Origin: an uncultured Gemmatimonadaceae bacterium
GTDB taxonomy: Bacteria > Gemmatimonadota > Gemmatimonadetes > Gemmatimonadales > Gemmatimonadaceae
Assembly (NCBI GenBank): GCA_963716745.1
Contig: OY970320.1
Location: forward strand, 1-64,000
Direction: 5' to 3'
Length of the DNA stretch: 64,000 nucleotides
Translations under genes and position numbers: made by a program
Notes under the pieces: model-generated
Told to the model about the DNA's origin: nothing
Database searches by the model: none
What the model saw: only the letters and a program-made list of their open reading frames with translations
Shown here: one piece after another, positions 1 through 64,000 of the stretch
How the letters are laid out: each line of letters opens with the position of its first letter
Numbering within the stretch: position 1 is the first letter of the stretch

Positions 1-2349
1 GAGATCGACATCGCCACGAAGTTCAGCCATCCGCACGTGCTGCCCCTCTACGACTCGGGCGACGCAGATGGGCAGCTCTTCTACGTCATGCCCTTCGTCG
101 AGGGCGAGTCGCTGCGCGGCAAGCTCGACCGCGAGAAGCAGCTCTCCGTGCCCGAGGCGGTGCGCATCGCCGCCGAAGTGGCCGACGCGCTCGACTACGC
201 GCACCGGCAGAACGTCGTGCACCGCGACATCAAGCCCGAGAACATCCTGCTCGAGGACGGCCACGCGCTCGTCGCCGATTTCGGCATCGCGCGCGCCGCG
301 GCCGCCGCCGGCGAGGAGAAGCTCACGCAGACGGGCGTTACGCTCGGCACGCCGGTGTACATGAGCCCCGAGCAGGCGATGGCCGACAAGGGGATCGACG
401 GCCGCGCCGACATCTACAGCCTCGGCTGCGTGCTGTACGAGATGCTGAGCGGCAATCCGCCGTTCGTCGGCCCCACGGCGCAGGCCATTCTCGCGCGCCA
501 CGCACTCGACCAAGTGCCGCTCCTCACGATCGTGCGCAACGCGATCCCCGACGAGGTCGAGGACGTGGTGCTCAAGGCGCTGGAGAAGGTGCCGGCCGAC
601 CGCTTCCAAACGGCGCGCGAGTTCGCCGACGCGTTGCGCGCGCCGCACAGTCCCGCGGGCGCGCGCCGCGCCACGGGCGGACGCGCACGCACCGGCGAAC
701 GCACGGGTGCCCGCTTCCGCGGCGCCGCAGCCCAAGAGCCGCGCCACAACGTGGATCGCGATCGGCGCGGTGGCCGTCGTCGCGGTGGCGGGATTCTTCG
801 GCTACCGCGCCACGAAGGGTCGCGGCGGCGCGACCGCGGCGGGCGGACTCGATCCGCGCCGCATCGCCGTGCTCTACTTCACCGACGCGACGCGCGATTC
901 GAGTCTCGGCTTCCTCGCGAGCGGCCTCACCGACGGACTGATCGCGCAACTCAGCAGCGTCGACGGGCTGAGCGTGATCTCGCAGGGCGGCGTGAGCGCC
1001 TATCGCGGCAGCGCGCTCGCCGCCGACAGCATCGCGCGCGCGCTCGACGCGGGCACGCTCGTGCGCGGCACGGTGGAGCGGGAAGGGGACAAGGTGCTCG
1101 TGAACGTGAAGCTCCTCGAGGGCACGAGCGGCGCCGACTTCCAGCGCGCGAGCTTCGAGCTGCCGGCCAAGAACATCACCGCGATCCGCGACACGCTCAC
1201 CGTGCAGGTGGCGCGCCTCATCCGCGCGCGGCTCGGCGAAGAAGTGAAACTGCGCGCCGATCGCGCCGGCACCGAGAACGCCGATGCGTGGGCGCTGCTC
1301 GAGCGCGCGAAGGAGCGCGAGCGCGCCGGCGGCGCGGCGATGGGGGCGGGGGACAGCTCGGCGATGCTCAGAGCGTTCTTCTCCGCCGATTCGCTGCTCG
1401 CCGCCGCCGCCGCGCTGGATGACGCATGGCCCGAGCCGGAGATCCGGCGCAGCGCGATCGACTACAAGACCTCGCGTTTCTATCGCGCCGATCCGCTGCG
1501 CGCTTCGCCGTGGATCGACAAGGGGCTCATCCAGGCGCAGAAGGCGGTGACCATCGCGCCGAACAACGCCGATGCCCTCGAGATCCTCGGCACGCTCCGC
1601 TATTGGCGCTACCTGCTGAATCTCGAGACCGATCCGAAGAAGCAGAAGGCGCTGCTCGACTCCGCGCGCGCCGATCTCGAGGCGTCCACCAAGATCTCGC
1701 GGTCGCAAGCGAGCGCCTGGGCCACGCTGAGCCACCTGTATTACCAGTACAACGACGTGTCGTCGGCCAAGCTCGCGGCACGCAGCGCGTACGAGGAGGA
1801 CGCGTTCCTCTCGAACGCCGACGTCGTGCTCTGGCGGCTCTTCACATCGAGCTACGATCTCGAGCAGATCCCCGACGCGATGCACTGGTGCGCCGAGGGC
1901 GCGCGCCGGTATCCGGGCGACGTGCGATTCCTGCAGTGCCAGCTGCGTCTCATGATCGCGAAACAGGTGCCGGCCGACGTGCCGCACGCGTGGCGCATCG
2001 CCGATTCGATCCAGAAGCTCACGCCGGAGAGCGACCGGCCGCTCGCGAAGCTGCAGGCCGAGGTGCTCGTCGCGGCGGCGCTCGCGCGCGCCGGCATGGC
2101 CGATAGCGCGCGCCATCTCCTGGCGCGCATCGACGATCCCGCCGACCTCGATCCCACGAAGGACCTCACGCTCGACAAGGGAATCGCGTATAATCTGCTC
2201 GGCGACAAAGACCAGGCTTTGAAGGCGCTGGCGACGTATGTGGCGGCTAACCCCGCTACCGCCAGCGACTTGAACAGTGAAAACAATTGGATGTGGCGGA
2301 ATCTCGGGACGACCCGAGATTCCAGGCGCTCGCAAAGAGTTCGAAGTAG
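1..2349 (+). CDS. Hanks-type Ser/Thr protein kinase with TM helix and TolB-like/TPR C-terminal region (5' partial; apparent frameshifts ~700 and ~2305)
   Basis: HRDIKPEN, DFG and GTPVYMSPE motifs in frame 1. Continues in ORF 707..2398 with a TM segment (WIAIGAVAVVAVAGFF) and an IAVLYF...LASGLTDGLIAQLS motif. The shifted frame gives the typical ending DDPRFQALAKSSK* at 2349, followed by a hairpin. Confidence 0.85.
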
Positions 2350-2355
2350 GCACGG

Positions 2356-2388
2356 CCGCCGCGCGCTGCGCGCGGCGGGAACTTTTTC
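2356..2388 (+). terminator. Probable intrinsic terminator
   Basis: 10-bp stem ccgccgcgcg/cgcgcggcgg followed by gaacttttt, just after the kinase stop. Confidence 0.6.
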
Positions 2389-2404
2389 TATTGGATAACA
2401 CACC

Positions 2405-4170
2405 ATGCGTCGACTGAACGTGCTTGCGATCCTTGCTGGTGCCTCCGTGTTCGCGGTGGCGTGCACCGGTGGCGACGCCACGCGCCCGGCGACCGATGGC
2501 GGCATGTCGCTCGACAAGCAAGGTGGCTCTTCCTGCGCCGAGATCACGCAGCAGCAGATCAATGCGCTCTTCCCGCCCGGCACGCGCGGCGACATCACGT
2601 CACAGCTCGCGCATATCCGCAACGACGTGAAGAAGGGGAACACGACGCAGGCGCAGACGGAGATGTTCCAGCTCTGGCAGGAGGTGCTGAACCTCTACTA
2701 CGCCGGCTCGCTGACGGGCGGTAAGTCATCCGACACGCAGTCGATGACGCTGAACTTCGGCGCGCAGGTGTACTGCCTGGTCGGCCTCGACGGATCGAGC
2801 TTCCTCGTGGGCAATCCCCTCGACGGGCCGAACAAGTTGCAGGTGGTGTTCCCGTCGGGCTCGGACCAGGATGTCGTGTCGGGCAACGGCGGCGGCGGCA
2901 CGCGGATCACGGGCGGCTCGCTCTCCGGTCCCGGCACGGTGACACTCGTGCTCGTGAAGGGGACGTTCGATCCGTTCAAGGGCCCGCTGAATACCAAGCT
3001 CGACCAGTACGGTCCGTTCTTCGAGATCCACATCGTGCCCGCGCAGTCGCTCAATACCACGATCACCGTCGCGCAGTGCCTCATCGCGCCGTCCGGTGAT
3101 GTTCCGGCGTCGGTGCACCTCGCACACAACGTCGGCAGCGGGATCGAGATCCTGCCGGCGGTCCAAAGCTTCCTGGATTGCAGCAACTTCACGGGCTACA
3201 CCGGCCCCTCGGCGTCGGAGTACTTCGCCTCGGGCGAAACGATGAACGCGCTGAAGGCGCTCGGCCGCGCGGCAATGCGCGCGGTGTCGCCGCGCGTCGC
3301 GTACGCCGGCGGCGTCGGCGTGGGCGGCAAGACGTCGAGCTTCAGCCCGTACGGCGGTGTCGATACGGCCACCGTGATCGAGTCGGCGTCGGCGACGACG
3401 CTCACCGGCCCGGCGGCGGCTCCGGTGGCGCCGGCGCCAAGCGTTCGCGTGCGCACCACAGGCGCGCACACGCCGCTCGACGGCGCGCATGTGCACTTCG
3501 CGATCACGGCGGGCAGCGGCGGTGTGACCGGCGCGGATGCAGATCACCGGCAATGATGGGATCGCGACGGTGGGCAGCTGGGCGATCAACGTCGGCGCGA
3601 ACTCCATGACGGCGACGGGTGCGTTCTCGGCGCCGCCGACCGGCGTTGGCGTCGGCATCGGCGGGAATCCGGTGACGTTCTCGGCCACCGGCGGCGACAT
3701 CATCTCGTGGGAAGGCAATGGCTACAGCTATCTCGCCGGCCCCGAGGACCATGACGCCGGATTCCAGGCGCCGTCGTTCGACGCGTCGTCGTGGAGCACC
3801 GGGCAGGGCGCGTTCGGCGACCACAGCGCCGGCAATCTCGTACTGCCCGCTCGACGCGAGCGTGCACACGAACTGGGTGTCCGTGCCGGTGGGCACCGAC
3901 ATGCTGCTCCGCCACACCTTCGCGGTGGGCGGCGGCTGGTCGCACGATCTCTCGATCTCGGTGGCGATCGACAACGACATCCAGATCTGGGTGAACGGCA
4001 CCGAGCTCACGAGCGGCCTCACGACACACGAGAACTGTGCGACGCGCGACAGCTTCGTGTTCACGATTCCGTCGTCGGTTCTCGTGACGGGCAACAACGT
4101 GCTGGCCATTCGCGCGCGCGACCGCGGCGTGGATGCGCTGGTGGATGCGCAGCTGACCGCAAAGCCGTAG
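2405..4170 (+). CDS. Putative lipoprotein, paralog A (Ig-like plus C-terminal beta-sandwich); apparent frameshifts ~3540 and ~3835
   Basis: Lipobox VFAVAC. Pieces in ORFs 2405..3556, 3537..4175 and 3718..4170 align in order with the downstream paralog. Confidence 0.75.
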
Positions 4171-4256
4171 TCTAGAGGAGAGCGAGCAGGACGAGGGGTG
4201 CCCGCGATCGGCAGGCGCCTCTCGTGCATCGACAACACTCACGAAAGGAAAGCACT

Positions 4257-6054
4257 ATGCGCCGTATCGCGTTGTTCTCGATGTTCGCGTTCGCAGCTCT
4301 CGTGGCGGTGGCCTGTTCCGGCGGTGGCGATGCCACGACCGCGCCGGCGATGAGTCAAGACCGTCACCGGAGCGATGACGACTACGGCGGCTACCGGCGG
4401 CACCATCCGATCAAGTGCCGGCAATTCGATGACGACGTCTTCCAGGATCTCTTCCAGCGCAGCGTGCGCGGCATCGTGCGCGCCGACGTCGCGTACATCC
4501 GTCTCCTGATGCGGAGAGGCAAGACGACCGACGCGCGCAATCGAGATGTTCCAGCTCTGGGACCTCGTGCTCAAGGCGTATTACCAGGGCGATCTGAAGG
4601 GCGGCAAGTCGAATGACACGCAGGACAACGTGCTCGAACTCGGCCAGCTGCTCTACTGCCTCGTGGGGCTCGATGGCTCGGGCCTCGCGCTCGGCGACGC
4701 ACTGGGCGACGGCGACGTGACACAGGTCGTCTTCCCGAGCACGCAGAACACCAATGTCGTGCACGGCAACGGCGACGGCGGATTGCGTGTGCCTCCGGGC
4801 GCGATCAACGGGCCGGTGACGGTCACGATCTCGCTCATCACCGATCCGTTCGACCCGTTCAAGGGTCCGCTGAATACCAAGCTCGACCAGTACGGCCCCT
4901 TCTTCCTGTTCGAAGTCGTGCCATTGGACGCGTTGGTGCAGCCGGTGGACGTCGCGCAGTGCTTCGACAACGCGCCTCCGGCGAGCACACACATCGCCCA
5001 CAATGTGGGCACCGGCATCGAGATCCTTGGCCGGGAAGATCCGTTCCTCGATTGCAGCGGCACGGCGACGAATCCGCCGAGCGCGTCGGTTCTCTTCGCG
5101 CGCGGCGAGACGTGGAACGCGATGCGCGCGATCGGCCGCAGCGCCGCCCGGGCGATCATGCCCGGCGTCGCCAATGCGGGCGGCGTGGGCGTCGGTGGCA
5201 AGACATCGAGCTTCAGCCCCTACGGCGGCGTGGACACGGCGGTCGTGATCGACACAGTGACGCCGAGCAATGTGTTCCAGTTCGCGCCGGCCGGCACGGC
5301 GGTCGCGAATCCGCCCAAGGTGCTCGTGCACACGACCGGCGCGAAGACGCCGCTCGACGGCGCGAACGTCACCTTCGCGGTGACGTCCGGCGGCGGCACG
5401 CTCACCGGCTCGAGCGCGGTGACGGATGTCACCGGGACCGCGAGCGCGAGCAGCTGGACGATCAACGCCGGCACGAACACGGTGAACGCGACGGCCGCGT
5501 TCCCGCCGCCGGCAGTGGGCGGCAACATCGGCGTCGGTGGGAATCCGATCGTCTTCACGGCCACGGGTGGCGACATCATCCCGTGGCAGGCAACGGGCTA
5601 CAAGTACCTCGTGGGGCCGGCGGATCAGACGCCCGGCTTCGAGGCCACATCGTTCAACGACGCCTCGTGGAGTACGGGGCAGGGCGGCTTCGGCGATCAC
5701 ACCGCTGCGAACGCCTACTGCCCGATCGACGCGACCGTGAACACGAATTGGGTGTCCGTGCCTGCTCCGACGGACATGCTGCTGCGGCACACCTTCACGC
5801 TTCCGCAGGGCTGGAACAAGACGCTGACGCTCTCGATCGCGATCGACAACGACATCCAGATCTTCGTGAACGGCACGCAGATCACCGACGGCCTGCAGAC
5901 GCATGAAGGGTGCGCGACGCAGGGCAGTTCGGTGTTCACCATTCCGGCATCGCTGCTCGTGGGCGGCACGAACGTGCTCGCCGTGCGCGCGCGCGATCGC
6001 GGGGTGGATGCATTCGTCGATGTCAACCTGGCAGTCACGCCACCCTCCCCGTGA
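4257..6054 (+). CDS. Putative lipoprotein, paralog B; apparent frameshift ~4540
   Basis: RBS gaaagga, lipobox LVAVAC. Shares FDPFKGPLNTKLDQYGPFF, GGVGVGGKTSSFSPYGGVDTA and IAIDNDIQI blocks with paralog A. Confidence 0.75.
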
Positions 6055-6065
6055 AACCGCAAACC

Positions 6066-6115
6066 GCGTGAGTAACGAGTCGTGCGTAGCGATACGCACG
6101 ACTCGTTACTCACGC
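6066..6115. repeat. Perfect 23-bp inverted repeat with GCGA loop between convergent genes
   Basis: gcgtgagtaacgagtcgtgcgta-gcga-tacgcacgactcgttactcacgc; arms have 7-bp periodicity. Confidence 0.9.
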
Positions 6116-6125
6116 AGTACGTTTC

Positions 6126-7847
6126 TCAGCGGGGGTATGTCAGGCTCGTGGAGGTCGTCACGAACTCACGCCCGAACGCCATGTCGAGCGGCTCGTGGAA
6201 GGCGCCGAGCTGCGCGATGTTGCTCACCGTGAGCCGCACCTCCCAGCGCGCGAATTGATCGGGGCTCACCGGCACCGCGAGGTCCACGCGATAGGTGCGC
6301 CGCGATCCCACCGGCGACGCGAGCAGCAGCCCGACGCCGACGCCGGCCTTGAAGGGCGTGGTCGTGCCGAAGGGGATGTCGCCGGCGTACACCTTGCCCA
6401 CATCGGTGAACACCGCGAGGCCCACGTCGGCGCGGTCCATGATGCTCCCAAGGAACCAGCGGTCCTCGAGCTTGAGCGCGACGCGCTCGCCGCCGGCATC
6501 GTGTGACGATCCGTAGCCGCGCACGCCGCCCTCCACCTGGCCCAGATCGAGTTCGAAGGGGCGCGTCGTCTGCCACCCGCCGCCGAACTCGGCATCGACG
6601 ATGAGCGTGTTGATCTGTCCGAATCGCTGGTAGAGCTTCGCGCTCGCGCTCGCCAGCGCATCGCTCCACCCGCCGCCGGAGCCTCCGCGGCGCGCTTCCA
6701 TGATCGCCTGCACGAAGGCGTACGTCCGTCCGCCGCCGCCGCCCGCGAAGATCTTGTTCGACAGGAAGAGGTCGGCTTCCGAGCCATCAATGTTGCCGAA
6801 GCCGCGCCCCACCAGGCCGTCGAACTCGAATCCGGTGCGGAGATCCTGATAGCCATTCACGGTGCCCAGGCGCGTCGCCCGTTCGAAGCGGATGCCGCGC
6901 AGCTGCACGATGAGATTCGCCCGCACGCTCCGTCGCGCCACGTAGCGCATGAGCAGGCTGTCATAGGAGACGCCGCTGTCGAATCCAACGAAGGGGATGC
7001 TCGCGGCATCGAACTCGGTGCTGAGCGCGCCGCCGAGGAGCAGCACGGCCCCCGGCTTGCCCAGTCGCACGGCATCGCCGGCGAAGGCGAACTGACGGTG
7101 CTGGCCCATGTTGAAGGACGTCGTATCGGCCCGCTGGAACGGTGCGAGCAACGTCACGTCGGCGAGCGAGCCGCGCCACGCATTGCGCTGCGCGTCCGAG
7201 AAGAACGGATGGCTCATGTCGCCCGCGTAGCTCGCCTCACCCACCTGCCCGCGCGCCGCCGCGAGTTGCAGTTGCCATGGATGTTCGAAGATCGCGTAGT
7301 TCGTGTACGCGATCCCGAACCCCTCGCGGCTGTCGGTGTGCACCCAGCTCCCGGCGATGCTCATGCCGCTGCCGCCGATGTTCCCGTCGCCGAGGGTGAG
7401 CGCGGTGACGAATGGACTCTGCCCCGAGAGGCGGGTCGCGATGATGAAGGTGAATTCGTCCTGGGTGGACACCACCAAGAGCACTGTGCCGCTGCTGTCC
7501 GGCACGACGGCGATGTGCGCGTCGGCGATGAAGGGTTGCGCGCGCAGGATGCGCTCCGATTCCCGCATGAGGAACCGGTCGCACTTGTCGCCGGGCTTGA
7601 GCAGCATGAGCGATTGAACGACCGAAGCTTTCGTGACGGTATGCGTATTGTTCATGACGCGCACCGGCGTCGACCACCAATCCTTGGACGGATGCTCCAG
7701 CGGCGGCAACGCGAGCACGGTGACGGCGGTGATCGTCTGGCCGGCGCACGTCGTATTCGGCGGCTCCACTTGCGCTGCCAACGCCGGCGCGCCAATGACG
7801 CACGCGGCGGCTGCCGCGATGCGCGCTCGCCGGGCTGCGCCCGTCAC
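6126..7847 (-). CDS. Omp85/BamA-TamA-like outer membrane protein (POTRA-like plus beta-barrel)
   Basis: Signal peptide (APALAAQ), POTRA-like LKPGD...ESERILRAQPFI segment, amphipathic beta strands, VRGY loop motif. GTG start overlaps the GT9 stop. Confidence 0.65.
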   Translation of the reverse strand: MTGAARRARIAAAAACVIGAPALAAQVEPPNTTCAGQTITAVTVLALPPLEHPSKDWWSTPVRVMNNTHTVTKASVVQSLMLLKPGDKCDRFLMRESERILRAQPFIADAHIAVVPDSSGTVLLVVSTQDEFTFIIATRLSGQSPFVTALTLGDGNIGGSGMSIAGSWVHTDSREGFGIAYTNYAIFEHPWQLQLAAARGQVGEASYAGDMSHPFFSDAQRNAWRGSLADVTLLAPFQRADTTSFNMGQHRQFAFAGDAVRLGKPGAVLLLGGALSTEFDAASIPFVGFDSGVSYDSLLMRYVARRSVRANLIVQLRGIRFERATRLGTVNGYQDLRTGFEFDGLVGRGFGNIDGSEADLFLSNKIFAGGGGGRTYAFVQAIMEARRGGSGGGWSDALASASAKLYQRFGQINTLIVDAEFGGGWQTTRPFELDLGQVEGGVRGYGSSHDAGGERVALKLEDRWFLGSIMDRADVGLAVFTDVGKVYAGDIPFGTTTPFKAGVGVGLLLASPVGSRRTYRVDLAVPVSPDQFARWEVRLTVSNIAQLGAFHEPLDMAFGREFVTTSTSLTYPR

Positions 7848-8857
7848 TCGACGAGCGAGCGAACGGCCGCGAAGACGTGCTCCGGCAGCACGTCCGCGCT
7901 GTATTCCTCTCCCTCGCTCGCGGCGCGCGCCCGGGCACGCCGGTCGGCGTGCGGCGGCTTCGCGCCCGCGAGCGCGATCACGGTCGGGCGCTCGGGCGCC
8001 CACGCGAGCGCGGGCGTCGCGCCGAAGATCGTCACGCGGGGAATGCCGAGTGCGTCGGCCATGTGCGCCGGCCCGGTATTGCCCGATACGAACGCATCGC
8101 ACGCGGCCAGCATTCCGAGGAAGCGGCGAAGACCGCGCGGTGCGACGACCACCTCGGGCGCGAGCGCGCGCAATTCGGCGATCCGTTCTTCGTCGCCCGG
8201 CGCATCGAACACGAGCGGGGTCAACGCAGCCTCGCGCAACGACCGCACCAGCGCGGCGAAGTGCCGCAGCGGCCAGTTCCGCGCGCGCTCCGACGTGCTC
8301 AGTTGCATCCCGATCCGAGGCCGCCCCGCTGGCGCACCCGCGGCGACGAGCGCCGCCTCGCCGTTCGCCCGTTCGGCCGCGGTGATCTCGAGGTGGGGCA
8401 GCGTGTCGCCCACCGCGATGCCCGCCGCTTCGAGCAGCCGCCGGCGCGCGCGCACGGCGTATTCGCGATCGAGCACGCGTTCCACCGCATGCGTGTACGC
8501 CGCGCCCCACACGCGCTGACGCCAGCCAATGCGCACCGGCGCGCCCGAGAGCCGCGTAAGGATCGCCGTACGCGGACTCGACTGCACATCGATCACCCAG
8601 TCGTAGCCACGGCGGCGAATGGCGCCCGCCATCCGGAGCGGCGGCGCCGCGTCGACGATGATGCGTTCGGCGATGAGCGGGTGATGTTCGAGCAGCGGCG
8701 CGGCCGCCGCGCCGACGCCGAAGTCGATCGCCGCCGAGGGAAATGCGCGATGGAGATCGTCCAGCAGGGCGGTCGTGAGCACGACATCGCCCAGCAACCC
8801 CTTCTGGATGAGGAGAATGCGAGCAGGAGGGGATCGGTGCGGGGCGGGGGGCGTCAC
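7844..8857 (-). CDS. Glycosyltransferase family 9 (ADP-heptose:LPS heptosyltransferase-like)
   Basis: LLGDVVLTT, RNWP and FVSGNTGPAHMADALG motifs. Confidence 0.85.
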   Translation of the reverse strand: MTPPAPHRSPPARILLIQKGLLGDVVLTTALLDDLHRAFPSAAIDFGVGAAAAPLLEHHPLIAERIIVDAAPPLRMAGAIRRRGYDWVIDVQSSPRTAILTRLSGAPVRIGWRQRVWGAAYTHAVERVLDREYAVRARRRLLEAAGIAVGDTLPHLEITAAERANGEAALVAAGAPAGRPRIGMQLSTSERARNWPLRHFAALVRSLREAALTPLVFDAPGDEERIAELRALAPEVVVAPRGLRRFLGMLAACDAFVSGNTGPAHMADALGIPRVTIFGATPALAWAPERPTVIALAGAKPPHADRRARARAASEGEEYSADVLPEHVFAAVRSLVE

Positions 8858-8908
8858 CCGCGCGAATCTAGGGAGCGGCCACGGAGCGCGGAAGCGCCGC
8901 GGCGCGAA

Positions 8909-9133
8909 CTACATCTGTGTCGCGCCCGTCTCCGTCGGCACCTTGCGTCCGCGTGAGATCACCCACGCGGCCGAGACTTCGGCGCCATTCGGCATGTGCC
9001 CCTCGAGTCCACCATCGGGCCGCAGCGTGATCTCGTAGACGTCATCCTCCACCTGCCAGAGTCCGGCGGCCCACGCGAGAAAGGATTCGCTGCCGGGACT
9101 GGTGGTGAAGAGTGGGTCTGCGACGTCGGCCAT
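8909..9133 (-). CDS. Hypothetical small protein
   Basis: 74-aa ATG ORF with protein-like composition filling an otherwise empty interval. Confidence 0.4.
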   Translation of the reverse strand: MADVADPLFTTSPGSESFLAWAAGLWQVEDDVYEITLRPDGGLEGHMPNGAEVSAAWVISRGRKVPTETGATQM

Positions 9134-9201
9134 GGGACTCTGCTCTGGGGTGTGGCGTGCGGCGGGGCATCTGTTAGACGATTCAAATGCGGCGATTACT
9201 A

Positions 9202-9240
9202 CAGACTTAGACGCTAGACCTAGACGTTAGAAGGCGTGCG
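9202..9240 (+). repeat. TAGAC-based 6/7-bp tandem repeat, copy 1
   Basis: cagact tagacgc tagacc tagacgt tagaaggcgtgcg. Confidence 0.8.
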
Positions 9241-9244
9241 CCGC

Positions 9245-9272
9245 GAAACCAGGGGCCCGGGGATGACGTAAT
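9245..9272 (+). promoter_or_regulatory. Candidate ECF-sigma promoter
   Basis: GAAAC-N17-CGTAAT upstream of RBS aggagg and ATG 9294. Confidence 0.35.
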
Positions 9273-9293
9273 GTGCGCAGGAGGAAACACCCT

Positions 9294-9584
9294 ATGGGAA
9301 TCATCAGCATTGCGATCTCTGTGGTCGCCGTACTGTTCGGCTACGTGAACAGTCGATTTTTCGTACGCAACAAGCTTCGCTACGTCGATGCCGCGCAGAA
9401 GGGGCTCGCGCCGCTCGTGGCGGGCGGGGTAGCCGCACTCGTGGCGTGGCCCATCCTCGCGATTCTGCCGTTGGTCGGCCTCGGCCTGGGTACCGCCTTG
9501 CTGTTCGGCGCGAGCGTCGGACTCGGCGTCGCCGCGGGGGCGAAGGACGTGCGGCGGATCAACGCGGGGCTGCTGGAACCCTGA
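9294..9584 (+). CDS. Small membrane protein, unknown function
   Basis: Strong RBS (aggagg); three hydrophobic segments. Confidence 0.7.
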   Translation: MGIISIAISVVAVLFGYVNSRFFVRNKLRYVDAAQKGLAPLVAGGVAALVAWPILAILPLVGLGLGTALLFGASVGLGVAAGAKDVRRINAGLLEP

Positions 9585-9594
9585 GCGGCGGCCG

Positions 9595-9628
9595 TTAGAC
9601 TGAGACGTTAGACGTTGGAAGGCGGGCG
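9595..9628 (+). repeat. TAGAC-based tandem repeat, copy 2
   Basis: ttagact gagacgt tagacgt tggaaggcgggcg; last 20 nt match 9221-9240 at 18/20 positions. Confidence 0.75.
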
Positions 9629-9726
9629 TCGGAGTTGCCGTCCGCTCTGCCCGTCGCGAGATTCTGAGGATCGATCCGCCCCGTTCGGGGCGTCGCCGTT
9701 CCCTCTCTCAGGATCCCGTACCCCAC

Positions 9727-11817
9727 ATGTCGACACGATTCATTCGATACGCGGCGGCAACGCTCGCCGCCGCCGCCTTCGCCGCGTGCACGAAGAAGCC
9801 CGAGACCGCCGCCGCGCCCGCGCCGGCGCCGGCCGCGATGGTCGCGGCCCCCGCTGTCGCCGCGACGCCGCCGATCAGCCTCGCGAACCTCGATACCACG
9901 TGCAAGGCGTGCGCGGACTTCTACGAGTACGCGAACGGAGGTTGGCTCAAGAAGAACACCATTCCCGCGGCGTATTCGCGCTGGGGCGCGTTCAATGAAC
10001 TGAACGACCGGAATCAGGCGGTCTTGCACGAGGTGCTCGACGACGCCGCAATGAACAAGAAGGCGGATGCGAGCGCGGATGTGAAGAAGGTGGGCGTGTA
10101 CTACGCCAGCTGCATGGACTCCGCGGCCATCGAGGCGGCTGGCGCGAAGCCGCTCGACGCCGAGCTCAAGCGTATCAATGACGTGAAAGACCTCAAGGGG
10201 CTGCAGGACGAGATCGCGCGGCTCCACCTGATGAGCGTGAACGTGCTCTTCGGTGAAGGGTCGGAGCAGGATTTTAAAGCCAGCACGAACGTGATCCTCG
10301 TGGTGGCGCAGGGCGGCCTTGGCCTCCCCGAGCGTGACTACTACCTGCGGCCGGACTCCGCGTCGGTGAAGATCCGCGATGCGTACGTCGCGTACATCAC
10401 GCAAACGCTGCAGCTGCTCGGCGATTCGCCCGACGCGGCGAAGGCGGGCGCGGCGCATATCATGGCGATCGAGACCGACCTCGCGAAGGCGTCGCGCACA
10501 CGCGTCGAATTGCGCGATCCGAACGCCAGCTATCACATGATGACGCTTGCCGCCTTCGACTCCGTGACGCCGAATCTCGGCCTGCCCAAGATGCTCGGCG
10601 TGTGGGACGCGCCGAAGATCGCCTCGCTCAACGTCGCACAGCCGGATTTCTTCAAGGCCGCGAACACCATGCTCGCCAGCGTGCCGCTGGAGGACTGGAA
10701 GACGTATCTGCGCTGGCATCTCGCGAGCCGCTCGGCCCCGTGGCTGAGCTCGGCATTCGTCAACACCGAGTTCAAGTACCAGCAGACGCAGACCGGCGCG
10801 AAGGAGCTGCTGCCGCGCTGGAAGCGCTGCTTGCAGATCACCGACCGCCAGATGGGCGAAGCGGTGGGTCAGGCGTACGTCGCCGTCACGTTCTCGCCGG
10901 AAGCGAAGGCGCGGGCACTCGCGATGGTGAAGAACATGGAGAGCGTGCTCTCGGGGCGGATCGATTCGCTGCCCTGGATGTCGGCCGCCACGAAGACGCA
11001 GGCGCAGCAGAAGCTCGCCGCGTTCCTGAACAAGATCGGCTATCCCGACAAGTGGCGCGACTACAGCGCGATGGACATCAAGAAGGGACCGTTCGTGACG
11101 AACTACTTCGCCGCGGACGTGTTCGAATCGCGCCGCGATCTCGCGAAGATCGGGCAGCCGCTGGACCGCCTCGAGTGGGGGATGACGCCGCCGACGGTGA
11201 ACGCGTCGTACAATCCGCTGCGGAACCAGATCTCCTTCCCGGCCGGCATCCTGCAGCCGCCGTTCTTCAATCCGAACGCGGATGACGCCGTGAATTACGG
11301 CGGGATCGGCGCGGTGATCGGCCACGAGATGTCGCATGGCTTCGACGACCAGGGACGGCAGTTCGATGCACAGGGGAATCTTCGCGACTGGTGGACCGCC
11401 TCCGATGCCGCCGAGTACAACCGGCGCGCGAAGCTCGTGGAGGAGCAGTTCACGAGCTACATCGGCATCGACACGCTGCACGTGAACGGCAAGCTCACGC
11501 TGGGCGAGAACATCGGCGACCTGGGCGGCCTCAAGATCGCGTACACGGCGTACATGTTGTCGCTGCACGGCAAGCCGGCGCCGGTGATCGATGGCTTCAC
11601 GGGTCCGCAGCGTTTCTTCCTGTCGTGGGCGCAGGTATGGCGCCAGCTGCAGCGGCCCGAGGCACTGCGCCGTCAGCTGCTCACCGATCCGCATGCGCCG
11701 GGCGTGTGGCGCGTGAATGGTCCGTTGTCGAACATGCCGGAGTTCGCGGCGGCGTTCTCGTGCCATGCGGGAGATGCAATGGTGAGGCCGGATTCTCTGC
11801 GCGCGCAGATCTGGTAG
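9727..11817 (+). CDS. pepO: M13 family metallopeptidase (neprilysin/PepO-like), lipoprotein
   Basis: Lipobox FAAC; VNASY, HEMSH and GENIGD motifs. Confidence 0.93.
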   Translation: MSTRFIRYAAATLAAAAFAACTKKPETAAAPAPAPAAMVAAPAVAATPPISLANLDTTCKACADFYEYANGGWLKKNTIPAAYSRWGAFNELNDRNQAVLHEVLDDAAMNKKADASADVKKVGVYYASCMDSAAIEAAGAKPLDAELKRINDVKDLKGLQDEIARLHLMSVNVLFGEGSEQDFKASTNVILVVAQGGLGLPERDYYLRPDSASVKIRDAYVAYITQTLQLLGDSPDAAKAGAAHIMAIETDLAKASRTRVELRDPNASYHMMTLAAFDSVTPNLGLPKMLGVWDAPKIASLNVAQPDFFKAANTMLASVPLEDWKTYLRWHLASRSAPWLSSAFVNTEFKYQQTQTGAKELLPRWKRCLQITDRQMGEAVGQAYVAVTFSPEAKARALAMVKNMESVLSGRIDSLPWMSAATKTQAQQKLAAFLNKIGYPDKWRDYSAMDIKKGPFVTNYFAADVFESRRDLAKIGQPLDRLEWGMTPPTVNASYNPLRNQISFPAGILQPPFFNPNADDAVNYGGIGAVIGHEMSHGFDDQGRQFDAQGNLRDWWTASDAAEYNRRAKLVEEQFTSYIGIDTLHVNGKLTLGENIGDLGGLKIAYTAYMLSLHGKPAPVIDGFTGPQRFFLSWAQVWRQLQRPEALRRQLLTDPHAPGVWRVNGPLSNMPEFAAAFSCHAGDAMVRPDSLRAQIW

Positions 11818-11827
11818 GTCGTCACTG

Positions 11828-11865
11828 CAGACCGAGACGCTAGACCTGGACGCTAGACTGCGAAG
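11828..11865 (+). repeat. TAGAC-based tandem repeat, copy 3
   Basis: cagacc gagacgc tagacc tggacgc tagact gcgaag (13-bp period). Confidence 0.75.
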
Positions 11866-11874
11866 TGGGATCGC

Positions 11875-11904
11875 GAAACGGCCGCCCGCTCGGGCGGCCG
11901 TTTC
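11875..11904. terminator. Bidirectional intrinsic terminator between pepO and icd
   Basis: gaaacggccgccc-gctc-gggcggccgtttc, 13-bp perfect stem. Confidence 0.8.
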
Positions 11905-11952
11905 ATGCATTCTCAACGCGCGTCAGCGGCTACCAGTCTCGCCGTCTTGCAG

Positions 11953-13209
<1,257 letters not shown>

Positions 13210-13237
13210 GTGCTGGGTTCCCGTGATACCGTGATGG

Positions 13238-14452
13238 ATGATCGCCTCGGGAGAATCTGCCGCCGCACCGGCGTCGCGGCAACGGAGCGCGCCGTACGAC
13301 GTGGCCGTGGTGGGTCTGGGTGCCATGGGTAGCGCCACGCTCTGGCAGTTCGCGAAACGTGGCGTGCGCGCGGTGGGGATCGACCGTTTCGCACCGCCGC
13401 ACATCCACGGCTCCACGCACGGGCACACGCGCATCATCCGCGAGGCATACTACGAACACCCGGTGTACGTGCCGCTCGTGCGGCGCGCGTACAGGCTGTG
13501 GGACGAACTCGCCGCGGAGACGCGCTCGCGCCTCTTCCTCGCCACCGGCGGTCTCATGATCGGGGACGAGCAGGGCACGCTCGTTCGCGGCGCGCTGCGC
13601 AGTGCGCGTGATCACGGACTCGACTACGAGCTCATCGGCGCGGCCGACGTGCGGCGGCGCTTTCCCGCTCTCACGCCGCCCGATGGGCACGTCGCCGTCC
13701 ACGAGCCGCGCGCCGGACTGCTCTTTCCCGAGGTGGCCGTCACCGCGATGCTCGGACTCGCGGCCGCCGCGGGCGCCGAGGTGCGCACGGGCGCGCGCGT
13801 CACGGGATGGCGCGCGGCGGCCGGCGGGTTCACCGTCGCGACCGATCGGGGCAATGTCACGGCCGCGCGCGTGGTGCTCGCGCCGGGCGCGTGGATGGGA
13901 TCGCTCGTGCCCGAGCTCGCCGCGTCGCTCACGCCCACGCGGCAGATGGGCCACTGGTTCGAGCCGAAGGCGCATCCGGAACTCTTTCGCGCCGATCGGC
14001 TGCCCATTCTGCTCTGGGAACACGCGGCCGAGCGGTTCTTCTATTCACTGCCCGACGCGGGCGACGGTCTCAAGGCGTCGATCCATCACGAGGGAAGGCC
14101 GGTGGACCCCGACGCGCCGCGCGAAGCGGTGACGGAGTCGGAAACGGCATCGCTGCTCGAGATCATGCGGCGCCTGATGCCCGACGGCGCCGGGCGCGTG
14201 CGCGAGATGAGCACGTGTCTCTATACGAACACGCCCGATGGCCACTTCGCGATCGGCCGGCATCCCGCGCATCCCGAGGTGCTCATCGCGAGCCCGTGCT
14301 CAGGGCACGGCTTCAAGTTCGCGCCGGCGATCGGCGAGCTGCTCGCCGGCCTCGCGCTCGGCGAGCCGCCGCGCTTCGACCTCGAGCTCTTCCGGCTCGA
14401 CCGGCTATGGCGCGCCGCGGCACCCCATACCACTCCGCCCGCGGCTCGATAG
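13238..14452 (+). CDS. solA: N-methyl-L-tryptophan/monomeric sarcosine oxidase
   Basis: GLGAMG FAD motif, [15 protein letters not shown] and SGHGFKF. Confidence 0.9.
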
Positions 14453-14490
14453 CTTTCTGGGGCTACAACATCCCCTTTGGAGATCGGTTA

Positions 14491-15782
<1,292 letters not shown>

Positions 15783-15783
15783 G

Positions 15784-15931
15784 GCATCGGACATCGGGCC
15801 GGGTGCATCGTGCCTGGTGCATCGTGCATCGTAATGGCGGGCGAGGGGTAAGTCCTCGCCCGCATTGCGTTTCGGGGTATCGCGGGGTAACTTTGTGCGT
15901 CTAGAAGTGTACCGATGCACCAGGCACGATG
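15784..15931. repeat. GCATCG heptamer array with perfect 19-bp inverted arms enclosing a hairpin and a promoter
   Basis: catcgtgcctggtgcatcg (15806-15824) and cgatgcaccaggcacgatg (15913-15931); inner stem 15837-15863. Confidence 0.85.
15865..15893 (+). promoter_or_regulatory. Candidate sigma70 promoter for rpsU-infA
   Basis: TTGCGT-N17-TAACTT. Confidence 0.5.
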
Positions 15932-15958
15932 AACGCCCTACTCAAGGACTGATAAATC

Positions 15959-16153
15959 GTGGTCGAGATCATTCTCGGAGAGAACGACCGGATCGAAGTG
16001 GCGCTCAAGCAGTTCCAGCGCAAGGTGATCCGCGCCGGAGTGCTCAAGGACGTGCGCAAGAAGCGCTTCTACGTGAAGCCCAGCGAGGCGCGCCAGAAGA
16101 AGGCGGAGGCCGCGCGTCAGCGCAGCGCCCGCGCGCAGCGTAACGCCCGCTAA
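15959..16153 (+). CDS. rpsU: 30S ribosomal protein S21
   Basis: IEVALKQFQRKV...RKKRFYVKPS, 64 aa. Confidence 0.93.
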   Translation: MVEIILGENDRIEVALKQFQRKVIRAGVLKDVRKKRFYVKPSEARQKKAEAARQRSARAQRNAR

Positions 16154-16165
16154 GCGCCGCTCCGG

Positions 16166-16387
16166 ATGGCGAAGAAGGACGCGATCGAGCTGGAGGGCAC
16201 GGTCACCGAAGTACTTCCCAACGCGACGTTCCGCGTAGCAGTGAGCGAGGACCACACCGTACTGACGACCCTTGGCGGCAACATGCGCCGGTTCCGCATT
16301 CGCGTGCTCGCGGGCGACCGGGTGCGCATTGAAGTCAGTCCGTATGATCTCACGCGGGGTCGGATCACGTTTCGGCATAAGAGCTGA
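16166..16387 (+). CDS. infA: Translation initiation factor IF-1
   Basis: [13 protein letters not shown]...[13 protein letters not shown]. Confidence 0.97.
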
Positions 16388-16469
16388 GCTGGTCGGGCGG
16401 GTTCATCAAGCGGGCTCCTTAGTGGGTCCGCTTTGTTGTTTCTGATAGAGCACAAGCACGAGTAGCTTT

Positions 16470-16570
16470 CGGGAAGCGGGAAACGGGAAGCGCCGCGGGA
16501 CGCGAGAACGGCGCGAGGTGCTCCCGCGCAGTATTCGCGTCCCGCGGCGCTTCCCGCTTCCCGCTTTCCG
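16470..16570. repeat. 36-bp inverted repeat with CGGGAAR heptamer ends
   Basis: Arms 16470-16505 and 16535-16570, 2 mismatches. Confidence 0.88.
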
Positions 16571-16587
16571 CTCCCACGGAGCCAAGC

Positions 16588-17436
16588 ATGATCATTGAGA
16601 ATGTCTCCGACACCGCCCGCTGGGTCGCGGTGTATCGCGCGATGGAAACGGAGCGGGCGAATCCGTTGTTCAGGGACCCGTACGCGCGGCGGTTGGCTGG
16701 GGAGAAGGGCGAGGCGATCGTCAACAGCATGAAGCGCGGGCGCCAGATGGCGTGGGCGATGATCGTGCGCACGCAGGTGCTCGACGAGTTCATCATGGGC
16801 GCGATCCGGGATGGCGCCGACACGGTGCTCAATCTCGCGGCGGGTCTCGACGCGCGGCCATGGCGCATGGAGCTGCCGCCCACGCTGCGATGGTTCGACG
16901 CCGATCTGCCGGGCATCCTGAATTACAAGACCGAGATGATGAAAGGAGAGAAGCCGCGGTGCGTGTACGAGCCGGTGACCGTGGACCTCACCGATCGCAC
17001 GGCGCGCCAGGAACTCTTCAAGCGCATCGGCGCCGCGTCGAAGAAGGTGCTGGTCATCTCGGAGGGACTGTTGATCTACCTCACCGAGGAGCAGGTGGCG
17101 GCGCTCGCCGATGATCTGCATGGCGCGCCGGCGTTCCAGTGGTGGTGCATCGATCTCGCGAGTCCCCAGCTGCTGAAGATGATGGACCGCTGGATGAAGA
17201 ACCCCACCCTCAAGAAGAACGCGCCGTTCAAGTTCGGGCCGGAGGCGAGCACGAATTTCTTCCTGCCGCACGGCTGGAAAGTGAAAGAGTGGCGCTCCTC
17301 CATCGAGGAGGCGACGCGGCTCGATCGCGAGATGCCCAACATGTGGATCATGAAGTTCTTCCGGTTCATCGCCTCGGCGAAACGGAAGGAAGGCATTCGC
17401 CGCATGACGATGTTCGTGCTCTTCGAGCGCACGTAG
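16588..17436 (+). CDS. SAM-dependent methyltransferase (LCM family)
   Basis: TARWVAVYRA, LAAGLDAR and SEGLLIYL motifs. Confidence 0.88.
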   Translation: MIIENVSDTARWVAVYRAMETERANPLFRDPYARRLAGEKGEAIVNSMKRGRQMAWAMIVRTQVLDEFIMGAIRDGADTVLNLAAGLDARPWRMELPPTLRWFDADLPGILNYKTEMMKGEKPRCVYEPVTVDLTDRTARQELFKRIGAASKKVLVISEGLLIYLTEEQVAALADDLHGAPAFQWWCIDLASPQLLKMMDRWMKNPTLKKNAPFKFGPEASTNFFLPHGWKVKEWRSSIEEATRLDREMPNMWIMKFFRFIASAKRKEGIRRMTMFVLFERT

Positions 17437-17459
17437 CGCCGCCTGGCGCCTTCACGCGA

Positions 17460-17491
17460 ACGTAATCCGTTCGCGAGTCTCACGTAATCCG
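17460..17491 (+). promoter_or_regulatory. Perfect 10-bp direct repeat with 12-bp spacer upstream of tonB (candidate regulator site)
   Basis: acgtaatccg at 17460-17469 and 17482-17491. Confidence 0.4.
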
Positions 17492-17571
17492 GCCGTCACG
17501 AGGGCGAAACCTGCCCGCGGTACTCTCACACTGGGGAGTGTGCATCACACCTCAGCGCGGGAGACGGCACC

Positions 17572-18261
17572 ATGTTCACGAGACTGATCGAATCGCGGCG
17601 GACGAGCGAACGCGGCGCGGGCGGCACGGCGGCGAGCGTCGTGGCGCATGTCGTGGTGATCGGTGGAGTCGCACTGGCCACGCTCGGCGCGGCGGCGGGC
17701 CGCCACGAGCCGGTCGCGTCCCAGATGCTCATCTACACGCCGTTGGACCCGTCGGCGCCGCACCACGCGCCGGCCGCACCGCGCACACCGCCTGCGCCGA
17801 CGGCGCCATGCGCCGACTGTTTCCCACTGCACGTCCCCGTACCGGAACCGGCGGTCGCTACGGGCGACGATGTCGCCCCGGAGGACCCTTTTATCTTCGG
17901 CCCCGTCGGAACGGCGGGCAGCGGCGGCTCGGCGCCGGGCACGGGCGAGAATCGTTGCGTCGATTGCATCTACGAGACAGCCGACGAGCCTGCCCATCCC
18001 TTCGGTGGCAATGCGCCGCCGGTCTATCCACCGATGCTGCGGAACCTGCGTGTTACCGGCACGGTCGTCGCGCGATTCGTCGTGGATACCATCGGCTGCG
18101 TGGAGCCGGCGAGCGTGCAATTCGAGAGTGCCGGCGACGAATTGTTCGAGAATGCCGCGCGGCGCGCGCTGCTCACGTGGCGCTTCCAGCCCGCGGCGAC
18201 GAACGGGCACCGCGTGCGCATCCTCGTCCGTCAGGAATTCAGCTTCCGCCTCACGCCGTAG
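17572..18261 (+). CDS. tonB: TonB-family energy transducer
   Basis: N-terminal TM with SxxxH (SVVAH), Pro-rich linker, C-terminal YP...GTVVARFVVD...WRFQPA. Confidence 0.85.
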   Translation: MFTRLIESRRTSERGAGGTAASVVAHVVVIGGVALATLGAAAGRHEPVASQMLIYTPLDPSAPHHAPAAPRTPPAPTAPCADCFPLHVPVPEPAVATGDDVAPEDPFIFGPVGTAGSGGSAPGTGENRCVDCIYETADEPAHPFGGNAPPVYPPMLRNLRVTGTVVARFVVDTIGCVEPASVQFESAGDELFENAARRALLTWRFQPAATNGHRVRILVRQEFSFRLTP

Positions 18262-19294
18262 CCGCGCCCGGCTCCTGGAACGTGCCGGTGCGCTTCATCT
18301 CCTGGTAGGCCATCGCCTTGAGCCGCGCGATACGCAGCGCGATCGGCGGATGCGTGCCGAAGACGTTCGCGAGGAAGCCCTGCTGGTCGTTCACCGCGCG
18401 CCCGAGTGGATCGGCAATGCAGAGATGCGCCGTTCCGCTCGGGATCGCGCGCGTCGGCTCGCTCGCGGCGTCGATCTTCTGCAGCGCGTCGGCGAGCGCG
18501 CCGGGATTGCGCGTGAACTGCGCGCTCATCGCATCGGCGAGATATTCGCGGTCGCGACTGACGCCGAGCGCCAGCGCGCGCACGATGATCGGCGCGAGCA
18601 CCCAGCTCAGCACCCAGAGCACCATGAGGATCAGGCCCAGCCCGGAGTTGTCGCTCTTGCTGTCGCTCCGGTCGCGGCTCCCGCTGCTGCCGCCGGGCAG
18701 GATCCCCATGCGCATGGAGCCCTGGCCAATGAGCGCGACAGCGCCCACGAGTGCGGCGAGCAGCGTCATGAGCCGAACGTCCAGATTCTTGATGTGCCCC
18801 ATCTCGTGGCCGATCACGGCCTGCAGTTCATCGCGATTGAGCGTATCGATCAGTCCCTGCGTCACCGCGATGTTCGCACCCTGCTCATCGTGCCCCGTCG
18901 CGAACGCGTTCGGATCCGGATCGGGCACGATCCAGATGCGCGGCCGCGGGATGCCCGACGCCACCGCCATCTCGTCCACGACATTGATGAGCTGCGTCTC
19001 CTGCGGCGTCTGCGCGTCGGTGAGTTCGAACGCGCCGGTCGAGGCGAGCACGCGGCGCGGCCCGTTCCGCCACGCCGACCACGCGAAGGCCGCCGCGACC
19101 AGCGTGAGGATGATCCCGAACAGCGGTGAGAAGTGCGCCGGCCGGTCCGGATGCGCGCTCTTCGCCATCCAGTACTGGATCGCGTCGGCGCCGAAGCCGA
19201 GCCACAGGAAGAACATCACGAACCAGATCACCAGCCACCGCGACTTCCGGCGATTGGCCTCCTGCTGCGCGAAAAGGTTGACCGGGTCGCTCAC
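18251..19294 (-). CDS. htpX: M48 family metallopeptidase (HtpX-like)
   Basis: PNAFATG, HEMGH, REYLAD and THPP motifs; start overlaps the lemA stop. Confidence 0.9.
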   Translation of the reverse strand: MSDPVNLFAQQEANRRKSRWLVIWFVMFFLWLGFGADAIQYWMAKSAHPDRPAHFSPLFGIILTLVAAAFAWSAWRNGPRRVLASTGAFELTDAQTPQETQLINVVDEMAVASGIPRPRIWIVPDPDPNAFATGHDEQGANIAVTQGLIDTLNRDELQAVIGHEMGHIKNLDVRLMTLLAALVGAVALIGQGSMRMGILPGGSSGSRDRSDSKSDNSGLGLILMVLWVLSWVLAPIIVRALALGVSRDREYLADAMSAQFTRNPGALADALQKIDAASEPTRAIPSGTAHLCIADPLGRAVNDQQGFLANVFGTHPPIALRIARLKAMAYQEMKRTGTFQEPGAATA

Positions 19295-19899
19295 GTCTTG
19301 GGCGTCATGCCCAGATCGACTTTCACCACGTCGCGCTCGGCCGCATCGGTGATCTCCCACAGCGACGCCGCGCTCGCGCCCGGCGAAGCCGGCGACCAGG
19401 CTGCCCGGGAACTGCTGCTGCTTGGTGTTGTATTCCGTGGCCGTGTCGTTGTAGAGCTGGCGCGAGAACGCGATCTTGTTCTCGGTGCTCGTGAGCTCCT
19501 CCTGCAGCGCCTTGATGTTCCCCGTGGCCTTGAGATCGGGATACGCCTCCACGATCGCCATGAAGCGGGTGAGCGCGCCGGTGAGCTGCGTCTCCGCGGC
19601 GGCGGTCTGCTTGCACGACCTGCGCGCTCGGCAACCCGGCGCCGCCGCCGCTCTGCGTGCGCCGCGATCGCGCTGTTGCGCGCCTGCACCACGGCCTCGA
19701 GCGTCGACTTCTCGAAGTTCATCGCGCCCTTTACGGATTCGATGAGGTTCGGGATCAGGTCGTGGCGCCGCTTGAGCTGGACGTCGATCTGTTTCCAGGC
19801 GTTGGCCACCTGATTCTTGAGCGCGATCAGGCCGTTGAACGTGCTGAAGAACCAGATCCCGACGATGACGATGAGGCCGATGAGGATCAGCATACTCAT
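19291..19899 (-). CDS. lemA: LemA family protein (several apparent frameshifts)
   Basis: IDVQLKRRHDLIPNL and EAYPDLKA...TENKIAFSRQLYN in different frames. Confidence 0.88.
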   Translation of the reverse strand: MSMLILIGLIVIVGIWFFSTFNGLIALKNQVANAWKQIDVQLKRRHDLIPNLIESVKGAMNFEKSTLEAVVQARNSAIAAHAERRRRRVAERAGRASRPPPRRRSSPARSPASWRSWRRIPISRPRGTSRRCRRSSRAPRTRSRSRASSTTTRPRNTTPSSSSSRAAWSPASPGASAASLWEITDAAERDVVKVDLGMTPKT

Positions 19900-19994
19900 G
19901 CTCGCTCCTGTGCCGGTTGGGTAGAGAACGACGAACGGGGCGGCCAGTCACGCCCGCCCCGCTATGCATTACGGAAACCGCGGTGGCGGAAGTG

Positions 19995-20179
19995 TCAGCT
20001 CTTCTCGGGGGTGCTCGATCCGGCCTTCTTCTTCTGTCCATCAAGAAAGTGGCGGGCAGCAGGAAGAGCGGCGTCAGCACCATGCCGAGGAGCGTGTTCA
20101 CCCAGATGAGCGCGATGTAGAAGCCGCCGAGTCCGAGGCCGACCCAAAGCACGCCGAGCGTTCCGCCGGAGGTTTCCAT
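19995..20179 (-). CDS. Possible small membrane protein (3' end uncertain)
   Basis: ATG at 20179 followed by a hydrophobic stretch; a plausible end needs a frame change. Confidence 0.35.
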
Positions 20180-20290
20180 GAGTATGATCGGAGGGTGGGA
20201 AAGCGCGTACGGCTGACGATGGAAATGTAGGCTGCGTTGGCATCGCCGCGCCAGTGGAGCGACGCCGCCCGGTATCGTACGTTACAACCC

Positions 20291-21584
20291 ATGGACGATC
20301 CACGCCGGACCGTGGAGGAAGCGATCGCCGGCTTCGCGCCGGAGCGTCCGGTCGTGCTCGCCGTTTCGGGCGGCCGAGATTCCATGGTGCTCCTGCACGC
20401 GATGGCACGCGCTCGTCCCGATCTCGTGGCAATGGTGGCCACGCTCGACCACGGCACGGGTGCCGCGGCCACGCGTGCCGCGGCGCTGGTGGTGCGCGAA
20501 GCGAAGGCGCTCGGCCTGCCGGTGCGCCGCGGGCGGGCTCGCGCCGTTGCGCGCACCGAAGAGGCGTGGCGCTCCGCGCGATGGGAGTTCCTTGGCGCAC
20601 TCGCGCGCGAGCTCGATGCGCGCGTAGCGACCGCTCATACGCGCGACGACCAGATCGAGACCGTGATCATGCGCGTGTTGCGTGGCAGCGCGGCGCGCGG
20701 CCTCGCGGGACTTCTCGCGCGGGGCCCGGTGCTGCGTCCGCTCGTGGAGGTCGATGGCGACGCGATCGCCGGCTACGCGCGGCGCCACGACGTGCGCTGG
20801 ATCGAGGACCCGTCCAACGCGTCGCGTGCGCATCTGCGCAATCGCATCCGGCTCGATCTGCGCCCCGCGCTCGAGCGCGCGCACCCGGGATTCTCCGCGG
20901 AGATGCTCGCGCTCTCGCGGCGCGCGGCGGCGTTGCGCGAACAGGTGGAGCGACTCGCGGTCGCCATGGCGGCCGTCGATGCGAATACGCAAGCCGTGTC
21001 AGGTTGCCCGCTCCACACTCGCGGGCTATGATGCGAGAGGACTCGCGTTGCTATGGCCCGCGATCGCCGCGGGGATCGGCGTAGCGCTCGATCGCCGCGG
21101 CGCAGAGCGATTGGCCGGCTTCACACACAGCGGACGGCCCGGTTCACGGATCCAGCTCTCCGGCGGCTACGAGGCGGTGATCCACCGCGAGATGATCCTC
21201 TTGCGTCGGTCGGAACGAGCGGCACCTTCGCGCGCCACGAGATTGCGAGGCGGCGGGGTGACGATGGGCGGCTGGCGGTTCCGCGCCGCGCACGGCGCGC
21301 CCGAATCGCTGTGGAACGCTGAGCTGCCCGGCGGTGTTCCTTTAGTAGCGAGGCCGTGGCGGCCGGGCGACCGGATGACGCCGGTGGGCGCCGACGCGCC
21401 GCGGCGAGTGAAAGGCCTGTTGCGTGACGCCGGCGTCGATGCCGCGCGTCGCGCGGGTTGGCCGGTGGTGCTTGCCGGCGAGGAGATCGTGTGGGTGCCC
21501 GGAGTACGCCGCAGCAGCGCGGCGACCGCCCGGTCCGGACGACCGGTGGTGCGATATCTCTGTGAGCCTCTCGACGACCGCTGA
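20291..21584 (+). CDS. tilS: tRNA(Ile)-lysidine synthetase (apparent frameshift ~21005)
   Basis: SGGRDS PP-loop, TAHTRDDQIET, DPSN...RNRIR; C-terminal domain RPWRPGDR in the next frame. Confidence 0.9.
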
Positions 21585-22116
21585 TCCCCGTCTCGCGGGA
21601 CGTGCCGTGCGTCGCATCGTGTACGATGCGCCGGCGATCGCGAAGCGTGTGCATGAACTCGGCGCCGCGATCACCGCGGAGTATCCCGACGAACCATTGC
21701 TCGTGCTCGGGCTTCTAAAAGGGAGCTTCATCTTCCTGGGCGACCTCGTGCGCGAGATCCACCGGCCGCTGCAGGTCGATTTCGTGGTCGCCAGCAGCTA
21801 CGGCAACGCGATGGCATCCAGCGGTGACGTACAGATGGTCTATGATCCGGAAACGGATCTCTCAGGAAAACACATCATTTTGGTGGAAGACATAGTAGAT
21901 TCAGGACGTACCATCGGCGTCCTGTGGGACCGGCTCGCCACCCGCCAGCCCAAATCGCTGGCGATCTGCGCGCTGCTCCACAAGCACATCGCCGAGCACC
22001 TGCGGCATCCTGTGCGCTACGTGGGGTTCAATGCACCGAACGAATTCCTCGTGGGGTACGGGTTGGATCACGCGGAGGACTTCCGCCACTTGCCCTATAT
22101 CGCGAGCCTGAAGTAA
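21562..22116 (+). CDS. hpt: Hypoxanthine phosphoribosyltransferase
   Basis: LKGSFIF, VEDIVDSGRT and FLVGYGLD motifs. Confidence 0.95.
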   Translation: MSLSTTADPRLAGRAVRRIVYDAPAIAKRVHELGAAITAEYPDEPLLVLGLLKGSFIFLGDLVREIHRPLQVDFVVASSYGNAMASSGDVQMVYDPETDLSGKHIILVEDIVDSGRTIGVLWDRLATRQPKSLAICALLHKHIAEHLRHPVRYVGFNAPNEFLVGYGLDHAEDFRHLPYIASLK

Positions 22117-24119
22117 TGCCTGACCGCACACCAACACCGCGCACACCACCCACGCGCGATTTCGACTGGGGGCGTTTCTCCAAGACGCTCTCGTTCTGGC
22201 TGCTCATGGTGATCGTCGCCATCGTCCTCTACCAGTGGAGCTGGGCGGGGCGGGAGACGGCCACCGAGGTCGACTATTCGACTTACAGTCAGCAGCTCGA
22301 TGCCGACAATATCAGCGCCGTCACGATCGAAGACGGCAAGCTGATCACCGGCGACTTCCGCGCGAAGGTGCGCATCCCGGCGCACGACAAAGTGGCGGCG
22401 AAGGATGTGTCGCGGTTCATCGTGCGGCTCCCGGTCGCGAACGACCCCAAGGAATCCGAGCGGCTGCGCAGCAAGAACGTCGCGGTGCGTTCGGCGGAGG
22501 GCCGGCAGGGCATCGGCACCTATCTCCTGCCGATCGCGTTCCTGCTCATGTTCGGGCTCTGGATCTACATCATCCGGCAGATGCAGGCGGGCGGCGCCAA
22601 GGCGTTCAGCTTCGGCAAGAGCAAGGCGAAGCTGCTGAGCGGTGAGTCGCCCAAGGTCACGTTCCTGGATGTCGCGGGCGTGGAAGAGGCGAAAGAGGAA
22701 TTGCAGGAGATCATCGAATTCCTCAAGGATCCGCAGAAGTTCACGCGGCTCGGCGGCCGGCTGCCCAAGGGCGTGCTGCTCGTCGGCTCGCCGGGCACGG
22801 GCAAGACGCTGCTCGCGCGCGCCGTGGCCGGTGAAGCGGGGCGGCCCTTCTTCTCGATGTCGGGATCCGATTTCGTCGAGATGTTCGTGGGCGTCGGCGC
22901 GAGCCGCGTGCGCGATCTGTTCGAGCAGGGGAAGGCGCACGCGCCATGCATCATCTTCATCGACGAGATCGACGCGGTGGGCCGTCATCGCGGCGCCGGA
23001 CTCGGCGGCGGTCACGACGAGCGCGAGCAGACGCTGAACCAGCTGCTCGTGGAGATGGACGGCTTCGAGTCGAATGAAGGCGTGATCCTCATCGCGGCGA
23101 CGAACCGCCCCGACGTGCTCGATCCCGCATTGCTTCGCCCGGGCCGCTTCGACCGCCAGGTGATCGTGGACCTGCCCGACCTGCGCGGCCGTGAGGAGAT
23201 CCTGAAGGTGCATCTGCGCAAGGTGCCGGTGAGCGAGGATGTGGAAGTGAGCATCATCGCGCGCGGCACGCCCGGCATGTCGGGCGCGGACCTCGCGAAC
23301 CTCGTGAACGAGGCGGCGCTGCTCGCGGCGCGGCACAATCACGATAAGGTGTATCCCGCCGATCTCGAGGAGGCGCGCGACAAGGTGATGCTCGGCGCCG
23401 AGCGGAAATCAATGGTGATGAACGCCGAGACCAAGAAGATGACCGCGTATCACGAAGCGGGGCACGCGGTGTGCGCGATCATGACGCCGGGCAACGACCC
23501 GATGCACAAGGTCACGATCATGCCGCGCGGCCGCGCGCTCGGCGTCGCGGTGACGCTGCCGAGCGAGGACCGCTATTCGATCTCGCGCAAGCAGCTGCTC
23601 GCGCGCATGGTGATGGGCTACGGCGGCCGCGTGGCCGAAGAGCTGACGTTCGGCACCGACAACGTGACGACGGGCGCGCAGAGCGACATCCAGATGGTGA
23701 CGTCGCTGGCGCGGCGCTATGTGAGCCAGTGGGGACTGTCGGAGGCGATCGGGCCCATCCTGGTGGGTGACAACGAGCAGGAAGTGTTCCTGGGCCGTGA
23801 CATGGGGCACCGGCGCGAGGTGTCGGAGAAGACGGCGCAGATCGTGGACGCCGAGGTGACGCGGCTGCTCGGGGAGGCGTACGAGCGCGCGCGGCGCGTG
23901 CTCACCGAGAACGCGGATCTGCATCGGCGCATGGCCGAAGCGCTGCTCGAGCGAGAGACGCTCACCAGCGACGACATCGAGATCCTCGTGAAGGGCGGCA
24001 CACTGCCGCCGCGGCCCGTCACGCCATCGGGACCGCTCTCCGCGGTGTCGCCGGCGAACGCGGCGCTCTTGAAGCCGAAGCCTGGATTGCTCGGCGGCCC
24101 CGAGGTCGCGCCCGCGTGA
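22116..24119 (+). CDS. ftsH: ATP-dependent zinc metalloprotease FtsH
   Basis: Two TMs, [19 protein letters not shown]. Confidence 0.97.
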
Positions 24120-24988
24120 CGCAAGTGGGCGAGCGCGCGGCGTGGGTCATGCGCGGCCGCACGCTTCGCCTCGACCGGCCGCTCGTTCTCGGGATCCTCA
24201 ACGTCACGCCCGACAGTTTCAGCGACGGCGGGGAATACCTCGCGCCGAACGAGGCGGTGGCGCGCGCGGAGCAGATGGTGGCGGAGGGCGCCGACCTGAT
24301 CGACATCGGCGGCGAGAGCACGCGCCCGCAGGGCGCGAGAGCCGTGGCCGCCGCGGAAGAATCGAAACGCGTGATCCCCGTGATCGAGCGCGTGCACGCG
24401 CGCTTCCCGGAGATCCCCATCTCGGTGGACACCGTGAAGGCGGACGTCGCGGAGGCCGCGCTCGCGGCGGGCGCGGACATCGTGAACAATGTATCGGGCC
24501 TGCGGCTCAATGCACGCATGGCGGAGGTGTGCGCGCGTGCGGGCGCGGGGGTGATCGTGATGCACTCGCGCGGCACGGTGAGCGACATGTCCACGTACGA
24601 GCATGCGCACTATGACCGCGTCGTGACCGAAGTGATCGGCGAGCTGGTCGCGCGCGTGGCGCTGGCGGAGCGGGCGGGCGTAGCGGCGACGGCCATCGCG
24701 GTGGACCCCGGGATCGGGTTCTCGAAGCGCGCGGAGCATTCGCTCACGCTGCTCGCGCATCTGCGCGAGTTCGCGCGGCTCGGCTATCCGCTCGTGCTCG
24801 GCGTGTCGCGGAAGCGCGTGGTAGGCCGGCCGGACGACGATCCGTCGCAGCGCGTGGAGGGAACGATCGCCGCGAACGTGCTCGGCCTCGCGGCGGGCGC
24901 GCGCATCTTCCGCGTGCATGACGTGCTCGCGGCGCGGCGCGCACTGGATGTCGCGTGGTCGGTGCTCGAGGCGGGGGGCGGACCGTGA
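24116..24988 (+). CDS. folP: Dihydropteroate synthase
   Basis: ILNVTPDSFSDGG, GGESTRP, DPGIGF, SRK. Confidence 0.96.
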   Translation: MTQVGERAAWVMRGRTLRLDRPLVLGILNVTPDSFSDGGEYLAPNEAVARAEQMVAEGADLIDIGGESTRPQGARAVAAAEESKRVIPVIERVHARFPEIPISVDTVKADVAEAALAAGADIVNNVSGLRLNARMAEVCARAGAGVIVMHSRGTVSDMSTYEHAHYDRVVTEVIGELVARVALAERAGVAATAIAVDPGIGFSKRAEHSLTLLAHLREFARLGYPLVLGVSRKRVVGRPDDDPSQRVEGTIAANVLGLAAGARIFRVHDVLAARRALDVAWSVLEAGGGP

Positions 24989-25785
24989 GCGGTTTCGCGC
25001 TGCTGCGCTTCCTGAGCTTCAACTGGCGCGACGCGTTCGAGATCGTGCTCGTGGCGGTGGTGATCTACCGCTTGCTGTTGCTGTTCGAAGGTACGCGGGC
25101 CGTGCAGATGCTCGTGGGGATCATGGTGCTCGTGGTCGCGTACGCGGCGGCGTGGATGTTCAAGCTCACGATGATCACGTATCTGTTCGGGATCGTGTTC
25201 ACGTACGGCGCCTTCGCGGCGCTCGTGCTCTTCCAGCCGGAATTGCGGGCGGCGCTCGCGCATCTCGGGCAATCGCGCGCGATGCGACTGCTGCGCCGTC
25301 GCGCGGCGACGCAGGCCGCGACGCATATCACCGATGCAGTAGAGCGGCTCGCGCGCACCGGGACCGGCGCGCTGATCGCGGTGGAGCGCGGCGTGCGGCT
25401 CGGCGATTACGCGCAGACGGGGACGCCGGTGCTGGCGCGCGTGTCGGCCGACCTGCTCGAGACGATCTTCACGCCGCGCTCGCCGCTGCACGACGGTGCG
25501 GTGATCATTCGCGGCGACACGATCATCGGCGCCGGATGCATTCTTCCACTTACGAAGAACGATCCGGACGACCGCACGCTGGGCACGCGCCACCGCGCCG
25601 CGCTCGGGCTGAGCGAGGAGACCGATGCGCTGGCGATCATCGTGAGCGAGGAGACGCGGCAGGTGTCGGTGGCCGAGCATGGACGGCTGCGGCGAGACGT
25701 CACGCCCGATGAACTGCGAGGACTGGTGAGTGGCGTGACGCCGCGCGCGACCGCTGAGCAGGCGGCGGTGTCGCTACGCGCTTAG
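24985..25785 (+). CDS. cdaA: Diadenylate cyclase CdaA/DacA
   Basis: Three TMs, FQPELR, HDGA and RHR catalytic motifs. Confidence 0.93.
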   Translation: MSGFALLRFLSFNWRDAFEIVLVAVVIYRLLLLFEGTRAVQMLVGIMVLVVAYAAAWMFKLTMITYLFGIVFTYGAFAALVLFQPELRAALAHLGQSRAMRLLRRRAATQAATHITDAVERLARTGTGALIAVERGVRLGDYAQTGTPVLARVSADLLETIFTPRSPLHDGAVIIRGDTIIGAGCILPLTKNDPDDRTLGTRHRAALGLSEETDALAIIVSEETRQVSVAEHGRLRRDVTPDELRGLVSGVTPRATAEQAAVSLRA

Positions 25786-25823
25786 CGCGTCCGTCGCCCG
25801 CGGCGCTCGCCGCTGGTGCGGCG

Positions 25824-27716
25824 GTGGCGGTGCTCCTCGCCGCTTACTGGGCCACCGCGTCGCCGGGCGTCACCTTCTGGGACAGCGGAGAATTCATCGC
25901 GGCGATGGCGTCGTGGGGGATCCCGCATCCGCCGGCCACGCCGCTCTACGTGACGATCGGTCGCGCGTGGGTGGTGCTGCTCGGCGCGTTGCCGGTCGCG
26001 CGCGCGGCGACGCTGCTCTCGGGATTCGCGACGGCGCTCGCGGCCGGCGCGCTCGCGCTGCTCGTCGCGCGCGTCACGAAGAGCGCGGCGATGGCGTTCG
26101 CGGCGGCCATCTGCGCGGGCGGGATGAGCACCGTGTGGTCGAGCGCGACCGAGACCGAGGCGTACGCGACGGCGCTACTGCTTGCGATGGCGATGCTGCT
26201 CGCGGCCGAGCGTGCGGGACGCGACGGGGACGCGCGATGGACGGCGCTCACCGCGTATGCGATGGCGCTCGCGGTGCCGATGCACTTGAGCGCGCTGGTC
26301 GCGGCGCCGGCGGCGATCGTGCTCGCGTCGTATCGGGCTGAGGGCGGGTGGCGTTGGAGTGTCGCGGCGCTGCTGGCCGCGCTGTTCGTGATCGCGACGG
26401 GTGTGGGGCGCGCGAGCGAGAGCATCGCGATCGTGGGGATCGTGATGTTCGCGGGGGCGGCGGGACTAGCGATGAAGGCAGGTCTCGGCGTCAGGCGCTC
26501 GTCGCTCGCGGTCCTCATCGCCTTCTCCGCGTGCTTGATCATCATGCTGCGGGCGCGGCAGGATCCGGCGCTCAATTTCAGTGATCCGCGCACGCTGCAG
26601 GCTGCCTGGGAAGTCATCGGCCGGCGGATCTACGGCTCGTTCGCGCTCTGGCCGCGGAATGCCCCCATGTGGTTGCAGCTCGTGAATTTCCTGGAGTATG
26701 CTGATTGGCAGACGGCGCTCAGTCTCGCGCCTCGCGCCGCCCCGGCGATGGCGCGCACCGCGGTGACAGTGTTCTTCATCGTACTCGGTGTGATCGGGGC
26801 CGTGGCACATCGCCGGATGGACCGCCGTAGTTGGCTCGCGTTCCTCGTGCTCTTCCTGGGCGCGAGCCTGGGCCTCGTCGCGTATCTCAATTTCTATCCG
26901 GGATATTCGCTCGGGTACGGCATCCTGCCATCGGATGTGCGCCACGAGGTGCGCGAGCGCGACTATTTCTTCGTGCTCGCGTTCTGGACCTGGGGCGCGT
27001 GGGCGGGCATCGGCGCGGTGTCGCTCGCGCGGAGATTCGGGTCGCGCGCGACGGCGGCCGGTGTCGCGTTCGCGGCGATCCCGCTCGCGCTCAATTTCTC
27101 GGCGATGGACCGCGCACGCAGCGCCGAGCGCGACTCGGCCCGCGCGGTGTCTCGCGCGCTGCTGTGGGGCGCGCCGAAGGACGCGGTGCTGCTCACGGCG
27201 GCGGACGATGACACCTTCTTGTCCTGGTACGCGCAGATCGCAGAGCGGGATCGGCCCGATCTCGTCGTGCTGAACTGGCCGTCGCTCTACGCCGGATCGA
27301 TTCGCGCTCGGGCCGCGCGCCGCTACGGCCTGGTCGTAAGCGACAGCACTGAACCCCTCCACTCGCTCGACACCGATGCTCGCCGGCAAGGACGGGCGCT
27401 CGCGCTCACGGTGGTGTTCGGCCTCGGCACGGCACTTCGAGAGACCGGCGGCGGCGAGTGGATGTTGCGTGGACTGACGTTCGTGCGAGCCGACTCGTCT
27501 GCTGTACGGGTGGCACCAAACGGGCCGCTCGTGGACACGCTGGCAGCGCGAGAATTCGTGAAGGAATTCGGCGAACCGGCGTTGCCGCCCGATGGTGCGA
27601 TCGATGGCACGGCGCGGACCTGGATTCAGTTCGTCCGTTGCCCGGCGGCGTACCTGAAAGTCTCCCGAAGGCAGGTTCCCGCCGATTCTCTTGATTCGCG
27701 TTGTAAGTTGCTATAG
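25824..27716 (+). CDS. DUF2723/TMEM260-like polytopic membrane protein (GT-C-like)
   Basis: WDSGEFIA...GIPHPP, ETEAYA, EVRERDYFF and DDTF motifs; many TMs; start uncertain. Confidence 0.8.
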   Translation: MAVLLAAYWATASPGVTFWDSGEFIAAMASWGIPHPPATPLYVTIGRAWVVLLGALPVARAATLLSGFATALAAGALALLVARVTKSAAMAFAAAICAGGMSTVWSSATETEAYATALLLAMAMLLAAERAGRDGDARWTALTAYAMALAVPMHLSALVAAPAAIVLASYRAEGGWRWSVAALLAALFVIATGVGRASESIAIVGIVMFAGAAGLAMKAGLGVRRSSLAVLIAFSACLIIMLRARQDPALNFSDPRTLQAAWEVIGRRIYGSFALWPRNAPMWLQLVNFLEYADWQTALSLAPRAAPAMARTAVTVFFIVLGVIGAVAHRRMDRRSWLAFLVLFLGASLGLVAYLNFYPGYSLGYGILPSDVRHEVRERDYFFVLAFWTWGAWAGIGAVSLARRFGSRATAAGVAFAAIPLALNFSAMDRARSAERDSARAVSRALLWGAPKDAVLLTAADDDTFLSWYAQIAERDRPDLVVLNWPSLYAGSIRARAARRYGLVVSDSTEPLHSLDTDARRQGRALALTVVFGLGTALRETGGGEWMLRGLTFVRADSSAVRVAPNGPLVDTLAAREFVKEFGEPALPPDGAIDGTARTWIQFVRCPAAYLKVSRRQVPADSLDSRCKLL

Positions 27717-27719
27717 CTT
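27691..27719 (+). promoter_or_regulatory. Candidate sigma70 promoter for (near-)leaderless yggS
   Basis: TTGATT-N17-TAGCTT, 8 nt before ATG 27728, no SD sequence. Confidence 0.45.
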
Positions 27720-27727
27720 TGTCACTT

Positions 27728-28411
27728 ATGGATTTCCACGACCTCGCCGACCGGTTGGCGGAGGTGCGGGGCCGGATCGAGGCGGCGGTGTCACGCGGCG
27801 GTCACGGACAACACGTCACGATCGTGGCGGTGACGAAGACGCATGGGGCCGACGCGGTCGAGGCGGCGTACGCCGCGGGCCTGCACGACGTGGGAGAGAA
27901 TCGCGTGCAGGAAGCGCGCGCGAAGATGGATGACGTGAGCGTCGCGGTGCGGTGGCATCTCATCGGCCATCTGCAGCGCAACAAGGTGAAGGAGACCGCG
28001 CGCTTCGCGCTCGTGCAGTCGGTGGACAGCGCGCGGCTGGCGGACGCGATCAGTGAGTTCGGCGTTGCGCAGCACCGCGCCATCGATTCGCTGGTGCAGG
28101 TGAGCGTGGTGGGCGAGGAATCGAAGGGCGGCTTTGCGATCGCGGACCTCGCGGCGGAGGCTGAGCGTTTCACGCGGCGCGCCGGCGTACGGATCACCGG
28201 TGTGATGACGATGGCGCCGCTGGAGGCGGAGGAGCGCACGCTGCGCACCGTGTTCCGCGGCGCGCGAGAGGCGCGCGACGTGATGATCGCCGCCGGCCAT
28301 CCGGCGTCGGTGGTCTCGATGGGCATGTCGAACGATTACGAGATCGCGGTAGAAGAAGGAGCGACGATGGTCCGGTTGGGCACCGTCCTGTTCGGAGCGA
28401 GAGGCACATGA
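27728..28411 (+). CDS. yggS: YggS family PLP homeostasis protein
   Basis: VAVTKT, GENRVQE, WHLIGHLQRNK and SMGMSND motifs. Confidence 0.95.
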   Translation: MDFHDLADRLAEVRGRIEAAVSRGGHGQHVTIVAVTKTHGADAVEAAYAAGLHDVGENRVQEARAKMDDVSVAVRWHLIGHLQRNKVKETARFALVQSVDSARLADAISEFGVAQHRAIDSLVQVSVVGEESKGGFAIADLAAEAERFTRRAGVRITGVMTMAPLEAEERTLRTVFRGAREARDVMIAAGHPASVVSMGMSNDYEIAVEEGATMVRLGTVLFGARGT

Positions 28412-29055
28412 CCGACGAATCTTTCCATCTGACCCCGCTCGATATCCGGCGCTACGATTTCGGGAGCAAGGCCTTCCGCGGCTTCGACGCGCAGAAGGTC
28501 GAGGATTTCCGGAACCAGGTGGCCGATGAACTCGAGCGCCTCACGAAACTCAACGGGGAGCTCGACGCGAAGGCGAAGGGTTTCCACGAACAACTCCGCG
28601 CGTTCCGCGAGCGCGACAAGGCGCTCAACGATGCGCTCGTGAGCGCGCAGCAGCTGCGCTCCGAAATGCGCGAGCAGGCCGACCGCGAAGCGCAGCTCAT
28701 CCTGCGCGAAGCGCGGGCGGACGCCGAGCGTCTGGTGGACGCGGCGAAGGGTGAGGTGAAGCGGCTCGAGTCAGAGCTCGTCGGCCTCGACAAGTCGCGC
28801 GTGACGTACATCGCGCAATTGCGCGCGGTGATCGAGCGTCAGCTGGCCGAGTTGGGTGCGCTGCACGCGCCGCCGGCGGCACCGAAGCCCGCCGCGCCGG
28901 CGAACGCGGCGCCTCCGGCCGCTGCTCCGCCTGCGCCCGCGACTCCGCCGGCCCCGCCGGCGCCGAAGCGCGCGAGCGCCGAGAGCGAGGCCGCGACCGA
29001 CACACGCGGCCACGTGAAGACCCCCGCTTGGCTGGAGTCGCTCGTCAAGGAATGA
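28408..29055 (+). CDS. divIVA: DivIVA domain protein
   Basis: LTPLDIRRYDF..AFRGFD..KVEDF N-terminus, coiled coil, Pro/Ala-rich tail. Confidence 0.9.
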   Translation: MTDESFHLTPLDIRRYDFGSKAFRGFDAQKVEDFRNQVADELERLTKLNGELDAKAKGFHEQLRAFRERDKALNDALVSAQQLRSEMREQADREAQLILREARADAERLVDAAKGEVKRLESELVGLDKSRVTYIAQLRAVIERQLAELGALHAPPAAPKPAAPANAAPPAAAPPAPATPPAPPAPKRASAESEAATDTRGHVKTPAWLESLVKE

Positions 29056-29931
29056 AGCCGCCGTACCGGCTCGACGACCCCCGCACGCTGGCCGTCGCGC
29101 CTCCCCAGCATGCTCACACGCGGGCCGCGATCTCCGTCGCGGCCGCCGCCGTGCGCGACCGCGTCGCGGCCGTGCCCGACGTCGGCATCATCCTCGGCAC
29201 CGGACTCGGCGCGCTCGGCGCGCGAGATCGAGGATCCGGTGGTGATCGAGTACGCGGAGATCCCCGGGTTCCCGCTCTCGACCGTCGAGTCCCATGCGGG
29301 CCGGCTCATCAGCGGCACGCTCGGCGGGACACCGGTGGTCGCGATGCAGGGGCGTTTCCATTTGTACGAGGGCTACACCGCGCAGCAGGTGAGCTTCCCG
29401 GTGCGCGTGATGCGCGAACTCGGCGCGCATTCGCTGATCGTCTCCAACGCCTGCGGCGCGCTGAATCCGGCGTATCGCGCGGGCGATCTCATGCTGATCG
29501 CCGATCACATCAACTTGCTCGGCGAGAATCCGCTCATCGGCGCGAACGATGATTCTCTCGGGCCGCGCTTCCCCGATATGTCCGCGCCCTATGGCGCCGA
29601 ACTGCGTGAGTCGGCGAAGCGAGTGGGCGGGGCCATGAAGCTGACGCTGCGCGAAGGCGTGTACGCCGCGGTGACAGGGCCGAGCTTCGAGACGCGCGCG
29701 GAATACCGGTTCCTGCGCACGCTCGGCGCGGATGTGGTGGGAATGTCCACCGTGCCCGAGGTGATCGTGGCGGTGCATGGCGGAATGCGCGTGCTCGGCA
29801 TCTCGATGATCACCGATCTTTGCCTGCCCGACACGCTGGAGCCGGTGACACTCGAGCGCATCGTCGCAGTGGCGAACGAGGCGGAACCCAAGCTCACGGC
29901 GCTCGTGCGCGGCGTGCTGGAGACGATGTGA
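29052..29931 (+). CDS. punA: Purine-nucleoside phosphorylase (apparent frameshift ~29220)
   Basis: IILGTGLG, then GRFHLYEG, GPSFET and VGMSTVPE. Confidence 0.92.
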
Positions 29932-32900
29932 CCGTTGCGCCGCGTTTCCGCGTACCGCCCGCGGACCAGACCACGGACGCACTGGAACTCGAGATGCTCG
30001 CGAAGTGGACGGCGGAGGATCTGCTCGCGCGCACGATCCGCGAACGCGAGGGCGCGCAGGATTTCGTCTTCTTCGAGGGACCGCCCACGGCGAACGGCCG
30101 GCCCGGCATCCATCACGTGTTCTCGCGCACGATCAAGGATCTCTTCTGCCGCTACCAGGTGATGAAGGGGCGGCGCGTGCTGCGGAAAGCGGGATGGGAC
30201 ACGCATGGGCTGCCGGTGGAGATCGAGGTGGAGAAGCAGCTCGGATTGAACGGCAAGCCCGAGATCGAGAAGTACGGGGTGGCCGCGTTCAACAAGAAGT
30301 GCCGCGAGAGCGTGTGGAAGTACAAGGGCGACTGGGAGCGCCTGAGTGCACGCATCGGCTACTGGCTCGATTACTCGGATCCGTACATCACATACTCGAA
30401 CGACTACATCGAGAGCGTGTGGTGGGCGCTGGCCACGCTGCACTCGCGCGGACTGCTGTATGTGGGACACAAGATCCTGCCGTACTGCGCGCGGTGCGGG
30501 ACGGCGCTCTCGTCGCATGAAGTGGCGCAGGGCTATCGTGACGTCAAAGATCCCAGTGTGTACTTGATGCTCGAGTTCGATGGCGCTCGGGACTCGGGAC
30601 TCGGGACTCGCGACGGCGGGAGTAACGCCCGAGTCCCGAGTCCCGAGTCCCGCGTCCTCGTATGGACCACGACTCCGTGGACGCTGGTGTCGAACGTCGC
30701 GCTCGCGGTGAATCCTGAGTTCACCTACGCTGAGCTGAAGAGAAAGGGGAAATCCGAACCCGCGCTCATCATCGCCGAGGCGCGCGCGGCCGCGGTGCTC
30801 GGCGAGGATTGGGCCGATCGCTGGGAGATCGTGTCGCGGTTCCCGGGCACGGCGCTCGTGGGGCGCAGCTACAAGCGTCCGCTCGACTGGCTGCCGTATC
30901 CCGAGGGGAAGCACGAGATCATCGTCGGCGAGTCGTTCGTATCGGCCGAGGATGGCAGCGGCGTGGTGCACATGGCGCCGGCGTTCGGCGCGGATGACTT
31001 CGAGGCGGGGAAGCGGCACGGCCTCTCGATGCTGCATCCGGTGGACGATCGCGGGCGGTTCCCAGCAGATCTGCCGCTGGTCGGCGGGAAGTTCGTGAAG
31101 GAGGCCGACGCCGCGATCACGGAGGAGCTGAAGCGGCGCGGCGTCCTCTGGAAAGCGGGCACGATCGAACACTCGTATCCGCACTGCTGGCGCTGCGACA
31201 CGCCGCTCATCTACTATGCTCGCAAATCGTATTTCATTCGCACCACTGGATTCCGCGATCAGATGCTCGCGCGCAACGCGCGCGTGGATTGGCATCCGCC
31301 GGAGGTCGGCCACGGCCGCTTCGGCGAATGGCTCGAGAACAACATCGACTGGGCGCTCTCGCGCGACCGCTACTGGGGCACGCCGCTCCCGATCTGGGTG
31401 TGCGAGCGCGACGGCGGACACGTGGAAGCGATCGGCAGCTACGCCAAGCTCGCCGAGCGCTGGGGAAAGCCGCTGCCCGCCGATTTCGATCCGCATAAGC
31501 CGTACATCGACGATTACACATGGACGTGCGCGCGCGCCCAGTGCGGCGGCACGATGCGCCGCGCGCCGCAGGTGATCGACACGTGGTTCGACTCGGGGTC
31601 GATGCCCTTCGCGCAATGGCACTATCCGTTCGCGAACAAGGAACTCACGGCCAAGCAATTCCCGGCCGACTATATCGCGGAGGGCGTGGACCAGACGCGG
31701 GGCTGGTTCTATTCGCTGCTCGCCATCGCAAGTGGACTCGGGAGCGCGCTGCCGAACAACGAGGCGCCGGACGGCACGAGCGCACTCGCGGCGCCCTTCC
31801 GCTCGGTCGTGGTGAACGATCTCGTGCTGGACGAGACGGGCGCGAAGATGTCCAAGCACGTGGGCAACGTGGTGGACCCGAACACGGTGATCCCGCGCCA
31901 CGGCGCCGACGCCGTGCGCTTGTTCCTCGTGGCCTCGAGCCAGGTGTGGGTGCCGCGGCGCTTCGACGAAGAAGCCATTCGCGAAGTCGCCGGCCGCTTC
32001 CTGCTCACGCTGCGGAACATCTACGGCGGGATCTTCGCGCAGTACGCGAATTTCGGCTGGGCGCCGAGCGCGCAGGATCCCGCGGTCGCGGCGCGGCCCA
32101 CGGTGGACCGCTGGATCCTGTCGCGGCTCGCGAGCGTGGAGAGTGAAGTGGACGCGCTCATGGCCCGCTACGAGGCGACGCTCGCGGCGCGCGCAGTGAT
32201 GGACTTCGTCACCGACGACGTCTCGAATTGGTACGTGCGCCTCAATCGTGCGCGCTTCTACGACGTGGACACCGCCGACAGCCGCGCCGCGTTCGCGACG
32301 CTGCACGAGGTGCTCACCGTCGCGTGCCGTCTGCTCGCGCCCTTCGCGCCCTTCCTCACGGACTGGATGCACCGCGAGCTCACCGGCGACTCGGTGCACG
32401 TCGCGCCGTACGTGCGCGCCGCGGCGCCGGCGGTGGACCACTGCGCTCGAGCAGGCCATGACGCAGGTGCGCACGCTCGCGACGCTCGGGCGCGCCGCGC
32501 GCGAGGAAGCCGACGTGAAGGTGCGGCAGCCACTCGAGCGGATCATTTGCGTGGTGCCGGGCAAGCGCGGCGCCGACCTGCGGGCGCTCGAGCCGCTGCT
32601 GCGCGCCGAACTCAACGTCAAGCAGCTCGAGTGGGCCTCCAGCGGCGACGCACTGGTGCGTCTCGAGGCCAAACCGAACTTCCGCGCGCTCGGCAAGCGC
32701 TTCGGAAAGGCGACGCCGATCGCCGCCCAGGCGGTGGTCGCGCTCACGTCGGAGGCGCTCATGCGCTTCGAACACGGCGAGCCGGTGGCGATCTCCGTTG
32801 AGGGCGAGTCGCACACGCTCACGGCCGAGGATCTCGAACTGGTGCGGCGCGCTTCGGGCGAGCTGGTCGTGAAGGAGACGGGAGGTTTCTTCGTGGCGCT

Positions 32901-33195
32901 CGATCCCACCGTGACGCCCGCGTTGCGCGAGGAAGGCATCGCGCGGGAACTCGTCAGCCGCATCCAGCGTTTGCGTAAAGAGGGGGGCTTGGCGGTGAGC
33001 GACCGCGTGCGTGTGGTCATAGCCGGCGCGCCCGAAGTGGAGGCGGCGGCGCGCGCGCGCACCGACTACATTTCAGCCGAAGTTCTGGCCCGGGAGATCG
33101 CGATCGGCGGCTCCGGGGCCGAAGCACCAGACGCGACGTCCACGGATGACCTCGATGGTTCCGCCGTGCACATCGCCATTTCCCGAGTGTCCTAG
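29928..33195 (+). CDS. ileS: Isoleucine-tRNA ligase, type 2 (apparent frameshift ~32440)
   Basis: EGPPTANG-PGIHH, GWDTHGLP, WTTTPWT, KMSKH; C-terminal EGIARELVSRIQRLRK typical of IleRS2. Confidence 0.96.
30588..30652. repeat. In-frame heptamer palindrome inside ileS
   Basis: cgggactcgggactcgggactcg (30588-30610), 19-nt loop, exact reverse complement at 30630-30652. Confidence 0.92.
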
Positions 33196-33705
33196 ATGCC
33201 GTCGTCTGCCCGGCCGAAGTCTAAGAAGCCCGCGAAAGCTACGAAGCAAGCCAAGGCCGCGAAGTCCGCGAAGCCCGCAAAGGCCGCGAAGCTGCCCAAG
33301 GCGCCCAAGATCAAGCCGATGAGCAAGAAGCTGCTCCAGCACTTCGAGAAACGTCTGCTCGAGGAGCGCCGGCGCGTGCTGAAGGAACTCGGCCAGTACA
33401 GCGAGACGTTCAACAACACGCCGCAGAGCGCGGACGGCGACCTCTCGTCGTACTCGTTCCACATGGCGGACCAGGGCACCGACGCGATGGAGCGCGAGAA
33501 GGCGTTCCTGTTCGCGAGCCAGGAAGGGCGTTTCCTCTGGCACATCGATGAGGCGCTCCGGCGGCTCTATCGCTCGCCCGAGACGTTCGGCCGCTGCCAC
33601 AGCTGCGGTGAGGAGATCGATTTCGACCGCCTCGATGCGCTCCCGCACGCCCGGCTGTGCATTTCGTGCAAGCAGCGTGAAGAGAATGGCAAGAAGCAGG
33701 CGTAA
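33196..33705 (+). CDS. TraR/DksA C4 zinc finger protein
   Basis: Coiled coil with HMADQGTD tip; CHSC...CISC zinc finger; Lys/Ala-rich N-terminus. Confidence 0.88.
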   Translation: MPSSARPKSKKPAKATKQAKAAKSAKPAKAAKLPKAPKIKPMSKKLLQHFEKRLLEERRRVLKELGQYSETFNNTPQSADGDLSSYSFHMADQGTDAMEREKAFLFASQEGRFLWHIDEALRRLYRSPETFGRCHSCGEEIDFDRLDALPHARLCISCKQREENGKKQA

Positions 33706-34222
33706 CGGACTCCTCTTCCTCTGGATCGCGTCGGTGATCGTGGTCGCCGATGTCATCACGAAGCGCCTGGCGGTCGCCGAGCTCGTGCCGCGCTATGTGC
33801 CGAAACAGGTGCTCGGCGACTGGATCCAACTGCGCCTCGTGTACAACCAGGGTGCCGCGTTCGGGATCTATCTCGGCGTGTGGTCGCGGTGGATCTTCGT
33901 GGGGCTCACGGTGGTCGCGGTGCTGATCCTCGGCCGCATGATCGCGCACACGAAGGAGGGCGACTGGTTCCGCGTCACGGCGATCTCGATGGTCGTCGGC
34001 GGGGCGCTCGGGAACCTCATCGACCGGCTGCGCTCGGCGCAGGGCGTCGTGGACTTCATTGACGTGGGCGTGGGCGCGCACCGCTGGCCAACGTTCAACG
34101 TGGCCGACATGGGCGTGAGCGTTGGCGCCGTGCTGCTTGCGTGGGTGCTCTGGCAGGAGGACGAGCAGAGCTCGCACGTCTCGGGCGGCACGCCGGCCGT
34201 GGTGACCGAGCGAACCACATGA
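33686..34222 (+). CDS. lspA: Signal peptidase II
   Basis: NQGAAFG, GALGNLIDR, VVDF and FNVAD motifs. Confidence 0.96.
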   Translation: MARSRRNGLLFLWIASVIVVADVITKRLAVAELVPRYVPKQVLGDWIQLRLVYNQGAAFGIYLGVWSRWIFVGLTVVAVLILGRMIAHTKEGDWFRVTAISMVVGGALGNLIDRLRSAQGVVDFIDVGVGAHRWPTFNVADMGVSVGAVLLAWVLWQEDEQSSHVSGGTPAVVTERTT

Positions 34223-35226
34223 CCGAGTCCGCAGCGCCGGGGCTCACGCCCGGGCGCCGGGAGCGGTGGACGGCCGAGGCGGACAGCGATGTCCGCCTCG
34301 ATCTGCTTGTGGCCCGCCGGCTCGAGCTGTCGCGCACGCAGGCGGCGACGCTCATCGCGAACGGGTGCGTCACCGTGGCGGGGCGGCGTGAGAAGGCCAG
34401 TTACAAGGCGGAGCCGGGCGAGGAGATCGTGGTGGAGATCCCGTCGAGCGCCCGGCGCGAGGTGGGCGCGGAGAAACTCCCCATCGCCGTCGTGTTCGAG
34501 GACGACGATGTGCTCGTCGTGGACAAGGCCGCGGGCATGGTCGTGCACCCGGCACCCGGGAATTGGACGGGTACGCTGGTGAACGCGCTCAAGGGGCGCG
34601 GGAGTGCGCTCGCGGCGGCCGCTGGCGGCGAGCGCGAGGGGATCGTCCACCGCCTCGACAAGGACACCTCCGGGCTGCTTCTGGTGGCGAAAACGGACCG
34701 GGCGCACAAGGCGCTCGCCGGGGCGATGGCGCAGCGGAAGATCGTGCGGCGCTATGCCGCTCTGGCGTGGGGTCATCTCGAGACCGACCGGCTCACGGTG
34801 GACCGTCCGGTGGGGCGCAGTCCGCGAGACCGAAGGCTCATGGCAATCGTCAGTACAGGAAGGGCGGCGCGGACGGATTTCGTCCGACTCGCCCGGTTCG
34901 ACGCGGCCGATCTTTTGCGCGCGCACCTGCACACGGGGCGCACGCATCAGATCCGCGTCCACCTGGCGTCGATCGGCCATCCAGTGGCGGGTGATGACGT
35001 GTACGGCGGAGGCGGAGCGCGTCGATTGCTGGCGCTGCCGCCGAAGCGACACTTCCTCCACGCGGCCTGGCTGATCTTTCCGCATCCGGTGACCGGGGAG
35101 TCGATCGAGCTCCGCGCTCCGCTGCCCGAGGACCTCGTGCGCTCGCTCGCTGCGGCCGCGGGGACGGACACGCCACTCGACCCGGATCCGCTGGCCCAAT
35201 TTGGCTTCTACCGTCTCTCCGACTGA
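34219..35226 (+). CDS. rluD: RluA/RluD family pseudouridine synthase
   Basis: S4 domain, HRLDKDTSG, GRTHQIRVH. Confidence 0.93.
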   Translation: MTESAAPGLTPGRRERWTAEADSDVRLDLLVARRLELSRTQAATLIANGCVTVAGRREKASYKAEPGEEIVVEIPSSARREVGAEKLPIAVVFEDDDVLVVDKAAGMVVHPAPGNWTGTLVNALKGRGSALAAAAGGEREGIVHRLDKDTSGLLLVAKTDRAHKALAGAMAQRKIVRRYAALAWGHLETDRLTVDRPVGRSPRDRRLMAIVSTGRAARTDFVRLARFDAADLLRAHLHTGRTHQIRVHLASIGHPVAGDDVYGGGGARRLLALPPKRHFLHAAWLIFPHPVTGESIELRAPLPEDLVRSLAAAAGTDTPLDPDPLAQFGFYRLSD

Positions 35227-35647
35227 CATCTCTGCCCGCCGGCTGGTGGTCTTCCGGCTGGGGGATACGTCGTACGGGATCGACCTGGGTGCGGTGCGGG
35301 AGATCCTGCGCGCGCGCCCGGCCACGCGTCTGCCCGGCGCACCGAAGGCGGTGGTGGGGCTGATCAACGTGCGCGGTGCGATCGTGACGGTGATCGATCT
35401 CGGCGTGGCGCTCAGAGTGCGCACGGCGCCGGCAGGCGGCGCCGTGATGCTCATCGAGCACGGGCCGAAGCTGGTGGGCGCGATGGTGGACGAGGTGCTG
35501 GAAGTGCAGCGCGCGCCGGACGAAGCGCTGGAACCGGCGCCGCTCGACGTGCAGGCCGGAGGCGCGGTGCGCGCCCTCGGCACGCGCGAGGGCGGCGTCG
35601 TGATCGTGCTGGACATTCATGATCTGCTTTCGCACATGCTCGCTTAA
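35201..35647 (+). CDS. cheW: Chemotaxis coupling protein CheW
   Basis: VVFRLG...GLINVRGAIVTVIDL; TTG start overlaps rluD. Confidence 0.9.
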   Translation: MASTVSPTDISARRLVVFRLGDTSYGIDLGAVREILRARPATRLPGAPKAVVGLINVRGAIVTVIDLGVALRVRTAPAGGAVMLIEHGPKLVGAMVDEVLEVQRAPDEALEPAPLDVQAGGAVRALGTREGGVVIVLDIHDLLSHMLA

Positions 35648-35660
35648 CCGAGAGGTGACG

Positions 35661-36023
35661 GTGTCCCATACGGTATTGGTCTGCGACGACGCGATCTTCA
35701 TGCGCACGATGATCTCCGACATCCTCCAGCAATCCGGCTTCGATGTGATCGGCGAAGCGGAGACGGGAGTGGAGGCCGTGGCGCAGTATCGCAAACTCAA
35801 GCCGGACCTCGTGACGATGGACATCGTGATGCCCGACATGGGCGGCATCGATGCCGTGCGCGAGATCACGAAGTTCGATCCGAACGCCCGGATCCTCATG
35901 TGCAGCGCGATGGGGCAACAGGCGCTGGTGGTCGAGGCGATCCAGGCGGGGGCGAAGGATTTCGTGGTGAAGCCGTTCCAGCCGAGCCGGGTGCTGGAGG
36001 CGGTGCAGCGGGTCCTCGGCTGA
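35661..36023 (+). CDS. cheY: Single-domain response regulator CheY (Bacillus/Thermotoga-type)
   Basis: DDAIFMR, TMDIVMP, SAMGQQ, KPF. Confidence 0.93.
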   Translation: MSHTVLVCDDAIFMRTMISDILQQSGFDVIGEAETGVEAVAQYRKLKPDLVTMDIVMPDMGGIDAVREITKFDPNARILMCSAMGQQALVVEAIQAGAKDFVVKPFQPSRVLEAVQRVLG

Positions 36024-36040
36024 CTTCCGGGGCCGCCCGC

Positions 36041-37903
36041 ATGGACCTCACGCGCTACGCCGATCTCTTCCTCACGGAGAGCCGCGAGCACGTCTCGGCG
36101 CTGAACCATCTCCTGCTCTCGCTGGAGCGCGCGCCGCGCGCCACGGAGCCGGTGGCGGGGATGTTCCGCGCGGTGCACACGGTGAAAGGCATGAGCGCGA
36201 CCATGGGCTACGGCGGCGTGACGGCGCTGGCGCACGAGATGGAGTCGTTGCTCGACCAGGTGCGGCAGAAAGCGCGCAAGGTGACGCCGGAGTTGATGGA
36301 CCTGCTCTTCAAGAGCGTTGACGCGCTCGAGAAGGCGATCGCGGCGGCGGTCGCGGGCACGAGTGATGATCCGGCGGCGCTCGTGATGGCGAAGACGCTG
36401 AAGGACTACGCCGAGGGGCGCCGCGCATTGGCGGGCGGCCGTCGCAAACCGCCCCCGAAGGCCGCGAAGTACAAGGGCAAGCGCGGCGTCGCGATCCGCG
36501 TGGTGCTCAATGACGGCATCGCGCTCAAGGGCGCGCGGGCGTTCCTCGTGGTGAAGCGCGCCGAGGACTTCGGGCGCGTCCTCGCGGTGGAACCGCCGAT
36601 CGACGCGCTGCAGCGCGAGGAGTTCGGCCGCGAGTTCATGATCCGTTTGGCGCCGAGCGTGGAGCCGTCGATCGCGGCGGAGGCGCTGCGCATGGCAGGC
36701 GATGTCGCGTCGGTGTCGATCGACGGCGCGGCGGTGAGCGACGCGCCGGAGAACGCGGCGCCGGGCGCGACGCGGCACGTGCGCATCGAGCTCACGCGTC
36801 TCGACGCGCTCATGAACCTCGTGGGCGAACTGGTGATCGCGCGCGGCCAACTGCAACAGCTCGCGGGCGTGACCGGCGATGCCGCGCTGGAGGAGACCGT
36901 CGCGCAGGGCGCGCGGCTCATCGGCGAGATGCAGGATGAGATCATGCGCTGCCGCATGGTGCCGGTGGCGCAGGTGTTCGACCGCTTCCCGCGCCTCGTG
37001 CGCGACGCGGCGCGCGCGTTGCACAAGGAGGTCTCGTTCACGGTGGAAGGGCAGGAGAGCGAACTGGACCGCTCGATGCTCGACGAGATCGGGGAACCGG
37101 TGATGCACTTGCTGCGCAATGCGGTGGACCACGGGATCGAGATGCCGGCCGAGCGCGAGGCCGCGGGCAAGCCGCGCGAAGGGGCGCTCAAGCTCTCGAT
37201 CTCGCGCGAACGCTCGGCGGTCACGATCCGCGTGAGCGACGACGGGCGCGGCATCGACCGCGCCCGCGTGCTGGCGAAGGCGCGCACGATGGGGCTGGTG
37301 CTGTCCACCGTGAAATCGCTGCCCGACGAAGAGCTGGTGCGGCTCATCTCGCGGCCGGGCTTCTCGACGGCCGAGCGCGTGACCGATCTGTCGGGGCGCG
37401 GCGTGGGGATCGATGTCGTGCTCACACGCGTGCGCGCGCTCGGCGGCTCGGTGGAGATCAGGACCGTGGCCGGGGAGGGCACGACCGTCACCGCGCGGCT
37501 GCCGCTCACGCTCGCGATCGTGCGCGCGATGCTCGCGCGCGTGGGTGAGGAGACGTACGCCGTGCCGATGACGCACGTGACCGAGACCGTGGAGCTCGAC
37601 GCCGCGGGCGTGCGCACCGTGCGCGGGCGCGAGGCGATCGTCCTGCGCGACGACGTGCTGCCGGTCGTGCGCCTCCGCAACCGGCTGTCGCTCGCGGCGT
37701 CGAGCGCGCCGATGCAGCAGGTGGTGATCGTGGAAGTGGGCGAACGCCACGCCGCGCTCGTGGTGGACGAACTCGCGGGACAGCAGGACATCGTGGTGAA
37801 GCAGTTCGACCCGGTGCGCGGCGGCATGCCGCTGTTCAGCGGCGCGACGATCCTGTCCGATGGGGCGCCGTCGCTGATCCTCGATGTCGGCAGCCTACTC
37901 TAG
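36041..37903 (+). CDS. cheA: Chemotaxis histidine kinase CheA (P1-P2-P3-P4-P5)
   Basis: HTVKGMS, LMNLVGELVI, HLLRNAVDHG, DDGRGID, SGRGVG and LPLTLAI motifs. Confidence 0.96.
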   Translation: MDLTRYADLFLTESREHVSALNHLLLSLERAPRATEPVAGMFRAVHTVKGMSATMGYGGVTALAHEMESLLDQVRQKARKVTPELMDLLFKSVDALEKAIAAAVAGTSDDPAALVMAKTLKDYAEGRRALAGGRRKPPPKAAKYKGKRGVAIRVVLNDGIALKGARAFLVVKRAEDFGRVLAVEPPIDALQREEFGREFMIRLAPSVEPSIAAEALRMAGDVASVSIDGAAVSDAPENAAPGATRHVRIELTRLDALMNLVGELVIARGQLQQLAGVTGDAALEETVAQGARLIGEMQDEIMRCRMVPVAQVFDRFPRLVRDAARALHKEVSFTVEGQESELDRSMLDEIGEPVMHLLRNAVDHGIEMPAEREAAGKPREGALKLSISRERSAVTIRVSDDGRGIDRARVLAKARTMGLVLSTVKSLPDEELVRLISRPGFSTAERVTDLSGRGVGIDVVLTRVRALGGSVEIRTVAGEGTTVTARLPLTLAIVRAMLARVGEETYAVPMTHVTETVELDAAGVRTVRGREAIVLRDDVLPVVRLRNRLSLAASSAPMQQVVIVEVGERHAALVVDELAGQQDIVVKQFDPVRGGMPLFSGATILSDGAPSLILDVGSLL

Positions 37904-37913
37904 GGGAGCGCGC

Positions 37914-38534
37914 ATGTCCGATCTTCTGTCGCTGACGAAAGTGGAACTCGACGCGCTCCGCGAGACGGCGAGCATCGGCGCCGGCCACGCCGCGACCGCG
38001 CTGTCGCTCATGACGAACAGCCGGATCATGATCTCGGTGCCGCACATCACGATCGCGGCGCTCGAGGACGTGCCGCAGCAGATCGCGGACGAGGAAGAGC
38101 CGATCGCGGCCGTCATGATGCAGATGCTCGGCGATCTCACGGGACGGTCCCTGCTCGTATTCCCGCGGGCCACGGCGCTGCGCCTCGCGCAGCTGATGCT
38201 GCGGCGGCCGCGCGACGGAACCGCCCCCTTCGCCGAGCTCGAGCAGAGCGCGCTCAAGGAGGCCGGCAATATCCTGAGCGGCGCGTATCTCAACGCGCTC
38301 AGCGATTTCCTGGGCCTCATGCTGCTGCCGTCGCCGCCGAGCCTCGTGGTGGACATGTCGGCCGCGGTGCTCACCACCGCGCACGCGCAGTTCGGCGCGG
38401 ACCGCGACATGGTGTTCGCGGTGGAGACGCAGTTCCTGTTCGAGGACCAGGCGGACCACCTGCGCGGCTTCTTCCTGCTGCTGCCCGACTTCGCGTCGTT
38501 GCGCGTGATCCTGCGCGCCATCCGGATCGCGTGA
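37914..38534 (+). CDS. cheC: CheY-P phosphatase CheC
   Basis: DALRETASIGAGHAATALS and SALKEAGNIL repeats. Confidence 0.92.
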   Translation: MSDLLSLTKVELDALRETASIGAGHAATALSLMTNSRIMISVPHITIAALEDVPQQIADEEEPIAAVMMQMLGDLTGRSLLVFPRATALRLAQLMLRRPRDGTAPFAELEQSALKEAGNILSGAYLNALSDFLGLMLLPSPPSLVVDMSAAVLTTAHAQFGADRDMVFAVETQFLFEDQADHLRGFFLLLPDFASLRVILRAIRIA

Positions 38535-41248
38535 ACAGCCCCTCGTCCCCCGTCTCGCAGCGCGACCGCGACATCCTGCGGTCGTTCGCGCGGCGCATCG
38601 ATCCATCGGATGCGGGGGCGCATAACAACCTCGGCGTGCTGTATTACAACAAGGGGATGTACGCCGAGGCGGTGTCGAGCTTCGAGCAGGCGCTGGAGCT
38701 GGATCCGAAGATGCAGGTCGCCCAGCGCAATCTCGAGGTCGCATACTTCAACACCGGCTACTACGACCGGCGCGTGGCCGAACTGCGAGATCGGCTGCGC
38801 TCGCATCCGCACGACCGCGACGCGCGCTGGGAGTTGGGACGCGCGTACGCCGCGCTCGGCGATGTGCCCGAAGCGGTGGCGGAGTTCACGGCGATCCTCG
38901 AGCATCATCCCGACGACGCCGGCGCCATCGTGCAGCTGGGTCTCGCGGAGAAGGCGAGCGGCGACCTCGAGCACGCGCAGCGCTGGTTCGAGCGCGCGCT
39001 GGCGCTCGAGCCGAAGAGCCCGCTCATGAGCTTCTACATCGGCGAAGTGCTGTACAACCGCGGGCTGAACGAGGAAGCGCTCGTCGCACTGCGCCGCTCG
39101 ATCGACATCAATCCCGACAACTCCGACGCGCACTATCTGCTCGGCTTCGTGCTGGGCGACCTCGGACGCCACGAGGAGGCGCGTGCCGCGACGAAGCGCG
39201 CGATCCAGCTCAATCCGTCGCTGTCGCGCGCGCAGGCGAATCTGTCGATCGACCGTTACAACGCCGCGAAGTACGAGGAGCTCGTGCCGCAGCGGCACGA
39301 GCGGCGGTCGTCGCAAATGGAGGTGGCCGCTGAGGGTGGCCTCGCGCACTACAACCTGGGCCTCGCGTTCCGGCAGAAGGGTTACTACGCGGAAGCGCTG
39401 CGCGAATACCGGCTCGCACTCGAGCGGGAGGAAGACCGCGCGCTGGTGCTCCAGGCGATGGCCGAGGTGCACCTGCTCAAGCGCGATCCCAAGTCGGCGA
39501 TCGAACTGTACGACCGCCTGCTCGAAGAGGAGAGTGAGAGCCCCAAGCTCTGGTGCGAGCGCGGGGTCGCGCTGCATCAGGAGGGTCGGCATCAGGAAGC
39601 CGCTGAGAGCTATCGTCGCGCGTTGTCGCTCGACGCGGCGTACGCCATCGCGCACAACAACCTGGGCGTCGCGGAATATCACGGCGGGAACACCGACGCG
39701 GCGATCGATGCCTTCCGCGCCGCGCTCGCGGCGCATCCGGGCTTCGTGAAGGCGTGGCTCAATCTCGCGCTGCTGCTCTATCAGGGAAAACGGCTCCAGC
39801 TCGCGCTCGAAGCGTACCGTCAGGGCCTCACCGTGGATCCGGAGCAGCCGGTCGCGTGGAACGGCATCGGTCTCGTGCTGGCGGAGCTCAAGAAGTACGA
39901 GGACGCGCGCAACGCGTTCGGGCGTGCGATCCACACGCGGCCGAACTATGCGGAGGCGCACTACAACCTGGGCTTCACGCTCTCGAACCTCGGCGATTTC
40001 GAAGGCGCGCTGCGCGCGACGCGGCGCGCGCTGGAGCTGGACCCGTTCTACGTGCGGCAGAAGTTCGAGCTCGCGATCGACCTCGAGTACGAGGATCCCG
40101 ATCTCTCGATCGCGCCCGCGCTCGGCAATGCGCAGCGCGTGGAGCAATCGGTGGAGACGTTCGCGTTCGACGCGGCGCGGCTCGATGCGCTCTTTACCGA
40201 GCTGAAGCCGCTCGCGCCGGCGCCGGTGGAGACGGCCGCCGTGCCGCTCGAGACGGCGTACGCCATGGCGGTGGAGTATCTGTCGAAGGGCATGCTCGAC
40301 CGCGCCGCGGCCGAAGTGAACCGCGCGCTGGTGCGCGGCGCGAACACGGGCGAGGGTCTGATCCTGCTGGGCGACATCTTCCTGCGGCAGGGGCTGCATG
40401 GCGAAGCGCTCGAGCGCTACAAGAATGCGCGGAGCGTGACGGCCAATGCGGCGCGCGCACTCGCCGGCGAGACGCGCGCGCTGCTGCTGCTGGGGCGCGC
40501 GGAGCAGGCGCGCGCGGTGGCCGAGGAACTGCTCATCGCGGATCCGGCGACAGTGGAATCGATCCTGCTCGTGGCGAGCGCGCGCGCCGATGCCGGCGAT
40601 CCCGCGGCGGCGCGCGAGCTGCTCAAGAACGCGCGCCGTCTCGCGCCCGCGCGCGCCGACGTCCTGCGGCAGTTCGGCGACGTGGCGCGCGCCGCGGGCG
40701 ATGTGGAGGGCGCGATCGCGGCATACAAGAACGCGCTCGACCTCGATCCCGACGTCGCAGTGGTGCACTACGAACTCGGGCGGTTGCTCGCCGAGAGAGA
40801 CGACGCCACGGGCGCCGAGACCGAGTTGCTCGCCGCGCTGGAGGCGGTGCCGACGTACGTGGAGGCCACCCTCGCGCTGGCGCAGGTGCGCCGCCGCTTC
40901 GGCCGCGCGAAGGACGCCGTGCCGCCGCTCGTGGACCTGCTGCGGCGCGATCCGTACAACGTGGAGGCGCTGCTCGCGCTCGCCGAGACGCTGCTCGAGC
41001 TGGACCGGCCGCGCGATGCGGCGATCTCGATCGAACGCGTACTGCGCTTCGACCCGCGGCACGTAGGCGCGCTCTTCTTCCACGGCGTGCTCCTCGCGGA
41101 CCAGCACCGCTACCGCGAGGCGATCGGGGAATGGGAGCGCGTGGTGGAGCTGGAGCCCGACGGCGAGTTCGCCAAGAACGCACGTCGCGAGTCGCGCACC
41201 GCGTCCGACCTGCTGCGGATCTTCCGCCACCGGCAGGAGGCGAGCTGA
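38531..41248 (+). CDS. Large cytoplasmic TPR protein (905 aa)
   Basis: Many AHNNLG/AHYNLG-type TPR repeats; no signal peptide. Confidence 0.88.
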   Translation: MNSPSSPVSQRDRDILRSFARRIDPSDAGAHNNLGVLYYNKGMYAEAVSSFEQALELDPKMQVAQRNLEVAYFNTGYYDRRVAELRDRLRSHPHDRDARWELGRAYAALGDVPEAVAEFTAILEHHPDDAGAIVQLGLAEKASGDLEHAQRWFERALALEPKSPLMSFYIGEVLYNRGLNEEALVALRRSIDINPDNSDAHYLLGFVLGDLGRHEEARAATKRAIQLNPSLSRAQANLSIDRYNAAKYEELVPQRHERRSSQMEVAAEGGLAHYNLGLAFRQKGYYAEALREYRLALEREEDRALVLQAMAEVHLLKRDPKSAIELYDRLLEEESESPKLWCERGVALHQEGRHQEAAESYRRALSLDAAYAIAHNNLGVAEYHGGNTDAAIDAFRAALAAHPGFVKAWLNLALLLYQGKRLQLALEAYRQGLTVDPEQPVAWNGIGLVLAELKKYEDARNAFGRAIHTRPNYAEAHYNLGFTLSNLGDFEGALRATRRALELDPFYVRQKFELAIDLEYEDPDLSIAPALGNAQRVEQSVETFAFDAARLDALFTELKPLAPAPVETAAVPLETAYAMAVEYLSKGMLDRAAAEVNRALVRGANTGEGLILLGDIFLRQGLHGEALERYKNARSVTANAARALAGETRALLLLGRAEQARAVAEELLIADPATVESILLVASARADAGDPAAARELLKNARRLAPARADVLRQFGDVARAAGDVEGAIAAYKNALDLDPDVAVVHYELGRLLAERDDATGAETELLAALEAVPTYVEATLALAQVRRRFGRAKDAVPPLVDLLRRDPYNVEALLALAETLLELDRPRDAAISIERVLRFDPRHVGALFFHGVLLADQHRYREAIGEWERVVELEPDGEFAKNARRESRTASDLLRIFRHRQEAS

Positions 41249-42675
41249 TGGCGATCGAAGGCCCGCTCCGCGAACTCGGCATCCACGATGTGTTCCAGCT
41301 GCTGGACCTGAGCCGGAAGACCGGCACGCTCACGGTCACGTCGGTGCTGCGCGACAACCAAGGCACCGTGTACTTCGATCGCGGCGGCGTGCTGTCGGCG
41401 TCGATCAGGAGCAATCCGCACCGGCTGGGCGAACTGCTGCTGCGCGCCGGCAAGATCACCGAGGGCGATCTCACGCGCATGCGCGAGCAGCAGCGTCGCG
41501 AGGGGGACAAGCGTCAGCTCGGAGCGATCCTGGTCGAGGCCGGTGCGCTGTCGCGCAAGGAGCTCGAGCGCCAGGTGCGCATCCAGGTGGAAGAGGTCGT
41601 GTTCGAGATGATGTCGTGGCGCGAGGGCTTCTTCTCCTTCGAGGAGGGCCAGGTCGCGGACGCGCCGATCGAGGCGGACATCCGCATCTCCACCGAATCG
41701 CTGCTCATGGAGGGTGCGCGCCGCATCGACGAGTGGTCGCTCATCGAGGGCAAGGTGCCGAACCTCGGCGTGGTGCCGGTGCTCGCCACCATGGAGAGCG
41801 ATCACGCGGGCGCGCTCGATCTGTTGCCGAAGGAGTGGGAGGTGCTCGCGCAGATCGACGGCGCGCGCGATCTGCGCGAGATCTCGAGCAGCACGTCGAT
41901 GAGCGAGTTCGACGTGGCGCGCGTGATCTACGGTCTCGTGACGACCGGCATCGTGGAATTGCGGCCGGGCACGGGAACGCCACCGCCACCGCCCGCGGTG
42001 CCGCCGCGCCGTGCGACGCCGCCGGCCCGCGCCGCCGAGGCGCCGGATGTGGTGACACTGCCCGGTTCGCTGCTACACACGCCGTCGCTCGAACACACGG
42101 GCATGCACCGCGTGGCGGCGATCGCGGAACCGCAGGGCGTGCCGATCATCACGGACGCGCCGCCCCCCGCGCCACGCGCGTCGCCGCCGACGCCGCCGGC
42201 GCCCGCGCCGGCACCGCGCGCATCGCGCGCCACGCGCAATATGCGCAGCACCCGGCTGACGCAGACCGTGAGACTCGACGGCGACGACGCCGTCGCGCAT
42301 CTCGAGCGTGCCCACGCCGCGCTGCGCGACGGCGCCATCGAAGCTGCGGTGGCGGCCGCGACGGCCGCCGTTGACGCGAGCGACGGCTCCGTGGAGGCGC
42401 GCACGGTGCTGGCACGCGCGCAACTCAAGGCGGGCCTCGTGGACGAGGCGTTCGACACGGTGTGCGCTGCGCTCGAGCGGGATGCGCTCAACCCCGCGCT
42501 CTACCTGCTGCTGGGCGCGTGCGCCGCGTCGCGCGGTGCGCTCGCCGACGCGGTGGCCGGGTGGGAGCGCTACCAGCGGCTCGCGCCGGACGCGGCCGAC
42601 ACCTCGCGTGTGCGCGCGGTGGCGGACGCGGCGGCGCGCCTGCGCGACGCGATGAAGGAGCTCGGCGATGTCTGA
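41248..42675 (+). CDS. DUF4388 (PATAN-like) protein with MshEN-like motifs, Pro-rich linker and C-terminal TPR
   Basis: MAIEGPLRELGIHDVFQLL..SRKTG, WREGFFSF and LLMEGARRIDEW motifs. Confidence 0.85.
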   Translation: MAIEGPLRELGIHDVFQLLDLSRKTGTLTVTSVLRDNQGTVYFDRGGVLSASIRSNPHRLGELLLRAGKITEGDLTRMREQQRREGDKRQLGAILVEAGALSRKELERQVRIQVEEVVFEMMSWREGFFSFEEGQVADAPIEADIRISTESLLMEGARRIDEWSLIEGKVPNLGVVPVLATMESDHAGALDLLPKEWEVLAQIDGARDLREISSSTSMSEFDVARVIYGLVTTGIVELRPGTGTPPPPPAVPPRRATPPARAAEAPDVVTLPGSLLHTPSLEHTGMHRVAAIAEPQGVPIITDAPPPAPRASPPTPPAPAPAPRASRATRNMRSTRLTQTVRLDGDDAVAHLERAHAALRDGAIEAAVAAATAAVDASDGSVEARTVLARAQLKAGLVDEAFDTVCAALERDALNPALYLLLGACAASRGALADAVAGWERYQRLAPDAADTSRVRAVADAAARLRDAMKELGDV

Positions 42676-43514
42676 CGAGATCCGCCGCCTCAGCGACGAA
42701 CTCGCGCGCGACCCGTCGAGCCTCGTGTTCCTCCAGCTCGGCGAGGCGCTGCGGAAGGGCGGGCAGCTCGAGCTCGCGATGAAGGTGGCCATGCGCGGCC
42801 TCGAGCGGCACGCGCATAATGCCGACGCGCACGATCTCCTCGCGCGCATCTGCGTCGATCGCAATGAGCTCGAGCAGGCGTTCGACGAGTGGGACATGGT
42901 GCTGCGTCTCGCGCCGAATCACGTGGGTGCGCGCAAGGGGATGGGCTACGTGCTGTACAAGCAAGGCCGGCTCGAGGAGGCCGAGGATCATCTCGAGCGC
43001 CGCCGCATCGGGCGACCGGACCGATGCGTCGATCTCCACCGCGCTCCGCATGGTGCGCCGGCTGCTGCGCTACGCGCGCCTCGCCGGCAACGGCGCGAGC
43101 GATCCGGGCCCGGCCGAACTCGAAGCGGCACAGCGGCGCGTGGAGGAAGAGGCGCACTTCCTATTCGCCGACATCCTCGGCGACAGCGAGCAGACGGCAC
43201 TGCTGCTGAATTCCGATGGCCTCGTGACCGCGGGCGCGTATCTCTCGAGCGACGGTGAGGATGTCGCGCAGGAAGTGGGTGCGCAGCTCTCGGGCGTGCG
43301 CGACGACGCGCAGCGCACCGTGCGCCACCTCGATCTGGGGGAGTGGAAGCTCGTGCTGTACGAGACCGACGTCGCCGTGGTCGCGATCGCGCCGGCGCTC
43401 GACGACTCCATGGTGCTCGTGGCCGCGTCGCACGTGATGCCGCTCGGATTCGTGCGCCGCGTGCTCGACCGCTGCGTGCGGCGCGCCACGATGTGGCTCT
43501 CGGAGGTCGGATGA
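42668..43514 (+). CDS. TPR plus roadblock/LC7 fusion protein (apparent frameshift ~43000)
   Basis: TPRs in 42668..43000; roadblock pattern LLLNSDGL...LDLGEWKLVLYE...PLGFVRR in the next frame. Confidence 0.75.
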
Positions 43515-43858
43515 GCTCGCCCTTCGAGGATCTCCTCGCGACGCTCATCCGCCAGCGCGGCGTGCTCGGCTGCCTCGTGGTGGGCGAGCGCGACGGCATC
43601 ATCGTGGACTCCAACGTCCAAGTAGGCGTGCCGGAGAGCGTCGTCGCGGCGCTGGCGGCCGCGCTCTTCCGCCGCGCGCGCCTCTCGTCGCAGGCGGCGG
43701 GGCTCGGGCAAGTGACCTTCCTGCAGCTCGAGGCCACCGACGGCCACGTGTGCGTGGTCGGGCGCGAAGGGCTGGTGATCGTGACGCTCGCCGAGCCGCG
43801 CGCGCACATCGGGCTCATCCGCGGCGCGATGCTGCAGAGCGTGGAGGCACTCACGTGA
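43511..43858 (+). CDS. Roadblock/LC7 protein (MglC-like)
   Basis: GVLGCLVVGERDGIIV...GLGQVTFLQLE...HIGLIR. Confidence 0.82.
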   Translation: MSSPFEDLLATLIRQRGVLGCLVVGERDGIIVDSNVQVGVPESVVAALAAALFRRARLSSQAAGLGQVTFLQLEATDGHVCVVGREGLVIVTLAEPRAHIGLIRGAMLQSVEALT

Positions 43859-44370
43859 AGACGCACGTCGCCGAGCCGTGGGTCGAGGCGCCGCTGCAGG
43901 AATTCGTGGACGACGCGCGGGTGCTGTTCGCGCTCCTGCTGCATCCCAGCGGGCAGGTGCTCGGGCAGTTCGGCTTCACGCGCGCGGTGGATGTGATGGC
44001 GGCGTGCGCGCTCGCCGCCGGCATCCACGCGTCGGCGGGCCAGCTCGGCAAGGAGCTCGACGGCAAACCCTTCCGCGAGCTGTACCACGCGGGGCGCGAG
44101 CGCCATGTGTTCATCGGCGAGGTGCGCACCGCGCGCGAAGCGTTCATCTTCCTGACGGCGTTCGGCGACGAGAGCTCGCTCGGTCTCGTGCGCGTGTTCT
44201 TCGGCAATCTCTCGGCGCGGCTGGCCACCGTCGTGCCGCCGCGCGCCGACGGGCCGCCGCTCGCCGCGGCGAGTCTCGAGCAGGATCTCGCGCGGAGTCT
44301 CGCGGCGCTGTTCGGCCGCGTGCCCGCGGGTGCTGGCAACGGGGACGGGTCCGTCCCCCCGACTTCCTGA
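43855..44370 (+). CDS. mglB: MglB-like roadblock GAP
   Basis: ALAAG...PFRELYHAG...[11 protein letters not shown], directly upstream of mglA. Confidence 0.8.
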
Positions 44371-44377
44371 GCGCGAC

Positions 44378-44986
44378 GTGTCCCTCGTCAACTACGCCAC
44401 CCGCGAGATCACCTGCAAGATCGTCTACTACGGCCCCGGCCGTTCGGGGAAGACGACCAACTTGCATTACATTTACGAGCAGGTGCCGCGCGACCGCAAA
44501 GGGAAGATGGTCTCGCTCGCGACCCAGACCGATCGCACGCTCTTCTTCGACTTCCTGCCGTTCGACCTCGGGATGATCTCCGGTTTCACGACGCGCTTCC
44601 AGCTCTACACGGTGCCGGGCCAGGTGTACTACCACACCACTCGGAAGCTCGTGCTCCAGGGCGCCGACGGCGTGGTGTTCGTGGCCGACAGCCAGGCGCG
44701 CCAGCTGCAGGAGAACGTCGAGAGCATGCAGGACCTGCACACGAACGCCGCCGAGCACGGGATCGATGTGCGCACCATGCCGCTGGTCATCCAGTACAAC
44801 AAGCAGGACCTGCCGTCCGAGATGATCCTGGGCGTGCCGGCGCTGGAGGATGCGCTCAACTTCCGCGGCGTGCCGTCGTTCGCCGCCGATGCGCTGCACG
44901 GCGCCGGCGTGTTCGAGACGCTGCGGGGCATCGCCGAACTCGTGCTCCGGCGCCTGAGTGCCGCGGCGCCCGCGGGGAACCGGTGA
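44378..44986 (+). CDS. mglA: MglA family small Ras-like GTPase
   Basis: [32 protein letters not shown] and NKQD motifs. Confidence 0.95.
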
Positions 44987-46914
44987 CGGCCGAACTGGAT
45001 CCGCGCTACCGCTTCGAGAACTACATCGTCGGATCGGCCAATCGTCTCGCGGTCTCCGCCGCGAAGGCGGTGGCCCAGGCCCCGGGCACCGCGTACAACC
45101 CGCTGTTCATCTACAGCAGCTCGGGGCTGGGCAAGACGCACCTCATGATCGCCGTCGGCCACATGGCGATCCAACTGCAGCCCAACCTGCGGTCGCTCTA
45201 CATCACGCTCGACGAGTTCGTGGAGGAACTCACCGCCGCCGTGTCGTCGGGCACGATCGAGAATTACAAGCAGCGCTTCCAGGACGTGGACATCCTGCTG
45301 CTGGACGACGTCCAGTTCCTCGCCGGCCGGCGCGAGACGCAGAGCGAGATGCTGCGGCTGTTCAACGCGCTGCAGCGCGCGGGCAAGCAGATCATCCTCA
45401 CGAGCGACCGCCCACCGAACGAGATCGCCGACCTCGACGAGCGCCTCATCTCGCGCTTCGCCGGCGGACTCGTGGTGGACGTCGGCCTGCCCGATTACGA
45501 GACGCGCGTGGCCATCCTGCGCGCGAAGTGCGAGGAGCGGAAGGAGACGTTCGAGACCGGCGTGCTGGACGAGGTCGCGCGCATGAACTTCTCGAACGTG
45601 CGCGAGCTGCAGGGCGCGCTCAACCGCCTCATCGCGTGCCAGTCGCTCGGCGAGGCCGAGGTCACGGTGCGGAACGTGCGCGAGTTGCTCGGTGAGAAGC
45701 CCGACGCCGGCCCCGTGATGGCGCAGGCGCCCGCGCGGGGCGAGGAATTCGCGAGCTTCCTCAGCGACCTGAGCGATGTGGTGGCGCAGCACATCGACAC
45801 GTGGCGCGTGCGCGTCGTGGAAGCGATGACCTACTGGCATCAGCTCGGTTACGGCACCACGCTGCTCGAGCGCACGCTCGAACAGTCGGAGGAGCCGGAT
45901 GTCGACGCGCTGTTGCAGGGCTACGAGGCGAACATCGCGCGGCTCCGCGCGCTCGAGCAAGAAGCGATGCGCTACGATCCGGTGCTCGCCGAGTCGGAGG
46001 TGTTCAAGGATCCCGAGCGCGTGGGCGAGGCGGAATTGCTCGTGGCGCGGCAGATGGGCGGCGCGGAACCGCCGCCCGGCCCCGATCCCGAGCTGACGCG
46101 TGCCACGTTCGAGGTCGGGCCATCGAACCAACTCGCGGTCCACGCGGCCGACACGGTCGTGCTCGAGCCGGGCAGAAAGTACAATCCGCTCTTCCTGTAC
46201 GGCCCGCCGGGCGTGGGCGTCACGCACCTGCTGAACGCGCTCGCGAACGAGATGATCACGGCGGGCGGCGGCAAGCGGCCCGTCGCGTGCGTGAACGCGC
46301 AGCAGTTCATCGACGAACTGATCGTCGCGCTGCAGGAAGGCACGATCGAGCGGTGGCGGGCGCGCTACCGCCTCGTGGACGCGCTCCTGATCGACGATGT
46401 GCAGCTCTGCGCGACGGGCGAGCGCACGCAGGAAGAACTCTTTCACGTGTTCAACAGCTTGTACTCCGCCGGCAAGCAGGTGGTGCTCGGTGCCGACCGC
46501 GCCCCGCGCCAGATCGAGCGTCTCGAGGACCGGCTGCGCTCGCGCTTCGAGGGCGGACTCGTGGTGGAGATCCAGCCGCCCGACCATTCGCTGCGCGAGA
46601 AGCTGTACGCGCGCATGTTCGCCGCCGCGGGACAGCACGCCGATCGCGTGCTCGTGGATTTCCTGTCGGCGCGCGCCGTGGCGAACGTCGCGGAACTCGC
46701 GGCCACGGTCGACCGGCTCGTGAAGGCGGCGGGCGTGGTGGGCGTTCCGCTCAATGCATCGTTCGCGCGCAAGGAGCTCGAAGGCGGCGGCATCGCGCCC
46801 GCGCCGGCCCGCGCGATCGACGGGCGCGAGGCCGACAGCTTCTTCCTCGACGAGGAGAAGGTGGTCTGGGACTGGCCTGACGTGGCTGGCCGCGCGATCG
46901 AGGACCTCCGGTAA
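44983..46914 (+). CDS. Tandem DnaA/Hda-family AAA+ protein lacking DnaA domains I and IV
   Basis: Two YNPLF.Y...THL / DDVQ / RL.SRF.GGL modules separated by a helical linker; no C-terminal DnaA-box HTH. Confidence 0.88.
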
Positions 46915-48541
46915 TGGCGATCAAGGGCAGTCTCAAGGAGGCGTCGCTCCCCGACGTCCTGCAGCTCCTCGCCATGGGCCAGAAGACCGGCTGCCTGTCG
47001 GTCGCCGACCGCAACAACTTCGGCTACATCTACTTCGACCGCGGCCGCATCTCGTACGCGTCGATCGTGAACCGGCGCGACCGGCTGGGCGACCTGCTCG
47101 TGAAGCACGGCGTCGTGACGCAGCTCGAGCTCGACGTCGCGATCGAAGCGCAGAGCAAAGCGCACCGCGGCAAGCGCCTCGGCGAGATCCTCATCGAGCA
47201 GCAGATCCTCACGCGCGAGGAGCTGCACCGCTACATCCGCGTGCAGATCGAGGAAGCCGTGTACTACCTCTTCACTTGGACGCAGGGGACGTTCAGCTTC
47301 GAGGCGGACATGCGCCCCGAGGAGCACGACGTCCTCGTGTCGATCAATCCCGAATCGCTGCTGCTCGAAGGCGCGCGGCGCGTGGACGAGTGGAGCCTGA
47401 TCGAGAAGAAGGTGCCGAGCTTCGACATCATCTTCGAGGTGGACCGGACGCGGCTGGCGCAGAGCGAAGCGCAGCTCACGCCGGCACAGGAGCAGCTGAT
47501 CCCGCTGATCGACGGGCGGCGCGACGTGACGACGCTCATCGATGCGTCGGGCATCGGCGAGTTCGAGGTAGGGAAGGCGCTCTACGCCCTCGCGACCGCC
47601 GGCTATCTGCACCGCGCCGGCAAATCTCGCCCCGTGGACGACGGCGTGCGCGAGGCGCGCGTGGAGGAGCACCGCAATCTTGGCGTCGCGTTCTACAAGA
47701 CGGCGATGTTCGAGGAGGCCACGCGCGAGTTCCGGCGCGTGGTGGAGCTGAATGAGACCGACGTGCCGGCGCGCTTCTATCCTGGGGCTCGTCGCGATGC
47801 GGGAAGGGAAGTGGAGTGAGGCGGTGCTCACGCTCCGCGAGGCGGGCGCGCAGCCCAACGTGCGCCCGGCGATTTTCCACAATCTCGCCTACGCGCTCGA
47901 GCGCATGGGCCACTACGACGACGCGCGCGAGGCGCTGCAGGAGGCGATCCAGCGCGGCGGCCAGGAAGATCCGCGCATCCGCACGTCGCTCGGCGTGCTC
48001 GCGCTCAAGAGCGGCGACGTGGATGAGGCCGATGCGCTCGCTCACGGCGTCGCGTCTCCTCTGGGCCAAGCGGTCGCCGTCGCCGGCGTGGTTCCACTAC
48101 GCCGCGCTCGCGGCGGCGCTCACCGGCGAACTCGACCGCGCGCTCGAGATCGTGGCCGAAGGCGTGGAGCTGCACCCGCACGCCGCCGTGCTCTACAACA
48201 CGCTCGCCGCGGTGCACGAGCGCCGCGGCGACATGGCCGCCGCCGCGCGGGCTGCGGAAAGCGGGCTGCACGAGGACGGCTCGATCCCGCAGCTCTTCAA
48301 GAATCTCGGCGACTGCCTCTACCGCGCGTCGCGCTACGACGAGGCGCTCGAGGCGTTCCAGCGGGCGGTGAAGCTCGATCCCGCGCTGGGCGACGATGTG
48401 TACTTCAAGCTCGGCAACATCCGGTTCAAGTGGCAGGAGAAGGAGCAGGCGCTCGCGTACTGGGAGCGCGCGCTGGCCCTGAATCCCGAGAACGAGGTGA
48501 TCCGCACGAATCTCGATCTCGTGCGGACGATGCCCGAATGA
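46914..48541 (+). CDS. DUF4388 protein with MshEN-like motifs and C-terminal TPRs (apparent frameshifts ~47780 and ~48040)
   Basis: [35 protein letters not shown]; TPRs continue across three frames. Confidence 0.83.
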
Positions 48542-49360
48542 TCGCCGGCGCTCCGATGGCCGACGCCGATTTCGCGGCGCTCACGGCGAAGATCACGCGT
48601 GAGCGCGGCTTCGGCTGCGCGAGCTATAAGGAGAAGTGTCTGCGCCGCCGGATCGCGGTGCGCATGCGCGCGCGCGGCGTCCACACCTATCGCGACTACG
48701 CGCGCGTGCTCGACAGCGACGGCGCGGAGTACGAACGTCTTCTGGACGCGCTCACGATCAACGTGACGCGCTTCTTCCGGAATCCGGAGGCGTGGGAGGC
48801 GCTGGACGCGTTGGTGCTCGGACCCCTCATGACCGCGGGGCGGACGCCGCTGCGGATCTGGAGCGCCGGGTGCGCCTCGGGCGAGGAGCCGTACACGCTC
48901 GCGATCCTGCTGCAACGCCGCGCCACGCTGCTCGGCAAGAAGGCGCGGGCCGTTCGAGATCGTGGCGACCGACATCGATGCCGCGAGCCTCGAAGCCGCC
49001 GGGCGCGCCGTGTACGAGTCGTCGACGCTCGTGGACATGCCCGCCGATCTGCGCTCCGCGTACGTGACGGGCGACGGTCCCTTCACGATCGGTGCCGCGG
49101 TGCGCGCATCCGTGCGCCTGCGGCGCCACGATCTGCTGGGCGACGCGCCTCCCGGCGGTCCGTTCGATCTGATCGTCTGCCGCAACGTCACGATCTATTT
49201 CGACCGCCGCTCGCAGGAGGCGCTGCTCGAGCAATTCCACGGCGCACTCGCGCCCCTGGGCGTGCTCTTCCAGGGCAAGGTGGAGACGCTCACGGGCGCG
49301 GCGCGCGCGCGATTCGAGATCGTGGATGCGCGTGAACGCATCTTCCGCCGCGCCTCGTGA
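48538..49360 (+). CDS. cheR: Chemotaxis methyltransferase CheR (apparent frameshift ~48945)
   Basis: TINVTRFFR, IWSAGCASGEE, ATDID and CRNVTIYF motifs. Confidence 0.92.
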
Positions 49361-49839
49361 AGGAGATCCGCGTGCACGTCGCCGAGGCCGCCGTCGCTCA
49401 GGGGGACGCGATCATCGCCAGCGTGGGGCTGGGGAGCTGCGTCGCCATCGTGCTGCACGACGCCACCGCGAAGGTGGGCGGAGTCGCGCACGTGCTCCTG
49501 CCGAGCGACTCCATGGCGCGCGACCGCAGCAACCGCGCGAAATTCCCCTCGAGCGCGGTGCCGCTGCTGCTGGAGCAGATGCGCGCGCTCGGCGCGCTCG
49601 ACCGCCGGATCTCGGCGCGGCTCGTGGGCGGCGCGAGCATGTTCACCTCGCTCCTCTCGTCGGGCGGCATGCAGATCGGCGAGCGCAATCTGCTCGCGAG
49701 CCGCAAGGCGCTCGCGCTCGCGCGCATCCCGGTGATCGGCGAGGATGCCGGCGGCGGGCACGGCCGCAGCGTGTACCTCCACACCGGCGACGGGCGCCTG
49801 GAAGTGCGCTCGATGGCGAGAGGCAATGTCCTCCTCTAG
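49357..49839 (+). CDS. cheD: Chemoreceptor glutamine deamidase CheD
   Basis: GLGSCV, AHVLLP, GGASMF, IGERN and EDAGG motifs. Confidence 0.94.
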   Translation: MKEIRVHVAEAAVAQGDAIIASVGLGSCVAIVLHDATAKVGGVAHVLLPSDSMARDRSNRAKFPSSAVPLLLEQMRALGALDRRISARLVGGASMFTSLLSSGGMQIGERNLLASRKALALARIPVIGEDAGGGHGRSVYLHTGDGRLEVRSMARGNVLL

Positions 49840-50950
49840 TTCGCTCCGCACCGTCCTCGTCGTGGACGACAGCGCGTTCATGCGCAAGATCGTCGTGGAT
49901 CTCATCGACGGGTCGGGCGAATTCCGCGTGATCGGCACCGCGCGCCATGGCGCCGACGCGCTGAAGAAGGTGCGCGCGCTGGAACCCGACATCGTGACGA
50001 TGGACATCGAGATGCCGGAGCTCGATGGGCTCGCCGCGCTCGAGCGGATCATGCGCGATTCGCCGCGCCCGGTCGTGATGCTCAGTGGCGCCGCCACCGG
50101 CGGCGCACACGATCCCGTGCTCCGCGCGCTGGAGCTCGGCGCCGTGGACTTCCTGCGCAAGCCGTCGGGTCCGATCAGTCTCGACCTCGCCACGGTGCGC
50201 GAGCCGTTGCTCGAAGCGCTCCGCGCCGCGGCCGAAGTGAATCTCCGCGGCATGACCGCGCTCTCCGAGACGGTGGCCGGCGCCTCCGCGGCGAAGCATC
50301 CCGCGGCGGAGGGCGCGGCGTCGTGCGTCGTCGCGATCGCCAGCTCCACGGGAGGCCCGCGCGCGCTCGCCGAGGTCATCCCCGGCTTGCCGCGCACGCT
50401 CGACGCCGCGGTCGTGGTCGTGCAGCACATGCCCTCCGGATTCACGCGGAGTCTGGCCGAGCGATTGAACGCGCACAGCCGCTTGCGGGTGAGCGAGGCA
50501 CAGGACGGACAGCTGCTGCGGCGCGGTCATGTGTACGTCGCGCCGGGCGGCCGCCATCTGCGTCTGCGCGCGGGCACGGGTGGCGTACTACTCGCGCTCG
50601 ACGACACGCCGCCCGTGTGGGGCGTGCGCCCCGCCGCGGATCCGCTCTTCCGCTCGGCGGCGGAGTGCCTCGGCAACGCGGTCATCGGGATCGTGCTCAC
50701 CGGCATGGGCCGCGATGGCGCCGAAGGGTTGCGCGCGATCCGCGACGCCGGCGGCACCGGCATCGCGCAGGACCGCGCGACGTCGATCATCTTCGGGATG
50801 CCGCAGGCGGCGGCAATGGCGGGCGGCGCGACGCGTGTCCTGCCGCTCACGGAGATCGCCGCGGCCGTCGCCGAGATCGTCGCGCTGCGGCGCTCCGACA
50901 TCACCGCGCCGCGCGCCCGGCGCACGGTGGCCCGCAAGGAGGCGCCATGA
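49826..50950 (+). CDS. cheB: Chemotaxis methylesterase CheB (REC plus methylesterase)
   Basis: REC domain; SSTGG, QHMP and LTGMGRDG catalytic motifs. Confidence 0.95.
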   Translation: MSSSSSLRTVLVVDDSAFMRKIVVDLIDGSGEFRVIGTARHGADALKKVRALEPDIVTMDIEMPELDGLAALERIMRDSPRPVVMLSGAATGGAHDPVLRALELGAVDFLRKPSGPISLDLATVREPLLEALRAAAEVNLRGMTALSETVAGASAAKHPAAEGAASCVVAIASSTGGPRALAEVIPGLPRTLDAAVVVVQHMPSGFTRSLAERLNAHSRLRVSEAQDGQLLRRGHVYVAPGGRHLRLRAGTGGVLLALDDTPPVWGVRPAADPLFRSAAECLGNAVIGIVLTGMGRDGAEGLRAIRDAGGTGIAQDRATSIIFGMPQAAAMAGGATRVLPLTEIAAAVAEIVALRRSDITAPRARRTVARKEAP

Positions 50951-51414
50951 GTCTCATCGACGTTACCCATGGCGCTCCGCTCACGGGACTCGCGGAATTC
51001 CTGCTGTTCCGCGTCGGCAAGGAGTACTTCGCCATGCCGCTCGCGAACGCGGAGGAGGCGGTAGAGCGTCTCGAACGTCACTCGCTCCCCGGCATGCCGC
51101 GCGACATGGCGGGCGTCGCACAGTACCGGGGCATGCGGCTCCCGGTGTACGGCGCGGAGCAAGTGCTCGAGGTGGCCCGCGATGGAGGCGACGAGGATGT
51201 CACGCTCGTCGTGCGCGGGAAGGGTGGCAAGGTGGGCGTCATCGTGGATGATGTGGAGGATGTGATCATCGTGGATCTCTCGAGCGTACGCGCCGTGCCC
51301 GGCGCCACCATTGGCGAACCCGTGCTCTCGGGCGTGATCCCGCGTGGCACCGAACTCGTGGCGGTGTGCGATCCCGACGCGCTCGTGCGCGCTTGCCTCG
51401 GAGCCCGCGCATGA
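50947..51414 (+). CDS. cheW: CheW-like protein (divergent)
   Basis: FLLFRVGKEYFA...GVAQYRG...VGVIVDDVEDV. Confidence 0.8.
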   Translation: MSLIDVTHGAPLTGLAEFLLFRVGKEYFAMPLANAEEAVERLERHSLPGMPRDMAGVAQYRGMRLPVYGAEQVLEVARDGGDEDVTLVVRGKGGKVGVIVDDVEDVIIVDLSSVRAVPGATIGEPVLSGVIPRGTELVAVCDPDALVRACLGARA

Positions 51415-51887
51415 GCGCCGTGATGCAGCAGGTGGTGACGTTCCGCCTCGGCGACGACCGGTTCGCCGGCAATGTCGCGGCCGTCGAGCGCGTGCTGCGC
51501 TGGGTGAAGCCCACCACGCTGCCCGGACTGCCCGCGTGGCTCGACGGCGTGATCGAGCATCAGGGACGCGTGGTACCGGTGGTGGACCTCCGCACGCGCT
51601 TCGGCCTCGAGCGCCGCGAGCCGAAGCCCGAGACGCGCATCATCCTCTTCGCATCGGGCGACGAATGGATCGGCGCGGTGGTGGATGCCGTGCTCGAGGT
51701 CGTGGCCATTCCCGCCGACCGCGTGGCCGAACCGCCCAAGGTGTTCCGCGGGCTGCGCGCCGAGTACCTGCGCGGTCTCGTGCGGCAGGACGACGGCCTC
51801 ATCATCTTCCTCGACGTGCCGCACCTGCTCAATGCGAGCGAGCGCGTCGAACTCAAGAAGGCGGCCAAGGCGGCGATAGATGGCTGA
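51411..51887 (+). CDS. cheW: CheW protein
   Basis: VVTFRLG...GRVVPVVDLR...VVDAVLEV. Confidence 0.88.
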   Translation: MSAVMQQVVTFRLGDDRFAGNVAAVERVLRWVKPTTLPGLPAWLDGVIEHQGRVVPVVDLRTRFGLERREPKPETRIILFASGDEWIGAVVDAVLEVVAIPADRVAEPPKVFRGLRAEYLRGLVRQDDGLIIFLDVPHLLNASERVELKKAAKAAIDG

Positions 51888-52740
51888 CGAAGCGAGCGGG
51901 TTCCGTCAGCAGTACGATGCGATCGCGGCGCGCCTCGAGGACGCGGGTGCGCCGGATGCGCGCGATGCGATCAAGGGCGAGATCATCGCGCTGTTCAAGC
52001 AGCTGGAACAGGAGATCGCGCAGATGTCGGTGTTGCGCGACAATGTGAAGAAGCTCGTCGAGCGGTGGAAGCAGCTGCAGCAGTCATCGGCGCCGTCGAA
52101 CGCGCCCGAATTCGCGAGCGAACGGCCGGTAGTCGCCGACCACATCGGTGCGTCCACGTTCGTGGAGAAAGGCTGGAGCCTCATCTCGCTCGGCGATCAC
52201 GAAGGCGCCGAGCGCGCACTGCTCAAGGCACTCGAACTGTCGCCGAACGATCCGCAGACCGAGTCGCTGCTCGGCTGGGCCCAAATGCTGCAGGAGAAAT
52301 ACGACGAAGCGCTGCTGAACTTCCAGAAGGTGCTCATGCGCCAGCCGACGAACTCGCTGGCGCGCATCAACCTCGGCTACATCTGTCTCAAGAAGAAGAT
52401 CTTCGGCGAGGCGATCGAGCATCTGTCCAAGGCGATCCGCCTCGACAACGATCGCAAGGCCACGCTGTACGCGCACTTCTACCTCGGCCTCACCTATGCC
52501 GAGCGCGAGATGTACGAGGACGCGCAGACCTTCTTCCGCAAGACGCTGTCGATCGGGCCGAATCTGATCGAAGCGTACTACGAACTCGGCCGTGCGCTCT
52601 GGTTCGAAGGAAAGCAGGACGATGCGAAGCAGGCGTGGCGCGACGGACTCGCCGCCAACAAGTTCAATCCATGGGGGAAGCGCTGCGGCGAGATGCTGAA
52701 GCACGTCGAGGACGGGGGCGTGCCCTCGCGATCGTCCTAG
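51880..52740 (+). CDS. Coiled-coil plus TPR protein
   Basis: N-terminal heptad helix followed by about 5 TPRs. Confidence 0.82.
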   Translation: MADEASGFRQQYDAIAARLEDAGAPDARDAIKGEIIALFKQLEQEIAQMSVLRDNVKKLVERWKQLQQSSAPSNAPEFASERPVVADHIGASTFVEKGWSLISLGDHEGAERALLKALELSPNDPQTESLLGWAQMLQEKYDEALLNFQKVLMRQPTNSLARINLGYICLKKKIFGEAIEHLSKAIRLDNDRKATLYAHFYLGLTYAEREMYEDAQTFFRKTLSIGPNLIEAYYELGRALWFEGKQDDAKQAWRDGLAANKFNPWGKRCGEMLKHVEDGGVPSRSS

Positions 52741-53714
52741 CGCTCCTGCTCGTGGCGGCGCCCGCGCGCGCGGCGCGCGCGCAAGACGCGAAGATCACGC
52801 GCCTCACGGCGGGACGATTCACCATCATGGCGGGCGATGCGGATCTTCCGCTCGCGCACACCCTGCTCGACAGCGCGGCGGCGCGCGATACGTTCCCCGG
52901 GCTCCCGCGTCCACGCGACGCCGTGCTCATCGCCATCGCCGGCGGTTCGCGCCAATTCCGGGAATGGGCGGGCGCCGGCGCGCCGGAGTGGGGCGCGGCC
53001 GTCGCCATCCCCGGGGAGCGGCGCATCGTGATGCAGGGCAGCCGCGCGGGATCGGACGCCGGCGAACCGGTGTCGGTGCTGCGGCACGAACTCGCGCATC
53101 TCGCGTTGCACGAGGCGATGGGCGATCTGCCGCCGCGCTGGTTCGACGAGGGATACGCGAGCTGGTGCGCGCGCGAGTGGGCGCGCGACGAGGTGCTCGC
53201 CGCGAGCGTCGGCCTCGTCCTGGGCGGCGTGCCCGCGCTCGACTCACTCGACGATGGGTTCACCGGCGGGGCGGTGCGCGCGGGCACCGCGTACGCGCTG
53301 TCGTATCGCGCCGTGGCGGACCTCGCGCAGCTCGACAGCGTGCGCGGGCTGTCGCTCTTCCTGGAACGGTGGCGCGCGACGGGCTCGATGGACCGCGCGA
53401 TGCGCGAGGCGTACGGACTCACGAAATCGTCGTTCGAGCAATCCTGGCGCGCGCGCACGATGCGCCGCTACGGTGCGCTGGCGATCCTCGCGAATCTCAC
53501 GGCGCTCACCGCGATCCTCGGCGTAGTGCTCATCCCGCTGTATGCGGCGCGGCGCCGGCGCGACCGCCGCCGTCTCGACGCGATGCGGGCGGCTGAGGAG
53601 GCGGCCGAGCGCGCGGCGCGGCAGAGTGCGATCGAGGCCCTGCTCGCGAGCGCCCGACCGGACCGTGCGCCACCCCGCGATGGCGAAGCGCCGCCCGGGT
53701 CGAACGAGCCCTAA
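52719..53714 (+). CDS. Peptidase MA-like metallopeptidase with signal peptide and C-terminal TM (start codon unclear)
   Basis: HELAH plus PRWFDEGYA gluzincin motif; hydrophobic N-terminus and C-terminal TM. Confidence 0.75.
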   Translation, partial: RALAIVLALLLVAAPARAARAQDAKITRLTAGRFTIMAGDADLPLAHTLLDSAAARDTFPGLPRPRDAVLIAIAGGSRQFREWAGAGAPEWGAAVAIPGERRIVMQGSRAGSDAGEPVSVLRHELAHLALHEAMGDLPPRWFDEGYASWCAREWARDEVLAASVGLVLGGVPALDSLDDGFTGGAVRAGTAYALSYRAVADLAQLDSVRGLSLFLERWRATGSMDRAMREAYGLTKSSFEQSWRARTMRRYGALAILANLTALTAILGVVLIPLYAARRRRDRRRLDAMRAAEEAAERAARQSAIEALLASARPDRAPPRDGEAPPGSNEP

Positions 53715-53733
53715 CTGCCCACCGCATCGTTGC

Positions 53734-53762
53734 TTGACACTGCCAGCGGGGCGGCCTATCCT
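53734..53762 (+). promoter_or_regulatory. Sigma70 promoter
   Basis: TTGACA-N17-TATCCT. Confidence 0.7.
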
Positions 53763-53771
53763 TTAGAACTT

Positions 53772-53942
53772 ATGCAGAAAACGGAATCGAAACCGCGCAT
53801 GAAGGCGGCACTCTGGTGGTCGCTCGCGGCGCTTGCGCTCGTCGTTGGCTATGCGGACCTCGTCCGTGGCGGCGACACCATCGCTCCGGTGCTCCTCGTG
53901 ATCGGCTATTGCGTGCTGGTCCCGGTGGCGATTCTCACGTAG
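53772..53942 (+). CDS. Small two-TM membrane protein
   Basis: 56-aa ORF with two hydrophobic helices just after the promoter. Confidence 0.55.
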   Translation: MQKTESKPRMKAALWWSLAALALVVGYADLVRGGDTIAPVLLVIGYCVLVPVAILT

Positions 53943-53968
53943 TTTCCCCCGTCGCCGACGATCGCGTA

Positions 53969-54042
53969 GGGCGAATAGCTCAGCTGGTTAGAGCGCCTGC
54001 CTTACACGCAGGATGTCGGGGGTTCGAATCCCTCTTCGCCCA
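53969..54042 (+). tRNA. tRNA-Val (TAC)
   Basis: Acceptor stem gggcgaa/ttcgccc, anticodon arm cctgc-ctTACac-gcagg, T loop gttcgaatc; CCA not encoded. Confidence 0.96.
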
Positions 54043-54120
54043 TTCAGAGTCCCGCCGGACCTGCAATGTCGCGGTGGGGGTATCAGAATACACATTCGGA
54101 GGTTTGCGCCCGTGAAGGCA

Positions 54121-55911
54121 ATGAATCGTGGTCCCGTCGCACTCTTCGCGCTCCTCGCTGCGGCGGCCGCCGCCGTGGGCCCGCTCGCCGCACAGAAGTC
54201 CGGCGAGGAGGTGCCGCGCCTGATGGTCCTGCCGTTCCGCGGGAACGAGAAGGGCCTCGGACCGCAGGCATCCGAAGAGGTCCGCCAGCACATCGCGTCG
54301 GATGTGAGCGTCAAGCAACTCGCGGTGATCGCGAAGACCACGGTGTGTGCGAACCTCGAGGCGTCGGGCTTCAGCTGCGATAGCGCGCCCAATGCGCTCA
54401 CCGCCCGGCTGCTCGCGACCACGCTGCGCACGGAAGAGTACGTCGAAGGCAACGTCACGAAGACGGGAGCGGCCTACAAGCTCGACGTCCGCTACTACGT
54501 CACCGGCTTCATCGATTTTGCGCAGCCGCTGCCCTCCGTGAGCGGTACCAAGCTCGGTGATCTCGCATCGCAGGTCTCCAAGTCGTTCCAGGCATCGCGC
54601 AAGCAGGTGCCCGACTTCGTGAACTGCATGCACAAGTATCAGAACAACGATCTCGACGGCGCGATCCTCTCGGCGCGCGCCGCCATCACGATCTATCCCA
54701 GTTCGACCATCGGCCGCGTTTGCCTGGCGAACGCCTGGGTGAAGAAGGACTACAACAGCGATTCGATCGTCGTCGTCGCGACGCGGGTCACCGAGCTCGA
54801 TCCGCGGAACAAGCTTGCGTGGGATATCCTCGGCGAGGAGTTCCGCAAACGGGGCCAGGCGGCGAAGGCGGCCGGCCAGCAGGACAGCGCGCGCTTCTAT
54901 CTCACGAAGGCCGTGGAAGCGTGGGGCAACCTGATCGCGATCGATCCGAAGAACCCGCAGCTGGTCTCGCGCGTCGTGAACCTCATCGGCGCAAGCGGGT
55001 ACGCGGCGGCGGCCAAGCCGATCATCATCAAGGCGGTCGATGAGAATCCGGGCGACCCCGATCTCATCAAGCTCGAGTGGCAGATCCTGCTCGCCACGCG
55101 CGACACCGTGGACACGCGCCGCGCGACGGTGATCGGTGAAGAGATGGTACGGGTCGATACCTCGGCCGCCGACACCACCTTCTTCATTCGCCAGGCGGCC
55201 GCGTACGCGCAGCTGCAGGAAGTGAAGCAGGCGGTCACTACGACGTCCACCGGCCTCGCGAAATTCCCGCTCAATCCGACGCTCTGGGCGATCAACTCGC
55301 AGGTGCAACGCCTCGCCGGCAATCCGCAGGCGGCGCTCAATGCGGCGAACCAGCTCATCAAGCTCGATTCCAGCAACAGTCACCCGTACATCCTCGCGGC
55401 GCAGGCGAACATCGACTTGCAGCGGCCCGACCAGGCGATCGCCATGATCCGGCTGGCGCTGAAGCCGCCGAAGGGTCCCGCCAAGTCGGGGCCCGATTCG
55501 GTGCATGCGGCGCAGCAGTTGAGCACCGACTCCGCCATCGCCGGCAAGCAGCTCCTACTCGTCGTGGGCAACCAGGCGTACAAGGCCGCCAAGGCGGCCC
55601 AGCCCCAGAATGCGGAGGACTACAAGCGCGCGGTCGCGATCCTGTCGCTCGACGACAGCATCGCGCCGAGCCCGCAGGCGAAGTTCGTGAAGGGCCTCGC
55701 CGCGTTCTCGGTGGGTGACATGGCGGTGCGTGCGAACGTGACGGCGAAGCGGTGCGATCTGGCGAAGGAGGCGCAGGACTATCTCCTCATCGCGCAGATC
55801 AACGTCGCCGCCGGTGGCTCGATCGACGCGAAGGTCGCGCAGCAGATCCTCGGTGCGCTGCAGCAGTACACCCCCGCCGTCGACGGACAGCTGAAGAAAT
55901 TCTGCAAGTGA
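54121..55911 (+). CDS. Exported TPR-like helical protein
   Basis: Signal peptide (PLAAQ), CsgG/TolB-like N-terminus (LMVLPF), helical repeats, paired Cys. Confidence 0.75.
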   Translation: MNRGPVALFALLAAAAAAVGPLAAQKSGEEVPRLMVLPFRGNEKGLGPQASEEVRQHIASDVSVKQLAVIAKTTVCANLEASGFSCDSAPNALTARLLATTLRTEEYVEGNVTKTGAAYKLDVRYYVTGFIDFAQPLPSVSGTKLGDLASQVSKSFQASRKQVPDFVNCMHKYQNNDLDGAILSARAAITIYPSSTIGRVCLANAWVKKDYNSDSIVVVATRVTELDPRNKLAWDILGEEFRKRGQAAKAAGQQDSARFYLTKAVEAWGNLIAIDPKNPQLVSRVVNLIGASGYAAAAKPIIIKAVDENPGDPDLIKLEWQILLATRDTVDTRRATVIGEEMVRVDTSAADTTFFIRQAAAYAQLQEVKQAVTTTSTGLAKFPLNPTLWAINSQVQRLAGNPQAALNAANQLIKLDSSNSHPYILAAQANIDLQRPDQAIAMIRLALKPPKGPAKSGPDSVHAAQQLSTDSAIAGKQLLLVVGNQAYKAAKAAQPQNAEDYKRAVAILSLDDSIAPSPQAKFVKGLAAFSVGDMAVRANVTAKRCDLAKEAQDYLLIAQINVAAGGSIDAKVAQQILGALQQYTPAVDGQLKKFCK

Positions 55912-55934
55912 CGGGTGCCGGAGTGCCCGACGCG

Positions 55935-55972
55935 CGAGCGCCCGCCGGGATCCGGCGGGCGCTCGTCGTTTA
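55935..55972 (+). terminator. Intrinsic terminator-like hairpin
   Basis: cgagcgcccgccgg-gat-ccggcgggcgctcg followed by tcgttt. Confidence 0.7.
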
Positions 55973-55991
55973 AGCCTTTGCGAGGTCGTGC

Positions 55992-56942
55992 ATGACGGGT
56001 ACGGCGGTGGACGGCAGCGGTTGGGCGAGCGAGTACCACGCGCCGGTGCTCGCGGCGGAGGTCCTCGCGCTGCTCGAGGGTGCGCACCGTGTCCTCGACG
56101 GCACGCTCGGCGGAGGCGGACATGCGCTCGCGCTGCTCGAGCGTGGCGCCCACGTCACCGGCTTCGACCGCGACCCGCGCGCGATCGCCGCGGCGCGTGA
56201 CCGGCTGGCCGCGTTCGCTGCGCGTGGCGCCTTCGAGGCGACTCAGGCGAATTTCTCGGACGAGGATGCGGTGGCCGTCGCGGCCGGGCCCGGATTCGAT
56301 GCGGTGCTGCTCGACCTCGGCGTCTCCTCCCGGCAGTTGGACGACGAGTCGCGCGGATTCTCCTTTCGCGCCGGCGCACCGCTCGACATGCGCATGGGCG
56401 ACGACAGTCTCGAGAGCGGTGCGGAGTGGCTCGACCGCGCGGACGAGACGGAACTGACCCACGCGTTCCGCGAGTACGCCGATGAACCGCGGGCCGGCCG
56501 CTTGGCGCGCGAGGTCATGCGGCGACGGGCCACGAGGCCCTACGCGACGAGCGACGATCTCGTGGGCGCGATCCGGGGCGCACTGGGGCCGCGCACCGGG
56601 CCGCCCGATTTCGCGCGCCTCTTCCAGGCGGTGCGGATCGCCGTGAATGGCGAGCTCGAGGGGCTCGAGCGCGCGCTGCCGATGCTGCGCGACCGGCTCG
56701 TGCCGGGCGGGACGCTCGCGGTGATCAGCTATCACTCGGGCGAGGACCGTCTCGTGAAGCACGCGTTCCGGGAGTGGAGCGCGGCCTGTGTGTGCCCGCC
56801 GCGGCAGCCGGTGTGCACCTGCCGCGGCCACGCGCTGGGCACGACGCTCACGCGCAAGGCCGTCGTTGCGGGCGCACTCGAGATTGCAAGCAACCCGCGC
56901 GCTCGCAGCGCACGGCTCCGCGCATGGCGAAAGGGCGCGTAA
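55992..56942 (+). CDS. rsmH: 16S rRNA m4C1402 methyltransferase
   Basis: HAPVL, DGTLGGGGH, DLGVSS, FQAVRIAVN and NPRARSA motifs. Confidence 0.96.
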   Translation: MTGTAVDGSGWASEYHAPVLAAEVLALLEGAHRVLDGTLGGGGHALALLERGAHVTGFDRDPRAIAAARDRLAAFAARGAFEATQANFSDEDAVAVAAGPGFDAVLLDLGVSSRQLDDESRGFSFRAGAPLDMRMGDDSLESGAEWLDRADETELTHAFREYADEPRAGRLAREVMRRRATRPYATSDDLVGAIRGALGPRTGPPDFARLFQAVRIAVNGELEGLERALPMLRDRLVPGGTLAVISYHSGEDRLVKHAFREWSAACVCPPRQPVCTCRGHALGTTLTRKAVVAGALEIASNPRARSARLRAWRKGA

Positions 56943-57298
56943 CGGGAGGCGGCACGACGCCGCCGCGCTCGCAGGCGTCGCGCACGGGGAAGCGTCGCCG
57001 TGCGGGCGGCGCCGCACCGCGCGGCCGCACGTGGGTCGCGCTCGTGATCGCCGGTTTCCTCCTGCTGCTATTGGGCGTCATTTGGAGGAGGGCAGTGGGC
57101 CGTGCGCAGGCGCTCGAGCTGCAGGTGCTCGAGGCGCGGCGCACGCAGTTGGACGCACAGCGTTCGCAGCTCGAGAGCGACATCCGCGATCTCTCGAGCA
57201 GGGCGAAGCTGGCGCCGGCTGCCGAGAGCCGCCTCCACATGCACGTTCCGAACGACACCGAGCTCGTCATCCTTCGCCGGACGCCGCGCACGCCCTAA
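56924..57298 (+). CDS. ftsL: Cell division protein FtsL-like
   Basis: Basic N-terminus, one TM and a coiled coil, between rsmH and ftsI. Confidence 0.75.
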   Translation: MAKGRVTGGGTTPPRSQASRTGKRRRAGGAAPRGRTWVALVIAGFLLLLLGVIWRRAVGRAQALELQVLEARRTQLDAQRSQLESDIRDLSSRAKLAPAAESRLHMHVPNDTELVILRRTPRTP

Positions 57299-59299
57299 AT
57301 GCTTCGCCCCAGTCGCCTCGCGCTCTTGCACGCGCTGCTCGTCCTCTTCGCTATCGCGCTCGTCGGGCGCGCGGGACAGGTGCAACTGTGGCAGCGGGGA
57401 CTTTGGGAAGCGCGCTCCGAAGCGCAGCACTTGAAGCCGGTGGAACTCCCGGCGCCGCGCGGCGACATCTTCGACGAGCGCGGGCATCCGCTCGCGGTCA
57501 CGCGTCCCGCCGTGCGACTTGGCGTAGCGCCGCGCGAGATCTTGCACGCCGACAGCGCGATGCGCGCGATGGCCCGCATGGGCGTGCCGGCCGACCTCAT
57601 GCGCCGCGCGGTGGACACGTCGAACGCGTGGGTACAGTTCCCCGGTCTCTACGCCCCGGCGCGCGCGGCGGGCTTCATGGCAATGCGCGGGGTGTACGCC
57701 GAGCCGACGCTCGAGCGCGTGTACACCGCGCGCGAGGCGACGCAGCGCGTGGTGGGCGTGGTGGATGGCGCGGGCGCGCCGGTGGATGGACTCGAGCTCG
57801 CGCTCGACACGGTGCTGCACGGCACGCCGGGGCGCGCGACGCTCGAGCGCCTCACGCGCGGCGGCCGCTTCGTGCTGGCCGGCGACACCGCGCTGCCGCC
57901 GCGCGCGGGTGATGTCGTGGTACTCACGATCAACGAGTCGCTGCAGGAGATCGCGCAGCGCGCGCTGGATTCCGCGGTGGCGGCGAGCGGTGCGAGCGGC
58001 GGCGATCTCGTGGTGCTCGACCCGGACGATGGCGAGATCCGCGCGATGGCGAGCCGGCGCCGCGATCCGCGCTCAGCGGGGAGCCCGGCGCTCGCCGAAC
58101 CGTTCGAGCCCGGCTCGACGCTCAAGCCGCTCATCGTCGCGTCGCTGCTCAGCGCGGGGCGCGCGCAGCCCGACGAGCGCATGAACACCGAGGGCGGCAA
58201 GTGGACCGTGGCGGGACGCACCATCACCGATGAGCATCCCGCGCCTTCGCTCACGCTGCGCGAAGTGATCCGCTGGTCGAGCAACATCGGGATCGTGAAG
58301 TTCTCCTCGCGCCTCTCGTCGCACGAGGAGTACGGCGTGCTGCGCGATTTCGGCTTCGGCACGGTGACCGGCGTCCCGTTCCCGTCGGAGGCGTCGGGCA
58401 CGCTGCGCGCGCCGGCGGCGTGGTCGAAGCAGTCGCCGGCGTCGCTCGCGATGGGCTACGAAGTGGCCGTGACGCCGCTGCAGCTCGCGGCGGCGTACGT
58501 GCCGATCGCGAACGGCGGCGAACTGCTCGAACCCGCGCTCGTGAAGGAGATCCGCGCGGCCGACGGCACGGTGCTGTACCGTCACCAGCGCCGCGTGGTG
58601 CGGCGCGTGATCGATCCCGCTTCGGCGGCGGCCGTGCGCGCCATGATGATCGACGTGGTGGACCTCGGCACCTCGCAGAGCGCCGCGATCCGCGGCTTCC
58701 AGATCGCCGGCAAGAGCGGAACCTCGCGCCGCGCGGCGCCGGGCACGCACGCCGGCTATACGGCGGGGCACTATACCGCGTCGTTCGTGGCGCTCTTCCC
58801 GGCCGAGCATCCGCAGTACGTGATGCTGGTGAAGCTCGACGATCCGCCGCGTCAGTATTTCGGCGGCCGGGCCGCGGCTCCCGTATCGAAGCTCGTGATC
58901 GAGGCGGCGCTCGCATCGCGCGATGCCTCGCTCGATCGCGACGCGTTGGCGGCGGAGTCGCTGAATTCCGGGGAAGCGGGCATCGCCCATCGTGCATCGT
59001 TCATCGCAAACCGTGCCGATTCCGATGCAGTTGCGATGCCCGATGCCCGAAGCACGATGCCCGACACAGCTATTTCTTTCGACATCGGCAGCCTCGTGCA
59101 CCCATCCGTCGCGGGTTCATCCGCGCACGCGGTTCCCGCCGTGAAGGGCCTGAGCATTCGCGCCGCCGTATTGGCGCTGCATCGCGCCGGATTCCGCGTG
59201 CAGGTCGGGAACGTCGGCGCGTCCGCGTCGGGTACGGTGCCGGCGGCCGGTGCCGCGCTCAAGTCCGGCGCGATCGTCCGCGTCGTGAGCGGGCCGTGA
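57299..59299 (+). CDS. ftsI: Class B PBP (FtsI) with C-terminal PASTA-like domain
   Basis: RGDIFD, EPGSTLK (SxxK), SSN and KSG motifs. Confidence 0.93.
   Translation: MLRPSRLALLHALLVLFAIALVGRAGQVQLWQRGLWEARSEAQHLKPVELPAPRGDIFDERGHPLAVTRPAVRLGVAPREILHADSAMRAMARMGVPADLMRRAVDTSNAWVQFPGLYAPARAAGFMAMRGVYAEPTLERVYTAREATQRVVGVVDGAGAPVDGLELALDTVLHGTPGRATLERLTRGGRFVLAGDTALPPRAGDVVVLTINESLQEIAQRALDSAVAASGASGGDLVVLDPDDGEIRAMASRRRDPRSAGSPALAEPFEPGSTLKPLIVASLLSAGRAQPDERMNTEGGKWTVAGRTITDEHPAPSLTLREVIRWSSNIGIVKFSSRLSSHEEYGVLRDFGFGTVTGVPFPSEASGTLRAPAAWSKQSPASLAMGYEVAVTPLQLAAAYVPIANGGELLEPALVKEIRAADGTVLYRHQRRVVRRVIDPASAAAVRAMMIDVVDLGTSQSAAIRGFQIAGKSGTSRRAAPGTHAGYTAGHYTASFVALFPAEHPQYVMLVKLDDPPRQYFGGRAAAPVSKLVIEAALASRDASLDRDALAAESLNSGEAGIAHRASFIANRADSDAVAMPDARSTMPDTAISFDIGSLVHPSVAGSSAHAVPAVKGLSIRAAVLALHRAGFRVQVGNVGASASGTVPAAGAALKSGAIVRVVSGP
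58978..59062. repeat. In-frame heptamer palindrome inside ftsI
   Basis: Four nnCATCG units (58978-59009) and the inverted arm (59031-59062); 32 bp with 6 mismatches. Confidence 0.8.
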
Positions 59300-60765
59300 A
59301 GCCCTTCGCCACCGCGCGCGTCGCGGACGCGCTCAAGCGGGCGGGGCTGCTCGTGGAGATCACCGGCGCGCTTCCCGAGCGCGCGGGCGACATCACCGAC
59401 GACAGCCGCGCGGTGACCACCGGCGCGATGTTCATCGCGGTGAAGGGCTCGATGCAGGACGGCCACGAATATCTCGAGGACGCGGCGGGTCGCGGCGCAT
59501 CGGTCGCGATCGTCGAGCAGCCGGGGCGCACCGCGCTGCCGTCCATCGTCGTGCGCGAAGGCCGGCGCGCCGCCGCCATCGCCGCCGCCGCGGCGTTCGA
59601 GGAGCCGGCGAATGCGCTGCGCATCGCGGCCGTCACGGGCACGAACGGCAAGACCACCACGGTCGGCATCCTGCGGCATCTGCTCGACGCGCCGGGCGCG
59701 CGCTCGGCGTCGATCGGCACGCTGGGCGTATTGCTCGGCAGCGCCGGCACGCCGGTGGAAGGCGGCGCGGGACTCACGACGCCCGGCCCTGTGGAGCTGC
59801 AGCGCGTGCTGCGTGCGCTCGTGGACCAGGGCGTGCGCTCGGTAGCGATGGAAGTCTCGTCGCACTCGCTCGACCAGCGGCGCATCGACGGACTGAAGTT
59901 CGAGGTGGCCGTGTTCACGAACCTTACGCGCGACCATCTCGACTATCACGAGACGATGGACGCGTACTTCTCGGCGAAGGCGCGGCTCATCGAGTATCTC
60001 ACGCCGCGCGGCGCGGCCGTGATCAACGGCGACGACCCGGCGTGGGAGCGTCTGCCGCCCGCGCCCTGCGTCATCACGTTCGGGCTCGGGCCCCTCGCGA
60101 CCGTGCGCGCCGAAGCCGTGCATTACCAGCCGCGCGGCAGCGAATGGCGGTTGTGCGCCGGTACGCAGCGCCACGCCCTGCGCTTGCCGCTCATCGGCGA
60201 TTTCAATGTGCGCAACGCGCTGGCCGCGGCGGGCGCGGCGTGGCACCTGGGTCTCACCTTCAGCGCGATCGCGGCGCGGCTGCGCACGGTGCCGCAGGTA
60301 CCGGGCCGCCTCGAGGTGATCCACGAGTGTCCCACCGTGCTGCGCGATTACGCGCACACGCCCGATGCGCTCGAACGCGCGCTCGCGGCGGTGCGTCCGT
60401 TCACGCGCCGGAAGCTCATCGTGGTGTTCGGATGCGGCGGCGATCGCGACCGCGGCAAGCGCCCCACCATGGGCGCCATCGCCGAGAGCAAGGCCGACAT
60501 GGTGATCCTCACGAGCGACAATCCGCGCACCGAGGATCCCGACGAGATCCTGGATGGCATCGAGCGCGGAATGCGCCGTGACAATCACGAGCGCCTCGAG
60601 GACCGGCGGCTTGCGATCGCGCGCGCGCTCGAGATCGCCCGCGCCAACGACGACGTGATCCTCCTCGCGGGCAAGGGGCACGAGACCTATCAGATCCGTG
60701 GCACGGCGCGCCTCCCGTTCGACGAGAAGGCGATCGTCGCCGAGCTGACGGGAGCCGTCGCGTGA
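59296..60765 (+). CDS. murE: UDP-MurNAc-dipeptide:meso-DAP ligase
   Basis: TGTNGKTT, MEVSSH, DYAHTPD, DNPR and AGKGHE motifs. Confidence 0.96.
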   Translation: MKPFATARVADALKRAGLLVEITGALPERAGDITDDSRAVTTGAMFIAVKGSMQDGHEYLEDAAGRGASVAIVEQPGRTALPSIVVREGRRAAAIAAAAAFEEPANALRIAAVTGTNGKTTTVGILRHLLDAPGARSASIGTLGVLLGSAGTPVEGGAGLTTPGPVELQRVLRALVDQGVRSVAMEVSSHSLDQRRIDGLKFEVAVFTNLTRDHLDYHETMDAYFSAKARLIEYLTPRGAAVINGDDPAWERLPPAPCVITFGLGPLATVRAEAVHYQPRGSEWRLCAGTQRHALRLPLIGDFNVRNALAAAGAAWHLGLTFSAIAARLRTVPQVPGRLEVIHECPTVLRDYAHTPDALERALAAVRPFTRRKLIVVFGCGGDRDRGKRPTMGAIAESKADMVILTSDNPRTEDPDEILDGIERGMRRDNHERLEDRRLAIARALEIARANDDVILLAGKGHETYQIRGTARLPFDEKAIVAELTGAVA

Positions 60766-62132
60766 CCGCTCCGGTCGGGTTCTGGACGCTCGACCGGGTG
60801 GGTGCGGCGCTGGCACGGGAGCTCACGGGAGCGCGGCCCGCGGGGCACGAAGCGATCCGCGGTATCACGACCGACACGCGCGCACTGCAGGCCGGCGACT
60901 GCTTCGTCGCGCTGCGCGGTGAACGGTTCGACGCGCATGAGTTCCTGGCGGGCGCGGTGGCGTCGGGCGCCGCAGCCGTCGTGATCGACCGGCCGGTGCT
61001 CGCGCGCGCGCTTGGCGTGCCGGTGTTCGCGGTGCGCGACACGCTCGCGGCGCTCGGTGCCCTCGCGCATTTCCGGCGCCGCGCCTGGGGCGGTCCGGTG
61101 CTCGGCGTCGGCGGTTCGGCGGGGAAGACCACCACGAAGGATCTGCTCGCGGCCGCGCTCGGTGCGCGGCTCGACGTGCACGCCACGAGCGGGAATCTCA
61201 ACAATCTCATCGGCGTGCCGCTCACGCTGCTCGCGATGCCTGATCACAGCGACGTCGCGGTGGTCGAGATGGGGATGAACGTGCCCGGCGAGATGGAGCG
61301 ACTGCGCGGCATCGCGGCGCCCGACCTCGCGATCGTGACGGGCGTGTCGGAGGAGCATCTCGAAGGACTGGGCAGCCTGGACGGCGTGATGCGCGAGGAG
61401 ACGGCCATCTTCGACGGCGCCTCGATCGCGATCACGCCCGCGGCGCAGCCCGAGATCGCCGCGGCGGCCAAGGGGCGCGCTCGCCGCGTCATCCAAGTGG
61501 GTCTCGGTGAAGGCGACGTACGCGCCACGCGCTGGTCGATCGGCGCCGACGGGTTGGGCGAGATCCTGTTCGAAGGCGCCACGGTGCGGCCGCCGGCGCG
61601 CGGCGAACACAATCTGCGCAACGCGATGCTCGCGCTCGCGGCGGCGCGCGAGTGCGGCGTGAGCGCGGAAGACGCCGCGCGCGGCATGGCGGGCGCGAAG
61701 CTCTCCAAGATGCGCGTGTCGTGGGAGCCGCTGGGCAACGCGACGCTCATCAACGACGCCTACAATGCGAGCCCCGCGTCGATGCGCGCCGCGCTCGACC
61801 TGCTCGCGGGTTCGGGCGGTGGGCGCCAGCGTGTGGCGGTACTCGGCGGCATGCGCGAACTCGGCGCGCACGCGGCGCGGCTGCACGATGAGGTGGCGCG
61901 GTACGCGCTCGCGTCGAAGGCCGAAGTGATCGCCGGGATCGGCGAGCTCGGTGCGGCGCTCCGGGATGCGGGGCGCGATGACCCGCGCGTGGTTACGGCG
62001 CGCGACATCGACGACCTGTGGCCGGCGCTGGAGCCGCGCCTCAAGCGGGATGCGGTTATCCTTCTCAAGGCATCGCGCGGCGTGCAGCTCGAACGCCTCC
62101 TTCCGCAACTCAACGCCTGGTCTGTGCGCTAG
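60762..62132 (+). CDS. murF: UDP-MurNAc-tripeptide:D-Ala-D-Ala ligase
   Basis: GSAGKTTTK, NLNNLIG, DAYNASP and LKASRG motifs. Confidence 0.96.
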   Translation: MTAPVGFWTLDRVGAALARELTGARPAGHEAIRGITTDTRALQAGDCFVALRGERFDAHEFLAGAVASGAAAVVIDRPVLARALGVPVFAVRDTLAALGALAHFRRRAWGGPVLGVGGSAGKTTTKDLLAAALGARLDVHATSGNLNNLIGVPLTLLAMPDHSDVAVVEMGMNVPGEMERLRGIAAPDLAIVTGVSEEHLEGLGSLDGVMREETAIFDGASIAITPAAQPEIAAAAKGRARRVIQVGLGEGDVRATRWSIGADGLGEILFEGATVRPPARGEHNLRNAMLALAAARECGVSAEDAARGMAGAKLSKMRVSWEPLGNATLINDAYNASPASMRAALDLLAGSGGGRQRVAVLGGMRELGAHAARLHDEVARYALASKAEVIAGIGELGAALRDAGRDDPRVVTARDIDDLWPALEPRLKRDAVILLKASRGVQLERLLPQLNAWSVR

Positions 62133-63273
62133 TGTTCTACCTCCTGACGCAACTCACCGGCGCGTGCCGCGTGTGCGGCGTGTTCAACGTCTTCAACTAC
62201 ATCACGTTCCGCTCGGCGGGCGCCGCGGTGACGGCAATGTTCATCGTCTTCCTGATCGGGCCGGCCACCATCGCGCGCCTGCGCGCGATGCGCGTGAACC
62301 AGGGCGTGCGCGAAGGCACGCCGGATTCGCATCAGAGCAAAGGCAACACGCCGACCATGGGCGGCGTGATCATCCTCATCGCGGGACTCCTGCCCACCGT
62401 GCTCTGGGCGCGCCTCAGCAACCGGTACATCTGGATCGCGATCGCCGTCACGGCGTGGATGGGCGCGATCGGGTTCATCGATGATTACCTGAAATTGCGG
62501 CAGCAGCGCGAAGGGAAGAAGAACCAGGGACTGATCGAGCGCTACAAGCTCGTGGGGCAGGTCGCGATCGGCATCGCGCTGGGCGTGTGGCTCTGGCTCG
62601 ACCCGCTCTCGCAATCTGCCCGGGCGCCTCCAGCACGCTGCCGTTCTACAAGTACGTCCTCGTCGTGCCGATGTTCGCGTGGATGTACGTGCCCTGGGTG
62701 GCGTTCGTGCTCACCGGCGTCAGCAACGCGGTGAATCTCACCGATGGACTGGATGGACTGGCGGCCGGTCTCTCGGCGATCGCCTTCGCGACCTTCGGGC
62801 TGTTCGCGTACGTGATCGGCCGATCGGACACGAGCCATTATCTCCAGATCTATTATCTGCCGGGCTCCGGTGAGCTGGCGGTCTTCTGCGCGGCCATCAT
62901 CGGCGGGCTGATCGGATTCCTCTGGTACAACACGTATCCGGCGCAGGTCTTCATGGGCGACACGGGATCGCTCGCGCTCGGCGGCGCGCTCGGTGCGGTG
63001 GCGATCCTGCTCAAATCGGAATTCCTGCTGGTGCTGATCGGGGGTGTGTTCGTCGCCGAGACCGTGTCGGTGATCCTCCAGCGTTCCGTGTTCAAACAGC
63101 GGAAGCGCGCGCGCGGCGTGGAGTACGCGCGCGCGCACCGCGTGTTCCTGCGCGCGCCGGTGCATCATCATTTCGAGATGAAAGGGTGGAGTGAATCGCA
63201 GGTGGTGGTGCGCTTCTGGATCCTCGGGATCCTCTGCGCGCTCATCGCGCTCAGCACGCTGAAGCTGCGATGA
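62132..63273 (+). CDS. mraY: Phospho-MurNAc-pentapeptide transferase (apparent frameshift ~62612)
   Basis: TPTMGG, DD, NLTDGLDGL, FMGDTG and HHH motifs. Confidence 0.95.
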
Positions 63274-64000
63274 TCCCCGCGGCCTGGCGCGCCGGGGAGA
63301 CGGCGGTGATCGGGCTCGGGAAGAGCGGTTCCGCGGCCGCCGAACTGCTGGCTCGCGACGGACTCACAGTGTACGCCTCCGACGCCGGCACGGGCGCGGA
63401 GCTCGACGCGACGGCGGTGCGGCTTCGCGCGGCCGGCGTGACCGTGGATGTCGGCCGCCACGATCTCGACCGCATCGCGCGCGCGGCGCTCGTGGTCGCG
63501 AGCCCCGGCGTGCCGCCCGAAGCGCCGCCGCTCGCGCGGGCCCGCGCGGCGGGCGTCGCGATCGTGAGCGAGGTGGAGGTCGGGCTGCACCATCTCAGCG
63601 GCGTACCCTACATCGCGATCACCGGCACGAACGGCAAGACCACGACGACCGCGCTCATCGCGCACCTGCTGCGCGCGCTCGGCGTGACGGGCGCCGTGGA
63701 TGCGGGGAACATCGGCACGCCGGTGTGCGCGCTCGCGCTCGCGGTCGCGCCGCCGGCGGTGATGGTGCTGGAGATGTCGAGCTTCCAACTGCACGATACG
63801 CCAGGCATCAAGCCGGCCGTGGGCGTGCTCACGAATCTGACGCCGGACCATCTCGACCGGTATCCGTCGATCGAGGAGTATTACGAAGACAAACTGCTCC
63901 TCTTCCGGAACTCGGATGCGCGCTCGCGCACCGTGCTGAACGCCGACGACAAGGAGTCGATGTTCCGCGCGCGGCCGGCGGGCGCGGTGAGTTGTTTTTC
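63270..64000 (+). CDS. murD: UDP-MurNAc-L-Ala:D-Glu ligase (3' partial)
   Basis: IGLGKSG, SPGV, TGTNGKTT, GNIG, SSFQL and DHLDRY read directly from the sequence. Confidence 0.94.
   Translation, partial: MIPAAWRAGETAVIGLGKSGSAAAELLARDGLTVYASDAGTGAELDATAVRLRAAGVTVDVGRHDLDRIARAALVVASPGVPPEAPPLARARAAGVAIVSEVEVGLHHLSGVPYIAITGTNGKTTTTALIAHLLRALGVTGAVDAGNIGTPVCALALAVAPPAVMVLEMSSFQLHDTPGIKPAVGVLTNLTPDHLDRYPSIEEYYEDKLLLFRNSDARSRTVLNADDKESMFRARPAGAVSCF

Follow-up and report, generated by a model that had tools for sequence, protein, structure and literature searches.

A conserved gene cluster in a soil Gemmatimonadaceae bacterium that may link a chemosensory pathway, an MglA switch and a two-headed DnaA-like ATPase to type IV pili

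The window analysed here is a 64,000-nt stretch of DNA from a soil Gemmatimonadaceae bacterium whose genome is a single contig of 3.29 Mb, rated 89.8% complete. Pfam searches identified 19 genes in one direction, all on the + strand, from 35201 to 53714 (Table 1). The 5′ part encodes CheW, a REC protein (CheY), CheA, CheC, a 905-aa TPR protein, a DUF4388(PATAN)-TPR protein, a TPR plus Roadblock protein, a Roadblock protein and an MglB-like Roadblock protein. The 3′ part continues with a small GTPase, a 643-aa protein with two Bac_DnaA matches, a second DUF4388-TPR protein, CheR, CheD, CheB, two CheW proteins, a TPR protein and a Peptidase_MA_2-like protein. Pfam backs every member of this order, which had been set out in the original prediction. 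The end of rluD overlaps the start of cheW1 at the 5′ boundary, and a tRNA-Val gene forms the 3′ boundary. A promoter-like site at 53734-53762 lies between the cluster and this tRNA gene, which is followed by a TPR gene and then rsmH/ftsI of the dcw cluster.

Start and stop codons overlap at 12 of the 18 junctions, in the forms ATGA, GTGA, TGATG, TAATG and ATGnnTGA. Four junctions have gaps of 7-17 nt, as at cheY, whose GTG start lies 7 nt past the cheW1 stop, and two starts are unclear. Overlaps are found at each of the module boundaries, namely between cheC and the 905-aa TPR gene (GTGA), between mglA and the DnaA-like gene, and between PATAN2-TPR and cheR. Terminator-like sites across the cluster were not in excess, with 6 found and 5.3 ± 2.5 expected from shuffles. 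The sequence therefore gives no sign of separately transcribed blocks, in agreement with the proposal of a single module.

Table 1 Features of the cluster and its boundaries, with the matches that identify them.
Feature	Position	Strand	Evidence
rluD (pseudouridine synthase)	34141..35226	+	PseudoU_synth_2 + S4
cheW1	35201..35647	+	CheW E 6.5e-30
cheY, single REC domain	35655..36023	+	Response_reg E 1.5e-30
cheA (P1 Hpt, P2, P3, P4, P5)	36041..37903	+	Hpt, P2, H-kinase_dim, HATPase_c, CheW domains
cheC (CheY-P phosphatase family)	37914..38534	+	CheC E 6e-18
905-aa all-TPR protein	38531..41248	+	TPR_2 E 4e-91 and many other TPR models
PATAN1: DUF4388 (PATAN), Pro-rich linker, TPR	41248..42675	+	DUF4388 E 9e-32
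TPR-Roadblock fusion, frame broken ~42994	42668..43514	+	TPR in one frame, Robl_LC7 in the next
Roadblock/LC7 protein 2	43511..43858	+	Robl_LC7 E 2.5e-5; ATGA overlap
mglB-like Roadblock	43855..44370	+	Robl_LC7 E 3e-6
mglA (Group-1 type small GTPase)	44378..44986	+	M. xanthus MglA 5ymx E 4e-71
Two-headed DnaA-like AAA+ ATPase, 643 aa	44983..46914	+	Bac_DnaA twice, E 3e-109
PATAN2: DUF4388 (PATAN) then TPRs, frame broken ~47781, 48040	46914..48541	+	DUF4388 E 1e-39
cheR, frame broken ~48950	48538..49360	+	CheR_N + CheR
cheD	49357..49839	+	CheD E 7e-26
cheB (REC + methylesterase), approximate start	49850..50950	+	CheB_methylest E 2e-65, Response_reg
cheW2 (divergent)	50947..51414	+	CheW E 9e-21; ATGA overlap
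cheW3	51411..51887	+	CheW E 2.6e-33
286-aa TPR protein	51880..52740	+	TPR_2 E 2e-27
Exported gluzincin-type metallopeptidase, approximate start	52700..53714	+	Peptidase_MA_2 31.1 bits, just below cut-off 32.4
tRNA-Val(TAC)	53969..54042	+	Rfam tRNA 74.7 bits; ARAGORN

Three of the genes (TPR-Roadblock, PATAN2-TPR twice and cheR) are hit by the four frame changes marked in Table 1. The cheR gene is split between a first frame with CheR_N and CheR positions 1-57 and a following one with CheR positions 68-193. Of the relatives fetched, the closest (L001) has uninterrupted ORFs at all these genes, including a single 552-codon frame for PATAN2. Near-identical short-read contigs from soil metagenomes have exactly one base fewer at each of the four sites, and the same holds for position 32441, within ileS, an essential gene. 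The missing base at ~42994 was seen in one short-read contig, and the cheR site is spanned by a 411-nt contig of X2 with one gap and no other difference. Judged by these contigs, the four breaks are 1-nt assembly insertions and not gene decay. In the region examined, indel errors occur about once every 4-5 kb.

A neighbourhood survey showed that the gene order is conserved in relatives. The complete order was present in 13 of 20 fetched loci, a sample spanning six families of the phylum, and was conserved in families f1, f2, f3 and f5. In a second sample of independent 20-kb loci, the order from cheA through mglA and the DnaA-like gene to the peptidase gene was found in 27 of 28, as far as the flanks reach. 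This arrangement is far beyond chance. Directly 5′ of the cluster, rluD was present in all 20 loci L001-L020, trimmed forms included. The trimmed forms comprise a cluster without mglA in family f4, forms without cheR, mglB or Roadblock in genus g9, and, in three loci of family f7, a DnaA-like/PATAN2-TPR/peptidase core after rluD without any che gene or mglA. The f7 core indicates that the ATPase can function in the absence of chemosensory and GTPase partners. Such forms, together with a second mglB-mglA pair elsewhere in the genome, would fit three unrelated units (che, the mglBA set and the DnaA-like/PATAN/peptidase core) that are inherited side by side with no functional integration. We consider this quite improbable, since the non-che block is flanked by che genes on both sides with the same split in the 13 and the 27 loci, and since the overlaps at every module boundary and the lack of excess terminator-like sites also argue against it.

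The genome has no H-kinase_dim match other than the cluster CheA, and all che genes are single copy. Pfam detected no receiver domain in CheA. Three MCPs, two with HAMP and one with GAF, are encoded away from the cluster. The che set had been assigned to the Bacillus/Thermotoga type. This flavour is consistent with the best NCBIfam models, which were Thermotogales CheC (CheC_Thtogales, 164.7 bits), Thermotoga-type CheD, and haloarchaeal models for CheA and CheY (CheY_Halo, 132.7 bits); all four scored below the equivalog cut-offs. CheB scored 391.9 bits with NF001965, over its cut-off of 293.

A full CheA/W/Y/C/D/R/B set is of the kind that serves flagella in Bacillus and Thermotoga. One relative, G029 (flagellated, 100% complete), has FlhA and the cluster CheA only, suggesting that flagella may also be served by the che part in some lineages. 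Regardless, it is very unlikely that the cluster is an ordinary flagellar chemotaxis locus, in keeping with the original prediction. FHIPEP/FlhA had no match in the 3.29-Mb genome, and FlhA was absent from the same-genus genome G425. An FlhA match over the cut-off was missing in 68 of 101 family genomes, whereas the two-headed ATPase was present in 71 of 93 (a hand count of a separate sample). Four of five flagellated relatives with the cluster, G029 being the exception, encode a further CheA, which in three lies 20-50 kb from flhA; the cluster CheA is alone in four of five non-flagellated relatives.

The mglA product and M. xanthus MglA (5ymx) share about 63% identity, and the former contains both the TVPGQ G3 motif and the Arg beside the G2 Thr. 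By its sequence, it is a Group-1 MglA with the catalytic features of that group as they are described in PMC4316618. Table S2 of the same source gives the neighbourhood of GAU_1409 as 'PATAN>MglA>-PATAN>', which is the corresponding locus of a cultured Gemmatimonas. The mglB-like protein matched M. xanthus MglB (6h5b_B) at E 1e-6. An ORF at 43878-44576 considered as mglB had no Pfam match; the correct frame is 43855-44370.

The 905-aa TPR protein was found in 27 of 28 loci and the 286-aa one in all 28. As T4P formation is described as being stimulated by MglA with the TPR protein SgmX (PMC7519303), the 905-aa protein is a candidate SgmX-like MglA effector or scaffold. In PATAN2, the tandem MshE-type c-di-GMP motif, as defined in PMC5013675, is intact at residues 57-111 (NF053729, 48.8 bits, cut-off 38), and 21 orthologues show little or no variation at its key residues. 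The motif is degenerate in PATAN1 (32.5 bits against the same cut-off). PATAN2 also matched the N-terminus of the genome's own PilB (BLASTP E 4e-5) and is predicted to be a c-di-GMP-sensing adaptor. The genome has pilC-pilT-pilB, with an MshEN domain in PilB, and no pilus gene lies within or adjoining the cluster. PilT-family genes were present in 19 of 19 family genomes with the cluster and in 19 of 19 without it; their distribution across genomes thus lends no support to a link with T4P. [quoted passage not shown]

The DnaA-like ATPase consists of head 1 (residues 1-235), a helical linker (~254-359), head 2 (~370-590) and a conserved Trp-rich C-terminal tail. It matched 8bv3 at E 7e-62, and its AF2 model (pLDDT 83.7) aligned in Foldseek with B. 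subtilis DnaA domain III at a TM of 0.95 (target-normalised). Head 1 is probably catalytically intact: in 117 of 117 homologues it has every catalytic motif, namely the Walker A Lys, the Walker B DD, sensor I and the Arg of both box VII and sensor II. Head 2 is degenerate and retains the arginine finger. The box VII arginine finger serves DnaA-DnaA and Hda-DnaA contacts. Head 1 is 44% identical to domain III of the genome's own DnaA. The whole protein scored 516.7 with the NCBI DnaA equivalog TIGR00362 (cut-off 343.9), and the Hda models were all below their cut-offs (TIGR03420, 161.8, cut-off 194.8). The original prediction had offered polarity or the cell cycle as the process served. Coupling to replication initiation or division, gated by che/MglA through an ATPase that joins or acts on DnaA in an Hda-like manner, or acts on the divisome, would accord with these similarities, with the place of the cluster directly 5′ of tRNA-Val, the TPR gene and rsmH/ftsI (RsmH lies 3′ in 25 of 28 loci) and with the survival of the f7 core. 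Yet Pfam found none of DnaA domains I, II and IV in the ATPase and no DNA-binding domain in any cluster protein, the true DnaA gene is 1.9 Mb distant, and between the cluster and the dcw genes lie a tRNA gene and a promoter-like site. Synteny kept within one class may reflect inheritance only, and all other components (MglA/B, PATAN, TPR) have motility-polarity precedents. A cell-cycle role is thus unlikely, and we favor polarity, to which we give about an even chance.

Signal-peptide-like at its N-terminus, the metallopeptidase has a membrane helix at the C-terminus and a tail rich in Arg. Its HExxH and downstream Glu are invariant in 22 sequences, and its AF2 model (pLDDT 88.5) gave M9 collagenase peptidase domains as the best folds (E 2e-6, TMq 0.45-0.49). 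The presence of this membrane-anchored peptidase in 28 of 28 loci and every trimmed form may mean that it is part of the output of the same pathway acting on a non-pilus surface machine, a secretion or an exopolysaccharide process, such as gliding-type motility or adhesin export. M. xanthus MglA-GTP is described as also stimulating assembly of the gliding machinery (PMC9481161), and the PilT pattern is uninformative. Such an output is doubtful nonetheless, as the cluster contains no gliding or secretion genes and the PATAN precedent favors PilB/PilC.

No published description of this arrangement was found in the literature searched, which agrees with the earlier statement that no characterisation was known. 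A close likeness is to M. xanthus Frz-MglA/MglB(/MglC/RomR-RomX/RomY)-SgmX. Both have a che-type pathway upstream of a Group-1 MglA, an MglB Roadblock GAP with further Roadblock proteins, and a large TPR protein, here a candidate effector, in a pilus-bearing, surface-living bacterium. Unlike in M. xanthus, where PMC4316618 describes mglA as not encoded near its partners, all are in one predicted operon here. In contrast to Frz, CheC and CheD are present, CheA has no fused receiver domain, and a FrzZ-like dual receiver and RomR are absent; the two PATAN-TPR proteins, the two-headed ATPase and the metallopeptidase have no counterpart there. Cyanobacterial Tax/Pix systems with PatA-type (PATAN-REC) regulators likewise combine a che-type pathway with a PATAN output domain. 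The PATAN domains here have TPRs as fusion partners in place of a receiver domain, so they cannot be controlled directly by phosphorylation, and MglA/MglB and the ATPase are added. The ATPase shares with DnaA domain III and Hda the initiator-clade AAA+ fold and all nucleotide motifs in head 1, and with Hda the lack of a DnaA-box binding domain, but differs from both in its two heads per chain, its linker of roughly 100 residues, its tail and its location between mglA and a PATAN gene. The output of Pseudomonas aeruginosa Pil-Chp consists of the PilG/PilH response regulators and FimX/FimL, and we know of no MglA, PATAN or DnaA-like ATPase in that system. Pil-Chp is described as a chemosensory system whose dedicated task is the polarisation of type IV pili (PMC10519157). 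Actinobacterial conservons (CvnA-D) are the known example of an MglA-family GTPase, a Roadblock protein and a sensor histidine kinase sharing one operon (PMC4316618), but their MglA is of Group 2, a membrane histidine kinase takes the place of the CheA/MCP pathway, and the PATAN, TPR and AAA+ components are all missing.

We propose, by homology, that the three MCPs signal through three CheW proteins and the sole CheA to the single-domain CheY, that CheY-P is reset by CheC, and that the receptors are adapted by CheR, CheB and CheD. M. xanthus Frz is described as acting on MglA/MglB via a response regulator (PMC3441718); by analogy, CheY-P would act on the embedded MglA/MglB/Roadblock set, fixing or inverting the MglA-GTP pole. 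MglA-GTP, the 905-aa TPR protein in an SgmX-like role and the two PATAN-TPR proteins would then act on the PilB/PilC motor, mirroring the binding of PilB1 and PilC by PATAN in Synechocystis. PATAN2 may bring in c-di-GMP as a second input. The least supported step is that of the ATPase, which may switch PATAN, TPR and Roadblock proteins in an ATP-dependent manner or provide a platform for their assembly; the Roadblock proteins may regulate it, because they still adjoin it in the variant without mglA. The metallopeptidase, periplasmic and anchored in the membrane, may connect the complex with the envelope. We suggest, at evenly balanced confidence, that che-type genes, an MglA switch, PATAN adaptors and a two-headed DnaA-derived ATPase form a single operon in this bacterium, and that it encodes a full, non-flagellar chemosensory pathway with a front-rear polarity module as its output and T4P-dependent surface motility as the process most likely under its control.

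The 19 genes were called from a plot of frame-specific GC3 combined with Pfam scans, and the set recovered on the forward strand was the same as in the original prediction. The tight packing claimed there also stands, with a start codon overlapping the preceding stop codon at 12 of the 18 junctions. Gaps of 7–17 nt, some with a Shine-Dalgarno-like purine run, were found at 4/18 junctions, and the start codons are ambiguous at 2/18; the mglB stop and the mglA start are 7 nt apart. Within the cluster, terminator-like sites were not in excess of those in shuffled sequence (6 versus 5.3 ± 2.5), nor did the promoter scan inside the cluster show an excess over shuffles. Upstream of the cluster are ileS, a zinc-finger gene of the dksA/traR type, lspA and rluD, the end of which overlaps the start of cheW1. 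Downstream are a promoter-like site, tRNA-Val(TAC), a TPR gene, rsmH and ftsI. Since the tRNA overlaps the longest ORF call of this TPR gene, the true start of the gene is placed further downstream. A long open frame antisense to ileS had no Pfam match and was rejected as a typical high-GC shadow ORF. The host genome is a single contig of 3.29 Mb rated 89.8% complete, of which the window is the first 64 kb, and public records label homologues of the window proteins as Gemmatimonadaceae or Gemmatimonadales.

Positions of the features discussed, in the window unless another location is given
Feature	Position	Strand	Remarks
Open frame antisense to ileS	29589-33062	-	1157 codons; not a gene
1-nt insertion, ileS	32441		one letter left out in contigs of 3 runs
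lspA-rluD	33196-35226		one side of the conserved slot
Cluster	35201-53714	+	cheW1, cheY, cheA, cheC, TPR905 (905-aa all-TPR protein), PATAN1 (first DUF4388-TPR protein), TPR-Roadblock, Roadblock 2, MglB-like Roadblock, mglA, 643-aa protein with 2x Bac_DnaA, PATAN2-TPR (second DUF4388-TPR protein), cheR, cheD, cheB, cheW2, cheW3, 286-aa TPR, Peptidase_MA_2-like
1-nt insertion, TPR-Roadblock	42994		frame change at ~42994; one letter left out, 1 run
1-nt insertion, PATAN2-TPR	47781		frame change at ~47781; one letter left out, 1 run
1-nt insertion, PATAN2-TPR	48040		frame change at ~48040; one letter left out, 3 runs
1-nt insertion, cheR	48950		frame change at ~48950; one letter left out, 1 run
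tRNA-Val(TAC)	53969-54042		
TPR gene, longest ORF call	54013-55911		
tRNA-Val/TPR/rsmH-ftsI dcw cluster	54013-59299		other side of the conserved slot
pilC, pilT, pilB	1.505-1.509 Mb of the host genome		pilB with MshEN domain
True DnaA	1.92 Mb of the host genome		
Second mglB-mglA pair	G000:C1:2981811-2982985 (2.98 Mb of the host genome)		
ATPase gene of locus L020 (f5)	G306:C118, 10498-11556		first head and linker only
ATPase gene of G425 (same genus)	C5:64130-66056		two overlapping pieces

Four changes of coding frame interrupt the cluster, and the essential gene ileS is also split, with its synthetase and anticodon domains in one frame and the C-terminal DUF5915 in another. The closest relative fetched (L001) has unbroken ORFs for TPR-Roadblock, PATAN2-TPR and cheR. 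Logan contigs of four soil-metagenome runs with near-identical DNA were aligned onto positions 32000–49999 of the window; the support at the cheR site is a 411-nt contig otherwise identical to the window. Relative to these short-read contigs there are five 1-nt insertions in the 18 kb examined, from which we conclude that the insertions belong to the window assembly and that the natural population has intact genes. Decay of cheR and of two scaffold genes into pseudogenes was rejected, since the additional base is missing from independent short-read contigs at every site and an error of the same type affects ileS. Insertions of this kind probably explain the completeness rating of the single-contig genome, and other apparent pseudogenes of the host should be judged with them in mind.

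The cluster MglA shares about 63% identity with M. xanthus MglA (5ymx_A, E 4e-71), and alignment to that structure revealed a TVPGQ G3 motif and an intrinsic Arg beside the G2 Thr. These two features define Group 1 MglA in PMC4316618. By sequence, then, the protein carries the Group 1 features tested, and its cognate mglB is adjacent; the adjacent Roadblock protein matches MglB structures with E 1e-6. The second, more divergent mglB-mglA pair of the genome encodes an MglA with an insertion and 49% identity to the cluster copy. A comparable separate pair, 'MglB>MglA>', is given for G. aurantiaca in Table S2 of PMC4316618.

The chemosensory genes appear to form a complete set. All five domains of CheA (Hpt, P2, dimerisation, ATPase and CheW-like) were detected with Pfam, CheB is above its NCBIfam cut-off, CheR is complete when the 1-nt insertion is allowed for, and three CheW and one CheY are encoded inside the cluster. 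The three MCPsignal genes, two with HAMP and one with GAF, are elsewhere in the genome. The tblastn comparison found one copy of each che gene, and the only H-kinase_dim (CheA) match in the genome is the cluster's own. F1-type is a chemosensory class name of the Wuichet and Zhulin scheme. CheC, CheD and P2 are present here, with best NCBIfam matches to Thermotogales and haloarchaeal models that all fall below the cut-offs. The Frz system of M. xanthus is marked by a CheA-CheY fusion (FrzE) and the dual-receiver protein FrzZ, whereas the cluster CheA is without a receiver domain and the only receiver domains of the cluster are in CheY and CheB.

The cluster is not an ordinary flagellar chemotaxis locus, a description that would have counted against the original prediction. 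There is no FHIPEP (FlhA) match in the single-contig 3.29-Mb genome, whose sole CheA is in the cluster. FlhA exceeded its cut-off in 33 of the 101 family genomes sampled. A further CheA was present in four of five flagellated carriers of the cluster (two matches each in G363 and G010, two plus a weak third in G067 and three in G350), 20–50 kb from flhA in three of these four, whereas the fifth, G029, has the cluster's CheA only. Of five carriers that lack FlhA, one (G219) has two CheA, and in the other four the cluster CheA is the sole one. PilT-family genes were found in all 38 family genomes compared, 19/19 without the cluster and 19/19 with it.

Both PATAN proteins carry, in the helical insertion of the PATAN domain, two copies of an MshE-type c-di-GMP motif, the tandem 24-residue RLGxx..G..L...L..Q of the MshEN receptor (PMC5013675). 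Residues 57–111 of PATAN2 cover positions 1–53 of the 53 of NF053729 with 48.8 bits against a cut-off of 38, and PATAN1 scores 32.5 bits, under that cut-off. Across 21 orthologues, PATAN2 shows little or no variation at the key Arg, Gly, Leu and Gln positions (R57, G59, L62 and L93 invariant in 21 sequences), and the motif stretch can be aligned to the N-terminus of PilB from the same genome (E 4e-5). PATAN2 is therefore predicted from its MshEN motif to be a c-di-GMP receptor, and it probably adds a c-di-GMP input to the system. While PatA-type response regulators combine PATAN with a receiver, PATAN1 and PATAN2 carry TPRs and no Response_reg domain.

The 643-aa protein encoded after mglA has two heads related to DnaA domain III. 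Head 1 (residues 5–229) aligns to domain III of B. subtilis DnaA with E 7e-62 and shares 44% identity with the DnaA of its own genome; for head 2 the identity is 38% with DnaA and 36% with head 1. Pfam at E <= 0.01 returned Bac_DnaA twice and generic AAA models, with no Bac_DnaA_C or DnaA_N, and alignments to solved structures end with domain III, domains I, II and IV being absent. Compared to the DnaA initiator, head 1 thus keeps the domain III motifs, but the protein is without the DnaA-box binding domain IV and domain I. It also differs from Hda, a single domain III, in being two-headed, and its TIGR03420 score of 161.8 bits is below the cut-off of 194.8. The protein does exceed the NCBI equivalog cut-off for DnaA, and public metagenome annotations call it 'chromosomal replication initiator protein DnaA'. 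This label is misleading, which is the practical side of the result for public DnaA annotations.

A motif census was taken over 117 sequences, the window protein and 116 homologues of 600–700 aa among 120 listed. The Walker A Lys, Walker B Asp-Asp, Sensor I, Box VII Arg and Sensor II Arg of head 1 are each present in 117/117. Head 2 likewise has the Box VII Arg in 117/117 and keeps the Walker B pair; its Sensor I is variable, its Sensor II Arg is found in 28/117, and its Walker A Lys is found in 103/117 and replaced by Val in 12/117, the window protein and its closest relatives. Loss of this Lys as a trait of the whole family was rejected, being confined to these 12. Taken together, the residues are as expected if one head is catalytic and the other regulatory or structural. 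The AlphaFold2 model (pLDDT 83.7, pTM 0.46) has two DnaA-like AAA+ modules joined by a helical linker (~254–359) and followed by a helical tail; the relative placement of the heads is uncertain because of the pTM. Foldseek matched the model to 8bv3 with a target-normalised TM of 0.95.

The peptidase-like protein at the end of the cluster has a signal-peptide-like start, a C-terminal hydrophobic helix and an Arg-rich tail. H116, E117, H120 and E137, an HExxH motif with its downstream Glu, are invariant in 22 sequences, and the closest folds to its model (pLDDT 88.5) are the M9, M30 and M1 gluzincin peptidase domains. Its Peptidase_MA_2 score in Pfam is 31.1, just below the cut-off of 32.4. By its ligands and modelled fold it is a predicted metallopeptidase of clan MA (gluzincin).

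The distribution of the two-headed ATPase was examined in 401 genomes of the phylum, including four unpublished ones (G157, G182, G057 and G097), with a strong full-length match taken as E <= 1e-100 and counted by hand. The query also matched the true DnaA throughout, at about 1e-55 to 1e-70. Strong matches were found in 71 of the 93 other genomes of the window's own family (f1), most genomes of families f2 and f3, 5/7 of f4 and 21/70 of f7, and in none of f6, f9 or f10–f12, the last three from other classes. For the two-headed length class, the clusters obtained from the ESM Atlas were all dominated by Gemmatimonadota. The ATPase gene of G425 gave two matches that lie in different frames and overlap near residue 240, probably another assembly frameshift or else a real split.

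We compared 20 kb around the ATPase gene in 20 published genomes of six families by tblastn with 23 gene pieces of the window. The whole colinear set from cheW1 to the peptidase gene was found in 13/20 loci (L001–L005, L009–L014, L015 minus the last genes, and L020), which come from families f1, f2, f3 and f5, so that the gene order is conserved as the original prediction required. The ATPase gene of L020, in an otherwise complete cluster, matches only query residues 2–354, and one-headed forms of the ATPase therefore exist. The two loci of genus g9 (L006 and L007) keep mglA and are without cheR, the Roadblock genes and mglB, a form that agrees with the neighbourhood 'PATAN>MglA>-PATAN>' recorded for GAU_1409 of G. 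aurantiaca in Table S2 of PMC4316618. L008 gave no tblastn match for mglA, cheR or cheB. In f4, L016 has TPR905, PATAN1, TPR-Roadblock, Roadblock, mglB, the ATPase, PATAN2-TPR and peptidase genes and is without mglA and the che genes; Roadblock proteins thus adjoin the ATPase even without mglA. Only the ATPase, PATAN2-TPR and peptidase genes, the invariant core of the cluster, are present in L017–L019 of f7. RluD is directly upstream in 20/20 loci.

As a second, independent sample, GenBank species genomes were scanned for the motif of the C-terminal tail. The scan gave at least 28 loci with full 20-kb flanks and, among the match titles listed, nearly all Gemmatimonadota. Among the matches listed, PATAN2-TPR, TPR4 (another TPR gene of the cluster) and the peptidase gene were present in 28/28 loci, cheA, cheC, TPR905, PATAN1, mglA, cheD and cheB in 27/28, mglB in 26/28 and cheR in 24/28; the commonest gene string was the window's order, and RsmH lay 3' of the cluster in 25/28. 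The chromosomal slot between lspA-rluD and the dcw cluster is also conserved (loci L001–L020 and L025–L104), and L091 has a form without che or mgl genes in it.

In the favoured scheme, MCPs would, by homology, signal through CheW and CheA to CheY, CheC would reset CheY-P, and CheR, CheB and CheD would adapt the receptors. CheY-P may then act on the MglA, MglB and Roadblock set, by analogy with Frz (PMC3441718, PMC10329633). MglA-GTP together with TPR905 and the PATAN proteins may act on PilB and PilC, as suggested by SgmX, a TPR effector of MglA (PMC7519303), and by the PATAN protein of Synechocystis, which has been demonstrated to contact PilB1 and PilC (10.1101/2021.06.11.447907). The ATPase could serve the scaffold proteins as an ATP-driven switch or assembly platform, perhaps with Roadblock proteins controlling it, because the core is invariant, because Roadblock proteins adjoin the ATPase without mglA in L016, and because the Roadblock superfamily is predicted to regulate NTPases (Koonin and Aravind 2000, cited in PMC4316618). 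Alternatively, the ATPase may be a version of the initiator used for signalling and still in communication with DnaA or the division machinery, in which case chemoreceptor input, c-di-GMP and the MglA switch would gate replication or division. We regard this as unlikely; if true, a chemosensory pathway wired to the cell cycle would be encoded directly upstream of the dcw cluster.

A chemosensory pathway acting on an MglA polarity switch, as which the cluster is best filed, is a kind already known, and what is new is the hard-wired components. In M. xanthus, the links from chemosensing to MglA are dispersed across the genome and remain a matter of debate. PMC4316618 records Group-1 MglA in Gemmatimonadetes and some mglA genes near PATAN genes, and file 3 of its supplementary table has no CheA, CheY or AAA entries. 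In the literature searched, with subscription journals outside coverage, we found no description of the predicted operon, of a DnaA-derived ATPase connected with polarity or chemosensing, or of a DnaA domain III protein with a role outside replication, in agreement with the original prediction, which knew of no characterisation. Since a version of the cluster is present in cultured Gemmatimonas strains, it is within reach of genetic, localisation and biochemical work. With the whole chain in a single conserved, predicted operon of a phylum widespread in soil, the cluster provides a complete candidate parts list, which extends beyond the M. xanthus model with a PATAN adaptor bearing an intact c-di-GMP motif and an ATPase recruited from the replication initiator.
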